IMG/VR virus record: IMGVR_UViG_3300049098_000061
Location: 1 to 56,204 of that record
Strand: one strand, 5' to 3'
DNA length: 56,204 nucleotides
Origin: a virus
Taxonomy: Duplodnaviria; Caudoviricetes
This document shows, one piece after another, positions 1-56,204 of the stretch (the first letter of the stretch is position 1; every line of letters starts with the position of its first letter). The notes beneath the pieces are model-generated. The model saw only the letters and a program-made list of their open reading frames with translations, did not search any database and was not told the origin of the DNA. A program made the position numbers and the translations under genes.

Positions 1-644
1 GCCCTGTCTATTTTTTCCATTACGCCTATAGCAACTATATCTGGCAACTCACCACTATCCACTAAGTCAATCACCTCCTTCCACGCCCTCCTCCAAAAAT
101 AAGTACTGTATAGATACTTTCCCTTGTTCGCTCTCCACTTTTTACTTCTGATGCTACTATAATCCCGATTTCTTAACCGCCAATTCAAAAACTGTATACT
201 CTTCTTAAGCCTATTCTCTTTGTTGAACTCTTTTTGCTTCCTATTTATTTCTTTTTTATTGTCCCAATAGTACTTCACACCATATGCTCTTCTCTTATCT
301 ACATGTTTCCAATACTGTTTTCTGTTTAGCTCTCTGCATCTTTCAATATTCTTATGGTAGTATTGAAGTACTCTTAAATTATCGGCTTCAACATCCTCAC
401 TTCTACGCCTTGCCATATACTCCCTGAAATATTTCCTTCTTTTTGCTAATGCTTCTGGATCTTTATTTACCCTTTCTCTCCTCGCTTTACTTCTATCTCT
501 ATTACACACATAGCAATTGTGGTGTCCCCTATACTTGAGACTCCTACCGGTATTATTCCAATCATGTCCATGACTACAGAGAGTGCCTAGGTAGTACTTC
601 TCTTCATCAAATTCTAAGTCGGAGTAGTCTTCTACTATGCCCAT
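1..644 (-). CDS. Partial Zn-finger/basic helical protein resembling the N-terminal part of phage HNH-type proteins; runs off the left edge
   Basis: Not in ORF track. Read manually from ATG at 644 (overlaps primase stop): MGIVEDYSDLEFDEEKYYLGTLCSHGHDW...HNCYVCNRDRSK..., then Arg/Lys/Tyr-rich helix, open to base 1. Confidence 0.65.
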   Translation of the reverse strand, partial: MGIVEDYSDLEFDEEKYYLGTLCSHGHDWNNTGRSLKYRGHHNCYVCNRDRSKARRERVNKDPEALAKRRKYFREYMARRRSEDVEADNLRVLQYYHKNIERCRELNRKQYWKHVDKRRAYGVKYYWDNKKEINRKQKEFNKENRLKKSIQFLNWRLRNRDYSSIRSKKWRANKGKYLYSTYFWRRAWKEVIDLVDSGELPDIVAIGVMEKIDR

Positions 645-1747
645 AAGTCTTTATAGCCACTACTAGTAGGTACAGGATTTAACTCCCCTACTGAAATTTT
701 GTTTTCTAATATATAATAGTATTGCTCGTATGTCTCTAAGTCTCCAGCATCATTCGCCGGTTTCTTCTTTTCGATTCTGCGTTTTGGTGTGTAGTAAGAA
801 ATATCTACTAGGCTCCAATCCAGTTTAAAAAGTCTCCTCCCTTTAAACAAGTCGATTGCTTTCATTGTAAACTTACTGCCTGCCTGATCCGCATCGAAGC
901 CTAGATAAATCGTATGGTTTGGTATCCTCGCTACCTTCCATTTATTGATACCTCCACAAGCAGCGAGGACATTGTTGACTCCCAATGATCTTAGGCGTAA
1001 CAAGTCTGTCTCCGACTCCACCAATACTACAGGTAATGCAGGATCTAGAAACTGGATACCAAACCAATAGTCTTTCCTACCCCACGGCTCGTACTCGTCT
1101 GCACATCCTAGTAGCTCTGGCGTGAGATACCAAAATGTTTTTTCCAGTACTAGCTTAACATGCAGTCGGTAAACTTCTCCATCGGTGTCGGTCATAGGAA
1201 AGATAATCAAGTGACGAGTAGGATCGTGCCTGACTCCATACTCATGCAGGTAATCAGGGATTATACCTCGGGACAAGAAATACATTTCGATCTCGTCTTT
1301 GTTACCTTCAAAGGGAGAGTCCTCTAGTAGTGGATAACTCTCAAGTATCTCGTCAGGTACTTTCACTTTTTTCTTACCTAAAAATACTCTCGCATGTACA
1401 TCATCAAATCCATCTCCTATAGTAAAGTCGTTTGGATCTCCTAGTTGCTCATCTCCAAATATTTCTGTTGCTCCGAACAGATACCTCGCACGTTTCGGGA
1501 TGCCTACCGTCCAATTCATCCGGTGTACTAGATCCCACAGTCTGCCTGATCCGCAAGTAAAGCAATGGTAGGCACTCTCTCCAGTATCGTTAGAGACTAT
1601 ACCGAATGAGGGATTCTCGTCTCGTCCTTTGGCATGAGTAAACGGAGCTAGTGGACAATTAGTTCTTGCCCAACTTTCCTCGTCAGAGATTTTAATCTCT
1701 CCAGAACCTATGAGCCTTAAGAAATTTATAATGTATCGGAGTTCCAC
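635..1747 (-). CDS. DNA primase (Zn-binding domain + TOPRIM)
   Basis: CPLAPFTH...HCFTC zinc-binding motif; TOPRIM motifs VESETD and FDADQAG. Confidence 0.88.
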   Translation of the reverse strand: MELRYIINFLRLIGSGEIKISDEESWARTNCPLAPFTHAKGRDENPSFGIVSNDTGESAYHCFTCGSGRLWDLVHRMNWTVGIPKRARYLFGATEIFGDEQLGDPNDFTIGDGFDDVHARVFLGKKKVKVPDEILESYPLLEDSPFEGNKDEIEMYFLSRGIIPDYLHEYGVRHDPTRHLIIFPMTDTDGEVYRLHVKLVLEKTFWYLTPELLGCADEYEPWGRKDYWFGIQFLDPALPVVLVESETDLLRLRSLGVNNVLAACGGINKWKVARIPNHTIYLGFDADQAGSKFTMKAIDLFKGRRLFKLDWSLVDISYYTPKRRIEKKKPANDAGDLETYEQYYYILENKISVGELNPVPTSSGYKDLWA

Positions 1748-1826
1748 TAGTAGTTACTTTCAGAGAGGGAAATACAGTACTCGCCTACTGCCGAGTACAC
1801 AAAGGTATGATCGATGGTACAGAATA

Positions 1827-1855
1827 TGTGTACCATAGATAAAAGAATTTGTCAA
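1827..1855 (-). promoter_or_regulatory. Sigma70-type promoter upstream of primase
   Basis: TTGACA-17 nt-TACACA with TG extension; overlapped by perfect inverted repeat ATGGTACA-N7-TGTACCAT (1814-1836). Confidence 0.6.
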
Positions 1856-1858
1856 GGA

Positions 1859-2053
1859 TTATTTTGAAAAAGTTTTTACTGCGGTGTAGATCGAGTCTCC
1901 CATTTGATCCGGTAGTATCTCGCTGTGAAGTATTCTATTTTGCAGTATGTCTACAGGTATCCCATAAGGATATGCAGGACATAAGTACTCCTCTGGATCT
2001 TTCCAAGTACACGAGGCACATTGCGGAGACTCCATATTTTCTGCTAATCCCAT
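1859..2053 (-). CDS. Small Cys/His protein, candidate MuF-toxin immunity protein
   Basis: CxxC...CPAYPYGIP...H motif; third of three tightly coupled small genes after the MuF gene. Confidence 0.65.
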   Translation of the reverse strand: MGLAENMESPQCASCTWKDPEEYLCPAYPYGIPVDILQNRILHSEILPDQMGDSIYTAVKTFSK

Positions 2054-2355
2054 TACTCTAACTCCTCCTCGTCTTCTAGATCGTCATTGAGTCCGTCAGA
2101 TACCATGACGATACTTTCACATTTAGGTAATAACTCTCTAAAGTTATCGTAAGTTTTTTTCAAGTCTCCTAGTGGTGGAGCAAAATCATCGAGTGCCTCG
2201 TCCAGTGCCATAGGGTAAATTGACATTGCGTTCTGTGCAAAGGAGACTATCTCGTCATCCTCAGTAGACTCGCACCATTTCATAAAGTCATCGAAACCCT
2301 TAGTAGTTGCGAAGTCTCCGATATATCCATTCTCGTCATACACTTGATAACTCAT
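2053..2355 (-). CDS. Acidic hypothetical protein, candidate immunity protein
   Basis: 100 aa, very acidic; GAGGAG upstream; coupled to neighbours downstream of MuF gene. Confidence 0.65.
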   Translation of the reverse strand: MSYQVYDENGYIGDFATTKGFDDFMKWCESTEDDEIVSFAQNAMSIYPMALDEALDDFAPPLGDLKKTYDNFRELLPKCESIVMVSDGLNDDLEDEEELE

Positions 2356-2357
2356 TA

Positions 2358-2600
2358 CTACTCCTCTATTGGATCATTAGACCTCACCATAGATCCGTTG
2401 AAGTCGCTGGCTATTGCTCGTAGAAATAGCTCTCCCTCGTCAGGCTTCACCGGCTTGCCTTTAAAGGGTATCCCTACTGCTAGCCAAGTATTTTTCAACT
2501 TCTCAGGAACTTCGCTCAGGTCAGCTACTCCATCCTTAAGACTGACTTTGAAAAGTAGTTCCTGTTCAGTGTCTACTGTTCGATATACTTCCACTCGCAT
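2358..2600 (-). CDS. Hypothetical protein, candidate immunity protein
   Basis: 80 aa; starts 1 nt after the MuF stop, with GGAGG inside the MuF 3' end. Confidence 0.65.
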   Translation of the reverse strand: MRVEVYRTVDTEQELLFKVSLKDGVADLSEVPEKLKNTWLAVGIPFKGKPVKPDEGELFLRAIASDFNGSMVRSNDPIEE

Positions 2601-2601
2601 C

Positions 2602-5600
2602 TTAGCCTCCTATGTAACTATCCTCAGCACCATACGCACCATCTTCCCAATGCTTCATTACTACCGAGCTAAAATTACCTCCACGCAGTCTCTCTGCTAA
2701 TGAGTCTCCTCGTCTTAGTAATGCATCTATTTCCTCTGCATCGAATCCATAGCTTCTAGCCAAAGTAGTAGCATCTTTGTCTACAAAAGTTTGTATCCTA
2801 ACTGCCATATCTTGCATCCAATCAGGATCTAAGTCATACTCGATCCCTTCGTAGAAGTATTGCGCTGCATGACATCTCCATTCACTGATACCACCCGAGT
2901 CCATAAGTTGTCCCGGCATCACATAGCCGTGATCAATATAGACCGGAGTACCTGTTCTTCTAGTGCGAGGAGTCACTCTACCTGTGTGGATCTTTCTCAT
3001 CCAGTTTTGATCGTGCCTGTCTGCATTTCCTATTAAGTAGTCAAATACTGCCATCTGGAAGGTCTGCTCGTCTGTCATCTTCATACCTTGCCATACTGAC
3101 TCTACTTCTGAATTTGTGATATACTCCACCAATACTCCCGCTATGTTTCCATCTGTATCCTCGGCGAGCATAAACTTAGGGATAATCGCATTCTCGTTAT
3201 CGAAGCCTAGTCGGTGTGCTACGTCCAAAGAAAATGCCTCTCTCTGTGCTAGTGATATATTATGATTTTGAATAGTTCTCCTAACCATAAAGTCTTCGGC
3301 AACATCCCCGAACTCCTCCTCTACCCATTCCCAATGCTCGGGTTGTAGTTGGTTAAACTTTACAAAGTTAGTATTGAAATGCTCGTTTACTTCATCGATA
3401 GTCTGCATCAGATACTTATCGTTAGTCCAGTAAGTCTCGCCATTTATGGGCTTAAAGATATACTTCTTTTTGCCTTTGCCTACTGTAACTATTCTTACTT
3501 CATTAACGTTGCCATCCGCGATAGTGCCTTGAGTCTTTAGATTACTCGCCTTCCTAGTTTGCAGTTTAGGTGAGGCACTCCTGATCTCTGACAGTCTTTC
3601 TGTACTCGCAGCTACTTGCCTCGTTCCTGCTGTAGCCTTGCCCCCAAATATTTCTTGCAAGTCATCTATAGTTACTTCCTTCATTGAGTTAAGTCTAAAA
3701 GATCCTACTCCTTCTTTATAGTAGTACTTGCCATTACGCTCATCAAATACTACCGTATGCACCTGAGTATTTTTCTTTCCAAACTTCCTCGCCTCTTTTT
3801 TCTTCCTCGCCAGTGACTCTGTGTGCATAGTTATCTTATTATTCTTGCCTCGCACAATAGTCTTGACTTCAATAACGTGAGTAGGTTTTTTCTTACTCGC
3901 TCCTGAGTACCACTTCTCCGGATCTGCCCCTACCCAAACATCGAACGGGGCATTGTCTCCCTCTTGATAGACATCCTTAATCCCTGCGATTCTTAGATTG
4001 TCTCGCAAGTCTACTTCGTTACGAATAGCTACTGCCCTAACTTGAGCAGTACTAGGCTTGTGTGTCAACTTCGCAAGCATTTGTTTTTTAGATAGGAGAG
4101 TGCTATTATCAATGTCCATCGTGTACCACCAATACTCGACAGCGTTCTTTGCCTCTCTCGCACTCCACCTACTTGAGCTAGAGACTACTGTACTGGTGAT
4201 TTTGTCGGAGACATCGATCCCGTAGTCTTTATGTCTGACAGATGTTATTAGCTCATCCATCGACATTCCTTTTCTATAGTGATCTCCTATCACTGCAAGG
4301 AACTCGTCGCTAGCTGCGTTTGCTGCTACTATCCCACGGTTCCCATTGAGTTGATACACCGAGTTAACATGAGTAGGACTCCTCCAGCCTTTCTTTGTAT
4401 CACCCGCTGCATCTGTTAACTCTCTCCATACCGTATTCCCGCCTCCCCTTGCGCTTACTACTTGTGGGTTTACTAGCGCATGCCTTAGCTCGTGCTGTAT
4501 TGCATCAGGCCCGTACCTCTGTTTATCGAAGTACTTAGAGTTGATGAAAATTTTCTCTCCCTCTACTCGACTAACAATGTCCTCGCCATCCTCAACAAAG
4601 ATCTGAAAATTTGTCTTGTTCCTGATAGCCCATTTCTTTTCCTCCAGTGGTACTGAATCCCATGCATCTGCGAGGATCTGCCTCTCCGCTCTAGTCAATG
4701 ATCTACTAGTCCCTGGAATGCCACTTGCATCTATAAGCGCTTGAACTTCTCTCTTGCTAGGAGGATCGACATACTGGCTAAGTACTTTTGTCAGTATCTT
4801 ATTAGTAGGACGAGGCCCAACGTCAAATGGTCTGGCGAGTATCTCTTGAGGCATTGCCACAATTCTACTGGTGGATCTCACACTACATCGGCAACGAGGA
4901 TGATATGGAGGTAGGTTATACGGAGACTCTCTAGGATCATCAAAATCCGTTGGAGTGCTTCTCGGCGGAAATGGATTTATACTTGCTGCCTCGTCTGCTT
5001 CTGAAATAAGCATATCATATACTTTAGTTACTGCCTCCTCGACCGACCACGTACTACCATTCATGAATTGGCAAACATCACAAGTCCTATCGTCAAGTAC
5101 TGACTCGATAGTATATGATCTTACGTTCATTTCATGAAGTGCCTGTACTTGAGAAAATATTTTACTACTCTCTGAATTGAACTCGCTTACGCTACTCCAA
5201 TACCCTTCGGCCTTTACGAACTCCTTATACTTCATGCCTATGGATCTCAGGCTTGCACCTTCCTCGTAACTCAGAAGTCTAGCTGTCTCTGGAACTATAA
5301 ACCTATCAAAGTATTGCCCTTGAGTAGTAGTGAACCATCTCTTGACAGTTCTTTGTACATTCGCTTTAGTGCTACCTGTAACAGTAACTAGGTCAGTTAT
5401 AATACTCTCCTGATCCTTTTGAAAATAATTAATCTCGTGCCTCTCCCACAATCTATCCGCTATCCTACTGCTAGTCCGTCCTTGACCATAGTAGTAATTA
5501 GGGAAAGGTTCGGCATACTCGGGCCGATCATAGTACTCCACAAACTTCTCAGATTTTTGGATCTCTAGTAGTCCAGATAGAGCATAACCAAAGGCGTCCT

Positions 5601-5892
5601 CTCTGCCTCGATCCCATGCGTATCCTGCATACTCCTCGACATAGGGCGCTGCTACCTCCACAAAGTCCTCAGTCATCTTTGTCCTATATCTCTGATAGAT
5701 CGCATCGACATACTCGTCTCGTATGTCTTCATTCGCATAGTCGAAACAAGTTTCAATTACTTCCTCAGCTAGCTCCTCGGCGAGTGGTTTCCATATAGCA
5801 TAGATAGCTGCTTTCATGGCCATTGCCTCAATGCCAGCTACGCCGACTGCCTTGACTACTGACTCGGCTATATATGTAAGGGCAGTATTCAT
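2602..5892 (-). CDS. MuF (SPP1 gp7-like) minor head protein with C-terminal metallopeptidase, PD-(D/E)xK nuclease and PI3/4K/HipA-like kinase domains
   Basis: MuF motifs DDRTCDVC and PPYHPRCRC; HELRH (HExxH); PFDVW...IEVKT; IFKP...RE...FDYLIGNADRHDQNW...IDHG. Confidence 0.82.
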   Translation of the reverse strand: MNTALTYIAESVVKAVGVAGIEAMAMKAAIYAIWKPLAEELAEEVIETCFDYANEDIRDEYVDAIYQRYRTKMTEDFVEVAAPYVEEYAGYAWDRGREDAFGYALSGLLEIQKSEKFVEYYDRPEYAEPFPNYYYGQGRTSSRIADRLWERHEINYFQKDQESIITDLVTVTGSTKANVQRTVKRWFTTTQGQYFDRFIVPETARLLSYEEGASLRSIGMKYKEFVKAEGYWSSVSEFNSESSKIFSQVQALHEMNVRSYTIESVLDDRTCDVCQFMNGSTWSVEEAVTKVYDMLISEADEAASINPFPPRSTPTDFDDPRESPYNLPPYHPRCRCSVRSTSRIVAMPQEILARPFDVGPRPTNKILTKVLSQYVDPPSKREVQALIDASGIPGTSRSLTRAERQILADAWDSVPLEEKKWAIRNKTNFQIFVEDGEDIVSRVEGEKIFINSKYFDKQRYGPDAIQHELRHALVNPQVVSARGGGNTVWRELTDAAGDTKKGWRSPTHVNSVYQLNGNRGIVAANAASDEFLAVIGDHYRKGMSMDELITSVRHKDYGIDVSDKITSTVVSSSSRWSAREAKNAVEYWWYTMDIDNSTLLSKKQMLAKLTHKPSTAQVRAVAIRNEVDLRDNLRIAGIKDVYQEGDNAPFDVWVGADPEKWYSGASKKKPTHVIEVKTIVRGKNNKITMHTESLARKKKEARKFGKKNTQVHTVVFDERNGKYYYKEGVGSFRLNSMKEVTIDDLQEIFGGKATAGTRQVAASTERLSEIRSASPKLQTRKASNLKTQGTIADGNVNEVRIVTVGKGKKKYIFKPINGETYWTNDKYLMQTIDEVNEHFNTNFVKFNQLQPEHWEWVEEEFGDVAEDFMVRRTIQNHNISLAQREAFSLDVAHRLGFDNENAIIPKFMLAEDTDGNIAGVLVEYITNSEVESVWQGMKMTDEQTFQMAVFDYLIGNADRHDQNWMRKIHTGRVTPRTRRTGTPVYIDHGYVMPGQLMDSGGISEWRCHAAQYFYEGIEYDLDPDWMQDMAVRIQTFVDKDATTLARSYGFDAEEIDALLRRGDSLAERLRGGNFSSVVMKHWEDGAYGAEDSYIGG

Positions 5893-6098
5893 TCCAACAT
5901 CTCCTTTAACTGCATCCTAAATATGCCATACACTATTTCCACTTCCCATTGCTCCCATGCTCGCAGTGGTGCTGTATACTCCTCTAAGATGCAATGGTTT
6001 ATACTGTCGTCAAGGATCAAAGCAAAGTTGCCCAATGGTAGTCTTCGATGCTTAACGAGTAATGAGTGCTTTCTTCGACTCCACTTCATTTGTATCAT
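5889..6098 (-). CDS. Hypothetical protein
   Basis: 69 aa; ATGA overlaps with both neighbours. Confidence 0.55.
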   Translation of the reverse strand: MIQMKWSRRKHSLLVKHRRLPLGNFALILDDSINHCILEEYTAPLRAWEQWEVEIVYGIFRMQLKEMLE

Positions 6099-6244
6099 GT
6101 GACTTTCTTTCTCTTGCGTAGTAAGTCAACTTTCATAGTAAGCGAGTAGTTACGAATGCTGCCGAATGCCTTGGCAAGCGGAGTATCTACCTCGCTCTTT
6201 GGAGTCTTCTTTGTATGAATATCCTCGATTTTAACTTTACTCAT
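6095..6244 (-). CDS. Small basic hypothetical protein (49 aa)
   Basis: Below ORF-track cutoff: MSKVKIEDIHTKKTPKSEVDTPLAKAFGSIRNYSLTMKVDLLRKRKKVT; GGAGG RBS and ATGA overlaps at both ends. Confidence 0.55.
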   Translation of the reverse strand: MSKVKIEDIHTKKTPKSEVDTPLAKAFGSIRNYSLTMKVDLLRKRKKVT

Positions 6245-7071
6245 TCTATGCCTCCTTCCTCGTATAGTCTCTGCATCTCATTGTCCAGATGTACTTCATT
6301 AGGTACACGGTAGTCAACCTTGAGAGTAGGCAAACATCGAACTTTTATTTCTGACTTGTCCACATATTCAAAATCACAATGACTCGTCTTTCCATTTTCC
6401 TTTCTCCATATCTGCCATAGGATACTCATCTTATAAGCAACGGGATGTTTCACTCTCCTTTTAGGATTGCATGTCTGTAACTCTGCATACTCCTCGACTG
6501 CTTTTTGAAAGTCATCTGTCTGACCTACTAGCCATTGCTCAACTTGCTTCCAATCTTTTTTATACTTGGATGGCGAAACCTTGTTTCTGACTTCTTTCCA
6601 TTCTTCTCTAGTGCTGTTGGGGTATGGGTTCCTACTAGTAGGTTTGGAAATTTTCCTACGTTGCGTAGGTCTTTGTTGTTCTTTCTGGTTAGTATCTGTA
6701 CTTATACATTTACCCATTTTGACCGATTCCATTTGGTCATTTTGACTAAATGGATTTAGACACTTTGACATAATGGGATGCTCGTAGTTGATTCCGTAAC
6801 TCCTCGTCTGATCGTAGTTTCTCCCATGCTTTCTTTTGAAAATGATCTTAAGATCAATTAACTTATCGAATACTCGGTTTAAGGTTTTTAGACTCATCCA
6901 AGGAAATTGTTTAGCCCATACTCGCATAGGATTCCAGATATAGACTACGCCATCGATCTCCTCTCCATACCCTTTCTCTATCCAATATTCGATTTTGTTT
7001 ACTACTACTGCTGCGTTAAGTCCGATCTCCATTGCCAACTCACTACTCGCACATACGTCTATCTTCAACAT
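6241..7071 (-). CDS. Replication initiator-like protein with N-terminal winged HTH
   Basis: GLNAAVVVNKIEYW...W..QFPW.S.KT..R....L pattern typical of phage replisome-organiser N-termini. Start moved from TTG 7140 to ATG 7071, which has an AGGAG RBS. Confidence 0.65.
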   Translation of the reverse strand: MLKIDVCASSELAMEIGLNAAVVVNKIEYWIEKGYGEEIDGVVYIWNPMRVWAKQFPWMSLKTLNRVFDKLIDLKIIFKRKHGRNYDQTRSYGINYEHPIMSKCLNPFSQNDQMESVKMGKCISTDTNQKEQQRPTQRRKISKPTSRNPYPNSTREEWKEVRNKVSPSKYKKDWKQVEQWLVGQTDDFQKAVEEYAELQTCNPKRRVKHPVAYKMSILWQIWRKENGKTSHCDFEYVDKSEIKVRCLPTLKVDYRVPNEVHLDNEMQRLYEEGGIE

Positions 7072-7100
7072 ACTTATCTCCTGTACTCGCAAAAAAGTTC

Positions 7101-7129
7101 TTGACAAAGGCAGGAGAATTTGGTATAAG
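7101..7129 (+). promoter_or_regulatory. Near-consensus sigma70 promoter, antisense to the gene flow
   Basis: TTGACA (7101-7106), 17 nt spacer, TGn extension, TATAAG (7124-7129); A-tract upstream. Confidence 0.8.
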
Positions 7130-7134
7130 TAGAC

Positions 7135-7207
7135 AATCAATTCTTCTGCCAGGAGCTATTGATTCTGCTTTAGGGAAGTAGTCGTCGGGGCTGCTTCCCT
7201 ATTTTTT
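7135..7207 (+). ncRNA. Putative ~70 nt two-hairpin antisense (countertranscript-like) RNA
   Basis: Bracketed by the 7101 promoter and an intrinsic terminator; 5' hairpin AATCAAT.CTTCT-GCC-AGGAG..ATTGATT; no ORF. Confidence 0.65.
7171..7207 (+). terminator. Intrinsic terminator (plus strand)
   Basis: 13-bp stem TAGGGAAGTAGTC/GGCTGCTTCCCTA (two G-U pairs), 5-nt loop, then TTTTTT. Confidence 0.8.
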
Positions 7208-7220
7208 GACATTTGATTTA

Positions 7221-7256
7221 ATTAAATTACATAGAACTACATTAAATCACATAGAA
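7221..7256. repeat. Two 16-bp direct repeats at 20-bp spacing in AT-rich spacer
   Basis: ATTAAATTACATAGAA (7221-7236) and ATTAAATCACATAGAA (7241-7256). Confidence 0.7.
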
Positions 7257-7263
7257 TGAGATT

Positions 7264-8967
7264 TTACGCTGCCTCGGAAGTATCCTTAATCTCAAACAAG
7301 CTGTCAGGTTCGCTACTACTTGCCTTCTCCTCTAACTCTCTCTGCTCGCTGTGTTCTTTCAAACTCTTATGGAGTTTGCTGAATGCCTGATATACTTTTG
7401 CTGCTTGCGCTGGATCTTCGACTCCCTCTAGCAGACCGGTGATCGTTTGACTCGCACTACTAATCTCATCGACTTCCGCAAGCATACCTAACTTAGCTAG
7501 CTCAAGCACGATAGCTACCGGATAGTCTGCCCACTTCTGATCGTAAGTAGTAATGTCAAGTCCGAGTGTTCTGTTCGCTACTCGGATACCTTCGTTGATG
7601 GTAAACACTCCCAACTTGCCAAACTCTTTGAATCCTGCGATGATCTGCTCGCCGGTGATCAGTCTCGGCCCTTTACTCTTGAAGGCGTGATACTTAGCTC
7701 CTAACTCCTCCATGATGGTTAGGTTTATGATCTCGTCGAATAGTTCTCGCTCAGGAACAAAGACTTGCTCCTCGGCCACCATCTTACTACTGTCGGCAGT
7801 AGACTTGCTATAAGTATCTGCTCGACCTAGATACAATGGCGGAAGTCTAAACGATCCACGGACTCTATGCTCGCCTCCGTCAATGTACTGCACGAACATG
7901 GAGTCTTCCTTACGGGCAGTCGAGATCTCCTGTATAGTAATCTTAACAGAAGTATTTTGTCCAACGTCTCCCTCACTCTCTGCCTCAAGCACTAGTACTT
8001 TGTGAAAGTTTTCGACTCCTTTCTTTTGTACTAGTATTGACTTTATGTCCTCGACTGACTCGCTGGTGAGCTTGCCTCCACTAACCATGATCGCTAAGGG
8101 AGGTACTACCTGATTTTCAAACAGGTCATAGTTTACATAGTCTGCGGAGTGCAAGCCCATAGCATTCATAACATTTCCAGACCAACGAGGTACTCCGTAA
8201 GTATCGGTTCCTATTTTGAAATGTAGAATCTCTGTTGCCTCGTTTCCTTCCTTGTATCCATCCTCTCCCTTGTACTTACCGTTTGCGGCATTCATAGGAC
8301 GAGGATCTCCATACTCTTTAAACCATCGGTAGTCATTCCTTGCCGTACTCGTGATCATAACAAACTTACGAAAACGTTTGTTTACAGTAACAGTAATATC
8401 CTTACTGCCTCGCTTCATTTTTACTTTGATCTGCTGTGGATCTTTTTGCTTCTTCTGCAATCGGATATAGCGAGAGTCTGCCTGATAAATCAAACCTATC
8501 TCCCCACCAGTGGTGCGAATGATTTCAAGATACCCGTTACCTGTAGTCTCCATATCACTACGCATTTCCTTACGAACAGTAGTAAAACTTTGGTTCTCGT
8601 TTACCTTACTAAAGAAGTCGGTAAGTAGTTGCTTCTCCGCCAATACTTCTGTTGACTTCTCGTGTTCCGAATCTCCAGTATAGAAAAAGTTAATCCCGAA
8701 CCCGTCCGTATTTAGCGCCATAGCATCGATACACTGAGGGAGTATCGAGGAGTTCTCTACTATGCCGTACAACTTCACCGGATCATATGGTGGTTTAAGT
8801 ATGCTCTGTTCTTTCATCCAATCTGAATTGAAAGTACCTTCCTCGGTCAACTGCCTAGACTCTAGCCCTTCTCTATCAGCTTTAGCTAGCAAAGAATCTA
8901 AGAGTAACTCGGAAGTTAATGATTTCCTCATTTGCTCTCTTGTAGTCATCTCTCCTGTAGCCATCAC
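7264..8967 (-). CDS. Portal protein (PBSX-like)
   Basis: PPYDP..L, D.E.TGNGYLEI.R, EILHFK, YGVPRW, F.N..VP, FRLPPLYLG motifs. Confidence 0.9.
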   Translation of the reverse strand: MMATGEMTTREQMRKSLTSELLLDSLLAKADREGLESRQLTEEGTFNSDWMKEQSILKPPYDPVKLYGIVENSSILPQCIDAMALNTDGFGINFFYTGDSEHEKSTEVLAEKQLLTDFFSKVNENQSFTTVRKEMRSDMETTGNGYLEIIRTTGGEIGLIYQADSRYIRLQKKQKDPQQIKVKMKRGSKDITVTVNKRFRKFVMITSTARNDYRWFKEYGDPRPMNAANGKYKGEDGYKEGNEATEILHFKIGTDTYGVPRWSGNVMNAMGLHSADYVNYDLFENQVVPPLAIMVSGGKLTSESVEDIKSILVQKKGVENFHKVLVLEAESEGDVGQNTSVKITIQEISTARKEDSMFVQYIDGGEHRVRGSFRLPPLYLGRADTYSKSTADSSKMVAEEQVFVPERELFDEIINLTIMEELGAKYHAFKSKGPRLITGEQIIAGFKEFGKLGVFTINEGIRVANRTLGLDITTYDQKWADYPVAIVLELAKLGMLAEVDEISSASQTITGLLEGVEDPAQAAKVYQAFSKLHKSLKEHSEQRELEEKASSSEPDSLFEIKDTSEAA

Positions 8968-11624
8968 TCCTCCTCTGGATTATACTCTAACATATCCGCT
9001 AAGTTGTAGCCTTCCTCTGCCTCGGCTACGAATGGAACAGATGGAGTAAATCCAAACTTGCTTTTAGTTTCAATATTTGTCATGCCGTCCAATATGACTC
9101 CTGCATAAGTGTTTACCTTATCAATATCGACTTCCCATACTATCGAGTCATGTATAAACAGAACAGGTTTGCACTCATTTCTTTTGTAACTCGGCCTCTT
9201 GATTACATTGTCTCCGCCCATTAAAGTATAGTCACTACTCGGGCCTTGGATAAGTACATTGATTCCAAATCTCTCTGCTTCTCTCTGCACTTGCTTATCG
9301 TCCGAGTAGATATTAGGAATAGGGATTCTCCTACCAAACACAGTAGTAACGCACCCTCGCTTCTCCATCTCTGCAATTTCTCTCTCGTGCCAAGGTGCTA
9401 TGTCGGGATATAGATTGAAAAATCCCTCTCTCCATTGTACTGCCTCGTAATCACTTAACCTAACTCCAAATCCCTGATAGGCATAGTTCCTTAATCCGTA
9501 GGCACTCATTAAGTAGATCAAACCGAAGTTGACTGCCTTTGCATTCTGCCTCATCTGCTTAATACTATCTCCATTCAATCCCATAGTATTAAGCTGTTCG
9601 ACCATACTCGCCTTCGTTCCTATGTCCACAGGATTACCGGCTAGCTCCGCACCTGTAAATAAATGGATGTCTCCCTCGCGTTTGAAGATCTCTTTCATTA
9701 CTCGATCTCCAGAGACTTCTGCTGTCCATCGTAGCTCGCTCATGCTATGGTCAGTCTCTAACAACTTCTTACCATCAGGAGCTACGATAAGTCGTCTAAT
9801 CAGTGCTGCGGGTTTACTTCTCTTTGGAAAATTTTGTACGCTAGGTCGCCTCGCTCCTGTTCTGCCAGAGCTAGTATAGGTGAGTGAGTAGGTGGGATAT
9901 AGTTTACCATCAGGAGCTATGTTCTCGTCGATCTGTTTTATATACCGACTTCGCAGAGTATGGTACTCGCCCCACTCCTGATAGATCCTTATCAACTCTT
10001 TTGCTTTCTCATTAATATCTCTGTCTAGTAGTACTTTCAATACTGCTTTGTTCACCTTTGGTAACTTCGTTTTTGGGGATAGCTCAAGGGGAGTTATCCC
10101 AAATCCTATGTCTATCTCCTCGTCCTTATCCTCGTACTTAAATAGGCAGTCCATCAAAATGGTACGTCTAGTCAGTACGAATTTATCGTAATGCTTACCC
10201 TTAACAGGCTCGGGACACATCTCCTTAAATTTCTCTACCGTCTCTGTAATATGATCGGCTATCTCCTCGGACACTACCGGTAACTGAAACTCGTCTACCT
10301 GTACTCCATTCCTTTCTAACTCATAGAGTATGCCCATCTCTATAGGATGAGCAAAATTGACATAGTAATTTAAAGTCTCTCTATCAATAGCTAGTTCTTT
10401 TATTTGAGCTACTGCTACTCGCAATGTGGAGATAGCATCGAAGCATGCTCGCCGATTGAACTTGTCTCTATCTACCCGCAGTTGGGTTAACATATCCTCT
10501 AGCTCTGTCTCTGTCCACTCCTCTTTATACGCAGATGAGATATTACAATAACTCTCTAGTAAGTATCCTAAATTTGCGTTGGAGTACCTCGGTGCATCGA
10601 AGGCGTGTGCGAGTAGGGATATGTCAATCAAATTTCCTTGGAATTGCTCTGGATTTGTAACATCTATTCCTAGTTGCTCAAACCTATGCATTTCATACTT
10701 CTGATTCATGTAGTACTTTTGAATATCTTTCCGAGCAACTAGCTCCGCTAGCTCCGCTACTTTCCTATCGAATCCCTCGCTCTTTTTTATTCCTACCCCT
10801 ACTACCTCTCTGCTCTTTTTTGTGCCTCCTCGCTCTACTAGGATTACCCTATCCTTATCTGGATCATTTATAGCACACTCCTCGTATAAAATAATATTCC
10901 AGCCTTCGGAGTCATTAGCAGCTACCGAATAACTTATGGTGATAGAGTCATCGGTAAACCATTTCAGCCCTTGCGTCTCCGTATCGATTGCAGTAACATA
11001 GCACGAGTCATCCTCGGATCTCTGAAACCCGCCATCTAGTAGATCTCTAATAGAGTCAGTCTCCATGTAGATAAAATCATCGTCATCCTTTACTTGAAAG
11101 TCGTTTTCTATAAACTCTCTCACGGTTCGGAATACTCGAATAAAGTTATCTTCCTCGTTTGCGTTACGGAGTATGTATGCAGGATGCCAGTTAGGTAGTA
11201 CCCAACAATGGAACTCGTCACTCCAATAGTAATTGCCTCGGGCTTTCTTAATGCCCTTCATGTTCATTACTTGCTGTAGAGCGATTGCTCCTAGCGGTAC
11301 TATTAATTTAGGATTTATGTGATAGATTATTGTCTCTAGATTAGTTCGACAACTTTTAAGGATGGAGTTTACTTCTTTTTGGGTGAGGTTATCTTTCTCG
11401 ATCATACACCTAGCAGAGTTTGCGAAAAAACAAATCTCTCTAGGGATTAATTGTCTATCTAATGTGTTTGTAAGTAGTCGCCCACTCCTACCAACAAACG
11501 GCACTCCCTCTTTAAGTTCCTCGTATCCTGGAGACTCGCCTACAAACATAATACTTGCCTCTAGGCTGCCCTTGTAATTAGTCTCCTTTTTACCTGCTAG
11601 TAAGCAGTCACAGTGATCGGCCAT
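8964..11624 (-). CDS. Family A DNA polymerase with N-terminal family-4 uracil-DNA glycosylase domain and 3'-5' exonuclease (SPO1-like architecture)
   Basis: UDG: FVGESPG..E...PFVGRSG, WHPAY; exo: IDTET; pol: TSSGR, D.S..ELR, RQNAKAVNFGLIY, IHDS. Confidence 0.93.
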   Translation of the reverse strand: MADHCDCLLAGKKETNYKGSLEASIMFVGESPGYEELKEGVPFVGRSGRLLTNTLDRQLIPREICFFANSARCMIEKDNLTQKEVNSILKSCRTNLETIIYHINPKLIVPLGAIALQQVMNMKGIKKARGNYYWSDEFHCWVLPNWHPAYILRNANEEDNFIRVFRTVREFIENDFQVKDDDDFIYMETDSIRDLLDGGFQRSEDDSCYVTAIDTETQGLKWFTDDSITISYSVAANDSEGWNIILYEECAINDPDKDRVILVERGGTKKSREVVGVGIKKSEGFDRKVAELAELVARKDIQKYYMNQKYEMHRFEQLGIDVTNPEQFQGNLIDISLLAHAFDAPRYSNANLGYLLESYCNISSAYKEEWTETELEDMLTQLRVDRDKFNRRACFDAISTLRVAVAQIKELAIDRETLNYYVNFAHPIEMGILYELERNGVQVDEFQLPVVSEEIADHITETVEKFKEMCPEPVKGKHYDKFVLTRRTILMDCLFKYEDKDEEIDIGFGITPLELSPKTKLPKVNKAVLKVLLDRDINEKAKELIRIYQEWGEYHTLRSRYIKQIDENIAPDGKLYPTYSLTYTSSGRTGARRPSVQNFPKRSKPAALIRRLIVAPDGKKLLETDHSMSELRWTAEVSGDRVMKEIFKREGDIHLFTGAELAGNPVDIGTKASMVEQLNTMGLNGDSIKQMRQNAKAVNFGLIYLMSAYGLRNYAYQGFGVRLSDYEAVQWREGFFNLYPDIAPWHEREIAEMEKRGCVTTVFGRRIPIPNIYSDDKQVQREAERFGINVLIQGPSSDYTLMGGDNVIKRPSYKRNECKPVLFIHDSIVWEVDIDKVNTYAGVILDGMTNIETKSKFGFTPSVPFVAEAEEGYNLADMLEYNPEEE

Positions 11625-11654
11625 GTATTCCCTCCCTGTAGTAATGAATAACTA

Positions 11655-11683
11655 ACCATACTAAAAATAAGTGGTTTTGTCAA
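11655..11683 (-). promoter_or_regulatory. Sigma70-type promoter upstream of DNA polymerase
   Basis: TTGACA-17 nt-TATGGT, ~30 nt before the ATG; GGAGGG RBS. Confidence 0.7.
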
Positions 11684-11697
11684 TACCTAATTTGAGA

Positions 11698-12189
11698 CTA
11701 TGCGAGGAGTGGGCCAAATACCATGTTGTTACTAGCGTCTAGAATTACTCGTCGTTTTTGGTTAGGTCGTAACTTCCCAACCTTGTGCGGGCCTTCTAGT
11801 ACTCTTGGAGTGTATCCTTTTTGTAGTAACTCAACATATTCTAAAGTACCCCACGGAGGGATACTCTCTAGTTTACTGTAGTACAAACCCACATGATTTC
11901 TTATCTCGAACAGGATTAACATATACTCTTTCCATTTCCTGTACTCTTTACACGACTCACCAATACTCTCTATCACTTCCCCATTAGTGACTAAGCGATC
12001 CTCCTCTATAAATCCAATTTGGAATAAGTAGTCATCTACTTTCTCTCCATCATTCTCAAATGCTATGAAGGCAGCAGAAAGTTTATTCTTGTCTCCGTTC
12101 GCCCACTCTACTAGTTGCTTCAAACGCTCGGCGGGATTTGGAGCGTTACCCGTAGTCAATGGTATGTCCATAAAAGGTAGTAGTTTCAT
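11698..12189 (-). CDS. Hypothetical protein
   Basis: 163 aa ORF with ATGA overlap to upstream gene; no motif recognised. Confidence 0.6.
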   Translation of the reverse strand: MKLLPFMDIPLTTGNAPNPAERLKQLVEWANGDKNKLSAAFIAFENDGEKVDDYLFQIGFIEEDRLVTNGEVIESIGESCKEYRKWKEYMLILFEIRNHVGLYYSKLESIPPWGTLEYVELLQKGYTPRVLEGPHKVGKLRPNQKRRVILDASNNMVFGPLLA

Positions 12190-12632
12190 ATTAAAAATGG
12201 ATCTATAAAATTGTTTACTAGGTTCTGTCTACTTCTAAAAGGTCTTATCTTAATGTAGGCGTTTTGCTCGACCGCATCTGCCTCAGTCATAGTGCTACCG
12301 CCTCCACCACTCGCTCCTATAGATAGCTCTCTCCCAAGACAATACTCGACATGGATAATGTTATACGGAGGTAGAGTAGATATATTATTATGCCAAAATA
12401 CTAGGCATCCCTCCTCGGCGACACTAAATGAATTTTGATTAAATCGATTGTATAGATCCTGTGCTCGCCAGTCTCCTGATCGTGGTAGGTATCCTACTGA
12501 CTTTAGAATCTCAATAATAAACCCGCTACAATCAAAACCTACTAGTGGGTCATCTCCTCCCCACTTGTAAGGAAGGCCTAGAAAAGATAGTGCTACTTTA
12601 GTTGCAATCTCTACTGATCTAGTATCTCGCAT
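12186..12632 (-). CDS. NlpC/P60 cell-wall peptidase (probable endolysin)
   Basis: LGLPYKWGG...GFDCSG...HV catalytic signature. Confidence 0.88.
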   Translation of the reverse strand: MRDTRSVEIATKVALSFLGLPYKWGGDDPLVGFDCSGFIIEILKSVGYLPRSGDWRAQDLYNRFNQNSFSVAEEGCLVFWHNNISTLPPYNIIHVEYCLGRELSIGASGGGGSTMTEADAVEQNAYIKIRPFRSRQNLVNNFIDPFLI

Positions 12633-13597
12633 TAGTAGTCTCCTTTAAGTAACTCGTGCCCTTTCCATCTGTCTACCCACTCCTCGATCTCCCATATTTG
12701 TCCTGCCTTGATCCATGCTCTATGCTTTTTGCATTTACTAAGTATATCTCGCTCCATTCTTCCCGCTGCACTTATGACTAGTTTGGATTTCTCTTTCATC
12801 CAAGTATGCAGATTTCTTCGACCACCAAACATATAAGTAGCAATGCCTCGATTCCTTTGATAGTCAGAACTATTCCAAGCGTATCCTCGCTTGTCTCCAT
12901 GATGACATAGCGAGTCTCCGATCCATACGTGCTTTCTTTGTCCTAGTACTGCCATTACATAATTCATGAAGTTCTCACCACCACCATAGATGCCTAACTC
13001 ATCGGGCCATGCTCCTATCTCGTCCATGAATGACTTATGGATTATCATACCACAAGTAGACATTGCAGGAACCTCAATACATCTGTGCTTCTCATATTTC
13101 TTTTGACTCAAAGTGTGAAAAGTATAGTGGTAGTCTGACTTAGGCACTTCTACTACTGCCTTATACATTAGCTGTCTTGGCTCTAGTATATGGTAAGTCA
13201 AAGGCATGTGGAGACTACCATTCAGTTCCTTGTAGTATTGCTGGTAGTACTTCACTGCTTCCTCGGCAGAGTGAGGCATTATACAGTGACTATCGATAAA
13301 CCAGTAGATGTCTCCTTTTGCTTCTAGCATACCAAAATTTTTGCAATGCCAGTGCGAGAGTTTATCTGTATAGTGAAAGTATCGGAGCCACGAGTTACCC
13401 GTCTTCGTCCACTCCTTTGCCATGCTTGCTACGTTTTTGCTCCCTCTGTCTTCTTTCATAGTACTTTGCAGATTGTCTATCGCTAAGACTTCGTGATCCA
13501 CGTTTACTAGCGCCTCGTGAATGCTTCTTAGAGTGAATGCTATTTGAGGCCACTCTCTTACGTAAGGAACTATTACGCTTACTTTTTGTTTTCCCAC
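12632..13597 (-). CDS. Glycosyltransferase, GT2/GT-A fold
   Basis: VSVIVP, IDN, FIDSH (DxH metal site), YGGGEN; DSH and GGEN recall polypeptide GalNAc-transferase-like GT-A enzymes. Confidence 0.85.
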   Translation of the reverse strand: MGKQKVSVIVPYVREWPQIAFTLRSIHEALVNVDHEVLAIDNLQSTMKEDRGSKNVASMAKEWTKTGNSWLRYFHYTDKLSHWHCKNFGMLEAKGDIYWFIDSHCIMPHSAEEAVKYYQQYYKELNGSLHMPLTYHILEPRQLMYKAVVEVPKSDYHYTFHTLSQKKYEKHRCIEVPAMSTCGMIIHKSFMDEIGAWPDELGIYGGGENFMNYVMAVLGQRKHVWIGDSLCHHGDKRGYAWNSSDYQRNRGIATYMFGGRRNLHTWMKEKSKLVISAAGRMERDILSKCKKHRAWIKAGQIWEIEEWVDRWKGHELLKGDY

Positions 13598-13659
13598 GGC
13601 TCCCTCTCACCTGCTTTACTGCTTCGTGTAAAGCTATTAAAATGTCTCGCTCGTGTTTA

Positions 13660-14118
13660 CTACACCGCAACTCGTCTATCCGTTCCCTCAACGATTGATT
13701 CTCTCGGAGTCTTCTTTCTATTTTCAAAACCCCTCCAGTAGAGTATCTCTTTTTTAAACTCTGAAAATCCTCCTCGTAGATATTGATTGCTCGTAAGCTC
13801 TGCAATCACTTCAATCTTAATGGACGCGAAGTATACTACTGTAGACTGAATACTCTTGATCTGTTTGGTTGCCTCCTCGTTATCTCTTATGAGTTTAAGG
13901 AAGCCTTTGCTCCATTTTAAATACCCATAATAGTCGATAACAAATTGCGTCTCGCTGTCCACGATAGCGCCTAAGTACTCGGCATACTTAGTATAGGCAA
14001 GTTTTCCTTTTCTAACGTTAACTAGCGCACTCTTGCCTATAACACCGCTAGTCACTCCCTTGCTTATTACTTCAGACTCGAACAGTCTTTGGTATTTCAC
14101 AAAATTTAGTTTCCCCAT
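13660..14118 (-). CDS. Hypothetical protein in glycosylation cluster
   Basis: 152 aa; overlaps upstream stop; no motif recognised. Confidence 0.5.
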   Translation of the reverse strand: MGKLNFVKYQRLFESEVISKGVTSGVIGKSALVNVRKGKLAYTKYAEYLGAIVDSETQFVIDYYGYLKWSKGFLKLIRDNEEATKQIKSIQSTVVYFASIKIEVIAELTSNQYLRGGFSEFKKEILYWRGFENRKKTPRESIVEGTDRRVAV

Positions 14119-15083
14119 ATCTTTTCGACTTTGCGCTTTTCGAGATAAGTAGTAAGAATATGAACTAGCTCCCCTATTCTATGTCTGTCAAGATGTCTCT
14201 TGTTTATTATGCTTACTCCTCTGTTTACTATCTCCTGTAGCTCGTCCATGTTCCCATTCCAAATACTCTTTGCTACATTGACTAGATTCTTTTTATTGTA
14301 GAATTTACACACTTCCTCGCCATCGAATAATTCATTATGTCCATTAAAATAATCGGTCAGTAGTAACGCTCCACTCCCCATAATCTCAAATGTCTTAGCA
14401 GGAGGCGAGCTTAGTCTTCCACAATCACTAAAACAGCATCGGTACTTAGCGACACATGCGGGGTATCTCGCGTGCCCTACTCGCCCTTCGATGTTTATAA
14501 GTCCGTGACTTTTTAAAGCGTACACTGCCTTGAATCTGTTCTGATAGACTCCTGACCATTTCATTCTCCGCTCGGCCCCTCGTCCAATGAACCCAATCTT
14601 ATACTTCCGGTACTTTAAAGGCACTCCTTGATTTTTTATAAACTCCCTTTCCGATACTGAGAACGGCAGCCATACACTAGGAATGTCTCTTAGTTTATCT
14701 ATTATGTATCCTCGCTGGATTATTAAGTTGATCCTATGCTCTATTAGCCAAGATTTTTGGTTGGGAGTCATAGCCCACCAATCACACTCAATACTGACTT
14801 TGGGGATACTACTACTCGCAAATCCTTTCGGAATCCATGCGTATACATTAGTCATCGGATAGATCATGACTACATCTGGCTTGAACTCCGATACTAGATC
14901 GTCAAAAGTTATTTTACTATGATAAAATTTTTTCCCAAAAGGAGTAGGCACTCCCGGCCCATAGGTAATTAACTTTATGTTAGGTAGCTCGTTTAGTTTT
15001 GAGACAAATCCAAAATGCACTCTTCTCGCTACGTTGTTAGAGTCTCCGTTAGGGTTGTCTCGATACAGGAATAAAATTCTCAT
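14106..15083 (-). CDS. Glycosyltransferase, CgeB/Glyco_trans_1_2-like GT-B
   Basis: W.PFSV, IGFIG, Y..R, KTFEIMGSGALLLT, C-terminal H....R pattern. Confidence 0.8.
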   Translation of the reverse strand: MRILFLYRDNPNGDSNNVARRVHFGFVSKLNELPNIKLITYGPGVPTPFGKKFYHSKITFDDLVSEFKPDVVMIYPMTNVYAWIPKGFASSSIPKVSIECDWWAMTPNQKSWLIEHRINLIIQRGYIIDKLRDIPSVWLPFSVSEREFIKNQGVPLKYRKYKIGFIGRGAERRMKWSGVYQNRFKAVYALKSHGLINIEGRVGHARYPACVAKYRCCFSDCGRLSSPPAKTFEIMGSGALLLTDYFNGHNELFDGEEVCKFYNKKNLVNVAKSIWNGNMDELQEIVNRGVSIINKRHLDRHRIGELVHILTTYLEKRKVEKIWGN

Positions 15084-15877
15084 AGGTAGTTTAATCGTCT
15101 AAGCATTACTAGAGGCTCGCCCTTAAAGACATACCTCCAATTCGGCAACTCCTGTTTCCATCTTCCTATATTGTTCTTTCTTACTTTCTGATAAAATCCA
15201 GATAGTAGCGGTTCGTGATCTACTCCAATCCATGCTGCTAGTTCCGTAAGTACTCGCAATGGTTCTGAGATTAGTTGCTCAAATCGTATGGTGTAGCAAT
15301 ACTCTGGCTTTATTTTCTTTGCGAACTCTAGCCATTCTTTAACTCCCTCGTACCATAGACTAGCTCCGCCTCCAAATCTGTACCTCCTACGAGAACACAC
15401 ATTGTCTCGACCATCTCGCAGTACATATATAACTTTGAAGTCAAGCCCCAAATCCCGTAGCCTTCTTAGAGTCTCTACTTCTAGTACTTTGTCTCCCCAA
15501 TACTTATATTTTGAAAATAGAATCGTTTCTACTGTCCATATCCACTCTCTTCTATCTTCTTGGTCTGCTATACTTCGGAAGTATTCTTTACGACACTTAT
15601 TGAAAAAGTCATCGTCAAAAGTAGGAGGTACATCCCAATAATGCTCCTCGCTCTGGTTCCACTTCGTCTTTAAGGATAGCTTACGGAAGTAGTCTTCAGC
15701 AGTAGTAGGGTTTCTTTTTATTGAGGATATTCTAGTGCCGGTCGGAGAGTCATACATCAAAAACTCATTGGTGATCCAAATATCAGGATGAGAATTGACC
15801 ACTCGCTGAGTGAATGTTGTACCACTTCGACCTACTCCATGAACTATAAGTCTAGGCAACAGTCCAATTCCTTTCAA
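15080..15877 (-). CDS. Sulfotransferase
   Basis: 5'-PSB loop GVGRSGTT, SHPDI, 3'-PB RDGRDNVCS, RFEQL, IGRWK. Confidence 0.88.
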   Translation of the reverse strand: MKGIGLLPRLIVHGVGRSGTTFTQRVVNSHPDIWITNEFLMYDSPTGTRISSIKRNPTTAEDYFRKLSLKTKWNQSEEHYWDVPPTFDDDFFNKCRKEYFRSIADQEDRREWIWTVETILFSKYKYWGDKVLEVETLRRLRDLGLDFKVIYVLRDGRDNVCSRRRYRFGGGASLWYEGVKEWLEFAKKIKPEYCYTIRFEQLISEPLRVLTELAAWIGVDHEPLLSGFYQKVRKNNIGRWKQELPNWRYVFKGEPLVMLRRLNYL

Positions 15878-16712
15878 ACATCTCCATGATACTCGTTATG
15901 ACTTTCCACCTCAAATGCCTACCGTCGTCTCCTCGCCATCTATCTGCTATCTCGGCAGCTATCTCATAGGAGGGGAAGTAGTAAACGTTTTCAGTCTCTC
16001 GCATAAACAAATCAGCCCCTACTCGCACGATAGACTTAGAGACACTATTAGCGGTGATAACGTCTACATCATCTCTGAATGTTGCATTCAAAGGAACAGG
16101 AGATACAGTCAAGATTATTTTAGCTTCTGAGTCATGCTCTCGTAGTAGTCTATACATACTCGCTAGATCGTTTCTAACGTCCTCGGGAGTCTGGATATAG
16201 AACTCGTGCTTATTCAGATCCAATACTCTATTAGGTGGTACTTGAAAGAAAGTAGCTCCGTCAACTTTACTTCTCCAAGTCTCTGCCAAACCTAGAGTAA
16301 GTATGATCACTTCTGCTTCCTCGATAGCTTTTCTTGACTTGGCTCTATGTTCATTGAATGAACGTCTCGCATCTTTGATAAGATAGGAAGTACCTCGCCT
16401 ATACGGATCAACTAAATGCATATCGTCCACAGGCCACCATCTTTCCGCTACTTCCCAATCACTCTTAAACGAGTATTCAAATATCTGTCTCATGCACGCA
16501 CTGTTGTAGACAAAATCCCAATGTGCCGAGGCTACTATCTTGTTTCGGATAGGCTCATGCACTAGATAGTTGTACCCATGCTTAAGCAGTCTATTGCTTA
16601 TATGAAAAGCGAAACAGCTCCCCATAGAAGTTAACTTAGTTTCTTTTGTTATTAACTTCTCGCCTCGCTCAAACTTACTCATCCTATTTTTAAGCTGCGG
16701 GAATAACTCCAT
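15852..16712 (-). CDS. GSCFA-domain protein (SGNH-like, putative sugar acyl-esterase/transferase)
   Basis: Literal GSCFA motif plus TLGLAE, TVSPVPL, SKS, YFPSYE, D.RH. True start may be ATG ~16683. Confidence 0.88.
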   Translation of the reverse strand: MELFPQLKNRMSKFERGEKLITKETKLTSMGSCFAFHISNRLLKHGYNYLVHEPIRNKIVASAHWDFVYNSACMRQIFEYSFKSDWEVAERWWPVDDMHLVDPYRRGTSYLIKDARRSFNEHRAKSRKAIEEAEVIILTLGLAETWRSKVDGATFFQVPPNRVLDLNKHEFYIQTPEDVRNDLASMYRLLREHDSEAKIILTVSPVPLNATFRDDVDVITANSVSKSIVRVGADLFMRETENVYYFPSYEIAAEIADRWRGDDGRHLRWKVITSIMEMFERNWTVA

Positions 16713-17220
16713 GTGGTTTAATCATCCTCGCCGGTGCTCCAGCATATACTCCTTTTGCTATTAGAGATCTAGTTACTACTGATCCTGAGCCTACTATTAT
16801 TCCATCGCTTATCTCGACTCCGGGATTTACATGGACTCCAGATGCGAGAAATACTTTACTACCTATCTTGCAAGGCATGTGTGTTCCATCAGGTGTCTGA
16901 TGTAGTAATGTTACTCTAGGGCCGATAAAAGTATCGCTCCCGATTACTACTCCTGGGGATATTATCGAGTGACACTTTATTATTACTTTGTCGCCTATTC
17001 TACAATCTTTCCCTAGTCGAGTATAACTTCCTATGACTACATCCGTACCGATCTTACTACCTTCCGGTATCTTAACGTAGTCACTTATTTTTATATTAGT
17101 TTCGATTACTACATTCTTTTCGATAAAACAAAATTTTCCTATAGCCACATCTCCTCCGTGTTTAAAGGTGGGGTGAATATGACTACTCTCTCCACCTAAA
17201 TAGCTATTACCACTTTCCAT
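16690..17220 (-). CDS. Hexapeptide-repeat (left-handed beta-helix) acyltransferase
   Basis: [IV]Gxxxx repeats; GSGSVVT and YAGAPAR terminal motifs. Confidence 0.85.
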   Translation of the reverse strand: MESGNSYLGGESSHIHPTFKHGGDVAIGKFCFIEKNVVIETNIKISDYVKIPEGSKIGTDVVIGSYTRLGKDCRIGDKVIIKCHSIISPGVVIGSDTFIGPRVTLLHQTPDGTHMPCKIGSKVFLASGVHVNPGVEISDGIIVGSGSVVTRSLIAKGVYAGAPARMIKPHGVIPAA

Positions 17221-18007
17221 CCCAGTCTCCTTCCCTACGTGCAGGATTGCCGTAGTATACTCCTGGCTCGTCTATTGTTCTTACTACATTTGATCCCATG
17301 CCAATTTTTACTTCACTGCAAACTCTTACGTTATCTCGTATCACAGTATGCATACCGACTAGTACATTGTCTCCTAGTGTAGCCGAGCCTCCGACACAAA
17401 CGAACGGAGTGAATGCACAATACTTGCCGGTCTTAACATTATGTCCTATGTTCACATAACTACCGATATGATTATATGCTCCAATGCGAGTAGAGCCTAG
17501 CGAAGCTCTATGAATAGTAGCATACGGGCCGATCTCTACTCCCTCGTCTATGACTACATTCCCCATATGCTTCATTTTTAAAGGACGCTCCATAGTCTTA
17601 GGATCATAGACTATTCGCATTGCATCTACTCCTATCATTGCAGTAGGATGACAAACAACAGTAGGTGAAATCAAGTTCACTCTAGGAGGCTTATTACTAT
17701 TAAGATAGTTGTGTACTCTGATAAATTTATACTCGACCTCATCGAAATAAAAAGGTCGCATCTTGCCTAGTAGATCTTTCTCTAGCTTCTGAACTATCGA
17801 CATTAGTTTAGGAGCGCACATGGTTATGATTGTCTTATTGCCAGAACGTAACGTATCTACTAGCCGTACTAACCACTCGTTGTTCTTAACAAAAGTGATA
17901 GAGTTATCCTCTAGCTCGTCTGCTGCACAAGTCGTCTCCATACCTCGTATGATGTTCAAGAAGTCTTCAAAAGGTAACTCGGTCGGATTAAAAGTCTCCC
18001 TCATCAT
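17207..18007 (-). CDS. lpxD: LpxD-like N-acyltransferase
   Basis: N-terminal ITF-containing domain; HMGNVVI...EIG...TIHRA.LGST.IG...IGHNV..G match LpxD, including the catalytic His region; shorter than canonical LpxD. Confidence 0.65.
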   Translation of the reverse strand: MMRETFNPTELPFEDFLNIIRGMETTCAADELEDNSITFVKNNEWLVRLVDTLRSGNKTIITMCAPKLMSIVQKLEKDLLGKMRPFYFDEVEYKFIRVHNYLNSNKPPRVNLISPTVVCHPTAMIGVDAMRIVYDPKTMERPLKMKHMGNVVIDEGVEIGPYATIHRASLGSTRIGAYNHIGSYVNIGHNVKTGKYCAFTPFVCVGGSATLGDNVLVGMHTVIRDNVRVCSEVKIGMGSNVVRTIDEPGVYYGNPARREGDWDGKW

Positions 18008-18594
18008 AATCTTTCCTCCTTTGGTACTTTGCCTACTACTCTTGCCGGATTGCCATAAGCTATACAGTCTTTTGGGATATCTTTTGTTACTAGTGATCCT
18101 GCCCCGATCATTGCGTTAGTGCCTATGTAAACATCAGGTAGTACGGTCACTCCTATAGCTATCCTCGCCCCGTCTCCTATTTTATACCCCTTTACTTCAA
18201 AGTCAAGGCAGTCTCGCTTATGGCACATTTTAGTATCATTAGCTCCCACAAACAGAGGAGCTATAAAAACATTCCTACCGATAGATACTCCTCTAGTTAT
18301 GTGACATTGAGCATGAATTAAAGTTCCGTCGAGTACAGTACTTCTTCCCTCAAAGACTGTCAGATGCCCAATTACGCAACCATTGTAAATTCTAGTATGT
18401 GGACGTAGTACTGTCCCGTGTCCGATGAAAGTGTTTTTGCCTACTAGACAATTCTCCTCTATCCGTACACAGCTAGAGATCCTCGCCCCGTCTTCTATTA
18501 CTGATCCTTTTTTAATAATAGTAAACGGCTCGATAGTTACTCCGCTTCCAATTTCTACTTCTAAATCAATTACTGCGCTTGAGTGTATACCCAT
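18004..18594 (-). CDS. Hexapeptide-repeat sugar N-acetyltransferase (WbpD/WxcM-like)
   Basis: LbH repeats, FIAP.....ND, IGAGSLVTKD, YGNPAR. Confidence 0.85.
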   Translation of the reverse strand: MGIHSSAVIDLEVEIGSGVTIEPFTIIKKGSVIEDGARISSCVRIEENCLVGKNTFIGHGTVLRPHTRIYNGCVIGHLTVFEGRSTVLDGTLIHAQCHITRGVSIGRNVFIAPLFVGANDTKMCHKRDCLDFEVKGYKIGDGARIAIGVTVLPDVYIGTNAMIGAGSLVTKDIPKDCIAYGNPARVVGKVPKEERL

Positions 18595-19390
18595 TTAAAA
18601 TGCCCTTTACTAGCTCGTGGTGCATAGCATGTCCAGAGTTACATGCTGTTATCTTTCCTTTGATACTGAACCCAAACAATAAAGACAAGTCTCCTAGTAT
18701 GTCTAATACCTTATGTTTTACACACTCGTCTCGTTCAAACGATTCTGTGTCATTTATATTGATAGTGTTTACTCCGAACTCTGTGCCTTGTGCTTTCTTC
18801 TGCTTTCTCAAACCATTTACATACTTCTTGTCTGCAAAGGTTCTGGCTCTTGCTACCTCGGAGTAAGCGCCCTCGACATGCTTATACACATAAGCACCTA
18901 TTATATTCTTATGCCAATCTAGCGAGCATTCGATAACTAGCTCCTTACTACGAGCTATAGAAATATATCTATTTCCATTCACAATGCTAAAAGGTTTAGT
19001 TATTACTAGTCCTATTCTGGCGGAGTCTTCCTGATCCTCTACCCCTGCCTCTTGAATAGCGTCATAGAATATACTCGCACTACCATCTCCTATTGGTAGC
19101 TCATTGCCTTTAATTTCCACAATTGCATTGTTTATAAACAGACCATAGAAGCACGAGAGTAAATGCTCGACAGTCTCTATCTTGTCTCTTCCTTCCCCTA
19201 AAGTTGTATTGGAGAGACTATCGCCTAAACTATAAATATTGGCATTGTACCACGACTCCTCGCCCCTAAATTGGATACCACTATTAGGGACGGACGGAAG
19301 TATCTTTATCGAACAACGTTTTCCGGTATGCACACCGAGTCCGTCTATTACTACTTCTCGCTTTAGTGTTCTCTGTAGTATTGGTATCAC
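18566..19390 (-). CDS. lpxC: UDP-3-O-acyl-GlcNAc deacetylase LpxC homologue
   Basis: QRTL, G.GVHTG, TVEHLLS, ELPI.DGSA, ARTF, HKVLD..GDL, GHAMH: Zn ligands and catalytic residues present. Confidence 0.92.
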   Translation of the reverse strand: MIPILQRTLKREVVIDGLGVHTGKRCSIKILPSVPNSGIQFRGEESWYNANIYSLGDSLSNTTLGEGRDKIETVEHLLSCFYGLFINNAIVEIKGNELPIGDGSASIFYDAIQEAGVEDQEDSARIGLVITKPFSIVNGNRYISIARSKELVIECSLDWHKNIIGAYVYKHVEGAYSEVARARTFADKKYVNGLRKQKKAQGTEFGVNTININDTESFERDECVKHKVLDILGDLSLLFGFSIKGKITACNSGHAMHHELVKGILNGYTLKRSN

Positions 19391-20403
19391 TATTCTCCGA
19401 TCGCTCCTGTGAATGCGCCTATTGTCCTACGTGTAACATCATTCAACTGATTGACAGTTACTCGCATAGTCAATGCTTGTTTGATCCTACTCGCCACATC
19501 CTCTGCCGAGAAATTGTTTCTAACATAAGACATGCCTTGCTCGGCTATCTTTTCTCTTGCCTCGTTATGCATAAGATAATAGTGGATTCTTTCTTCTAGG
19601 TCATGTAGATTTTCCCATGTAGCAAAGTGGACTCCTGGGATAAATCCAAACTCCTTGCAATTATTTGGTTTGTTAGTCAACAAGAGAGTACCACTAGCCA
19701 TGACTTCAAAGTACTTCATTAGTACTTGATTATTGATACCATTAGCATTTACAAAGATCTTGCTTTGGTTTATGGCTCTAGCGTACTCGTGATGTTTTAT
19801 GCCACTTTTCCAATCTCCTATCAAGGAAGTTATCGGCATCTTTTTGATTAACTCTTGCACATTCGGTCTACTAGGATAAACATAACTGACTAGCCCATAA
19901 ACACACATTACATCATACTTCTTGGGTAAGTCTCGCTTCATAAAAATGTTAGTCTCTGCCCCGTGGGGTATCCATACAGTCTCTAGTTTAGAGGGGAGTC
20001 TGTCTGTAGCAATCTCCTGTCTAATAAGTCTCTCGACATCTGGAGTAGGACAAATAGCCAAATCGATATCAAACTCTACTAGTAGTTGGTTATAATAGAC
20101 CATATGGTTCCTACCATCAGGAAAGTAGTCACAAACCATGAACGCTTTTAAACAGTTCACATGCGCTCCGCCTCTATACTTATCCATATTTTTCCAGTTC
20201 TCCATAAGTATAGCGTTAGGCTCGCCTATTGCTCCTCGCACATCTTGACAGATAGACGGTATGAAAGTCTCTCCTCGGTAGTAACAGCCCTCTCCATATT
20301 GCACAGAGTCTTCGACTTGAGCTAGTAGTTGATCTCTGACATGCTGATGGCCCCAGTTTACTCGCTTGGAGTAGTCAGGAGATAGGATCAAAAGTTTCAA
20401 CAT
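19390..20403 (-). CDS. Glycosyltransferase, CgeB/Glyco_trans_1_2-like GT-B
   Basis: W.PHG, YP.R, SKIF.N, KYFEVMASGTLLLT, REKIA..G motifs; paralog of 14106-15083. Confidence 0.85.
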   Translation of the reverse strand: MLKLLILSPDYSKRVNWGHQHVRDQLLAQVEDSVQYGEGCYYRGETFIPSICQDVRGAIGEPNAILMENWKNMDKYRGGAHVNCLKAFMVCDYFPDGRNHMVYYNQLLVEFDIDLAICPTPDVERLIRQEIATDRLPSKLETVWIPHGAETNIFMKRDLPKKYDVMCVYGLVSYVYPSRPNVQELIKKMPITSLIGDWKSGIKHHEYARAINQSKIFVNANGINNQVLMKYFEVMASGTLLLTNKPNNCKEFGFIPGVHFATWENLHDLEERIHYYLMHNEAREKIAEQGMSYVRNNFSAEDVASRIKQALTMRVTVNQLNDVTRRTIGAFTGAIGE

Positions 20404-20405
20404 GA

Positions 20406-20624
20406 CTACTCCTTTTCCGTAAGTTTTAATTTTAGACCATTGTTTAAAATCTTACTTATGGTGAACCTACTCCCCTTCAACTCTACTTCCTCGCCCACTT
20501 TGAAAATACCGCCGTGTCCGGGGTATAGCTTCTGCATGTCCTCGACTGCTTTTTGATACTCCTTAAGTTTCTCGCTCGGGTCAGGAGCATCAAATTGCAC
20601 CATCCTTCCATCTCCTGTGTCCAT
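20406..20624 (-). CDS. Hypothetical protein
   Basis: 72 aa with AGGAGG RBS. Confidence 0.65.
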   Translation of the reverse strand: MDTGDGRMVQFDAPDPSEKLKEYQKAVEDMQKLYPGHGGIFKVGEEVELKGSRFTISKILNNGLKLKLTEKE

Positions 20625-20633
20625 TCTTGCCTC

Positions 20634-21908
20634 CTATTTTGTTTTAAAATTCAGGACTGCCGATACGCCCGTAAACAAATGACTTAATTGATCGGAGAAC
20701 TTTGACTCGTTATTCTTATCGTCGTAAGCAGTGGCAGCAAAGTAATAAGTCACTCCTTTGGTAAAACCCGTAAGCGTATACTCCGTCACGTTCTTAACGT
20801 CTACTACTGTATCGTATGAGTAGTAGTCTGGATCACATACTGGATCTGGCGGATCAGGAGTTTCCGTACAAATGTACTCTTTGGGATCTGTGTCTGGTAC
20901 TTCTTCCCGCTTAATGCAAGTACAGTACTTCTCCCAACTATCTTTGCATTTTTGTTGACTCTCTGTTAACTCACCACTATCAGGTAGTCTACACTTATCT
21001 TTTATTATCGCGGGAACGGCATCGGGAAGCGATGGATCGTATCTACTCGTTACTCCATAGTATATCTTATATCCTGCTAAGTCTTCCTCGACATTAGCAT
21101 CCCACGCAAAAGTAATAGATGGAGTAGTAGGCTTCTGAGCAAATCCTGCATTGTGGTTTTGAGTTACTTCCGCTTGCGTAAGTACTGTGGAGTAAATAGC
21201 TACGAGGTATATCTCACCTAGCCATGTCCTCATGTCTCCTGACTGCCAAGTAATCTCATTGAATAGGGCAAACTCGCAAGTCATATCCCAAGTGCTTCCG
21301 TCTCCTGGTACTGCCTCGCTTGCTCTCTCTACTCCATCAATATAAATTTTGGCCTCGCCGCTCGGCGCTCTAGTGTATACTACATGACTAAGAACAGGAC
21401 TAGCAGCTATACTCCCTGCCGGTGACGTTACCATTATATCGCTTCCATTGCTATTCGTTTGACTAGTCCTAAATCTCGGATGATAAGTATCTCCTGCCTG
21501 TCCTAAAGTAAAGTTTCTTATACTACTATCTTTAGAGAGAGTTACTATACGAGCAGGGCCAGATTGAGTATTATTTAAAGGTTTAACCCATACCTCGATA
21601 GTTATTCCTTTGGAGAAAAAATCGTTAGTCTTTACCTTTGTAATGTCTCCACTGGCCTTGACTAGAGTTGCCTCTTTTACTCTAAGCCCTCCCTCTATCC
21701 ATTCTACTTTGGACGAGTCTGGTATCGTTAAATTAAACGTAGGCTCTACTCCCGATTTGTCATTGACTACTGTACCACTTCCTTCCTCGAAATCGTATAG
21801 GAGAATTAAATCCCTAGTTACTACTTGTCCCTCCGCTATAAAAGTAAAGACTAGTCCTAAGCCTATAAGTATAGCCATGACTAGTAGTATTCTATTTAGA
21901 GTTACCAT
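20634..21908 (-). CDS. Exported LamG (ConA-like) + fibronectin type III protein
   Basis: N-terminal signal peptide; LYDFEEGSG, ITIEVWVKP, IYIDG (LamG); AWD...DLAGYKIYYG...TYYFAATAYD...ES.FS (FN3) with a Cys-rich insert. Confidence 0.82.
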   Translation of the reverse strand: MVTLNRILLVMAILIGLGLVFTFIAEGQVVTRDLILLYDFEEGSGTVVNDKSGVEPTFNLTIPDSSKVEWIEGGLRVKEATLVKASGDITKVKTNDFFSKGITIEVWVKPLNNTQSGPARIVTLSKDSSIRNFTLGQAGDTYHPRFRTSQTNSNGSDIMVTSPAGSIAASPVLSHVVYTRAPSGEAKIYIDGVERASEAVPGDGSTWDMTCEFALFNEITWQSGDMRTWLGEIYLVAIYSTVLTQAEVTQNHNAGFAQKPTTPSITFAWDANVEEDLAGYKIYYGVTSRYDPSLPDAVPAIIKDKCRLPDSGELTESQQKCKDSWEKYCTCIKREEVPDTDPKEYICTETPDPPDPVCDPDYYSYDTVVDVKNVTEYTLTGFTKGVTYYFAATAYDDKNNESKFSDQLSHLFTGVSAVLNFKTK

Positions 21909-23206
21909 ATATCACTCTCCCCAAATATCGGCAAGTAGAACCGATTATAAATGTTATCCCAATTATATCTTTTACGATTAAACGTTTTACTAGCTACTAT
22001 TTCGTTCCTTTGCATTCTCCCTATTATCAAATGAGCCAATGCCTCGTAGTATTCTTTCTCTGTGTTTGGTACTTGCAAATTTTTCTCGAAGCTCCCGAAC
22101 TCTGCATAAATACCATTACCTCCTTGCGTCTCCCACAACATAGGTAGCGAGCGATTCAGAACCATCTCTACTCCACACAATGCTGCTTCCGGTGCTACTA
22201 GCCCAAACGACTCGTGGTGAGTAGGAAAGATAAACAAGTTAGTCATTAGCTGCAACTCTCTCAGCATACGCCTTGGAATACCAGTAGCAAACTCGTCTCT
22301 CCACTCACTTGTAAAAATTACTTCCTCGTTGATTTTCATCTTTGCTAAACGGATTCGCTTGTAGTATCCAGCAAGATCCTCTTTCCTCGCTTTCCCTGTA
22401 GCCCACTGGTTAGCAATGACTAGGCAATTAGTAAAGTTCAGCTTTTTGAACTCTCTAAATATCGTGATTATCTTGTCTACTCGCTTTGCTCCTAACCTAT
22501 CTGTACTCGCAGGGTAAACCATAGTCACATCCCCCTGCATAATTAAAGGAAAGTCTTCTATAAAGTTATACGTTTCCTCGCTGAACTCGAAGTAACTTCG
22601 GTAGTCTTTTATGTGAGGTATTACTACGACATGGTGAGCATTGGTGTTGAACTGCTCGGCTACTAGCTGTTGATTCGCTTTGTTTGGATATACTATCCTA
22701 TGCCTATCTCCCCACTTCCTTATATCCCACCAAGGAAACTTCGCAGTAGGCACCGAGTGTACCCAATGCATCCACGCTACTTTACGTATGACCGGAGTCT
22801 TACATGCCTCGATTACTCCAAGTCCATAAGGTAAGTTCCATCCAGTGAAGATCCAATCATGACTTATCATGATAGTAATATCATTCTCGACTATTGCCTT
22901 AGACAATACTTCTCCGGTTTTCTTTACTACTTCCTTATGGTCTTCTGATAGTTCTTCTTTGCGGTAGTCAGTTAGGTCTGCTCTAGGTATGATATTGTGG
23001 AGAGTGTAGTTTATATCAGTCCACGGATCGTGCTCGAATAACTTTTGTTTTTCTTTCTCGTCAAAATTCTCACAAACAAATAAATGGACTTCGTGTCCAT
23101 TACTAGTGAGCATTCTAACTTGATCCTCGACAATACCAGTTAGCGAGTATCCGTGATTTATGAAGGTGAAACTAGTTAGTATTCCTACAGCGTGTTTTTT
23201 AGGCAT
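21902..23206 (-). CDS. Glycosyltransferase, GT4-like GT-B
   Basis: R...K motif (DRLGAKR) and FIFPT..ESFGLVAPEAA (E-x7-E). Confidence 0.85.
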   Translation of the reverse strand: MPKKHAVGILTSFTFINHGYSLTGIVEDQVRMLTSNGHEVHLFVCENFDEKEKQKLFEHDPWTDINYTLHNIIPRADLTDYRKEELSEDHKEVVKKTGEVLSKAIVENDITIMISHDWIFTGWNLPYGLGVIEACKTPVIRKVAWMHWVHSVPTAKFPWWDIRKWGDRHRIVYPNKANQQLVAEQFNTNAHHVVVIPHIKDYRSYFEFSEETYNFIEDFPLIMQGDVTMVYPASTDRLGAKRVDKIITIFREFKKLNFTNCLVIANQWATGKARKEDLAGYYKRIRLAKMKINEEVIFTSEWRDEFATGIPRRMLRELQLMTNLFIFPTHHESFGLVAPEAALCGVEMVLNRSLPMLWETQGGNGIYAEFGSFEKNLQVPNTEKEYYEALAHLIIGRMQRNEIVASKTFNRKRYNWDNIYNRFYLPIFGESDIW

Positions 23207-23207
23207 A

Positions 23208-23237
23208 GAGAGTCTCCCTTACTCGTAGGAGACTCCC
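23208..23237 (-). promoter_or_regulatory. Hairpin covering the RBS of the GT4 gene
   Basis: GAGTCTCC-10 nt-GGAGACTC; the 3' arm contains the GGGAG RBS just before ATG 23206. Confidence 0.5.
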
Positions 23238-23244
23238 CACGGTC

Positions 23245-23415
23245 TTAGGGTAAATAGTACTTGCAAGGGCCACGGTAGCAAACTTGCATCGTGCCGAGTG
23301 CATCTTCTCCCGACTCGGTGAGAGTATTGTCCGGAGAGTCCGACTCTCTGGCTGACATACTCGCTGCGGTGGCGTCTCTTTCCTCGTCCAACAAACCACT
23401 TGAGGTAACACCCAT
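23245..23415 (-). CDS. Small acidic Ser/Thr-rich protein (56 aa)
   Basis: Below ORF-track cutoff; AGGAGG 8 nt upstream of ATG; MGVTSSGLLDEERDATAASMSARESDSPDNTLTESGEDALGTMQVCYRGPCKYYLP. Competes with overlapping ORF 23199-23435. Confidence 0.5.
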   Translation of the reverse strand: MGVTSSGLLDEERDATAASMSARESDSPDNTLTESGEDALGTMQVCYRGPCKYYLP

Positions 23416-23498
23416 GATACAATCCTCCTGTTCATAGTTCTCCTTTCACTCGCTGTTCCCCTGTAGGGCAGCAATTATGATAGGGTTAGTAATGACTC

Positions 23499-24218
23499 CT
23501 ATTTGATTTTAATTTTAAACTCAAATGGAGACTTCGGCGGCATCTTGTCTATGATTACTGTCACTTCATTGCTATTATCAGAGAATGCATTATTATTTTC
23601 TGCTCCTCGGTTGGCGACTAGTATATAATATTTTGTTACTTTGTCTGCTCCTATTGATATATCCACCTTTGCATTATAAGGCGGAGTAGCCGAGGCATTA
23701 TAAGCTATGTCTGTTACTTTGACATAACCACTTCCACTCGTCTCGGATTCCCAAAGACTCCATCCGATGATCTTCGGTAGCCACTCAGTCTCGTATGTCC
23801 ATGTAAAGGTAAGCTCGCTTGTGTTTTTATCGTAACTAGCAGCTAAGTCGGTAACGGCTGGAGGTTTTAAGAAGTCGTAAGCAGCGGTCGCTTCTTCGGA
23901 GTTCTCGCTCTCGTTGTTGTCTGCATCATAGGCAGTAGCACTAAAATAGTAAGTAGTCTCTGCATTGTCTGGAACGTCTATATTTAACTTATGGCAAAAT
24001 TCTTCTGGCCCAAGACTGTAGATACTACAAAGGCTCGCCATAATTACATTGACATTTTGAGAATAACTTCCTGACTCGTTCCCATAATAGATCTTAAAAC
24101 CGGCTAGATCTACTCCATCGTGATCCCACGCTAGAGTTATTTCTTTGTTGACTGCTAATGCTGGAGTTGCTACTAGTAGGATAAAAAGAATTGCACACAA
24201 GAATTTTCTGATTTTCAT
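23499..24218 (-). CDS. Exported tandem fibronectin type III protein
   Basis: Signal peptide ending ALA; LAWD...DLAGFKIYYG...YYFSATAYD...ES..S, then a second FN3-like domain. Confidence 0.82.
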   Translation of the reverse strand: MKIRKFLCAILFILLVATPALAVNKEITLAWDHDGVDLAGFKIYYGNESGSYSQNVNVIMASLCSIYSLGPEEFCHKLNIDVPDNAETTYYFSATAYDADNNESENSEEATAAYDFLKPPAVTDLAASYDKNTSELTFTWTYETEWLPKIIGWSLWESETSGSGYVKVTDIAYNASATPPYNAKVDISIGADKVTKYYILVANRGAENNNAFSDNSNEVTVIIDKMPPKSPFEFKIKIK

Positions 24219-24234
24219 TTTTCAAGTTTCCTTT

Positions 24235-24263
24235 CTTGTACCATAATAATATGGTTTTGTCAA
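24235..24263 (-). promoter_or_regulatory. Sigma70-type promoter upstream of the FN3/glycosylation operon
   Basis: TTGACA-17 nt-TACAAG with TG extension; shares TTGACAAAACCA with the polymerase promoter. Confidence 0.65.
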
Positions 24264-24271
24264 TGATTAAA

Positions 24272-24649
24272 TTAAACTGTTGTTGTAGTAGTCGAGATAG
24301 GGAGAGGAGTAGTCGGAAGTTCCTTCACAGTAACTTTCATCTCTGCCTCGTACCTATTCGTTAGACTAGTATTCATTTTGAAAGTCACATGATATGGAGA
24401 CTTATCGGGATCGCCACCTTGCAAGCGTACTCCTAACATATTATCAGAGTACGAGCCATCTGGATCACTGCCTAATACCATAGTACTTAAATCGACAAGT
24501 ACCCCTTGTGCGTCCTTACCATCTTTATCCATAGCGAGGACTGTACTTCCTGCTAATGCTACAGTCTCGGTAGCTTCTTGGACATTTAGAATACTTCCCC
24601 AAATGAACCATGACTCCCATGATTGTTTAGTTTCAGTTGGAATTGCCAT
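24272..24649 (-). CDS. Small putative virion protein with C-terminal STTTTTV tail
   Basis: 125 aa, GGAGG RBS, beta-rich; ends PTTPLPISTTTTTV. Confidence 0.7.
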   Translation of the reverse strand: MAIPTETKQSWESWFIWGSILNVQEATETVALAGSTVLAMDKDGKDAQGVLVDLSTMVLGSDPDGSYSDNMLGVRLQGGDPDKSPYHVTFKMNTSLTNRYEAEMKVTVKELPTTPLPISTTTTTV

Positions 24650-24788
24650 TGACTACCTCCCTAACTATCTTTGTTATGGAGTCTCGCTTAACTACTTTCG
24701 TAATTGCGATTCTCTGTACCTTTCCTGTTGTTGCTTCTCTACTAACCTTTATAGTTATTGCATCTCGTTGAGAGATTTTGTTAGTCAT
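24633..24788 (-). CDS. Micro-protein with 9-residue repeats (51 aa)
   Basis: MTNKISQRDAITIKVSREATTGKVQRIAITKVVKRDSITKIVREVVNGNSN; AGGAG RBS; overlaps both neighbours. Confidence 0.5.
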   Translation of the reverse strand: MTNKISQRDAITIKVSREATTGKVQRIAITKVVKRDSITKIVREVVNGNSN

Positions 24789-24960
24789 CTTCTCTCCTAA
24801 CTACTCTAGAGATACTTATTCTCTGAATGATTTTTGTAACTGCTGCTCTCCTCGTAATGAACTGAGGGAGTATGGATATGATAGGCTCTATATAAACAGC
24901 AATGCCGTATCCACGAGTTACTATTAGTGAGTTGCTACCGTATCCTCTAGTTACTATCAT
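24781..24960 (-). CDS. Micro-protein with duplicated IVTRGYG motif (59 aa)
   Basis: MIVTRGYGSNSLIVTRGYGIAVYIEP...VVRREDD; ATGA overlap with upstream gene. Confidence 0.55.
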   Translation of the reverse strand: MIVTRGYGSNSLIVTRGYGIAVYIEPIISILPQFITRRAAVTKIIQRISISRVVRREDD

Positions 24961-26990
24961 ACTCGTTGTCTTTCAAAAACATTCGTCATTGTAGGACTAC
25001 CACCGGAGTCGAACAGATTGAATCTCGCTACTTCTGTTGTGTTATCCTCTTTGTAAAACACCATCTGATTAGCAACTATTCTCCATCTGCCTCCCTCAAT
25101 ATCCATAATAAATTCTAACTCGTTGAGTATGACTGAGGCATCTAGAAAAGCACTAGTGTCTACATCACATCCAACTCCCGAATTGTCTGCCTCGACTGTT
25201 CCTACTCCTATTAGCTGAATCTTTCCTGCTATACAAGTAGAGTCAATTATGATATTTCCAGAGTTGCAGTTTATGACTGTTCGACTACTCCCCGTCTTAT
25301 CTTTTAATTTTAAGTTACCATTCCAGTTTACTACATTGAGAGCAGAGTCTCCAATAGAAAACTCCACTTCGTTAGTAGGCTCGCCTCCACCTGTGCCGTC
25401 TAGAATGGTGGCCCAACTACCAAACGATATTTCTGCTCCTTCATTAAAAGCTACTACATTCATAATACCAAGGAAATTTTTGAGACTGTCTACCGAGCAG
25501 TTCTCGATCAAGGTTTGACAAGAACCGCTAAACTCTCCACTTATATTCACATTGCGGAAAGTAGTCTTATGAGCAGTACAACCGGCGTCTAGTACTACAT
25601 CGGTTCCCATTTTACCTTCGGTCTTTATGATCTTATTACTTATATCTTGAGTGGCTCCTACAGTAATCCCAGTACGCAGAACTAGAGTCTCCACATTACC
25701 ATAATTCATTATGGATAATGCATCCGCGAGATTATCTGATGGCGAGTAAGTAGTACCAATCGGCCATGCTACTCCACTAGATCCATTGACTGTATCCAGT
25801 ACAACTACTCCTAAGTATGTTGTGCCTCGCAGTGCAGTCGCAGCCGAGCCGGGAGTAACATGAGTAATCAAGTTCTCATCCCACACCTGATCTGCCACTA
25901 CTTCTGGATTTATTAGCTCATCGGTATTGACTGTCGCTCCCACACTGTTGTCTACAACGGTTCCTACTCCTCGAATGTTTATAGTTCCTGCGGTGACATC
26001 AGAGTCGAGGTATACTACTCCACTGTTCAAATCAACTCCTACTTCCTCGCTCCCGCTTTTGTTTGATAGCCTTATCTTTCCGTTGTAGTTTCTTAGCGCT
26101 AGTGTCTTTCCCGATCCGTTTAAGTTTATTTCTGGAATCCCTTGATCCGGATTGCCTGAGTAGCAATCCATGAATGCTGCGTCTCCCAATAGAAGTATCG
26201 TACTTCCGTCTAGTATGCATCTGTCCATAGTTCCTTGCACATAGTCAATGTCAAGTACTCTGCACTCCTTTAGAGTACTACTTCCGTCCAGTGTGCCTTG
26301 AATAGTAGCATCGTAATACTCACAATCGTCCACGGTAGCTGCTGCGTCAAGGGTGAGTGTAGTCTTACTTATACTACTTCCGACAAAATGAAAGCCAGAA
26401 AAATCCACACCACTAGTCAAGGTAGCGTCTCCGAGGATGAAGAAAGTAGTCAACCCATTGGCAACTGCTATATCCATAGCATCACTCCAATTATTAACAG
26501 GAGCCATACTCGTTCCTACAGGATACTCGGTGCCTGAGTGAGTAGAAGTAAAGTCTACAGTTACTCCTCCCTCAAACGATGAGTGTTGCAGTGCTGCCTG
26601 TTCCTGCAAAGTCGCAGAGGCCGAGGCTGTTCGGTCAACAGAAGTGTAAGCAGTAGGAAGTCTCGGGTCTATACTCAGACCGTCCTCGTCAACTGCTACC
26701 AAATTTCCTCCCGAGATAATACACAATTCCCAACTAGGTCCACTCCTCGCCTCAAATGCAAGTACAGCATTTTGGAGAGTTGCGGTTATTCCTACATAAG
26801 TAGTGCCACCGAGGAACTCCTTTCCTGCTGCGTCTATCAAATGAGCAGAGTCTATATTATGAAGGAGTTCCTCGTTGTATCGGCAAGTATCTACTAGGTC
26901 TTGAATCGTTATCTCATCGGAGGGGGCAGCCACGGTTATTACTCGTGGACTACTCTCCCAATCAATTGAAACGTCCGTTCTTATTGTCAT
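24957..26990 (-). CDS. Putative virion protein with internally duplicated beta-helix-like region
   Basis: 677 aa, acidic; repeated G..[YW]P[VI]GT...P..N..DA..I and NSG....DS...AG.I...GVGTV units. Confidence 0.65.
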   Translation of the reverse strand: MTIRTDVSIDWESSPRVITVAAPSDEITIQDLVDTCRYNEELLHNIDSAHLIDAAGKEFLGGTTYVGITATLQNAVLAFEARSGPSWELCIISGGNLVAVDEDGLSIDPRLPTAYTSVDRTASASATLQEQAALQHSSFEGGVTVDFTSTHSGTEYPVGTSMAPVNNWSDAMDIAVANGLTTFFILGDATLTSGVDFSGFHFVGSSISKTTLTLDAAATVDDCEYYDATIQGTLDGSSTLKECRVLDIDYVQGTMDRCILDGSTILLLGDAAFMDCYSGNPDQGIPEINLNGSGKTLALRNYNGKIRLSNKSGSEEVGVDLNSGVVYLDSDVTAGTINIRGVGTVVDNSVGATVNTDELINPEVVADQVWDENLITHVTPGSAATALRGTTYLGVVVLDTVNGSSGVAWPIGTTYSPSDNLADALSIMNYGNVETLVLRTGITVGATQDISNKIIKTEGKMGTDVVLDAGCTAHKTTFRNVNISGEFSGSCQTLIENCSVDSLKNFLGIMNVVAFNEGAEISFGSWATILDGTGGGEPTNEVEFSIGDSALNVVNWNGNLKLKDKTGSSRTVINCNSGNIIIDSTCIAGKIQLIGVGTVEADNSGVGCDVDTSAFLDASVILNELEFIMDIEGGRWRIVANQMVFYKEDNTTEVARFNLFDSGGSPTMTNVFERQRV

Positions 26991-27153
26991 TAGTCAGCGC
27001 CTTCTTCTCTTCTAGTGCTGAAATCATTCTCCGATATTCTCGGATGGTAGTATGCTCTTGCTCGATTGCATCCTCGAATATCTTAACATTTTTCTTACAT
27101 TTCTGGATACCCGTTTTAAGGGCATCCAGATCGTACTCGACATTATTACTCAT
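26962..27153 (-). CDS. Small coiled-coil protein
   Basis: 63 aa, heptad pattern, AGGAG RBS. Confidence 0.6.
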   Translation of the reverse strand: MSNNVEYDLDALKTGIQKCKKNVKIFEDAIEQEHTTIREYRRMISALEEKKALTNDNKNGRFN

Positions 27154-27164
27154 ACTTCTCCTTG

Positions 27165-29600
27165 TTAGCTGTAGATTGTGTCAGGAGTACGAATAGTAGC
27201 CTGAGACATACCCGTACTCGTGATCTGGTTGTCTGCTTCAAACGGAACAATGTCTCCCGCTTGTCGCACCCTCACCCTAACGTCAATGTCACTAGCATAA
27301 GTCACATTGACACTCTCGCTCCCAGGACTTCCATCGGTTCCGGTATCTTCATAAATATCGATGAATGGCACATACACCGTATCACTAGTGGTAGTCGAAG
27401 CAATCGGGAGAGTACCAATTTCATAGGCGTCACTCGTCCAATCGGTTACAGGAGTAGTAGTCAATTCATTCTCACTGACTACTGCGGTAACGTAAGCGAT
27501 TACTCCCTCTGTTGTATTGCGAATCAGATCACCGATCTTCACTCCATTGGTTTGAAAGTTTGCTCCGGTGTCTGTCAACTGCGTACTCGAACAGTTACTA
27601 CCGTCTGCGGTCAAACCTGTCATATTGAACAGAGTAAAAGTAGAAGTATCCCATGAAGTGTATCTCAAGCGATACTCCAAAGGTACTGAATCATCGACAA
27701 TCCTTACAATACCTCCGGTAGTCTTCCCAGGAGTCTCGTTTCCGATTGCGGTTCCTACTACTAGCGAGGTAGCTCCTGCGGTCTGTGCTGCGGTCGCAGC
27801 ATAAGTATCTTTCTCGATATCTCCATTTACATCTATTCGGAATACTGCAAGAGTATCCCCCGCCCTCGTGTTAGTTACTGATACTGTTACTTTGATTGGA
27901 GCAGTGACTACGTTTCCATCGTCATCGATAAGTTGGAAACTATTAATATCATCCGAGTCGTAGTTAATCAGAACTACTCCAGGCGCACCGAAGAAAGTAC
28001 CACCGGCGAATGTTCCGAAAGGACTTTGCTTCGTGGGAGTAATAGTTCGGTAACTACCGACAGTCGCATAGTCGGTATAACTAGCCTGAGTTTCGTTATC
28101 TCCGATCTGAGTAACATCGCTCATGCTCCCGTACAATCGAACACTTCTCAAGAGTAAGTCACCCGTTGCTCCATCGTCATGGTCTGCGACTACTACCCCA
28201 TATGCTACTAGGACATTCGATACATCGTGCATCCACAAAGTCTCTCCCTCTGAGAATGATCCAGATTGTCCGGTGTACTCGATCTGATATTGAGTACCTA
28301 CATAGAATTGAGCGTCTTGTCCATCGGTATCGCCAGTGCCGGTTTCTCCTCTCATAGTAATGTACTTCAGCCATTCCCATACATCCGTAAGTACCTCGTC
28401 ACTACAATCAACGACTATGGAGTATGGTTCAGTTGAACCGTCCTCGTCAATATCATCCGAGTCTCTCGCAGCATGAGTAATACTCAAACCGGTGAGAGCA
28501 GCAGGCCCGTAGTCTGCGGGTGTTCCAAAGGTACAGCTCCTCGTTCCATTTGTTACTGTGTCGGAGTTTGCAAAGTCGGTCAGAGGATCACCGATCAAGT
28601 AGTAGTAAATCGTACCCGCTGCCAAGTCTAGATCGACTCCCCCAGTGATTACTCCCTCTTTCTCGGTAGCTGCGACATAGATAACGTCTCCTACCGAATA
28701 CTCGGTGCCACCGCTAGCTCCTGAGAAAGTCGCACTCTTGTATCCAGTAGTATTGTCTAGGTCTGCTCCTGTCGCCAAAGGTATTGGGTTTCGACCACCT
28801 GCACTCAAGTCCACTTCGTAGTAGTCATACGCTGCTCCGTATCTCCTCGCCATAACGGTTACGATAGCATCATCAATATTCGTTCCTACTTCCTTGACTA
28901 GTAGTAAGATATCAATGTGTCCGTCATCCCACCAATCGGTAGTGTCTTTAAACGCAGTGACTAGCGTCTCCTCTTGGTTCACATAGAGATGGGAGTTATC
29001 TGCAATCGTACCGAGCGAGTAGATATTCGCCCAAAGCATTTCTCCACTCTCGGGCGCTGCTTCCTGAGTAGCGGTATGGGTATTGCAAGTCAACCCTTGA
29101 CTAGCATTGTCAAAGGAGTTCGCCGCTGCATCGGTGAGTGGTCTTACCCATAGCTCACTGCCACTACCAGTGCCGAATACGTCTAGTAGTGTACCCTCAT
29201 CAGAATCGGTATCACCGGTGATCGTTTCCCCAATGTCTCCTGACACTATGTTAGTATTGTCCACGGTCAGTTTGATGATCCCGGTATTACTCCCCTCCGC
29301 CCTCAACCAACTAGCGGTCTTGATTGCACCGCCAGTCAGATACTCCACCGTAGTCTTATCGATAAACCACGGATCGTTGTCTCCTGAATCAATAATACCT
29401 ACCGTATACTCCGTAGGTGTTTGTGCGCTGATAGGAGTACCATCGTCTAGTTGTGTCAGTTCGTCAAAATGATCCTGCAATGCTGAGTATAGCTCGTTCA
29501 CGGTATAAGTAGTGCCACTCCCACTATACTCAATTCTCTTCTGTCGATTTTCATCTAAGTAGTAAATAGTAAAGTCACCACTTAAAATAGTTGCGCTCAT
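27165..29600 (-). CDS. Large acidic putative virion protein
   Basis: 811 aa, D/T/G-rich beta composition, in late operon; N-terminal T..ELYS.L motif resembles that of 24957-26990. Confidence 0.65.
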   Translation of the reverse strand: MSATILSGDFTIYYLDENRQKRIEYSGSGTTYTVNELYSALQDHFDELTQLDDGTPISAQTPTEYTVGIIDSGDNDPWFIDKTTVEYLTGGAIKTASWLRAEGSNTGIIKLTVDNTNIVSGDIGETITGDTDSDEGTLLDVFGTGSGSELWVRPLTDAAANSFDNASQGLTCNTHTATQEAAPESGEMLWANIYSLGTIADNSHLYVNQEETLVTAFKDTTDWWDDGHIDILLLVKEVGTNIDDAIVTVMARRYGAAYDYYEVDLSAGGRNPIPLATGADLDNTTGYKSATFSGASGGTEYSVGDVIYVAATEKEGVITGGVDLDLAAGTIYYYLIGDPLTDFANSDTVTNGTRSCTFGTPADYGPAALTGLSITHAARDSDDIDEDGSTEPYSIVVDCSDEVLTDVWEWLKYITMRGETGTGDTDGQDAQFYVGTQYQIEYTGQSGSFSEGETLWMHDVSNVLVAYGVVVADHDDGATGDLLLRSVRLYGSMSDVTQIGDNETQASYTDYATVGSYRTITPTKQSPFGTFAGGTFFGAPGVVLINYDSDDINSFQLIDDDGNVVTAPIKVTVSVTNTRAGDTLAVFRIDVNGDIEKDTYAATAAQTAGATSLVVGTAIGNETPGKTTGGIVRIVDDSVPLEYRLRYTSWDTSTFTLFNMTGLTADGSNCSSTQLTDTGANFQTNGVKIGDLIRNTTEGVIAYVTAVVSENELTTTPVTDWTSDAYEIGTLPIASTTTSDTVYVPFIDIYEDTGTDGSPGSESVNVTYASDIDVRVRVRQAGDIVPFEADNQITSTGMSQATIRTPDTIYS

Positions 29601-29615
29601 ATTACTTCCTCCTAT

Positions 29616-31802
29616 TTAGGCTGCTACTATGGCATCCTCTTGTAATGTTACAGTTAAACTAAAACCATCGTTTTCAATTAATCCAGTAGTCGAGTACGGA
29701 ATGTATCTAGTACTCCCAGTGCTCGACTTCCTTACTCTAATATAAATATCAACATCACTCCCAGGATAGTTAAAGCCCTGAGTGGCTATGCCTGTGGAGA
29801 GAGTGTCCTCGTTCATTAACTCTACAGCATCACTGCTCCTGTATACTGCTACTTGTGCATCTTGGATCGGGTCTTGATCTACGTCTATCACTTTAATAGT
29901 AATATTCACTGACGCGACTACTCTTAATGCTCCCTTCAAAGTTTGAGCAAAATTAGTACTGTCAGAGACACTACCATCGATATTGTTGATTACTATGATT
30001 CCTCCGCTATTGAAATAAAAACAAGTGTCCCATGTTTGGGCACTACTCCAACTAGTCGTATAGGTAAAGCCAGAACCACCGCCGTATCCTCCACCTGAAT
30101 CGGTTCCTACACTTATATAGTTACTACCATCTGCGTCTGATCCACTGTACTCCAGCGATATTGCATAGGTAGTAACAGCGGTCATTTCGTATTCATCTTC
30201 AAACTCAAAGTCTACTAGAGCTAAAGATGCTCCTACTCCTGATGCTGCCACTGTGTTAGAAGTGGCTAAAATACTCCCTGTCGGTGCCCCACCACTCGTG
30301 GCATATAGGTTTGCGGTTAGGTTTCCTGTTAATGTTCCCGTTCTCGATAAATAGAATATGGCTCTTGATAACTCCGCGTTCGATATGCCTACTAGAAAAC
30401 TTTGAGCGACTCGATTAATAGTACCGTTTATATTTTGTGTTGCGTCTTGATTGCTCTCCGAGTAACTTCCCTCTGTTGTAGCTGCTGCATTATGAAGTAT
30501 GTCATAATCATTACCGGAGAAGTCAAGTCTCGTGTAGTCAAACTCTCCAGCGGCATCGTGTTGAATCCCTGCGGGATCTCCAGTAGCATCTGTATTAGCA
30601 ATGAACTTGCAATCTGAAATATCTATATTCGCATTCCAAAGTAATGCTGCTCCATCTACATTACTTCCTCCATACGAGTCTTGGGTATTTACAAATAACA
30701 AGTTTCTTAACTTCGGCGCTCCTACTGGATCAAACTGCCCACATCCTATTATTGCTCCACCATAGAATAGATGATCCGAGTCGTTACCCCAACTGATACC
30801 TCCTAGTAAGTCTCTGAATTGTGTTCCGTATAATTTTGTTAGACTACCGGCTGCATTGCCTCCGTACAAGTCAATCGATACTTCCATTCCAGAAGTTCCG
30901 AGAAAAGTAGTACCACTCCTACCGTTATCGCTCCCTACGATTACTCCGTCCTCAAACGTAGTGGTGTAACTAGCGGCATCCTCAATTACTATCTTTTGTG
31001 CAGCAACGGGATAAGTAGGCTCCCACGCACTGCTATAGTAATACTCCGATGTACCAAATTGAATAATGTGTGCATCACTGTCAGCAAAAGAAGTAGCAGA
31101 GGTCTGAGTCGAGTCTCCTATGTAGAACGCACCATGAGCAAAATAAATTCCCTCTACTATTTGTATGCCTCCATGCGCTCTACTCGCATATGCAGTACAC
31201 CAATCAGCTACATCCTTCCAACCTTGAGTACTAGTGCCAGTTATTCTGAGTCCTTCTCCTACCCATATCTGACTCATAAAAACTGACTCCGCTCTAACAG
31301 ATACTATAGTGTCTAACCACAAACCGAAGTATCTAACCGAGGAGATGTCAAACGTTCCGGTATCTGTTACACTCCCTGCTTTGGTTGGATCGATTACAAA
31401 TAACTTCCAACCACCTGTCCATCCGTTCGCATCGTCATTCCCTGCGATTATATACTCCCTGTAGTCAGAAGTACTACTTCCTATTCTGATTGCAAAACCT
31501 TTATTTGCTAAGGAGTCAAACTGTCCTGCTGATTGGATGTTCACCCAAAACCATATGAACTGCCCTGTATAAGTTCCAGTACTAGGAGTAAAGTCTAGCC
31601 CACTCCCATAGTCGTAGTAAGTCCATCCAGACTTACTCGCATACTTCATACCAATGGAGGCAGAACCGTAGAGATAAACGTCATTATTAACATAGTTAGT
31701 ACCGCCGCCTAGCTCACTCCACGATCCGCCGCCTGTATCCGTAGTCAGATCGTCTGCGTAGGCAATGACTCCTAGTCCTTCCATCGAAATCGTTAATGCC
31801 AT
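29616..31802 (-). CDS. Large putative virion protein
   Basis: 728 aa, G/S/T-rich; C-terminal PIQDAQV...YIRVRKSS...Y.P module. Confidence 0.65.
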   Translation of the reverse strand: MALTISMEGLGVIAYADDLTTDTGGGSWSELGGGTNYVNNDVYLYGSASIGMKYASKSGWTYYDYGSGLDFTPSTGTYTGQFIWFWVNIQSAGQFDSLANKGFAIRIGSSTSDYREYIIAGNDDANGWTGGWKLFVIDPTKAGSVTDTGTFDISSVRYFGLWLDTIVSVRAESVFMSQIWVGEGLRITGTSTQGWKDVADWCTAYASRAHGGIQIVEGIYFAHGAFYIGDSTQTSATSFADSDAHIIQFGTSEYYYSSAWEPTYPVAAQKIVIEDAASYTTTFEDGVIVGSDNGRSGTTFLGTSGMEVSIDLYGGNAAGSLTKLYGTQFRDLLGGISWGNDSDHLFYGGAIIGCGQFDPVGAPKLRNLLFVNTQDSYGGSNVDGAALLWNANIDISDCKFIANTDATGDPAGIQHDAAGEFDYTRLDFSGNDYDILHNAAATTEGSYSESNQDATQNINGTINRVAQSFLVGISNAELSRAIFYLSRTGTLTGNLTANLYATSGGAPTGSILATSNTVAASGVGASLALVDFEFEDEYEMTAVTTYAISLEYSGSDADGSNYISVGTDSGGGYGGGSGFTYTTSWSSAQTWDTCFYFNSGGIIVINNIDGSVSDSTNFAQTLKGALRVVASVNITIKVIDVDQDPIQDAQVAVYRSSDAVELMNEDTLSTGIATQGFNYPGSDVDIYIRVRKSSTGSTRYIPYSTTGLIENDGFSLTVTLQEDAIVAA

Positions 31803-31955
31803 TTATCTTCCCTCTATCTTCTTTAACTGCTCAAATACTCGCTCTTGTTCACGGAGTATTTCTTGCAATAATTCTTCTAGCTTGTCGTGATGAAAGTCTC
31901 TCTCCGATCTGCTCTCTATGTCTGGCTTAGGAAATATTACTTTGTATTCTGGCAT
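31803..31955 (-). CDS. Small coiled-coil protein (50 aa)
   Basis: MPEYKVIFPKPDIESRSERDFHHDKLEELLQEILREQERVFEQLKKIEGR; AAGGAG RBS; stop abuts next ATG. Confidence 0.55.
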   Translation of the reverse strand: MPEYKVIFPKPDIESRSERDFHHDKLEELLQEILREQERVFEQLKKIEGR

Positions 31956-31990
31956 GACTACTCCTTAAAGTAGTATAGGCGTATCAATTA

Positions 31991-32182
31991 TTAATCGGTG
32001 CTTAAGTCAATGTCTGTTTTTAATCCAAGTATATCTATGATACCAAGGCCAAGTTCAATTACTTCCTCCTTCTTAATTACTTCGTCTGCCGATGCTTGCG
32101 CAAACCAAGTCACTACGAAGGACGCCACTCCAAAGACTTTCATTACTACTGCCATGACTTTTAATTTTTCTTTTGTTTTCAT
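31991..32182 (-). CDS. Small membrane-associated hypothetical protein
   Basis: 63 aa, hydrophobic N-terminal segment, GAGG RBS. Confidence 0.6.
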   Translation of the reverse strand: MKTKEKLKVMAVVMKVFGVASFVVTWFAQASADEVIKKEEVIELGLGIIDILGLKTDIDLSTD

Positions 32183-32203
32183 ATACTACTCCTCTCAATA
32201 CGC

Positions 32204-34441
32204 CTATACTTTCTTTTTTAACAATCCCGAGACTGTCTCTGCTATTTGCTTCCTTCCCATTGGCTTACTAACATAGGCACCGATGGAGTCATGAAACAGA
32301 TCCGCAGCATACTTTCCGTTACTACCTAGTCCCGAGCATAGGATTATTCGCACTCCCGGTCTTATCTTCTGAATCTCGTGTACTAAATCTACTCCTGTCA
32401 ATTCTGGCATAGTCAAATCTGTAATTACTAGATCGTACTTTTGTGGTTCGTCCTCGAATGCCTGCAAAGCGCTATAGCTACTGCGGAACTGCTCTACTTT
32501 ATAGTTAAGGCTCGTTAGTATATGAGCCATAGCTTCCAATACAATGTCCTCGTCGTCTACTAATAGTATGTTCTCTCCGTTTCCTGTTGGGATAATCTCA
32601 TCTATTTTACATTCTCGGACTACCGAAGTCGTACTCTCTACAGTTGGTATGTAAACCACGACTCTCGTTCCTTTCCCCTCCTCGCTATATATGTTTAAAT
32701 ATCCTTTGTATCCTTTCACTATTCCGTTAACAGCCGAGAGTCCTATGCCAGATCCTCCATTCTCCTTCTTAGTGGTAAAGTAAGGATCTAATGCTCTATC
32801 GAGTACTTTGGGGGACATACCTTCCCCGTTGTCCTCGACTTCGATTTTTACATACTTCCCTTTAGTTAATCCGTACCTCTCTACTAGTATGGTGTCGTTT
32901 GTAACATCGATGCTGATTGCTCCCTCGTCGTTTGGCATTGCTTGTGCTGCGTTCTTGCATAAGTTCATTAGTATCTGTCTTATAGTAATATCAGTAGCAG
33001 AGACTAGACCTAAGTTCTCGTCCATAGTCATGTGCATCTCTATGCTAGTAGGTACAATAGATCGTAAAAACTCAAAAGTCTCCCTAAGACACCCTTGCAA
33101 ACTTAAAGGAATAGTAGTATTCACGCTTCCCTCATCACGGGTAAATGATTGAATCCTGTGCACTAGCAGACTCGCTGTTTCTGCTGCTCCTAGTATAGAT
33201 ATGATATATCTCCTATTCGGATCATCTTTATCCATATTATACAGAAGTACATCGCAATTTCCAATTACGGGAGTAAGGGCATTATTGAAATCATGTGCAA
33301 TGCCTTCGGCAAAATTTCCGATTGCTTCCATCTTACTAGTCTGTCTCTGCCGCTTTCTTAACTTCTCCAGTTCTATTTCTGCTTTCTTTTTGGCAGTAAG
33401 ATCGTGGATAGCAGTTACTCGTACAGGCTTGCCTTCATACACACTGCTCTTGCCTCGTACCTCCATACAGATTACTCTGCCGTCTTTCCTTAAGCCTCTA
33501 TGCTCGTAAGGTTCCTCCAGTCCTTTGGATAGATTCTCTTTTACTTTCTCCCAATCGTCCTCGTGTACAAATTTCTTTATTGGTTCTCCTATTAAGTCCT
33601 CTCTACTATATCCATAAGTCGTTATCATCTGATCATTAATATCGATTATATGCTCATCGGCGGTTATGGCAATTCCTTCAAATGCTCCATCATAAAAACA
33701 TCTAAATCTATGCTCGCTGTCTTTTAGTTCTTTCTCTACCCTCGCATGGTTCCTGCATATCTCTTTGTATCTTTCATTATCTAGCTCTAGTTTTTCTAGA
33801 ATAGGATTAGTTACTCTGAGAAATACAAATACTCCTATTATTACTAGTAAGAACCCAGGAGCACTCGCCACAATTGCCCCTTTAAAGAATCTCGACTTAA
33901 TGTCATGAGCATGCACTTTTGCTACAATCCCGAGTCCTATCGAATCAACATAAGTATATCCTGCTATGCAATCTTCTCCTAAATAATCTTTTGCCTTTAC
34001 TGCTCCTTCCTTTTTCTGCAAAGCCAACTGCATCGGGATAGCCCACTCGTGTCCAATAGGTATCGAGGCATAGAGTATTGAGCTTCTACTAGATTGACTT
34101 ATCCATTTTATTTCATTGTTTTCAAGTCTCCCTATAGTAACTTCTACAGTAGATTTTTCTCTAGGGTGAGTAGTGGCTTTATTTATTTGAACAATTGTTT
34201 GATGATATATTTGATCCTTCTCCGATAGGTCAGGGTATAGTTTATGTATCTGTGCATGCTCTCTATGGTACTCGACTACGGATTCTATATGTCTTTCGAT
34301 TCTCCTTGCCGTACCCAATAACCACTCCTCCTGTTGCTTGACTTCTTCTATGTAAAACAGATAAGTAGTCAACGAGATCGCAAGGATACAAACTCCCGCC
34401 ATTATTACGGTCAGTCTTATGAAGGCGTAAAAATAATTCAT
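32204..34441 (-). CDS. Membrane-bound hybrid sensor histidine kinase (sensor-PAS-HisKA-HATPase-receiver)
   Basis: Two TM helices; PAS; H-box IAHDFNN; N-box NLCKNA; DNGEGM; FTTK; GSGIGL; receiver LLVDDE...TDLTMP...KP. Confidence 0.95.
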   Translation of the reverse strand: MNYFYAFIRLTVIMAGVCILAISLTTYLFYIEEVKQQEEWLLGTARRIERHIESVVEYHREHAQIHKLYPDLSEKDQIYHQTIVQINKATTHPREKSTVEVTIGRLENNEIKWISQSSRSSILYASIPIGHEWAIPMQLALQKKEGAVKAKDYLGEDCIAGYTYVDSIGLGIVAKVHAHDIKSRFFKGAIVASAPGFLLVIIGVFVFLRVTNPILEKLELDNERYKEICRNHARVEKELKDSEHRFRCFYDGAFEGIAITADEHIIDINDQMITTYGYSREDLIGEPIKKFVHEDDWEKVKENLSKGLEEPYEHRGLRKDGRVICMEVRGKSSVYEGKPVRVTAIHDLTAKKKAEIELEKLRKRQRQTSKMEAIGNFAEGIAHDFNNALTPVIGNCDVLLYNMDKDDPNRRYIISILGAAETASLLVHRIQSFTRDEGSVNTTIPLSLQGCLRETFEFLRSIVPTSIEMHMTMDENLGLVSATDITIRQILMNLCKNAAQAMPNDEGAISIDVTNDTILVERYGLTKGKYVKIEVEDNGEGMSPKVLDRALDPYFTTKKENGGSGIGLSAVNGIVKGYKGYLNIYSEEGKGTRVVVYIPTVESTTSVVRECKIDEIIPTGNGENILLVDDEDIVLEAMAHILTSLNYKVEQFRSSYSALQAFEDEPQKYDLVITDLTMPELTGVDLVHEIQKIRPGVRIILCSGLGSNGKYAADLFHDSIGAYVSKPMGRKQIAETVSGLLKKKV

Positions 34442-34851
34442 TTAGTTCCATTGCTATTTACTTCCCTATTATGCTTAAGAAGTAAGTTATATATTTCTTT
34501 TTGAGATTGCCTTATCTCTCTAAGTCCTGATGCCATGTCACTACGGAGTCCACTTATCTTCTCGCTATAGTCCATCTGGATCATCTCTAGTCTGTGATCG
34601 TAAATAGCATCTTTCTGAATTTGGTCATTTACGTGCTTGACAAAAGACTCCTCATACCTCGCTGAGATTCCATAAGTTAAGTGGGTAACGTATACTCCCC
34701 ACGATATTATTCCACCTACTCCTATACTTATAGCTATAGGTACTAGTAAATTCATCCAGTACCTTTTTCTTTTCTCTCTCATACGTCTGTCGATATTTTG
34801 TCTCCGCTTTGCTTCTCGACGTTCTTCGTCTCCGTCCCACTCCTCTCTCAT
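34438..34851 (-). CDS. Single-pass membrane protein with coiled coil (holin-like candidate)
   Basis: Arg-rich N-terminus (ERR...RR...DRR), one TM helix, coiled-coil C-terminus. Confidence 0.55.
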   Translation of the reverse strand: MREEWDGDEERREAKRRQNIDRRMREKRKRYWMNLLVPIAISIGVGGIISWGVYVTHLTYGISARYEESFVKHVNDQIQKDAIYDHRLEMIQMDYSEKISGLRSDMASGLREIRQSQKEIYNLLLKHNREVNSNGTK

Positions 34852-34852
34852 A

Positions 34853-36688
34853 CTACTCCTCCTCAGTAGACGATATAGCTCTCCATACTCCTCGTCTGAG
34901 CATATACGTTCCTGCTACTGTTCTTTTACTATTATTTTTTACTATCTTCCACTCGTCTCCGGTCAACATTGTTTCGTCGAGTATTATATTAGGCACAGGA
35001 GGACTTACATCCTCCATACTATACGCACCAAGACTATTGAACAAAGCCGCCCGAGTAGCTTCAAACCATGATCTAGGCTGTATCTTACTCGCTATCCTTA
35101 CTTCTCCGATAGCACAATCATACCAAGCATTGCCCCTACCTCCGATAGTTATTCCGTAATCAATAGCACTTCCACAAGTAGATACCCCGTCCGATACTCT
35201 CTCCCACGTATCGTCAAGGAAGTTTTCATTACGCATCCAGCCTACTCCTGTATTATAAAAACCTGAGTATTGACAAGCTGCATAGTGCCACGCTTCTTCG
35301 GTAAATAATAGACCGGTAGTATAATCGGCCAAATCCCAAGCGGAGACTGCTCCGTCCATATATGTTCCGAGGTATCCAGTAGCACTGATACGAAATGCTG
35401 CTCTAGCAGTACTAGAGTTATAATATAGGTGCTGAATCATTCCATTGTAAGTAGTTATATCATCTGGCCTGATGAGGCACTCCATACTCCACCACTTGTC
35501 TCCTTGCATGTTCCAAGCACCGTCATTATTGTCAAAGAATATCCAATCGTTTGACCCGTCGAAGTCTATCGCCTGACTTCCTGGGATATTTCCTTCAATC
35601 AAATCCTCCTCTAGCATAGTCCCTTGAGGAGTACCGTCTACCGTACCTGTACTGTCTATAATACAGTCTGCACCCCCACTAGGATCATTCGACAAATGCC
35701 ATACATGCTCATAGTTACTCTCCCATACGCTGATCCCGACTGTACTAGCTGGCAATCCCACATACTGAGTATTGTCCGAGGCTGCTTCATCGTAGTAAAC
35801 AAATAATTCCGTGTCCTCCGTACAACTCACATAAGGCAACTTCACCCACAAACGGGCATACCCGTTGGTATTATCCCATCTGTCTACTTCCACTGGAACT
35901 TGAGTAAGACCATCTCCTGTAGTCACCGCAATCTTTAGGTAACTACTTCCTATCGTATCGAAAATGTCGGTACAGTCTGTAGCCCCTGTTCCTGACGAGC
36001 TAGTTAGATTCACAAGGTAAGGATAATCATACAAGTCTGCTCGTATGTCAGAACTAGCTATTATTACCTTTACTCGCTTATTGTATCCTGCCATTATCTC
36101 CGATATAGGAGTAGGCACTACACTTAGTACTACTATTCCAGATACCCCGTAGGAACTCCCAGTATATTGTATTGTTGCACTTATCGGATCAGTACTTCCA
36201 GGATCGTAGTAGTACATATCCACATCAGTTTGTTTGCCTACATGCGTCCAACCGGCTGGAGGAGTTTGTACTACTGCTGCTGCGTCTTGATAAAACATTG
36301 CTACTACTCGATCGTATACTGTCAGTGGGGTTACTTCTGGAGTAGTATACGAGGAAGCGTTATGAGTCTGCGCTCCCCACATACCAGAGTCAGATGGTTT
36401 TACCCATGCTCCTCCGGTCTTTCTAAATGCGGCTAAAATAGCTTGTTGACAGTACTCTTGACAGCTATGAGTAATCGAGCCATCGTCACAGGCTATTCTC
36501 CATGCTAGTCGCTGCCACGAAGTCGAACCACTAGTCCTAATATCGATATTAGTGAAAGCCTCTGGAAGTCTAGCACTAGCAGTACCACCGTAGGCTCCTT
36601 GCCATAAAAGCATATCTCCGTCCTGCAAATCTGTTGGGGCAGCGGCACTGTAGCTTCCAGACGAGTAGTTTACAAAACTGATACCCAT
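34853..36688 (-). CDS. Tail/virion accessory protein with DUF2341-like and LamG-like domains
   Basis: QVPVEVDRW...LWVK.P...T.LFVYY, VW...Y..VWHL, IDFDGSND, IGEVRI. Confidence 0.72.
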   Translation of the reverse strand: MGISFVNYSSGSYSAAAPTDLQDGDMLLWQGAYGGTASARLPEAFTNIDIRTSGSTSWQRLAWRIACDDGSITHSCQEYCQQAILAAFRKTGGAWVKPSDSGMWGAQTHNASSYTTPEVTPLTVYDRVVAMFYQDAAAVVQTPPAGWTHVGKQTDVDMYYYDPGSTDPISATIQYTGSSYGVSGIVVLSVVPTPISEIMAGYNKRVKVIIASSDIRADLYDYPYLVNLTSSSGTGATDCTDIFDTIGSSYLKIAVTTGDGLTQVPVEVDRWDNTNGYARLWVKLPYVSCTEDTELFVYYDEAASDNTQYVGLPASTVGISVWESNYEHVWHLSNDPSGGADCIIDSTGTVDGTPQGTMLEEDLIEGNIPGSQAIDFDGSNDWIFFDNNDGAWNMQGDKWWSMECLIRPDDITTYNGMIQHLYYNSSTARAAFRISATGYLGTYMDGAVSAWDLADYTTGLLFTEEAWHYAACQYSGFYNTGVGWMRNENFLDDTWERVSDGVSTCGSAIDYGITIGGRGNAWYDCAIGEVRIASKIQPRSWFEATRAALFNSLGAYSMEDVSPPVPNIILDETMLTGDEWKIVKNNSKRTVAGTYMLRRGVWRAISSTEEE

Positions 36689-36702
36689 TTACTTATTACT
36701 CC

Positions 36703-36765
36703 TTAAACAGTTGTGGTCGTAGTACTAGTAGTCGTAGTTGTCGTCGTAGTTGTCGTTGTTGTTGT
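36703..36765 (-). repeat. Poly-Thr coding tract (T13-S-T5-V-stop)
   Basis: Mixed ACA/ACG/ACT/ACC codons ending GTT TAA. Confidence 0.95.
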
Positions 36766-37281
36766 TGCAATCTTCATTAATATCGTACCGTCTTCATATC
36801 CTACAGGAGACGGTAAGTCTCCATATGTGAAATGAATCGGGGAAGTCTCTCGACATAATACGAACATGCTCGTACTCGACAAAACAACTCCCATTGTTTG
36901 AGCGAATGCCAATGGTCTGGTTTCTACTAGCGCTCCCGCCGTAGCGTCACTGACATATATTTTCTCTCCCTCCTCGCCAGTGAATGACCATGTGTCTACC
37001 GTCAACGGGCCTATTCTCTGTATCCGTATAATGTCATCAGCATTTCCTGCTTCTACTGCTATACCTCGACTTGGCTCCATCCCTACTGCTGCTTTGCCCT
37101 TCCAGTACTTACCATCCGATTTGAGGTAGACCGCCTCCCCTTTTGCTACAGTCTCCCCTAGCGTCACTCTTAAGCGAGTATGGAGATGCTCGTCAATATC
37201 CTCTATGCTACTCTTTAAAATGTCATTCCATCCAGTGAGTGATAACTCTACTAGTGGCAGATCATATTTTAATGAAGTCAT
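36703..37281 (-). CDS. Decoration/fibre-base-like virion protein, paralog B, with poly-Thr tail
   Basis: LGE.V.K..AVYLKSDGKYWK.KA...RG.AV..G.ADD.IRI motif shared with adjacent gene; ends T13-S-T5-V. Confidence 0.7.
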   Translation of the reverse strand: MTSLKYDLPLVELSLTGWNDILKSSIEDIDEHLHTRLRVTLGETVAKGEAVYLKSDGKYWKGKAAVGMEPSRGIAVEAGNADDIIRIQRIGPLTVDTWSFTGEEGEKIYVSDATAGALVETRPLAFAQTMGVVLSSTSMFVLCRETSPIHFTYGDLPSPVGYEDGTILMKIATTTTTTTTTTTTTSTTTTTV

Positions 37282-37290
37282 ACTCTCACC

Positions 37291-37395
37291 TTAAACCGTT
37301 GTGGTCGTCGTCGTTGTAGTCGTTGTTGTGGTGGTAGTAGTCGTTGTGGTAGTAGTCGTTGTTGTAGTAGTCGTGGTCGTTGTTGTGGTAGTAGT
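37291..37395 (-). repeat. Poly-Thr coding tract (T33-V-stop)
   Basis: 99 nt of ACN codons using all four synonyms, ending GTT TAA. Confidence 0.95.
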
Positions 37396-37914
37396 CAACA
37401 ACCTGATATATACTGATCCTTCTGGATACCCCGTTGGGTCAGGAGGAGAAGCAGTAAACCCCATATGAAATGGAGAAGTCTCTCTAGTCAATAAATATAC
37501 AAAGTTCTTTGACAAGACATACCCCATAGTCTGAGCAAATCCAAATGGTCTGCTGGTAGTTAATGCCCCTGCTACGTCCTCGGATAAATATACTTTCTTT
37601 CCTATACTACCTGACCAATCCCACGAGAAGTCTCTTACCTGTCCAATTCTCCTGATACGAATCTCGTCATCAGCATCTCCGTTATCTACAGCGAGTCCTC
37701 TAGCTGGATTCATAGACACTACTGCTTTAGCCTTCCAGTACTTGCCGTCTGATTTTAAATACACTGCATCATTTTTTGATACAGACTCTCCTAAAGTACC
37801 GAGGAACACAGGATGCATGTGGTAATCTATGTCCTCGATACTACCTTTGAGAACTTGCTCCCATCCTCCGATAGATAGCTCGACTAAATCTATATCGTAC
37901 TTCAATGTAGGCAT
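37291..37914 (-). CDS. Decoration/fibre-base-like virion protein, paralog A, with poly-Thr tail
   Basis: Full-length similarity to 36703-37281; ends T33-V. Confidence 0.7.
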   Translation of the reverse strand: MPTLKYDIDLVELSIGGWEQVLKGSIEDIDYHMHPVFLGTLGESVSKNDAVYLKSDGKYWKAKAVVSMNPARGLAVDNGDADDEIRIRRIGQVRDFSWDWSGSIGKKVYLSEDVAGALTTSRPFGFAQTMGYVLSKNFVYLLTRETSPFHMGFTASPPDPTGYPEGSVYIRLLTTTTTTTTTTTTTTTTTTTTTTTTTTTTTTTTTV

Positions 37915-37918
37915 AGGC

Positions 37919-40900
37919 TTAAACCGTTGTTGTAGTGGTGGAGCCTGTTACTGTTGTGCTAGTAGTTGTAACCGTTGTAGTTGTCGTGGTGGACGAGATC
38001 CTCTCCACTACTAGCGTTCTCGAATGTATGTTGTCGTATCTTACTCCGGTATCGCTTTTATAGTTATCGACTTGGAAAGTCAATTCATCTTCTAGTGATC
38101 CATTATCTGACTCGTTCATTGTCTGACTATATTCCCAATTATAGGCAGACAATGAAGTCGCAGTCCTAACCGTTGTTCCTACTGCATTTTTTACTACTAC
38201 CTCAAAATATCCTTCGTGAGTCGGAGACGCATCAATTACTTCGTCTGGATTATTTATACCGGCATCGACTCCTCGTACTCGCGGACTCCATGTTAAGTAA
38301 ATGTCTTTGCCGTATACAGGATGTCCCCCTTTCCCACTAGCTCTAAAATTCTCGACTACATAAGGGGCAAACGCTCTGCCTACTATCGTATAGCTAATTG
38401 CAGTAGCCTCCGATAGCTCTCCAATGAAGTGCTCGTTATACGGAATGTACTTGAAGTAAAGGACAGCTCCTTTTACAAATGCAGTATCTCGTAGTAACTT
38501 TAGGGATGTAGTGCCTACGTGCCAAAAATCCTCATCTGCTGCCCACGTTTGTCTTATACTATCAAATCTCCCTCTACTCAGATTACTTATCTCGTACCTT
38601 CCTTCGGTTACTGCATCGGGAGTTATAGTTTCAAAATTTAATATTTCCGTTCCGAGTAGAGATAGATTGCCATTGTTCAGCATCTCCGTCCTAGTTATAG
38701 TCTCTATCTCGCTAAAGTCATCGTCAAAGCTAGCGTCTATTTCAAAGGTTAACTCCTTCTCTAAAGTAAGGGCTTGTACGTTAAGCTCCGCTACTAGTGT
38801 GCCGTGACTTGCATAATAGGTGGCGTCATCGAGATAGCTATAGCTTGTACCTCCATCGATACTCATCCATATCTCGTACCCGACTTCGGTTCCTTTCTTT
38901 CTTCCTGCCAGTGGAATTAATACTATCTCCTCGCCTACCAGAGAGTACGGAGCCTCGATAATATCCATCTCCGTTAGTACATCTAGTCCAAAGTCTCTTG
39001 CCGATCCTTCTGTAGTAACCGCAGCTAGAGTAGCAGAAGAAGTCACATAATCAGGCTCCTCCATAAAGCTGATGGTAATATCCTCTTTGTTAATATCGCC
39101 TTCGCCTATATTCATTGCTCGGCATACCATATTGCTTATGTTATGTTCCGAGTCTGATAGACGAAACAAATCTCCTACTTCATACTTAAATGCGTTACGG
39201 TTTACTGTTGCGTTACCCTCGGCAAACGGGTATGCTGCTCTCCTCGCTGCTCGGTCTGCTGCCCAATTTGCGTTCTCCTTTGTCCCATACATCATTAACT
39301 GCACAGAGCGAGTCACTGCTCTACCGTGGATCTCCGCTGTGCCTCTATCGTCTGCGGTTACTGCCGATCTTCTGATATTTAACGCAGTCTGAGGAACTAG
39401 AGTAGTACAGTAATTATCGTCCCCAGTAAAAGTGACCGAGTATACCTCGGTGTGGATAGCTGATTGATTGCACTCAACACTTGACCACTCGTAAAACTCG
39501 AATACTAGGTCTTTGTCGCAAGTGTATGCAGATTCTCTCCACGATGATCCTCCTACACTAGTGTACATGGTAGAGCCTACTCGTCTCAAACCATAAGTAA
39601 ATTGAGCAGTCTGCTGTTTTTGATTGGTCAGCATTATCCACGTTCCTGCTTGAATATCCCAATGATTCGTAAAGGGAGCAGGAATGTAAGTACCCGGCTT
39701 TCTACTCAGCCCGACTGCCCACCCATCCATAGTACTTAAGTCCCATACTACTATTACTCCTCGTGTCTCTTGTGTCTGATTATCACTTCGACCGTTATCA
39801 ATACCTCTATGATTACAGGTTATGCTAAAATCTCCTTCTAGAGTTATATTAGATCGTAGTCTAGCTACCTGCTCCACTCCTACTGGACTAGCGTCCAAAT
39901 AAACACTGAGCGCACCTTGGAAGTATCCATTTAAAGCAGTCTCGTCCCCCTCCTCGATTATAGTCCATTTATTAACATCCGGTGGATCTCCGTCGTCTCC
40001 ATAGAACGAGTCGCTATATGCCGATGCATCATAGCAGATCATACCACTAGTAGCTACGGGAGCATAGAAAGGCTCGGCACTACAGTCTATAGTTGCTGTA
40101 GTTACTCCACTTCCTGATGGAATAGTGCTGAATTGATAACTAGCGTAAACATGACGAGGTGATTCATAACTAGCGCTCCAATCTCCCGAATCCTCAGTAC
40201 CGTCCTCGGCGTTCATCCATCCACTGCCTTTATTGAATCCGAAGGTAAAGTAAATCCAACTAGGGAGATTTCTTTTTCTAGTTAGCCTCAACCATATTGG
40301 GAAGTCGTCTTCGTCTAGCTCGTACTCGTCGGAGATTAGGTTCTTTGACTTATGGTATATTGTTATTCTATCGTTTCTGTAAAGTCTAATGCAAGTATAC
40401 ACATAAAAATCACTCTCCGCTGACCATTTAGTATCTGCAAATCCAAATCTGAATACGTCTATATAATCGGTGTCGTTAGTTCCTGCCGAGGAGATAGTAG
40501 CAAAATCGACTCTAGTACTTATCGTAAAATCAGCAACATTATAGGTATCCTCCATACACCAAAGGCTATTTACTCTGTGTTGCTCATACTCGCTACCTAC
40601 TATTAGCGCTCCTGCCCATGTCAATCCTGCTGCGGTCACTGTAGGAACATTACTCCCATCAGTATCACTTATGCCTTCCGCAAACATTACTACCCATTTC
40701 TCGGTATCGGGAGTACCAGTGTACTCGAAGGTATCTTCTGGATCATACTCTCCGGTAACTGCTACTACTCCCGCGTCCATGTCGTAGCGCTCGTGGTGCT
40801 GTACTTGTACCTCGTTTGCTACTTCCGTCCATCCCTTACGTTCAAAGGCTAGTGGTTCCGTGAAGTCATCTTGAGTAATGGAGGGGAGGCTACTTATGTC

Positions 40901-41866
40901 CTCGTATGCTCGCAATGCATGGAGATGGAACTTACCGTCTATACCATATCGAAGTACTGCTCCTGCGTGTGTTAAGACACTCTCTATGGTTCTCAATGCT
41001 CCCTCTTGCCTTGACAAGAGCATGCTTAAACCATGCTGCTCATACTCGCCCGTAAATAAGTCTGCGAAGGTAGAAAAACTCTCCTCGTTTACCCAAGTAG
41101 TAGGAAAGCCTACATACTGATGGTGAGTAAGAACGTGATAAATAGCATGTGCGGGGTTGTAGTCATACGTACCTATAGACTCGGAGAAGTTAAAGGCGTA
41201 GGAAGGACGCTTAGTCAATACAAACCTTATTCTAGGAGCACGATTATAACTACCTATAAAGCAGTCATCAAAGAAAGCATAACACAGACCTCGATACGTT
41301 GGAGTAACACTAGTTCCCTCCTCTGCTGCCATTACGCTATTTTGTGTCTGATCATTAGTACCGAAGTAGAGAGTCATACTCCCCATACCTTCTAGAGTAA
41401 TTGTCTCCTCGCCGCCACTTTCAGGTTTGTTTAACTCTCCAGACCATACTACCTCCTCGTCTCGCAGCACAGTCCACAGAGTATCAAGTTCTCCTAGTAT
41501 TATACCTTGCGCCCATGATAGGTAGTACTCGTATCCAACAGTTACCTTTTTAGACTTGCCTCCTCCTTTGCCACCTCCTTGCTTTTCCTTGATAGCTTTA
41601 GTTCTCGCTTTACCGTACCAAAAGATATGACCTATCACTCTACTAGTTCCTAGTAGATCGAATACAGCCATTCCCTCCTCGATTGTAGGAACGTCTAGTT
41701 CATGCATCTGAGGAGTACCGGGACTCGGCATATCAGAAGTAGCAGGATCAATATAAGTACCCGCTGCATACCCTAGTGCTGCTCCCATCAAAATAAATCC
41801 AGCACCACCGGTGAAGTAGCCTGCTACTGCTCCTACAACTCCTAATACTATTTGTCCTGTAGTCAT
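37919..41866 (-). CDS. Tail tip / host-specificity protein (GTA gp15/lambda J-like) with Thr-rich C-terminal tail
   Basis: GGKGG...Y.YY.S, P.YRGLCY, NPAH.IY, RGRFDS motifs; position after NlpC/P60; ends SSTTTTTTVTTTSTTVTGSTTTTTV. Confidence 0.85.
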   Translation of the reverse strand: MTTGQIVLGVVGAVAGYFTGGAGFILMGAALGYAAGTYIDPATSDMPSPGTPQMHELDVPTIEEGMAVFDLLGTSRVIGHIFWYGKARTKAIKEKQGGGKGGGKSKKVTVGYEYYLSWAQGIILGELDTLWTVLRDEEVVWSGELNKPESGGEETITLEGMGSMTLYFGTNDQTQNSVMAAEEGTSVTPTYRGLCYAFFDDCFIGSYNRAPRIRFVLTKRPSYAFNFSESIGTYDYNPAHAIYHVLTHHQYVGFPTTWVNEESFSTFADLFTGEYEQHGLSMLLSRQEGALRTIESVLTHAGAVLRYGIDGKFHLHALRAYEDISSLPSITQDDFTEPLAFERKGWTEVANEVQVQHHERYDMDAGVVAVTGEYDPEDTFEYTGTPDTEKWVVMFAEGISDTDGSNVPTVTAAGLTWAGALIVGSEYEQHRVNSLWCMEDTYNVADFTISTRVDFATISSAGTNDTDYIDVFRFGFADTKWSAESDFYVYTCIRLYRNDRITIYHKSKNLISDEYELDEDDFPIWLRLTRKRNLPSWIYFTFGFNKGSGWMNAEDGTEDSGDWSASYESPRHVYASYQFSTIPSGSGVTTATIDCSAEPFYAPVATSGMICYDASAYSDSFYGDDGDPPDVNKWTIIEEGDETALNGYFQGALSVYLDASPVGVEQVARLRSNITLEGDFSITCNHRGIDNGRSDNQTQETRGVIVVWDLSTMDGWAVGLSRKPGTYIPAPFTNHWDIQAGTWIMLTNQKQQTAQFTYGLRRVGSTMYTSVGGSSWRESAYTCDKDLVFEFYEWSSVECNQSAIHTEVYSVTFTGDDNYCTTLVPQTALNIRRSAVTADDRGTAEIHGRAVTRSVQLMMYGTKENANWAADRAARRAAYPFAEGNATVNRNAFKYEVGDLFRLSDSEHNISNMVCRAMNIGEGDINKEDITISFMEEPDYVTSSATLAAVTTEGSARDFGLDVLTEMDIIEAPYSLVGEEIVLIPLAGRKKGTEVGYEIWMSIDGGTSYSYLDDATYYASHGTLVAELNVQALTLEKELTFEIDASFDDDFSEIETITRTEMLNNGNLSLLGTEILNFETITPDAVTEGRYEISNLSRGRFDSIRQTWAADEDFWHVGTTSLKLLRDTAFVKGAVLYFKYIPYNEHFIGELSEATAISYTIVGRAFAPYVVENFRASGKGGHPVYGKDIYLTWSPRVRGVDAGINNPDEVIDASPTHEGYFEVVVKNAVGTTVRTATSLSAYNWEYSQTMNESDNGSLEDELTFQVDNYKSDTGVRYDNIHSRTLVVERISSTTTTTTVTTTSTTVTGSTTTTTV

Positions 41867-42321
41867 GCTATTACCCTAAAAGCTCTCTTCATTCTATAAT
41901 AGAAGTAGTCCTCGTCGTACCGTCTACGCTGTACTCCTATATCTGTCAAGGCTTGGTGGACATGCTCGTCTAGGTACAATCCTCCATGCGCCTCGTGTAG
42001 TCCAAACTTATACAAAATAATGTCTCCATTCTTAGGCTCTTTTGGATCTACTTCCACTGCATCGAATTGTGCTTTTATTCCGTCCACTAGTAGTTTCTGT
42101 CCATTATGTAAGTGCCAATCTTTAGGATACTTAGGGATCACTATAGCTCTCCCTTTGTCTGCGCCTACAGCATTGTATGCTCGCACAATAAAATGAATAC
42201 AGTCACATCCTCGACCCTTTACTCCTGTCCAATGTTTGTACGGAGTATCTTGCCAACTAAGGATCTCTGATTGTAACCTTGCTAAATTCGCCTTGTCCGA
42301 GAAGTAACCTTTCTCGCTCAC
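41863..42321 (-). CDS. Tail-associated NlpC/P60 peptidase (GTA gp14/lambda K-like)
   Basis: W..TPY.H...KG.GCDC, GDI, H.G..L, HQA; canonical position. Confidence 0.88.
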   Translation of the reverse strand: MSEKGYFSDKANLARLQSEILSWQDTPYKHWTGVKGRGCDCIHFIVRAYNAVGADKGRAIVIPKYPKDWHLHNGQKLLVDGIKAQFDAVEVDPKEPKNGDIILYKFGLHEAHGGLYLDEHVHQALTDIGVQRRRYDEDYFYYRMKRAFRVIA

Positions 42322-42324
42322 CTT

Positions 42325-42459
42325 CTCTCCTTATCTTTGTAAACTCCACATAGCATTTACAGTCTAAACATTCCCATAGATCGCCGATATTGTCCCGAGT
42401 CTCACTGGTATTAACTCATTCTCGCACATTGGGCAATACCTCGTATCCATTGCTCCCAT
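42325..42459 (-). pseudogene. Frameshifted small Zn-ribbon gene (3' end approximate)
   Basis: MGAMDTRYCPMCENELIPVRL in one frame; DNIGDLWECLDCKCYVEF in the -1 frame, switching at a GGG run (~42394-42396). Confidence 0.4.
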
Positions 42460-43283
42460 TATGTCCACATAGACGGATTATCGTATGGTAGATACGGAAA
42501 GCCAAAGAATCTATCAAGACTCCCACCAAGATTTGAAAATTTATCTCGACAAGCCTCCATAAGTTTATTACATCCAGCATACACAGTTACGTCCTCCGAT
42601 GCAGCTAGGTCGGGTATGTAGTGACGCAGTACTATACTAGTCCCTGTGTGCGAGACTATCATCCGCTTATAGCCACTCCATTCCAGCCACCCAAAGGTAT
42701 AGTAGTCATCTGCCTTTGTTCCGAATCCTGTAGCAGTTACAGTGACTAGATCTGACCCTACGGAGAGTAGAGGGTAAGTAGAAGCGTAACTCGATTTAGT
42801 TACTCCACACTGCGTACTGTATAATTGAAGTGTGCATTTCTTTTGATAGCGGGGGCGAGGCACAGGCTGTCCTAAAAACTTCTCCAATCCTTCGCACTGT
42901 AGAGTAGCTGCTCTCCCTCGTATTTGGCATCTAGCTAGAGTTCCCATGAAGTACACCATACCTTCACGGGGAGACTGATTTCTGAATACTCGTATTACTC
43001 GTACCCAAGTTTCGTCTAGCGGCGCTGCGGTCAAATAGCTCTTTACTTCGGGTTGTAGCTTGTCTACGTTTACTTGGAGTTTACTTATAGTCATATCGGC
43101 ACTATGACTCATCCTTTGTCTGCCTATATATGCTGGCTCATAAGTATAACCATTATAGGTTATCTCACTATCCGCACTAGTTACTCGATAGCTCAACTGG
43201 TCATTCCAGAAGTCGTATAGATCAATGGGCTTTCTAGTACGAGAAGTCTCCAAACCATCTATTTGATTACTTGTCTCTCTCAT
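42459..43283 (-). CDS. Tail hub protein (DUF2163/BR0599, GTA gp13-like)
   Basis: YQKKC...LY...CGV and GCNK....C..KF.N....FGFPY.P motifs. Confidence 0.9.
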   Translation of the reverse strand: MRETSNQIDGLETSRTRKPIDLYDFWNDQLSYRVTSADSEITYNGYTYEPAYIGRQRMSHSADMTISKLQVNVDKLQPEVKSYLTAAPLDETWVRVIRVFRNQSPREGMVYFMGTLARCQIRGRAATLQCEGLEKFLGQPVPRPRYQKKCTLQLYSTQCGVTKSSYASTYPLLSVGSDLVTVTATGFGTKADDYYTFGWLEWSGYKRMIVSHTGTSIVLRHYIPDLAASEDVTVYAGCNKLMEACRDKFSNLGGSLDRFFGFPYLPYDNPSMWT

Positions 43284-44503
43284 ATCGTTGTGGTGGTGGT
43301 AGTAGTATAGCTCATTGTCTCATCGTGGATACTCTGCATTCTAAGCGTAGTCTCTGCGACTAGTGGCTTAGGATACCCCATCTCCATAGTGTCTATTTCA
43401 AACCTAACAGGTAGTAAAAAGCTGACGAGTATTCTATTTACTACCGATACGGCTACGTCTTGCCCTATCGCACTTCCTAGAGTTAACTGAGTCGAGGAGG
43501 GCCAACCGACTACCTTTCGATATAGCTCGGTGCCATCCGGTAGCATTATAAAAAGGTATCTCCCTATAATCGTATTCTCTGCCCAATATGAGGAGTACTC
43601 TATATTCTCTATTGTTATAGTAGTATCACTCGAACTGATAGCTCCTGTGATTACTACATCTCTCTGCCAAGTAGGACTCCAGAACTGTTTCCACTTTCCT
43701 ATCGATGAATCGAAGAAACCTCTTATCTCCGCACACTCGCTAACACCATCCCAAAGAAATTGACCCTCAAGTGTATACTCGCTCTCTGGCTCTCTAGTAT
43801 AACGTATCTGTACTCCTAGCTTTTGTAGAAACTCAGATGGTCTACTAAACGAGATACTCATTCCTTCTATCCAGTTAGGCTCTTTGTTGAATACGTAGTA
43901 CCCTTTATACATAGGAAAGTTATGACTCAGTATCTTGCGAGTTATAGTATCTTCCCACGCTTCTTTGAATGCTACAGATGCTCCTCCAAATGCACTGGTC
44001 ACTTTATCCAAAGGAACATTTTGCTCCATAGTCATATGAAGCATAGGATATATGGAACTTCCACTAGGCCAAGTATTTGTAAGAGTACTCTCAAGAGTCA
44101 AGCGAGTGGTGGTCATACTATAAATTTCGACTACTTCATAATCATCCCAATCGTTATAGATTACAGCAAGACCGCCTACCTCGTAGTTTGTCTTGTCAAT
44201 ATCTGTTAAGTCTACATACCCTTGCCCCGCTGTTGCTTGAGCAGTTAGAGATCCATGCTCTCCCCATACAGGTACTCCAAACACACCTCCTTGATGTTTC
44301 TGTACTACTCGATTGAAGTATGCCGACTCCGCTTCACTCATAAAAGTTATGTCATATTTGACGCTTCTCCTCGGCCAGCTTATAAGTGCGGATCTTTGCT
44401 CATACCCATATACCGTCCTGAGTATACTCGTCTCATAAGTGTAGTCAATGTAAAATTCAGACTCCCACTCACACTCTATCATCATGTAGGCATCTACGCT
44501 CAT
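43280..44503 (-). CDS. Distal tail protein-like, with C-terminal T7-I tail
   Basis: Immediately after tape measure; G.EQR.AL...PRR and F..P.W repeated twice; ends SYTTTTTTTI. Confidence 0.75.
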   Translation of the reverse strand: MSVDAYMMIECEWESEFYIDYTYETSILRTVYGYEQRSALISWPRRSVKYDITFMSEAESAYFNRVVQKHQGGVFGVPVWGEHGSLTAQATAGQGYVDLTDIDKTNYEVGGLAVIYNDWDDYEVVEIYSMTTTRLTLESTLTNTWPSGSSIYPMLHMTMEQNVPLDKVTSAFGGASVAFKEAWEDTITRKILSHNFPMYKGYYVFNKEPNWIEGMSISFSRPSEFLQKLGVQIRYTREPESEYTLEGQFLWDGVSECAEIRGFFDSSIGKWKQFWSPTWQRDVVITGAISSSDTTITIENIEYSSYWAENTIIGRYLFIMLPDGTELYRKVVGWPSSTQLTLGSAIGQDVAVSVVNRILVSFLLPVRFEIDTMEMGYPKPLVAETTLRMQSIHDETMSYTTTTTTTI

Positions 44504-47500
44504 CGGAGTACTCGCTGCACTTTATCTCTGTTGCTACTTATAACGTTTATGACTGCGCTCTCGCCCTCGGGACTTCCTAATGCTGACAGCATCTCTCTTT
44601 GATCTACATAGTTCATAATCTTAATTTCTTGCTTCTGTTGGGCGGGTGCGTTAGAAACGCCTCCTCCCATACCCGATACCTGACCACCTGTAGCGTATCC
44701 TCGCCTCGACGGACTACTAGCATAGGCATACTTCGGAACAGGAAGTCCACTGAATAATTCTCGTGGAATCATCTTTTTGCGAAGTGCTTCCATTATGTCT
44801 CTACCGTAGTAACTCACTGCGGAGACGGGTTGTACAAATTCTTTAGCAGTAGCCCATATAGGCACGTTGTCTGCCTTCGGGTGTGGAGACTTGCCTTTTA
44901 CCTCGCCGCCTTCCGCCAATGTTTGCGCTCTAATCTTTGCTACTCTAGCAAGACCCGCTGCTACTGTCGCCGCTGCTGCCGCTGCTCCTAGTGCATACCC
45001 AACATAAGGAATTTTCGATAGCGAGTCGAAGACACTTTGAGCGCTCTTATAAGTAGTCATTATCGTGTCTTTGATAGCCATTGCTTTTTGGAGAGCGAAT
45101 GCTGCTTTTGCCTCTTTCGACTGCTCGCCAAACATCCACTTCGTTGCCTCGACTGCATCGGCTGCTGCTTCTTTACCATGCTCCCACTGCATTGCTCGGA
45201 TAGCTTCTAGTTGATCCTGTTTCTTTTGCTCTAGCTCTATCTCCTGTTGATCTCTAATCTGTTTTAGTAGTGCCTCGTCGTCATAAAATTTGCTGATTAT
45301 CTCTAACTGCTCGGCATGCTTATCTCTCAGGGCTTGCAATTCTAATTGATTTCTAGTCTCGTAGTCATCCTCGTCTGCTGCACCCTTCTGTACTTCCGTT
45401 ATCGCCTTATCTGCGTCTATCTTCGCCTTTGCTAACGCCTCGGCTCGCTTCTCTTCTTCCTTTGCTCTTTTATCCGCTTCTTTCTTTCTTTTCTCCTCTT
45501 GCTCTTTATTCCAATCCTCGATCTCTTTATCGTACTTAGCTACAATCGCATTGCGGATACCGTACATCTTATCCCATTCGACGCCCATGTCCTCTGCACT
45601 CTCTCTTAGGGCATCAAGCTCGGCGTCTCTCTCTGCTATAAACTTCTCGGTTCCTTCCTCCATTAAGTCTATGCGAATACCCGCTGCATCCTCCTCGGAC
45701 TCTGCTATATACTCATTGACTTGGATTTGATGTTTTAGTCTCTCGTCCGCTGCTGCCTTAGTATATTTAGTTACCTCGTCTTGAGACTTCCTTAACCGAT
45801 TTCCGATATCTCCTGATACTGCCAGTTTTTGAGTAGTAGACTCCTGTATCTCTACTAGTGCTTTTTGTAGCTCTTGAGCATTCTTTAATTTAGCCTCGGC
45901 ATTGTCTTTATCTATTTTAGCTATTTTTTGATTATACTCCCACTCGGCGAGTAGACCTAATTCTTTATTTCTCTCAAGCTCGTCTATTTCTGCCTTATAG
46001 TTCTTTGCAGTCTCCTCGGCCAGTTGTTTTTGAAGTACACTTAATGCACTGTTTATCTCCGTTTCCTTAGCTAGTAGATCCTGCTTTGCCTTTATTCTCT
46101 CTTCGTTTGCTTTCTTGAATGCCTCCGTCTCCGCTGTTGCCCTGTCTCTTAGATTCTCCGGAACTGCGGATATTGCCTCTGCTGCCTCGGCACTCTTTTG
46201 TTTTAAGTCCTCGTACTCGTCAGCCATTTTTGCTAGCTCAACGGTAGTCTCCGATATATCTGTTCTAAGTCCTTCAAGACTCATTTCTTGTACAGACCTA
46301 GTTATATCCCTAGTTATCTTTCCTTCCTCTTGCATCGCTGCATGAGTAGCTGCTATGGACTCAGCATGCTCTTTAGAGTAGCCTCGTACTATTCTAAAAT
46401 ATTCGATTACTTCCTGTTGAGACATACCTACATCGAACTCGCCCCAACTATCTATCATTTCTACAACGGAGCGATTAGTAAGCTCTATCTCGTCTCTCAT
46501 TTTTTTAGTCTCCGCTACTTGCTCTGCGGTGACTCGCTTCCATCCTGATATTCCTCCTGTAATTAGACCCCACGTAGCTTTGAGACTCTTGTTAGTCTCG
46601 TTCCACCAGTAGGTAGCATCTTTAACTTTCCCTATGTGTCGATCTAGTTGGAGATTTGCTGCCTCGACTTGCTTCTTCAAATTGACTTCTGCTAATTCTT
46701 TGGATCTCTGTACGAATGCCTCTAGAGCTACTCCACCATCTTTAACTTTCCCTGTGAACTCGTCTATGCTATTTGCAGCCCTCCTTGCCTCTACAGACAA
46801 CTCTTTATTACTCTCCGCTGTCTTTAACAACTGCTCTCGCATGTTCTTGCCGGTAGCTATGGCTTTCTTACTTCCTTCCTCCATTTCTTTGAGCGAGCTA
46901 ATTTGTTTGCTATAACTCGATCTAAGTGCATCGAACTCAACTGCTGCTAGTTTAGCCTCCTCTGCTAATCTTTTTTGCTTCTCACTAAGTTCTGCAAAGT
47001 ATAGTATCAATCCTCCGACAAGCACTAGTAGTGCAGTTATCGGATTAGCAAGCATAGTTGTCCACAGTGTTTTTAATCCTCTCTGAACAAGAAGCATTAT
47101 GGACTTCAATCCTTTTAATACGCCCTCAAAAGTTATGGTAGTAGTCAAGGCAACTTTGGTAGCAGATGCATATCCCAACATTGCTGCTTTCATCTGCAAT
47201 AATGTAGTAACTACATTCGTGCTAGCTAACGCTCCAAGAGTTGCATTGAAACTAGCTACTGCTAAGGCTAATGCTCCAAATCCTGCTGCGAGTATCGCTA
47301 CTACTCCTGCTAAGACTCCGATCACTTTGGTTAATACAGGCATCTCCTCTGCGATAGAAGTAATCACACCTAAGAAGCCAGTGACTAGTTCAATCACTGC
47401 TCGCAGTGGTTTTAATAGTGGATCTCCAAATGCTCGCTTCAACCCATCCAATGCAGAGAGTAGCTCGACGAATGCTCCTTTGAGATTGTCTTTCATCGTC

Positions 47501-48573
47501 TGTGCCATCTTCTCTGCTGCTCCCGCTGCTGCCTCGTTCGCTACTATCATATCGTCGAGAGCGTCTATCTGAGAAGTAATAGCGAGTACACCTGACGAGG
47601 CATATCGACCGAAGATCTCTTGTGCATCTGCTGCGTTTAATCCTGCATCGGCTAGTTGATGAAATGCATCTACTAGATCTAGACTTCCATCTGTGTCTAG
47701 CTGGATATTTACTCCTAATCTATCTAACGCTGCTGCTGCCTCGCCTGTTGGTTTGGTCAAGGCAAAGATAGTTCCTCGCAATGCAGTACCCGCCCTACTT
47801 CCTTGAATACCTGCGTTTCCGAGGACACCTACTACCGAAGCAAGATCCTGTAAGCCTACTCCCGCTGCTGCTGCGATTGGGCCTGCATAGGAGAGAGCAT
47901 CGGCCATGTCAGTAAGTTCTGCATTTGACTCGGCTGCTGTCTTGGCAAGTACATCTACTACTACTTGGAGTTCTGAAACGGGGAGTCGCATACCGGAGAG
48001 TACATTAGTTGCGATGTTTGCAGCTTGTCCGAGGTCTACCGCTGCTGCTACGGCTAATTGGAGAGACGGGCCAATACCGGCGATTACTTCTCCAGCATCA
48101 AAACCGGCTTGACCAAGATACTGCATACCTACTGCTGCTTCTTGAGCAGTGAAACGAGTAGTTCTACCTAACTCGCTAGCGGTGGCTTTTAGAGCCTCTA
48201 TAGACTCCTCGGCCCCACCTGTTACTGCGATTACTCCGCTTAAGGCTTGTTCAAAATCTGCTGCACTCTTGATAGGAAAGAACGCTGCTGCCGAGAGACT
48301 CGCTGCTATGCCTAGTAGGGCTGCTCCTGCTTTTCCGAAGCCTTTGGTAGCCTCCTCTGCTTTCTTAGCTGCGTCAGTATAACTCCTGACTTCTTTCTCA
48401 AGTGCAGTTAACTCTTTAGCACTCTTTTGATTAGCCTGTGCTGACTTCTTTCCGAACTCTACTGCGCCTCGGGTTAACTCGTTTAGCTGGCTTTGTAATT
48501 TTACTACCTCTTTGGAGGCGCTGTTTGTAGCTCGTATAAGTAGCTCCAGGTTGACTGTCGCTCCTGTTGCCAT
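44500..48573 (-). CDS. Tail tape measure protein (TP901 family)
   Basis: 1357 aa, Ala-rich helical; T.FTA.EAA.G...L.QAG and GIQGSRAGTALR motifs. Confidence 0.95.
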   Translation of the reverse strand: MATGATVNLELLIRATNSASKEVVKLQSQLNELTRGAVEFGKKSAQANQKSAKELTALEKEVRSYTDAAKKAEEATKGFGKAGAALLGIAASLSAAAFFPIKSAADFEQALSGVIAVTGGAEESIEALKATASELGRTTRFTAQEAAVGMQYLGQAGFDAGEVIAGIGPSLQLAVAAAVDLGQAANIATNVLSGMRLPVSELQVVVDVLAKTAAESNAELTDMADALSYAGPIAAAAGVGLQDLASVVGVLGNAGIQGSRAGTALRGTIFALTKPTGEAAAALDRLGVNIQLDTDGSLDLVDAFHQLADAGLNAADAQEIFGRYASSGVLAITSQIDALDDMIVANEAAAGAAEKMAQTMKDNLKGAFVELLSALDGLKRAFGDPLLKPLRAVIELVTGFLGVITSIAEEMPVLTKVIGVLAGVVAILAAGFGALALAVASFNATLGALASTNVVTTLLQMKAAMLGYASATKVALTTTITFEGVLKGLKSIMLLVQRGLKTLWTTMLANPITALLVLVGGLILYFAELSEKQKRLAEEAKLAAVEFDALRSSYSKQISSLKEMEEGSKKAIATGKNMREQLLKTAESNKELSVEARRAANSIDEFTGKVKDGGVALEAFVQRSKELAEVNLKKQVEAANLQLDRHIGKVKDATYWWNETNKSLKATWGLITGGISGWKRVTAEQVAETKKMRDEIELTNRSVVEMIDSWGEFDVGMSQQEVIEYFRIVRGYSKEHAESIAATHAAMQEEGKITRDITRSVQEMSLEGLRTDISETTVELAKMADEYEDLKQKSAEAAEAISAVPENLRDRATAETEAFKKANEERIKAKQDLLAKETEINSALSVLQKQLAEETAKNYKAEIDELERNKELGLLAEWEYNQKIAKIDKDNAEAKLKNAQELQKALVEIQESTTQKLAVSGDIGNRLRKSQDEVTKYTKAAADERLKHQIQVNEYIAESEEDAAGIRIDLMEEGTEKFIAERDAELDALRESAEDMGVEWDKMYGIRNAIVAKYDKEIEDWNKEQEEKRKKEADKRAKEEEKRAEALAKAKIDADKAITEVQKGAADEDDYETRNQLELQALRDKHAEQLEIISKFYDDEALLKQIRDQQEIELEQKKQDQLEAIRAMQWEHGKEAAADAVEATKWMFGEQSKEAKAAFALQKAMAIKDTIMTTYKSAQSVFDSLSKIPYVGYALGAAAAAATVAAGLARVAKIRAQTLAEGGEVKGKSPHPKADNVPIWATAKEFVQPVSAVSYYGRDIMEALRKKMIPRELFSGLPVPKYAYASSPSRRGYATGGQVSGMGGGVSNAPAQQKQEIKIMNYVDQREMLSALGSPEGESAVINVISSNRDKVQRVLR

Positions 48574-48745
48574 GAGTGCTACTCCTATCTAGTGATTCCG
48601 TTTGTCTATCAAACCTCCTCGATATGAGATCCACAAATAGGAAGACTTGCGGAATACTATACTTTTTAATATCAGAAAAGATATGCCCTTCACTTATTAA
48701 AAACTCGACACTCTCAGCTATTATCCTTGAGAAGCTGTGTTTTTC
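48431..48745 (-). CDS. Tail assembly chaperone C-terminal extension (gpT-like, probably via -1 frameshift)
   Basis: -1 frame ORF overlapping the chaperone end (FLISEGH.FSDIKKYS..QV..F), directly before tape measure; candidate slip site G AAA AAC at 48739-48745. Confidence 0.55.
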   Translation of the reverse strand, partial: EKHSFSRIIAESVEFLISEGHIFSDIKKYSIPQVFLFVDLISRRFDRQTESLDRSSTHGNRSDSQPGATYTSYKQRLQRGSKITKPAKRVNPRRSRVRKEVSTG

Positions 48746-49122
48746 ACTGCCTCGATCAGATCGCCTTTTCCGCTTACGACTAGGACTTTTTGAACGAGGC
48801 TCATCCACTTTCCCACAACTCCCTCCGTAATATTCTGCTCGACTACTATCTCTAAAATATCAGGAACATCAACGGAAGGCACTTTACTCGCAGGAAGATC
48901 AATGCAGTAAGGAACTATTTTTAGTACTTCTCCAAGGGCTTTTGCTGCTATCTCGGAAGGGCCAATTGTTCCTCCCTCGGCATGCTTCATTAGTATACCA
49001 AAGGAGTCGGCAACTTTTGGAAGGTTTTCCAGCGAGAGAGGAGTAACCGTGACTTTTGTTTCGCCATCGGAAAGTACTACCTCCCGCGCTGGAAATAGTG
49101 TCTTTATTTCTTGGTTATTCAT
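48721..49122 (-). CDS. Tail assembly chaperone (gpG-like)
   Basis: Between tail tube and tape measure; GGAGG RBS. Confidence 0.7.
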   Translation of the reverse strand: MNNQEIKTLFPAREVVLSDGETKVTVTPLSLENLPKVADSFGILMKHAEGGTIGPSEIAAKALGEVLKIVPYCIDLPASKVPSVDVPDILEIVVEQNITEGVVGKWMSLVQKVLVVSGKGDLIEAVKNTASQG

Positions 49123-49181
49123 AGATCCTCCGATATGAGTGTTCTAGCGTTTATGTACTAGCACTCAGTTATTGGTAGGAA

Positions 49182-49721
49182 TTAAACAGTTGTGGTAGTC
49201 GTAGTTGCAAACGTCACAGTGAAGTACGGCGAGGTCGGGTTGTTCGACGTATCTGCTAGACCCTCACCACTAAACGTCATGAGACTCCACTCGTCTGAAA
49301 TCAAGTTCAATGCACCACCGGGAGACAATGTGACTCGATGGAACTCCCATGTCTCATTTGGCCCCGCTGGATTGTCGCTCACAAACTGGACTGCATACTC
49401 CTTATCTAACTCGGTGTTTGCGGAGATAACATTCCCACTCACACTACCGAGCAAGAACATCGCCAAGTTACTCACCGCAAACTCGTCGAGGTCAAAGTTC
49501 AGAGTATACCCTGTCTCCAAGACCACGGACTTGTCTTTGACTCGCGTGCCGGAACGTGAGGAATAGTGATCTAGCTTCTCCTCAGTTACTTCAACCTCGA
49601 AGCGAGGAGAGTTCCCCACATCATCGAGACTGCCTGGAGGAGTAGTTCCAGACCACGCTGCAATGGATACTATCCCACGTCCTAGCGTGTATAATGTTGT
49701 ACTATGAGGACTCGCTGACAT
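49182..49721 (-). CDS. Major tail (tube) protein with C-terminal T6-V tail
   Basis: LGRG, VGN...FE, HYSSR.G....D, NLA.FL.G motifs; position; ends FATTTTTTV. Confidence 0.82.
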   Translation of the reverse strand: MSASPHSTTLYTLGRGIVSIAAWSGTTPPGSLDDVGNSPRFEVEVTEEKLDHYSSRSGTRVKDKSVVLETGYTLNFDLDEFAVSNLAMFLLGSVSGNVISANTELDKEYAVQFVSDNPAGPNETWEFHRVTLSPGGALNLISDEWSLMTFSGEGLADTSNNPTSPYFTVTFATTTTTTV

Positions 49722-49735
49722 ATTTAGTTTCCTCC

Positions 49736-50194
49736 TTATAGATTGTTAAAATCTTCTGTAAATTGAATTGATAAAACTTCTCCGATACCTACTACATTAT
49801 GCATAGGACGGTATACTCGGGACACTTCCTCCTCTACTATTATGGAGGCTAGTCCTCCTAGAGTTTGACCGTCTGCAAAGATAGCGAGTCGGGCTGCTTT
49901 CAAAAACGTTGTAATGTCTCGACTACACTCTCCTTTGCTGGCTGAATTGTACCAATGCTCTAGAACTACTCTAAAGAACTTTTTGTATACTGGTTTCTCC
50001 TTTGCTCCTCTCCGCATAGTCTCATCTACGGTAGACGAGGAAAACTCAAATATATTAGTCAAAGGCATTAAATCAGGACTAGGTTCTCCCTCTGGATTGC
50101 GAAAGATATATCGAATATCAAAATCATACCCGTTTGCTATCTTTATCAGATTAAGTCTAGACTGGATCTCGACTACTATATTATCCCTTTGCAA
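49736..50194 (-). CDS. Tail terminator-like protein
   Basis: R..I...I...L..I..ANGY N-terminus and D.TLGGLA; directly before tail tube. Confidence 0.7.
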   Translation of the reverse strand: MQRDNIVVEIQSRLNLIKIANGYDFDIRYIFRNPEGEPSPDLMPLTNIFEFSSSTVDETMRRGAKEKPVYKKFFRVVLEHWYNSASKGECSRDITTFLKAARLAIFADGQTLGGLASIIVEEEVSRVYRPMHNVVGIGEVLSIQFTEDFNNL

Positions 50195-50612
50195 TGGATC
50201 TCCCTTGTACTAAAAGTTCAAATAACTCGACAGCTATTTTATCTGCGATCTCGTCAACTTTAGCTTTGGTAGTAATACCTTCCGGTGCCTGACTAGAGTA
50301 TACTCGCCCTTCATTGTAGACTGTCCGATGTCTTGCACTAGGCCACGGACGTTTTCCAATTTCGCTTCCATACTCCAATGCTGCTGATTGAGGAGCAGGA
50401 TTACCAAACGAGTATCCTCCAGCATCTTTCCTTACCGGAGTCCATTGTTTCTTTGTTCGCTTCCTTCCCTTCAAGGATCTATCACCAACCGGAGTAGCAT
50501 CAATTACTGCCTGTCTTACTCGACTGGCCACACTCCTCGTTAGCTTACTGACTTGACCCTCTGTTAGATCAGGAATTTTGTCTCTAGATATATCGATGGT
50601 CAGATTAAGCAT
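50181..50612 (-). CDS. HK97 gp10-like tail completion protein
   Basis: TPV, W, N......LEYG, SQAP.G motifs. Confidence 0.75.
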   Translation of the reverse strand: MLNLTIDISRDKIPDLTEGQVSKLTRSVASRVRQAVIDATPVGDRSLKGRKRTKKQWTPVRKDAGGYSFGNPAPQSAALEYGSEIGKRPWPSARHRTVYNEGRVYSSQAPEGITTKAKVDEIADKIAVELFELLVQGRSIAKG

Positions 50613-51012
50613 ACCCTGAGACTTCCACCTTTACTATAAGATTAAATACAGGAAATATTTTCTTCACCGAGTAAGTATAACCCGTATCATTATCAACAAT
50701 TAAGTCTCTGATACTTACTCCCTCGGGTACGTGTTGATCTCTAAATAAGAATATTACATCGCCACTAGCTATACCCCAAGATCCTGATGTCTGACCCGTC
50801 TGCCAAAGACTCCTACTCGACACTTCTTTCTCTACCTTGATAGCTGTGATGTTTGTAAAGTCAGTGTAAGTATCTACATTGACTCCAGCATCCTCGTCGA
50901 AGTCAGAGTCAGAGAATTTTCTCCAAGTTACTATAGTAGTCAGATCCTCGTCCTCGTATAACTGAGGGAGTATGCTATCCACTGCTGATTGTATCTGAGC
51001 AAAGATTCCCAT
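50605..51012 (-). CDS. Head closure/stopper-like protein
   Basis: 135 aa; position after adaptor; FD...G, GD..F, D.I pattern. Confidence 0.6.
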   Translation of the reverse strand: MGIFAQIQSAVDSILPQLYEDEDLTTIVTWRKFSDSDFDEDAGVNVDTYTDFTNITAIKVEKEVSSRSLWQTGQTSGSWGIASGDVIFLFRDQHVPEGVSIRDLIVDNDTGYTYSVKKIFPVFNLIVKVEVSGYA

Positions 51013-51575
51013 TAAACGACTCCGCCACTTATTCGCTTATACCATCTGCCTAAGTAGGCATAGATAATATCAAGAGACGAGATAGAGCCTTTGGACATAC
51101 TACTAGTCATCCCTGGCCCAAAGAACTCCAGTGCTAGTGACCCACCTAACTCGAACGCCTTAATCTCTTTCTCCGGAAACGCTAGAGGATCGAGACTTAA
51201 CATATGATTAACCACTTGATAGGCAATCTCCATTTGGGTATACTCGACTTCGGCAGGAACAGTAGGAGCGTTATCCTCTATGTCAGAGTAGTCGAGTATG
51301 TATTCTTCATCATCCATAATGAAGTCATACTCGTCATCCGTTCTCCACCATCTCGGAAACTCCAAGCGTTGATTGAAGCTCGCCTTGACTCCTCGAAACG
51401 GAAAAGTATTCATAAGCAAGGCAGCTAACTTCAACCTATGCTCCTTTAAGGACTCGTCCAAATCTAGGAAGGTGGACGCACCGTCTCCATAGATAGCCTC
51501 AACATACTCGTTGAGATTTACTACGGTGACGTAGCTTTCGCTACTGCTCCCGCCTACAGTCGTATCTAATGCCAT
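51012..51575 (-). CDS. Head-tail adaptor (DnaT-like family)
   Basis: SYVTV, F.G.K....Q.LEFPR, VP.EV...Q.E.A. Start set at ATG 51575 (MALDTT) rather than 51644, which overlaps the capsid gene. Confidence 0.78.
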   Translation of the reverse strand: MALDTTVGGSSSESYVTVVNLNEYVEAIYGDGASTFLDLDESLKEHRLKLAALLMNTFPFRGVKASFNQRLEFPRWWRTDDEYDFIMDDEEYILDYSDIEDNAPTVPAEVEYTQMEIAYQVVNHMLSLDPLAFPEKEIKAFELGGSLALEFFGPGMTSSMSKGSISSLDIIYAYLGRWYKRISGGVV

Positions 51576-51603
51576 GATGATTATTCCTATCTCACTACTA
51601 TAA

Positions 51604-52557
51604 TTAAACAGTAGTAGTGGTCGTGGTAGACGGCAGACCGGCATCGGTGAAGTTCTCGACTACTACACAAGCCTGTGGCTCTTCGATCTTCACATCGCAA
51701 CGCATGGTGAGTACGATGATCAGTACTCGCCTACGGATGTCTTTGTCCGTCTCAATCATGATGTCTCGCTGGATACCCCAAACGATATTTTTGGGATAGG
51801 AGAGAAAGGTTTTGTTGTCGGGCATCATGGCTGTCGGCTGTACGGGAGTACCATAAGCAAACATCGGTGTAAACTTGGAGATCTTCTCGTCGCCAAGCGA
51901 GGTAGCTCGGTCGGCAATAGAGTCTCTATACTCCATCTCCACATGATGCGAGACATAGTGTTTCATCATTGCACGATTGCGGAGATACCTCGTGGGCATT
52001 CTCTGAATCGCTTCTTTGAAAAGTCCTTTGTCAATGTCGGTGATCCCACTACCGTCGATGGTGTGCCCGGTAGGAGTGAGGGCAATCATACCATCACACA
52101 GGGCGAGGTAGGAGTCTGAACTTCCGGTATCGCCAAGCACGATTAACTCCTCAAGGTCGAGGGCTGCTCGCTCTGCAATCATACTCATGATGGTTTGCTC
52201 AAGCCCGCCTCTCTCGATGTTGTCTTCCAATACATCGTAGGGGAGCCAAACTTCTGCAATGATCTCCTCGGTTTCAAGTTCGATCAGACCGAGATCCGGT
52301 GCAGCTCTCTTACTCGCATCTAGCGCGGTTCCACTCGCCGGAGCTGCTCTCAGGATTCTACTTCCGAACCCTAACTTCTCGATCTTCCGTTTCGGTGCGC
52401 TCATCCGCACGACTCGACACTCGTTGATGATGGTTGGCTGATCGATAATTAACCTGATAAAAGCATTGGCTTGCTCGGAGTTGAGGTAGCCTCCACTGGC
52501 GATTAGGTTACTTACCGCAATATCAGCCTTTTCGACTATATACCGATTGTCTTTCAT
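51604..52557 (-). CDS. Major capsid protein (HK97 fold, XkdG-like) with C-terminal S-T6-V tail
   Basis: GGYLN.EQA..FI, LEDNIE, DLEEL...GDT, P.N...GI.R.I, R.D...EE..A; ends GLPSTTTTTTV. Confidence 0.92.
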   Translation of the reverse strand: MKDNRYIVEKADIAVSNLIASGGYLNSEQANAFIRLIIDQPTIINECRVVRMSAPKRKIEKLGFGSRILRAAPASGTALDASKRAAPDLGLIELETEEIIAEVWLPYDVLEDNIERGGLEQTIMSMIAERAALDLEELIVLGDTGSSDSYLALCDGMIALTPTGHTIDGSGITDIDKGLFKEAIQRMPTRYLRNRAMMKHYVSHHVEMEYRDSIADRATSLGDEKISKFTPMFAYGTPVQPTAMMPDNKTFLSYPKNIVWGIQRDIMIETDKDIRRRVLIIVLTMRCDVKIEEPQACVVVENFTDAGLPSTTTTTTV

Positions 52558-52617
52558 GTTACTAGTCCTCCTTATACATATTGTAGGTTAGATTTGGTTA
52601 CTCGATTGGTTTACGGA

Positions 52618-53691
52618 TTAACGAAAGTCTGACATGCCTTTGAAGAAAGCACCTTTGAACAGTCTGTCCGATTGACTCGGCATCTGTCTTCCAGTATCGT
52701 CTGGCTCCTCCTCCTTCTCGGTCTTTGTTGTGACCGTGGTGTTTTGGATTTCTTCCAATTTACCGGCTACCGTCTCCAAAGTCTCTGTGACTTTCTTGTT
52801 ACTCGTGGAGACTTCCTTTGTCGTCTCGCCGATGGCTCCGATCAGTTTGTCACCGAAGGCGTTAAGCGCTTCGTTGAACGAGGAGACTACTGTGGTAAGG
52901 TCAGGAGTCTCCTCGCCCTCCCCGGCCCCGGTCGCTGCTGCGGCGTCGGCTTCTTCTTTGGCTTTTGCTTCTGCTTCGGCCTGTTTCCTTGCCTCGTCGT
53001 CTTCGGTTAAATCATCGACTTCGGCGGTCTGGATAGTATGGAGTATGTCAACTACTAGATCTGGATGATCCTCGGCGTTGACTCCTTTCTCTATGGCTTT
53101 CTCGGAAAGGTTCTCCAGTACTACCTCTGCAAAGGCACGGAAATTGTCGATGGTAGTTAAAATGGTTGTTTTGCGAAAATCCGCATCCGCATTCTCCTGC
53201 CTCATCGCTCCGCCTACTACATCGGCCATTGCGTAGAGTTCCGAGTAGAGATTATCCATCGTAGCATAATCCACTGCTTCTTTGACATCCACTTGCAGTG
53301 TGCCATGCTCGCCGGTGCCTTCTGCCAAGTCTCCGAGTACGAAAAAGATTCCGTCTACTTCCTCGTGCTTCTGCACTATGAGAGTATCCTCGTTTACTTT
53401 GGCAATCGGAACCTGTGGATAAGCAGTGAAGGTATTAAACTTCTGCTCGTCCCTTTTATCGATTCCCTCTAATGCTTTGGCAATGTTCTCGTCGGAGAGA
53501 TCGTTTCTGACTAGAACACTTTGCACAACCTTGTTCATGTTGTCGTCCTCCTTTGTCTTGTCGGTTTTAATTACTTTAAACGGCGCTCTGTTTGCTCCAT
53601 ACTTCACCAAGGAGACGAACTCGACTTTTGGATCTACCATGAATACGACCTCGTCCTCGATAGTTGTAGTTACTTCTTTTACTTTGCTCAT
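52618..53691 (-). CDS. Scaffold-like protein with N-terminal protease-strand motif
   Basis: Between protease and capsid; acidic/Ala-rich helical C-half; N-terminal VEFVSLVKYGAN..PF..IK. Confidence 0.7.
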   Translation of the reverse strand: MSKVKEVTTTIEDEVVFMVDPKVEFVSLVKYGANRAPFKVIKTDKTKEDDNMNKVVQSVLVRNDLSDENIAKALEGIDKRDEQKFNTFTAYPQVPIAKVNEDTLIVQKHEEVDGIFFVLGDLAEGTGEHGTLQVDVKEAVDYATMDNLYSELYAMADVVGGAMRQENADADFRKTTILTTIDNFRAFAEVVLENLSEKAIEKGVNAEDHPDLVVDILHTIQTAEVDDLTEDDEARKQAEAEAKAKEEADAAAATGAGEGEETPDLTTVVSSFNEALNAFGDKLIGAIGETTKEVSTSNKKVTETLETVAGKLEEIQNTTVTTKTEKEEEPDDTGRQMPSQSDRLFKGAFFKGMSDFR

Positions 53692-53695
53692 GACT

Positions 53696-54319
53696 TTACT
53701 CCAATACTAGTCTGTGCCTATGGTCAATCTCTTCCTCTGTTGCAGTGCCATGCTTTATGGCATGCGAGTGCTCCAGTACTACATCTGTTTTACCGGAGAC
53801 TATATTTCCTTTATCGTCTAGATTTAATACAAAGGCGTGAGTGTGCGGAGGGAGGATTTCTTCTGTGTTCTTTTCGGTGACTCCTGCCATTTGCTTGGCT
53901 ACTTCGACGAGTACTTTGGCTGGAACTTTCTTACTCGTACCATAAAAAGAAAACCCGTTAAGCTCACCTGACTTAACGAGTTTCCAAATATCGTCTGGAC
54001 ATTTAACTCCCATTACCCACGAGCCTTCGACCCAAGGCTCCCATCCCTCTCTTGCAATGAATGACTCGACGACTTGGCATCCAGACTCCGCCAAGTCGTG
54101 TTGTATGTCGATCTTACTAGTCTTGCCTGTAGAGAGAAACTCCCACGCTGCTTTCTCTACATCCTCGGAACTCATAGTCTCATGGTCTGTGTCTACTCGA
54201 TTCGGAACGTAGACCTCGCCATAGACTACTTGATCTTCCGACTTTGTTGCTTTCTCAAAAAGTTTTAAATAAATGGAATAGTCAGGAGTTTCTCGGTGGG
54301 CTTTTACTAGCTCTAGCAT
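53696..54319 (-). CDS. Prohead maturation protease (XkdF/Peptidase S78_2-like)
   Basis: VVYGEVY.P...D, IDIQHD, VVESFIA, GSWV, W..VK.GELNGFS; His-rich C-terminus. Start set at ATG 54319 with GGAG RBS. Confidence 0.88.
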   Translation of the reverse strand: MLELVKAHRETPDYSIYLKLFEKATKSEDQVVYGEVYVPNRVDTDHETMSSEDVEKAAWEFLSTGKTSKIDIQHDLAESGCQVVESFIAREGWEPWVEGSWVMGVKCPDDIWKLVKSGELNGFSFYGTSKKVPAKVLVEVAKQMAGVTEKNTEEILPPHTHAFVLNLDDKGNIVSGKTDVVLEHSHAIKHGTATEEEIDHRHRLVLE

Positions 54320-54400
54320 AGGCACTCTCCTTGGTTCTATGGACACCAAATGAGATCATCCTACACCTTTTATATAAGAGAAGCAAGAGGGCGGGTATTG

Positions 54401-54631
54401 TTAACGTTTCGTGGAAGGTATGTAGACTCGTTGTTTGTTGAATATTACTTCAAGTTCCCTACGATAAACTCTTTTGTTAGGAGCTATCACTATCTCGCCC
54501 TTGCGGTTCATTTGCCATAGTTTAGTTCTGCTACAACCCATGATATTACAAGTTTCGGGGATACTATAGCTCCCTTTGTATGGAAGATCCACGCTCGGTA
54601 ATACTGTGTCTTTAAAGTAGTTCTCTGACAT
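54401..54631 (-). CDS. Small HTH DNA-binding protein (excisionase/AlpA-like)
   Basis: YSIPETCNIMGCSRTKLWQM...GEI; start at ATG 54631 with GAGGG RBS (ORF-track extension crosses promoters/terminator). Confidence 0.7.
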   Translation of the reverse strand: MSENYFKDTVLPSVDLPYKGSYSIPETCNIMGCSRTKLWQMNRKGEIVIAPNKRVYRRELEVIFNKQRVYIPSTKR

Positions 54632-54685
54632 AAAACCCTCACTAAACTTCTTCGCACTACAGTAAAATTTTTTATCTACTCGTAA

Positions 54686-54714
54686 AGAATAACACGGATA
54701 AAATAGGGAGTCAA
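54686..54714 (-). promoter_or_regulatory. Sigma70-type promoter P3 for HTH gene
   Basis: TTGACT-17 nt-TATTCT with TG extension. Confidence 0.65.
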
Positions 54715-54753
54715 TAGAAAAGGGGAGGTGCAATGGGCAGTCGCACCTCCCCT
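54715..54753 (-). terminator. Intrinsic terminator
   Basis: Perfect 11-bp stem AGGGGAGGTGC/GCACCTCCCCT followed by TTTCTATT on minus strand. Confidence 0.75.
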
Positions 54754-54769
54754 CTAGGGATGGGAATGG

Positions 54770-54799
54770 ATAGTATGGCAACACCACTAAGGGAGTCAA
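54770..54799 (-). promoter_or_regulatory. Sigma70-type promoter P2
   Basis: TTGACT-18 nt-TACTAT. Confidence 0.55.
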
Positions 54800-54804
54800 G
54801 TACT

Positions 54805-54833
54805 TATATACTATAGCTCGGCGGGCATGTCAA
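54805..54833 (-). promoter_or_regulatory. Sigma70-type promoter P1
   Basis: TTGACA-17 nt-TATATA, 3 nt after the helicase stop. Confidence 0.6.
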
Positions 54834-54836
54834 GGA

Positions 54837-56141
54837 TTAAATTTGAGCGAAGGGCATTTCGTCTGTTAGGTCAGGTTCATACACTGGCTCCTCGTAGATA
54901 CTTCCAGAGAGTCTCCTTATCTGAGTAAGTTGTGAAGTACGCATGTTATACTCGACTCGTATACTTCCAGACTCTCCGTCTCTACCTTTGGTCAGCTTAA
55001 GCACTCTTGACTGTACCTCGCTTGTACTTCCTACGTCCTCTTTACGCTCGTACTCAAAAGAGAGTACTACACCGGCTATCTGTGGAATCGCAAAGCCCCC
55101 GCCTACTCCCTCTAACTTACCGGTATCTTTCTTGCCATACTGATAAGTAGCGAGTACAGGGATATTCTCGTTCATAGCAAGATTCTTGAGAGTCATTGCT
55201 ACATCCATGTTTTTCTCCCACCATGAACTTTTTGAACTTGATTGCAATAGGTATGCCCCGTCGATAACTGCAAAGTCTGGTTTTAGTTCTTTGATTACTA
55301 CCGTAAAGTCTTCGACCTTTGGGAACATACCTCCAGGTAGTAAGTAAAAATAGTTGCCTCGCTCTCCGTCATATACTGCCCCTTCCTCAATTATTCTTGC
55401 TGCTCGCTCTCTCCCAAAATAGCTCATTCTACCTTTCTTTAAATCATCAGTTGAGAACCTTCCCTCTATTGCAAGTACTCTCCTTGCAGTCTGTAAGTTC
55501 GGCATCTCTGTCGATAGGAAGATCACATTCCTACCACTGTTATGTGCTGCTTTAGCTACTTTAAGAGCGAGGTATGTTTTCCCTACTCCGGTCTGTCCTA
55601 CTATAACTATATAGTCTCCATCTTGTGCTCCTCCAGATTGGTGATCTATATAAGAAAATCCAAAAGGTACTCCCATCAATTCCTGAGTACTTTGTACCTC
55701 GTCATGTTTTGTTAATACTTCTCGTTGAACTTCTCTTATATCGACCATACGTTTACTAACGTATGACTCGCGTAAGTCGATATAGCCTCTACCCATTAAA
55801 TTTAAGGCTTCTTCAATGTTCTGCTCCTCTATCTGCCTACGCATGTCAAGCATGCACGAGTGCATATCTCTATAGCGTTTTCTCTCTGCTACCTCTCCAA
55901 CCCAATACGGCACTGCCTCGGCTGGCAAATCTGTGAAGGCTAGTTGCTCGGATATGTGTCTGCTTATAGTCTCTAGAGTAGGATACTGCCCGTACTCAAG
56001 AATAAATTGACGTATGAATCTATAAGCATCTAATTCTTTGTTTTGGAAATGATCTTCGGTTATAGAGTGATTTTGCAGACTAGAAAAAGGAGTGTCGGTT
56101 TCGATAAGAGCCTTAAACAACCCAAACCCTATACTCGACAA
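54837..56141 (-). CDS. Replicative DnaB-like (SF4) helicase
   Basis: Walker A GQTGVGKT, FLSTEM, Walker B VIDGAYLL, LK.LA...IPV...Q, K.RDGE; TTG start with AAGGAG RBS. Confidence 0.92.
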   Translation of the reverse strand: MSSIGFGLFKALIETDTPFSSLQNHSITEDHFQNKELDAYRFIRQFILEYGQYPTLETISRHISEQLAFTDLPAEAVPYWVGEVAERKRYRDMHSCMLDMRRQIEEQNIEEALNLMGRGYIDLRESYVSKRMVDIREVQREVLTKHDEVQSTQELMGVPFGFSYIDHQSGGAQDGDYIVIVGQTGVGKTYLALKVAKAAHNSGRNVIFLSTEMPNLQTARRVLAIEGRFSTDDLKKGRMSYFGRERAARIIEEGAVYDGERGNYFYLLPGGMFPKVEDFTVVIKELKPDFAVIDGAYLLQSSSKSSWWEKNMDVAMTLKNLAMNENIPVLATYQYGKKDTGKLEGVGGGFAIPQIAGVVLSFEYERKEDVGSTSEVQSRVLKLTKGRDGESGSIRVEYNMRTSQLTQIRRLSGSIYEEPVYEPDLTDEMPFAQI

Positions 56142-56204
56142 GTCAGTTCTCCTTAGCGTCTACTCCCGGATCTGCAATGATGACTACGGGAGTCGGTGAG
56201 TCCA

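Follow-up and report, generated by a model that had tools for sequence, protein, structure and literature searches.

Threonine-tailed virion proteins and a GT27-like glycosyltransferase suggest that a tailed phage probably sugar-coats its own particle

Seven particle proteins of an uncultivated tailed phage end in threonine tails, and the same genome encodes an enzyme resembling the initiators of mucin-type glycosylation; therefore, the phage probably covers its particle with sugars, in a manner not yet described for phages. The window analyzed here is the whole 56,204-nucleotide stretch of DNA (IMG/VR record IMGVR_UViG_3300049098_000061). In the reading favored here, which we consider reasonably likely, the tails are disordered acceptor tracts O-glycosylated by the phage's own enzymes before or during assembly. 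If this proposal is true, it describes a phage virion with a mucin-like glycan coat, a variant of virion glycosylation of the mycobacteriophage type. A similar interpretation had been offered by an earlier sequence-only reading of the window and is, overall, partly supported.

Threonine Tails and Their Carriers

A Thr run closed by Val or Ile ends seven of the 53 proteins in the window, all encoded on the minus strand (Table 1), and each of the seven C-termini named by the sequence-only reading was recovered. The tag was also correctly said to be limited to these proteins: all nine runs of at least five Thr lie within the tagged C-termini, and no such run occurs along the full length of any untagged protein among the 53. 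By composition alone, 1.5e-5 proteins ending in T5[VI] would be expected in a set of this size. The runs mix ACA, ACC, ACG, and ACT codons and so do not amount to a simple DNA repeat.

In the tails of relatives, Thr is retained despite synonymous changes, and run length drifts quickly, from T5 to T13 and more; tail composition is under protein-level selection. We consider it very improbable that the runs have little function and are a by-product of mutational bias in this lineage, or that they carry another Thr modification, such as phosphate or a direct acyl or sulfate group. Bias would agree with the rapid drift in run length, but not with the survival of Thr through synonymous changes, the persistence of tails in tail-tube homologues down to about 43% identity, or the confinement of tails to virion proteins. 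Likewise, acyl- and sulfotransferases are encoded, but they are not conserved along with the tails, and Pfam and PHROG searches revealed no Ser/Thr kinase. The closing beta-branched residue had been proposed to belong to the signal generally, a view that is not supported: the end residue is concordant inside one genome and varies between phages, with relatives ending in, among others, T, A, L, P, AP, and SS.

Table 1. Tagged proteins and enzyme cluster of the window
Feature	Coordinates	Strand	Evidence and remarks
Major capsid protein, 317 aa	51604..52557	-	Ends GLPSTTTTTTV; Pfam Phage_capsid; phrog_1623 at 2e-102
Tail tube protein, 179 aa	49182..49721	-	Ends TFATTTTTTV; phrog_807 at 3e-34
Dit-like distal tail protein, 407 aa	43280..44503	-	Ends SYTTTTTTTI; phrog_1082 at 8e-69
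Tail-tip/host-specificity-like protein, 1315 aa	37919..41866	-	phrog_1101 at 6e-108; Pfam Rcc01698_C, Phage-tail_3
Capsid decoration/cement-like paralog 1, 207 aa	37291..37914	-	Ends T33-V; predicted fold
Capsid decoration/cement-like paralog 2, 192 aa	36703..37281	-	Ends T13-S-T5-V; similarity to paralog 1
125-aa protein	24272..24649	-	Ends KEL-PTTPLPIS-T5-V; weak Pfam Gp77 match at 0.0026
GT4-type (GT-B) glycosyltransferase	21902..23206	-	Pfam GT1/GT4 matches below cut-off; phrog_2170
Laminin_G_3 + fn3 protein, inside cluster	20634..21908	-	Pfam; 0/74 related loci
Glycosyltransferase PF13524, weak GT90	19390..20403	-	Pfam 2.3e-17 and 8.4e-6; homologues in 10/74 loci
LpxC-like deacetylase	18566..19390	-	Pfam LpxC at 5.5e-63
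Three left-handed beta-helix acyltransferases (176, 266, 196 aa; middle LpxD-like)	16690..18594	-	Pfam Hexapep
GSCFA-family protein	15852..16712	-	Pfam at 8.4e-43
Sulfotransferase	15080..15877	-	Pfam Sulfotransfer_3 at 9.3e-17
Glycosyltransferase PF13524	14106..15083	-	Pfam at 2.1e-12
p152, 152-aa protein	13660..14118	-	Usually adjoins GT27-like gene
GT27-like polypeptide glycosyltransferase, 321 aa	12632..13597	-	Catalytic domain only; profile and fold matches

The Dit-like gene sits between the tape measure and hub genes, and the tail-tip protein closes with the sequence SSTTTTTTVTTTSTTVTGSTTTTTV, i.e., SST6VT3ST2VTGST5V. For decoration-like paralog 1, the structural model has a core pLDDT of 80-95 and values below 50 in the T33 tail, which is thus predicted to be disordered. 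The top 19 matches in a fold search with this paralog were all phage capsid decoration/cement proteins (HFTV1, Z 11.3; Adjutor, Z 10.2), and Foldseek matched Adjutor at 3.6e-5. Paralog 2 shares 53% identity with paralog 1 over 172 aa, and its homologues in related loci bear S/T tails. The 125-aa protein is probably associated with the tail fibre; of its ten homologues in related loci, three are C-terminal portions of a 1651-aa protein, and nine end no more than two residues from KEL, the tail being present in none. Distant homologues of the major capsid protein similarly stop 12-14 residues earlier, without the tail. Because capsid and 125-aa homologues stop at precisely the point where the tail starts, the Thr tag is an appended module. 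The further claim that the tag follows surface exposure is unsupported because four large proteins encoded near the presumed tail fibres (677, 811, 728, and 611 aa) are untagged; these have no family match in Pfam or PHROG, and so the labels "fibre" and "exposed" come from gene position only.

The GT27-Like Enzyme and the Tailoring Cassette

Polypeptide GalNAc-transferases (ppGalNAc-Ts; CAZy family GT27) initiate mucin-type O-glycosylation, and their substrates are dense Thr/Ser tracts; to our knowledge, the family is essentially eukaryotic. The sequence-only reading had pointed to a "GT2" whose DSH and GGEN motifs recall these enzymes. Both motifs are present (residues 102-104 and 206-209), and profile and predicted fold agree with the kinship. 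A PDB profile search built on 47 homologues gave GalNAc-T12 (5.4e-8), T4 (9.6e-8), and T7 (1.2e-7) as best matches, with TarP trailing at 6e-5. In the profile alignment, fiDaHC pairs with FLDCHC and GGEN with GGEN, and D102, H104, G206-G207-E208, and H232 are invariant in the 47 homologues. With the AF2 model (pLDDT 96.5), the top ~50 Foldseek matches were all ppGalNAc-Ts, and an exhaustive VIA-align search of 48,161 chains returned mGalNAc-T1 (Z 26.9, the alignment covering 296 of the 321 residues) and TgGalNAc-T3 (Z 26.1), as against Z values of at most 19.3 and at most 240 aligned residues for other GT-A enzymes. The best matches thus span the whole catalytic domain, and D-x-H-C, GGEN, and a later invariant His are common to both groups. 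Unlike ppGalNAc-Ts, the 321-aa enzyme has neither a ricin-type lectin domain nor a membrane anchor (GT2 is its sole Pfam family); it shares 11-15% identity with them and is a cytoplasmic, phage-encoded protein. It is thus best described, from profile and model, as a lectin-less relative of polypeptide GalNAc-transferases. No UDP-GalNAc 4-epimerase was seen in the window.

The four glycosyltransferases and the acyl-, deacetyl-, and sulfo-enzymes listed by the earlier reading are all present, with a GSCFA protein in addition, and the cluster is embedded among the structural genes, with reading frames that overlap. The GT4, whose best PDB profile match reaches E 0.006 over about 35 residues, is too divergent to place. 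The LpxC-like deacetylase scores 154.8 bits against NCBIfam lpxC, under the cut-off of 187, and the acyltransferases match NCBIfam LpxD, NeuD, and LpxA, each under its own cut-off. Across 74 related loci, each acyltransferase has homologues in 5-10, the three together occurring only in L163 and L164; the sulfotransferase, LpxC-like, and GSCFA genes have none (0/74) and are private to this phage. Searches including Pfam found no family for p152. Its homologues occur in 22/74 loci and mostly adjoin the GT27-like gene, as they do in G022, G010, and G006; in L168, L169, L191, L192, and L203 the two genes are several kb apart. A Gram-negative host is hinted at, weakly, by the LpxC-like gene alone; together with the LpxD-like gene, this gene would also suit a lipid or envelope target. 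The protein at 23499-24218 has a signal-peptide-like N-terminus.

Such genes could be read differently, with the tails acting unmodified, as hydrophilic, disordered bristles or as beta-prone strands docking onto adjacent subunits, and the cluster targeting an envelope glycan such as host LPS or capsule, perhaps as a block to superinfection. We regard this as unlikely. An envelope target is consistent with the LpxC-like and LpxD-like genes, the LamG/fn3 protein, and the signal-peptide-like protein, but the conserved core consists of the GT27-like enzyme and the GT4 rather than the Lpx-like genes, every one of the core enzyme's closest relatives of solved structure acts on peptides, and the cluster's place within the structural gene block and its overlapping reading frames also argue against it. 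As for a fixed docking strand, the tails of a single virion differ in length, from 5 to 33 residues, which suits a brush better.

Tails and Enzymes in Related Phages

The 74 IMG/VR loci were picked solely by their GT27-like gene, and 59 of them carry a GT4 homologue within 10 kb of it. Along the locus come the tail tip, a decoration-like protein, the GT4, a variable cassette, p152, the GT27-like gene, DNA polymerase, and portal, with the GT27-like gene preceding p152 in some loci. In many uncultivated phages, a variable tailoring cassette lies between the GT27-like gene and the GT4. Of the GT27-like loci, 40/74 contain an ORF with a run of six or more Thr, and none of 17 control loci does. By residue, 56 ORFs in the GT27-like loci contain a six-residue run of Thr, 14 one of Ser, and at most two one of any other residue tested; this accumulation of Thr runs, and not of other homopolymers, around the GT27-like/GT4 pair argues against unmodified tails. 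An S/T-rich C-terminal tail is encoded in each of the 11 loci extending as far as the tail-tip region.

A complementary set of 80 tail tubes was chosen by core motifs only. Thr tails are present in 62, and S/T or poly-Ser tails in 10 more. The GT27-like gene occurs in 8/9 genomes of this family that are at least 74% complete, and the GT4 in 10/10 genomes tested (these nine plus G006, 50% complete). The genome without the GT27-like gene, G065, has in the corresponding position the GT4 and a Nucleotid_trans GT-A (E 4e-4, under the Pfam cut-off), as well as a sugar epimerase/dehydratase and a methyltransferase; a GT4 plus some GT-A is thus kept in all ten. The co-occurrence of tails and enzymes in the tube family may go back to a single event passed on by descent, instead of having arisen many times independently.

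Thr tails also extend beyond this clade. Among the matches listed for T6V-stop, 66 of 102 distinct ones have an upstream frame that stays open over 85 codons or more, compared with 7/41 for A6V-stop and, again among the matches listed, 5/96 for S6V-stop; T6V is thus far commoner as a real ORF end (Fisher p 3e-7 and 4e-20, respectively). Of 65 distinct proteins that end in T6V and are at least 100 aa long, the 46 with full flanks were scanned against PHROG. A match was obtained for 20, with a named function for 16 and a head or tail function for 15 of these 16; T6V-stop tails occur on unrelated virion families. A GT2 match was found in 9/12 complete T6V genomes and 1/8 complete controls (Fisher p 0.02), an enrichment confounded by size, since the T6V genomes, mostly near 100 kb, exceed most controls. 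Of the T6V contigs that are 40 kb or longer, just 3/25 carry the GT27-like family itself, as do 2/12 complete ones. For example, Clostridium phage phiCTP1 has Thr tails on one head protein and the tail tube; none of its 86 CDS is an annotated glycosyltransferase, and profiles A1, A4, PF00535, and PF00534 found no match. Another Thr-tailed phage, G009, gave no match to PF00535 or PF00534. Thr tails therefore also exist in phages without a GT27-like enzyme. The co-occurrence of Thr tracts with GT27-like and GT4 genes holds within a wide phage clade.

These outside cases, including the T6V contigs that mostly lack the GT27-like family, favor unmodified tails to some extent, and those without a phage glycosyltransferase also agree with initiation by host enzymes, the phage genes only extending or decorating the glycan or retargeting host nucleotide-sugar pools. 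The high variability of the tailoring-like cassette between two conserved genes points in the same direction. However, by analogy the GT27-like enzyme would itself be initiating and peptide-directed, and a GT4 and a GT-A are retained in 10/10 genomes tested. We consider host initiation quite unlikely.

A Proposed Glycan Coat and Known Systems

Under the favored reading of glycosylation by the phage itself, the Thr-rich C-terminal tails would point outward, disordered, as acceptors, and phage enzymes acting in the host cytoplasm would attach O-glycans to them as the virion assembles or earlier. The GT27-like enzyme would be the likely peptide-directed transferase acting on Thr/Ser tracts, and the universally co-inherited GT4 may extend the chain or share in initiation. 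The genes between them may form a replaceable cassette setting the glycan chemistry, here with two more glycosyltransferases, the LpxC-like deacetylase, three acyltransferases, the sulfotransferase, and the GSCFA protein. The outcome would be a dense mucin-like brush over the capsid, tail tube, distal tail, and tip, borne on the capsid by the major capsid protein and the two decoration proteins, the latter with the longest tails. The original suggestion that Thr tails are portable O-glycan acceptors for phage glycosyltransferases is strengthened by the enzyme's kinship, the co-occurrence, and the appended nature of the tag; the glycosylation itself we still infer.

Virion O-glycosylation has reportedly been found in the mycobacteriophages Che8, Corndog, and Myrna. 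Phage glycosyltransferases are reported to modify the C-termini of mycobacteriophage capsid and tail-tube proteins (PMC12619734, PMC12363180), an arrangement like that proposed here. In Che8, capsid and tube share a C-terminal motif, ending in KTGS and SDGS. In contrast to such short G-S ends, the acceptor here is a run of 5-33 Thr, and the tag sits on seven proteins, those of the decoration, distal tail, and tip among them. The two sets of enzymes also show no homology at the profile level, as the GT27-like and GT4 profiles had no match in the Che8 genome at E <= 0.01, and the cassette adds sulfo-, acyl-, and deacetylating enzymes.

A second parallel is offered by the serine-rich-repeat adhesins of Gram-positive bacteria, in which the GT4 initiator GtfA/GtfB and GT-A extenders act in the cytoplasm on long Ser/Thr tracts and are encoded next to their substrates. 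Unlike those secreted adhesins, the putative substrates here are virion proteins, and the phage GT4 resembles solved GT4s only in the nucleotide-sugar motif. Self-glycosylating giant viruses (chloroviruses and mimiviruses) are the subject of a review (PMC9614988). Such viruses also encode their own glycosylation machinery and cover their capsid or fibrils with unusual glycans. They are eukaryotic viruses, and their acceptors and enzymes differ, whereas the present virus is a tailed phage whose Thr tags are short and terminal.

Thr Tails on the Virion Proteins

The sequence-only reading had described seven proteins of this phage that close in a Thr run followed by a single β-branched residue. 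Translation of 53 minus-strand ORFs yielded exactly this set, six tails ending in V and one in I. All nine Thr runs of five or more residues in the 53 proteins lie within the seven tails, and composition alone would give 1.5e-5 such endings; the observation is thus real and well past chance. The runs use a mixture of the four ACN codons, for which reason an origin from simple DNA repeats or slippage was rejected. The portal, adaptor, tape measure, hub, protease, and all enzymes lack the tag, as had been noted, and so do four large proteins of the tail-fibre region (611–811 aa) that have no family match.

The capsid and tube tails are kept in seven close IMG/VR relatives (capsid 85–96% identical), whose tails show many synonymous changes, whole-codon changes in length, and V, T, or A as the last residue. 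Among more distant capsid homologues (54–57% identical), five are without a tail and end 12–14 residues sooner. Taken together, the persistence of the tail, the synonymous changes, and the tailless distant homologues indicate a selected protein feature that was added onto the fold.

Four of the carriers are named by family matches, namely the major capsid protein, the tail tube, a protein in the Dit position (the interval between tape measure and hub), and the tip protein. Two others, of 207 aa (tail T33-V) and 192 aa, are paralogs with 53% identity. Their label as decoration-like holds by fold, despite the position of their genes after the tail-tip gene and outside the head module. A model built with eight homologues has a β core (pLDDT 80–95) and a disordered tail, and its best 19 fold matches in a VIA search of 48,161 chains are capsid decoration or cement proteins of tailed viruses only (Z 11.3 to 4.6), including those of HFTV1 (11.3), Adjutor (10.2), Patience (9.9), Pam3 (9.2), and lambda (gpD, 4.6). 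Foldseek agrees (Adjutor at 3.6e-5), and there is a weak Pfam match to Phage_cement (0.031). For the 125-aa protein, the remaining carrier, 10 homologues were found in related loci, none with a tail; nine of these stop within two residues of ...KEL, where the PTTPLPIS-T5-V extension starts.

The closing V or I had also been counted as part of the tag. As a universal component it had to be abandoned, as the last residue varies among phages. Within a genome, it tends to agree: V or I closes 7 of 7 tails in the window, V closes 5 of 7 in the compared genome G022, and T closes 5 of 6 in G065. This concordance was reached by 4 of 20,000 shuffles across five genomes, three of which had been selected because a tag ended in V. 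It may reflect a preference particular to each enzyme set or a spread of tags by copying.

A GT27-Like Glycosyltransferase Without a Lectin Domain

The 321-aa enzyme termed "GT2" had been likened to polypeptide GalNAc-transferases (ppGalNAc-Ts), and profile, whole-domain fold, and the DSH and GGEN motifs all confirm this likeness. Searched against PDB sequences, its profile (A1) retrieved ppGalNAc-Ts as the seven best matches (5.4e-8 to 4.9e-6), the first other GT2 being TarP (6e-5); in the alignment, D-x-H-C and GGEN pair with FLDCHC and WGGEN of GalNAc-T12 and T4. Residues D102, H104, G206, G207, E208, and H232 are invariant across 47 homologues, and we take them to fill the roles of the D-x-H metal motif, the Gal/GalNAc-T motif (GGEN), and the downstream His. 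Foldseek, queried with the AlphaFold model (pLDDT 96.5), places nothing but ppGalNAc-Ts among its first ~50 PDB matches; their sources are human, mouse, Drosophila, and Toxoplasma. VIA alignment gave Z 26.9 for mouse GalNAc-T1 (296 aligned, rmsd 3.2) and 26.1 for Toxoplasma GalNAc-T3 (289 aligned); the next GT-A enzyme lies about seven Z units lower (19.3, 232 aligned).

The ricin-type lectin domain and the type II membrane anchor are absent from the 321 aa: Pfam finds Glycos_transf_2 only, and nothing follows the catalytic domain in the model. The enzyme is therefore named GT27-like rather than a full member of GT27. By analogy, its candidate activity is the transfer of GalNAc from UDP-GalNAc to Thr or Ser of a peptide. 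A predicted complex of the enzyme and the C-terminal 48 residues of the T33 protein, run with controls absent, scored 0.00, which counts neither for nor against this activity.

At E ≤ 0.001 the family has 245 homologues, whose contigs reach about 100 kb in length; at E ≤ 1e-30, a library of 1.84 billion representative proteins yields 124 clusters. By tblastn, none of 50,697 GenBank phage records contains a homologue, and the system is thus invisible in cultured collections.

The Enzyme Cluster and Its Cassette

The cluster runs from 23.2 to 12.6 kb within the structural gene block; its genes, four of them for glycosyltransferases, overlap or abut. As a single sequence, GT4 matched nothing in the PDB under E 0.08, and a 28-sequence profile matched only BshA-type GT4s (0.006–0.012), over ~35 residues. 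PDB matches of the PF13524/GT90-like enzyme to POGLUT2 (0.081) and POGLUT1 (0.87) were too weak for use.

Coordinates and order of features (window record unless phiCTP1, locus L386, is named)
Feature	Coordinates	Strand	Remarks
GT4-type transferase	21902–23206	−	cluster starts at 23.2 kb
LamG/fn3 protein		−	next in cluster
PF13524 transferase		−	next; weak GT90 match
LpxC-like deacetylase, three hexapeptide acyltransferases	16690–19390	−	next; one acyltransferase LpxD-like
GSCFA protein		−	next
Sulfotransferase		−	next
Second PF13524 transferase		−	next
152-aa protein (p152)	13660–14118	−	next
"GT2" (GT27-like)	12632–13597	−	cluster ends at 12.6 kb
Cluster protein, signal-peptide-like	23499–24218	−	N-terminus MKIRKFLCAILF...
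Cluster protein, signal-peptide-like	20634–21908	−	the LamG/fn3 protein listed above; N-terminus MVTLNRILLVMA...
Capsid protease, major capsid protein, adaptor, tail tube, tape measure		−	head and tail genes
Adaptor ORF as listed	51012–51644		overlaps capsid Thr-tail codons in another frame (51604–51644)
Dit-like, hub, NlpC/P60, 1315-aa tip protein		−	tip module, GTA/phiJL001-like
NlpC/P60-type peptidase	41863–42321	−	in tail-tip module
NlpC/P60-type peptidase, second	12186–12632	−	just downstream of GT27-like gene
Hybrid histidine kinase, 745 aa	32204–34441	−	PAS, HisKA, HATPase, receiver; among large tail-fibre-region genes
Large proteins without known family, DNA polymerase, portal, primase, helicase		−	other genes
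phiCTP1 gp11, 132-aa head protein	7134–7532		tail ...TTTTTVAPTTTTSTSQG
phiCTP1 gp18, tube protein	10263–10865		tail ...TTTTTNAPITTTTTTV

The LpxC-like and LpxD-like enzymes and the two other acyltransferases were considered as early steps of lipid A synthesis, which they resemble. None reaches the NCBI equivalog cut-off (lpxC 154.8 against 187.25, lpxD 102 against 242.5, lpxA at most 68.6 against 231). Related loci L163 and L164 have all three acyltransferases in their cassettes, L166 and L198 have two of them, and none of these four loci has the LpxC-like gene.

No Pfam family was found for p152, its Atlas scores fall below 0.9, and its model is poor. In most relatives, a protein of this kind (~130–150 aa, also in G022, G010, and G006) is encoded beside the GT27-like gene, before or after it; in L168, L169, L191, L192, and L203 the two lie several kb apart. 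p152 may be an accessory subunit. Two other cluster proteins, one of them with LamG and fn3 domains, have signal-peptide-like hydrophobic N-termini; export of both would favour a target in the envelope over one in the cytoplasm.

Co-Occurrence of Thr Tracts and Glycosyltransferases

A further expectation was that Thr tracts and homologous glycosyltransferases would be found in the same genomes. This is borne out by the loci of the GT27-like gene and, within one clade, by the tail-tube family. In 74 IMG/VR loci, selected by the GT27-like gene alone and taken with 10 kb on either side, a GT4 homologue is present in 59. The recurring order is tail tip, decoration-like, GT4, a variable cassette of 1–8 kb, p152 and GT27-like in either order, DNA polymerase, and portal. 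Hexapeptide acyltransferases and PF13524 transferases appear in 5–10 of the 74 loci; sulfotransferase, GSCFA, LpxC-like, and LamG genes appear in none. Conservation of GT4 and the GT27-like gene, as against the rarity of the genes between them, implies that the two transferases bracket a replaceable cassette.

An ORF with a run of six or more Thr at any position occurs in 40 of the 74 loci, compared with 0 of 17 control loci, and 20 of the 74 have an ORF with at least four Thr within two residues of its end. Counted by residue, six-residue runs were found in 56 ORFs for T, 14 for S, and at most two for each other residue tested. All 11 loci that extend to the tail-tip region encode an S/T-rich C-terminal tail. 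In four contigs of 113–277 kb with a GT27-like gene, the Thr runs form internal linkers between repeated domains; a fifth, of 80 kb, gave no match. The contigs of 113–277 kb (L486–L495) thereby encode very large repeated-domain proteins with poly-Thr or Thr-Pro linkers (e.g., ...PYTTTTTTTTTTAAPTTTTTPPGEW...), a mucin-domain-like architecture in large phages.

For the tail tube, 80 homologues were picked on core motifs only, with the query tails trimmed. A Thr tail is present in 62 and an S/T or poly-Ser tail in 10; six are tailless, including the five most distant, and two are truncated. The GT27-like gene was found in 10 of 23 contigs of this family of at least 27 kb (8 of 9 that are at least 74% complete, 2 of 14 fragments) and GT4 in 10 of 10 genomes tested, counts that describe one clade and not independent events. 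Whole or half genomes with the same enzyme block encode seven (G022), five (G010), and four (G006) Thr-tailed structural ORFs. The exception is G065, a complete genome with six Thr-tailed ORFs and no GT27-like gene; at the equivalent place it carries a GT4, a Nucleotid_trans-type GT-A (weak, 4e-4), a sugar epimerase/dehydratase, and a methyltransferase.

Thr tails also occur beyond this clade, with at least 119 stretches in IMG/VR encoding T6-V-TAA. Of the distinct matches listed, 66 of 102 for T6-V are preceded by an open frame of at least 85 codons; with A6-V the figure is 7 of 41, and with S6-V it is 5 of 96. A PHROG scan covered 46 of the 65 distinct T6V proteins of at least 100 aa among the matches listed: 20 had a match, and of the 16 with a named function, 15 are head or tail proteins and one is thymidylate-kinase-like. 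The families are unrelated and include major tail proteins of three kinds, major head proteins of two kinds, a baseplate wedge, a tail fibre, and structural proteins. In the matches listed, a GT2 match was found in 9 of 12 complete T6V genomes versus 1 of 8 complete controls (p 0.02), a difference that genome size confounds.

The GT27-like family is present in only 3 of 25 T6V contigs of at least 40 kb among the matches listed. A Thr tail is therefore not always accompanied by this enzyme, most such contigs and the cultured Clostridium phage phiCTP1 being without it. In phiCTP1, the head protein gp11 and the tube gp18 carry Thr tails, and no glycosyltransferase is annotated or was detected in its record; Thr tails can thus exist without phage transferases.

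Phages of ~100 kb (L030, L039, L044, L060, L084, L089, L093, L101, and others) recurrently encode ~53-aa proteins ending in ...LWQISKQL...T7-VAP-T7-V, as well as small ECCN-containing proteins with Thr tails. Source records of these proteins with a GT2 match are G001, G003, G007, G019, G020, and G024; a GT1 match in an open frame of 678–1143 aa occurs in G001, G003, G020, and G024 and in neither G007 nor G019.

Relation to Known Systems

In the literature searched, glycosylation of phage particles is known from mycobacteriophages only. Two papers that cite the primary study state that phage transferases make the glycans which the capsid and tube subunits of these phages carry at their C-termini (PMC12619734, PMC12363180). 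The phage described here likewise encodes its own glycosyltransferases, four in the structural gene block, and the principle is the same; what differs is the acceptor, how many proteins are targeted, which enzyme families are used, and how the system is distributed. According to the Che8 sequence record, the capsid and tube of Che8 end in ...KTGS and ...SDGS, whereas both end in T6-V in the window, a shared terminus principle with another sequence. Profiles A1 and A4 (the latter for GT4) found nothing at E ≤ 0.01 in the whole Che8 record; at profile level, the enzymes are not homologous to those of Che8.

On balance, the virion proteins of the window phage probably carry glycans, which is the best supported reading. 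A more specific version, which we advance tentatively and with somewhat more doubt than conviction, is that a large clade of uncultivated siphophages performs true mucin-type O-glycosylation. Here, the lectin-less GT27-type enzyme and GT4 would glycosylate up to eight virion proteins on their poly-Thr tails and, in larger phages, on poly-Thr linkers within the chain, and the exchangeable cassette would diversify the glycan in the manner of O-antigen loci, in this phage toward sulfated and acylated forms. Neither poly-Thr tags on phage proteins nor phage enzymes of the GT27 type were found described in a search that did not cover the primary 2023 mycobacteriophage paper and its supplements, which may bear on novelty.

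If true, the eukaryotic enzymes that initiate mucin glycans would have, in this phage family, their first relatives on the prokaryote side, an enzyme type regarded as eukaryotic would be at work in phages, and virion glycosylation would be widespread among environmental phages. The Thr tail would then be a transferable, genetically encodable glycosylation tag, and its simple portable form, a C-terminal linker plus Thr run, could serve cytoplasmic glyco-engineering of proteins and phage particles. Phage ecology would also gain a new variable surface trait to consider, in relation to how particles adsorb, how stable they are, whether they stick to mucus or biofilm matrix, and how they escape recognition by hosts or grazers.

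Genome Context and Host

The window, a virus record of 56.2 kb, represents a genome of the siphophage type, with all credible genes on the minus strand. As no terminase was found in the window, the record is incomplete. The nearest capsid proteins in GenBank phages are ~50% identical and come from mixed hosts; the window contains no tRNA genes, and a host search with the histidine kinase against genome contigs returned a single, irrelevant match (24%). This kinase is matched by phrog_5982 at 1e-73, and similar proteins thus exist in other phages. For the adaptor, an ATG ~30 nt past the capsid stop is a more likely start than the listed one. The second NlpC/P60-type gene occupies the same place in the related loci L159, L171, and L195.
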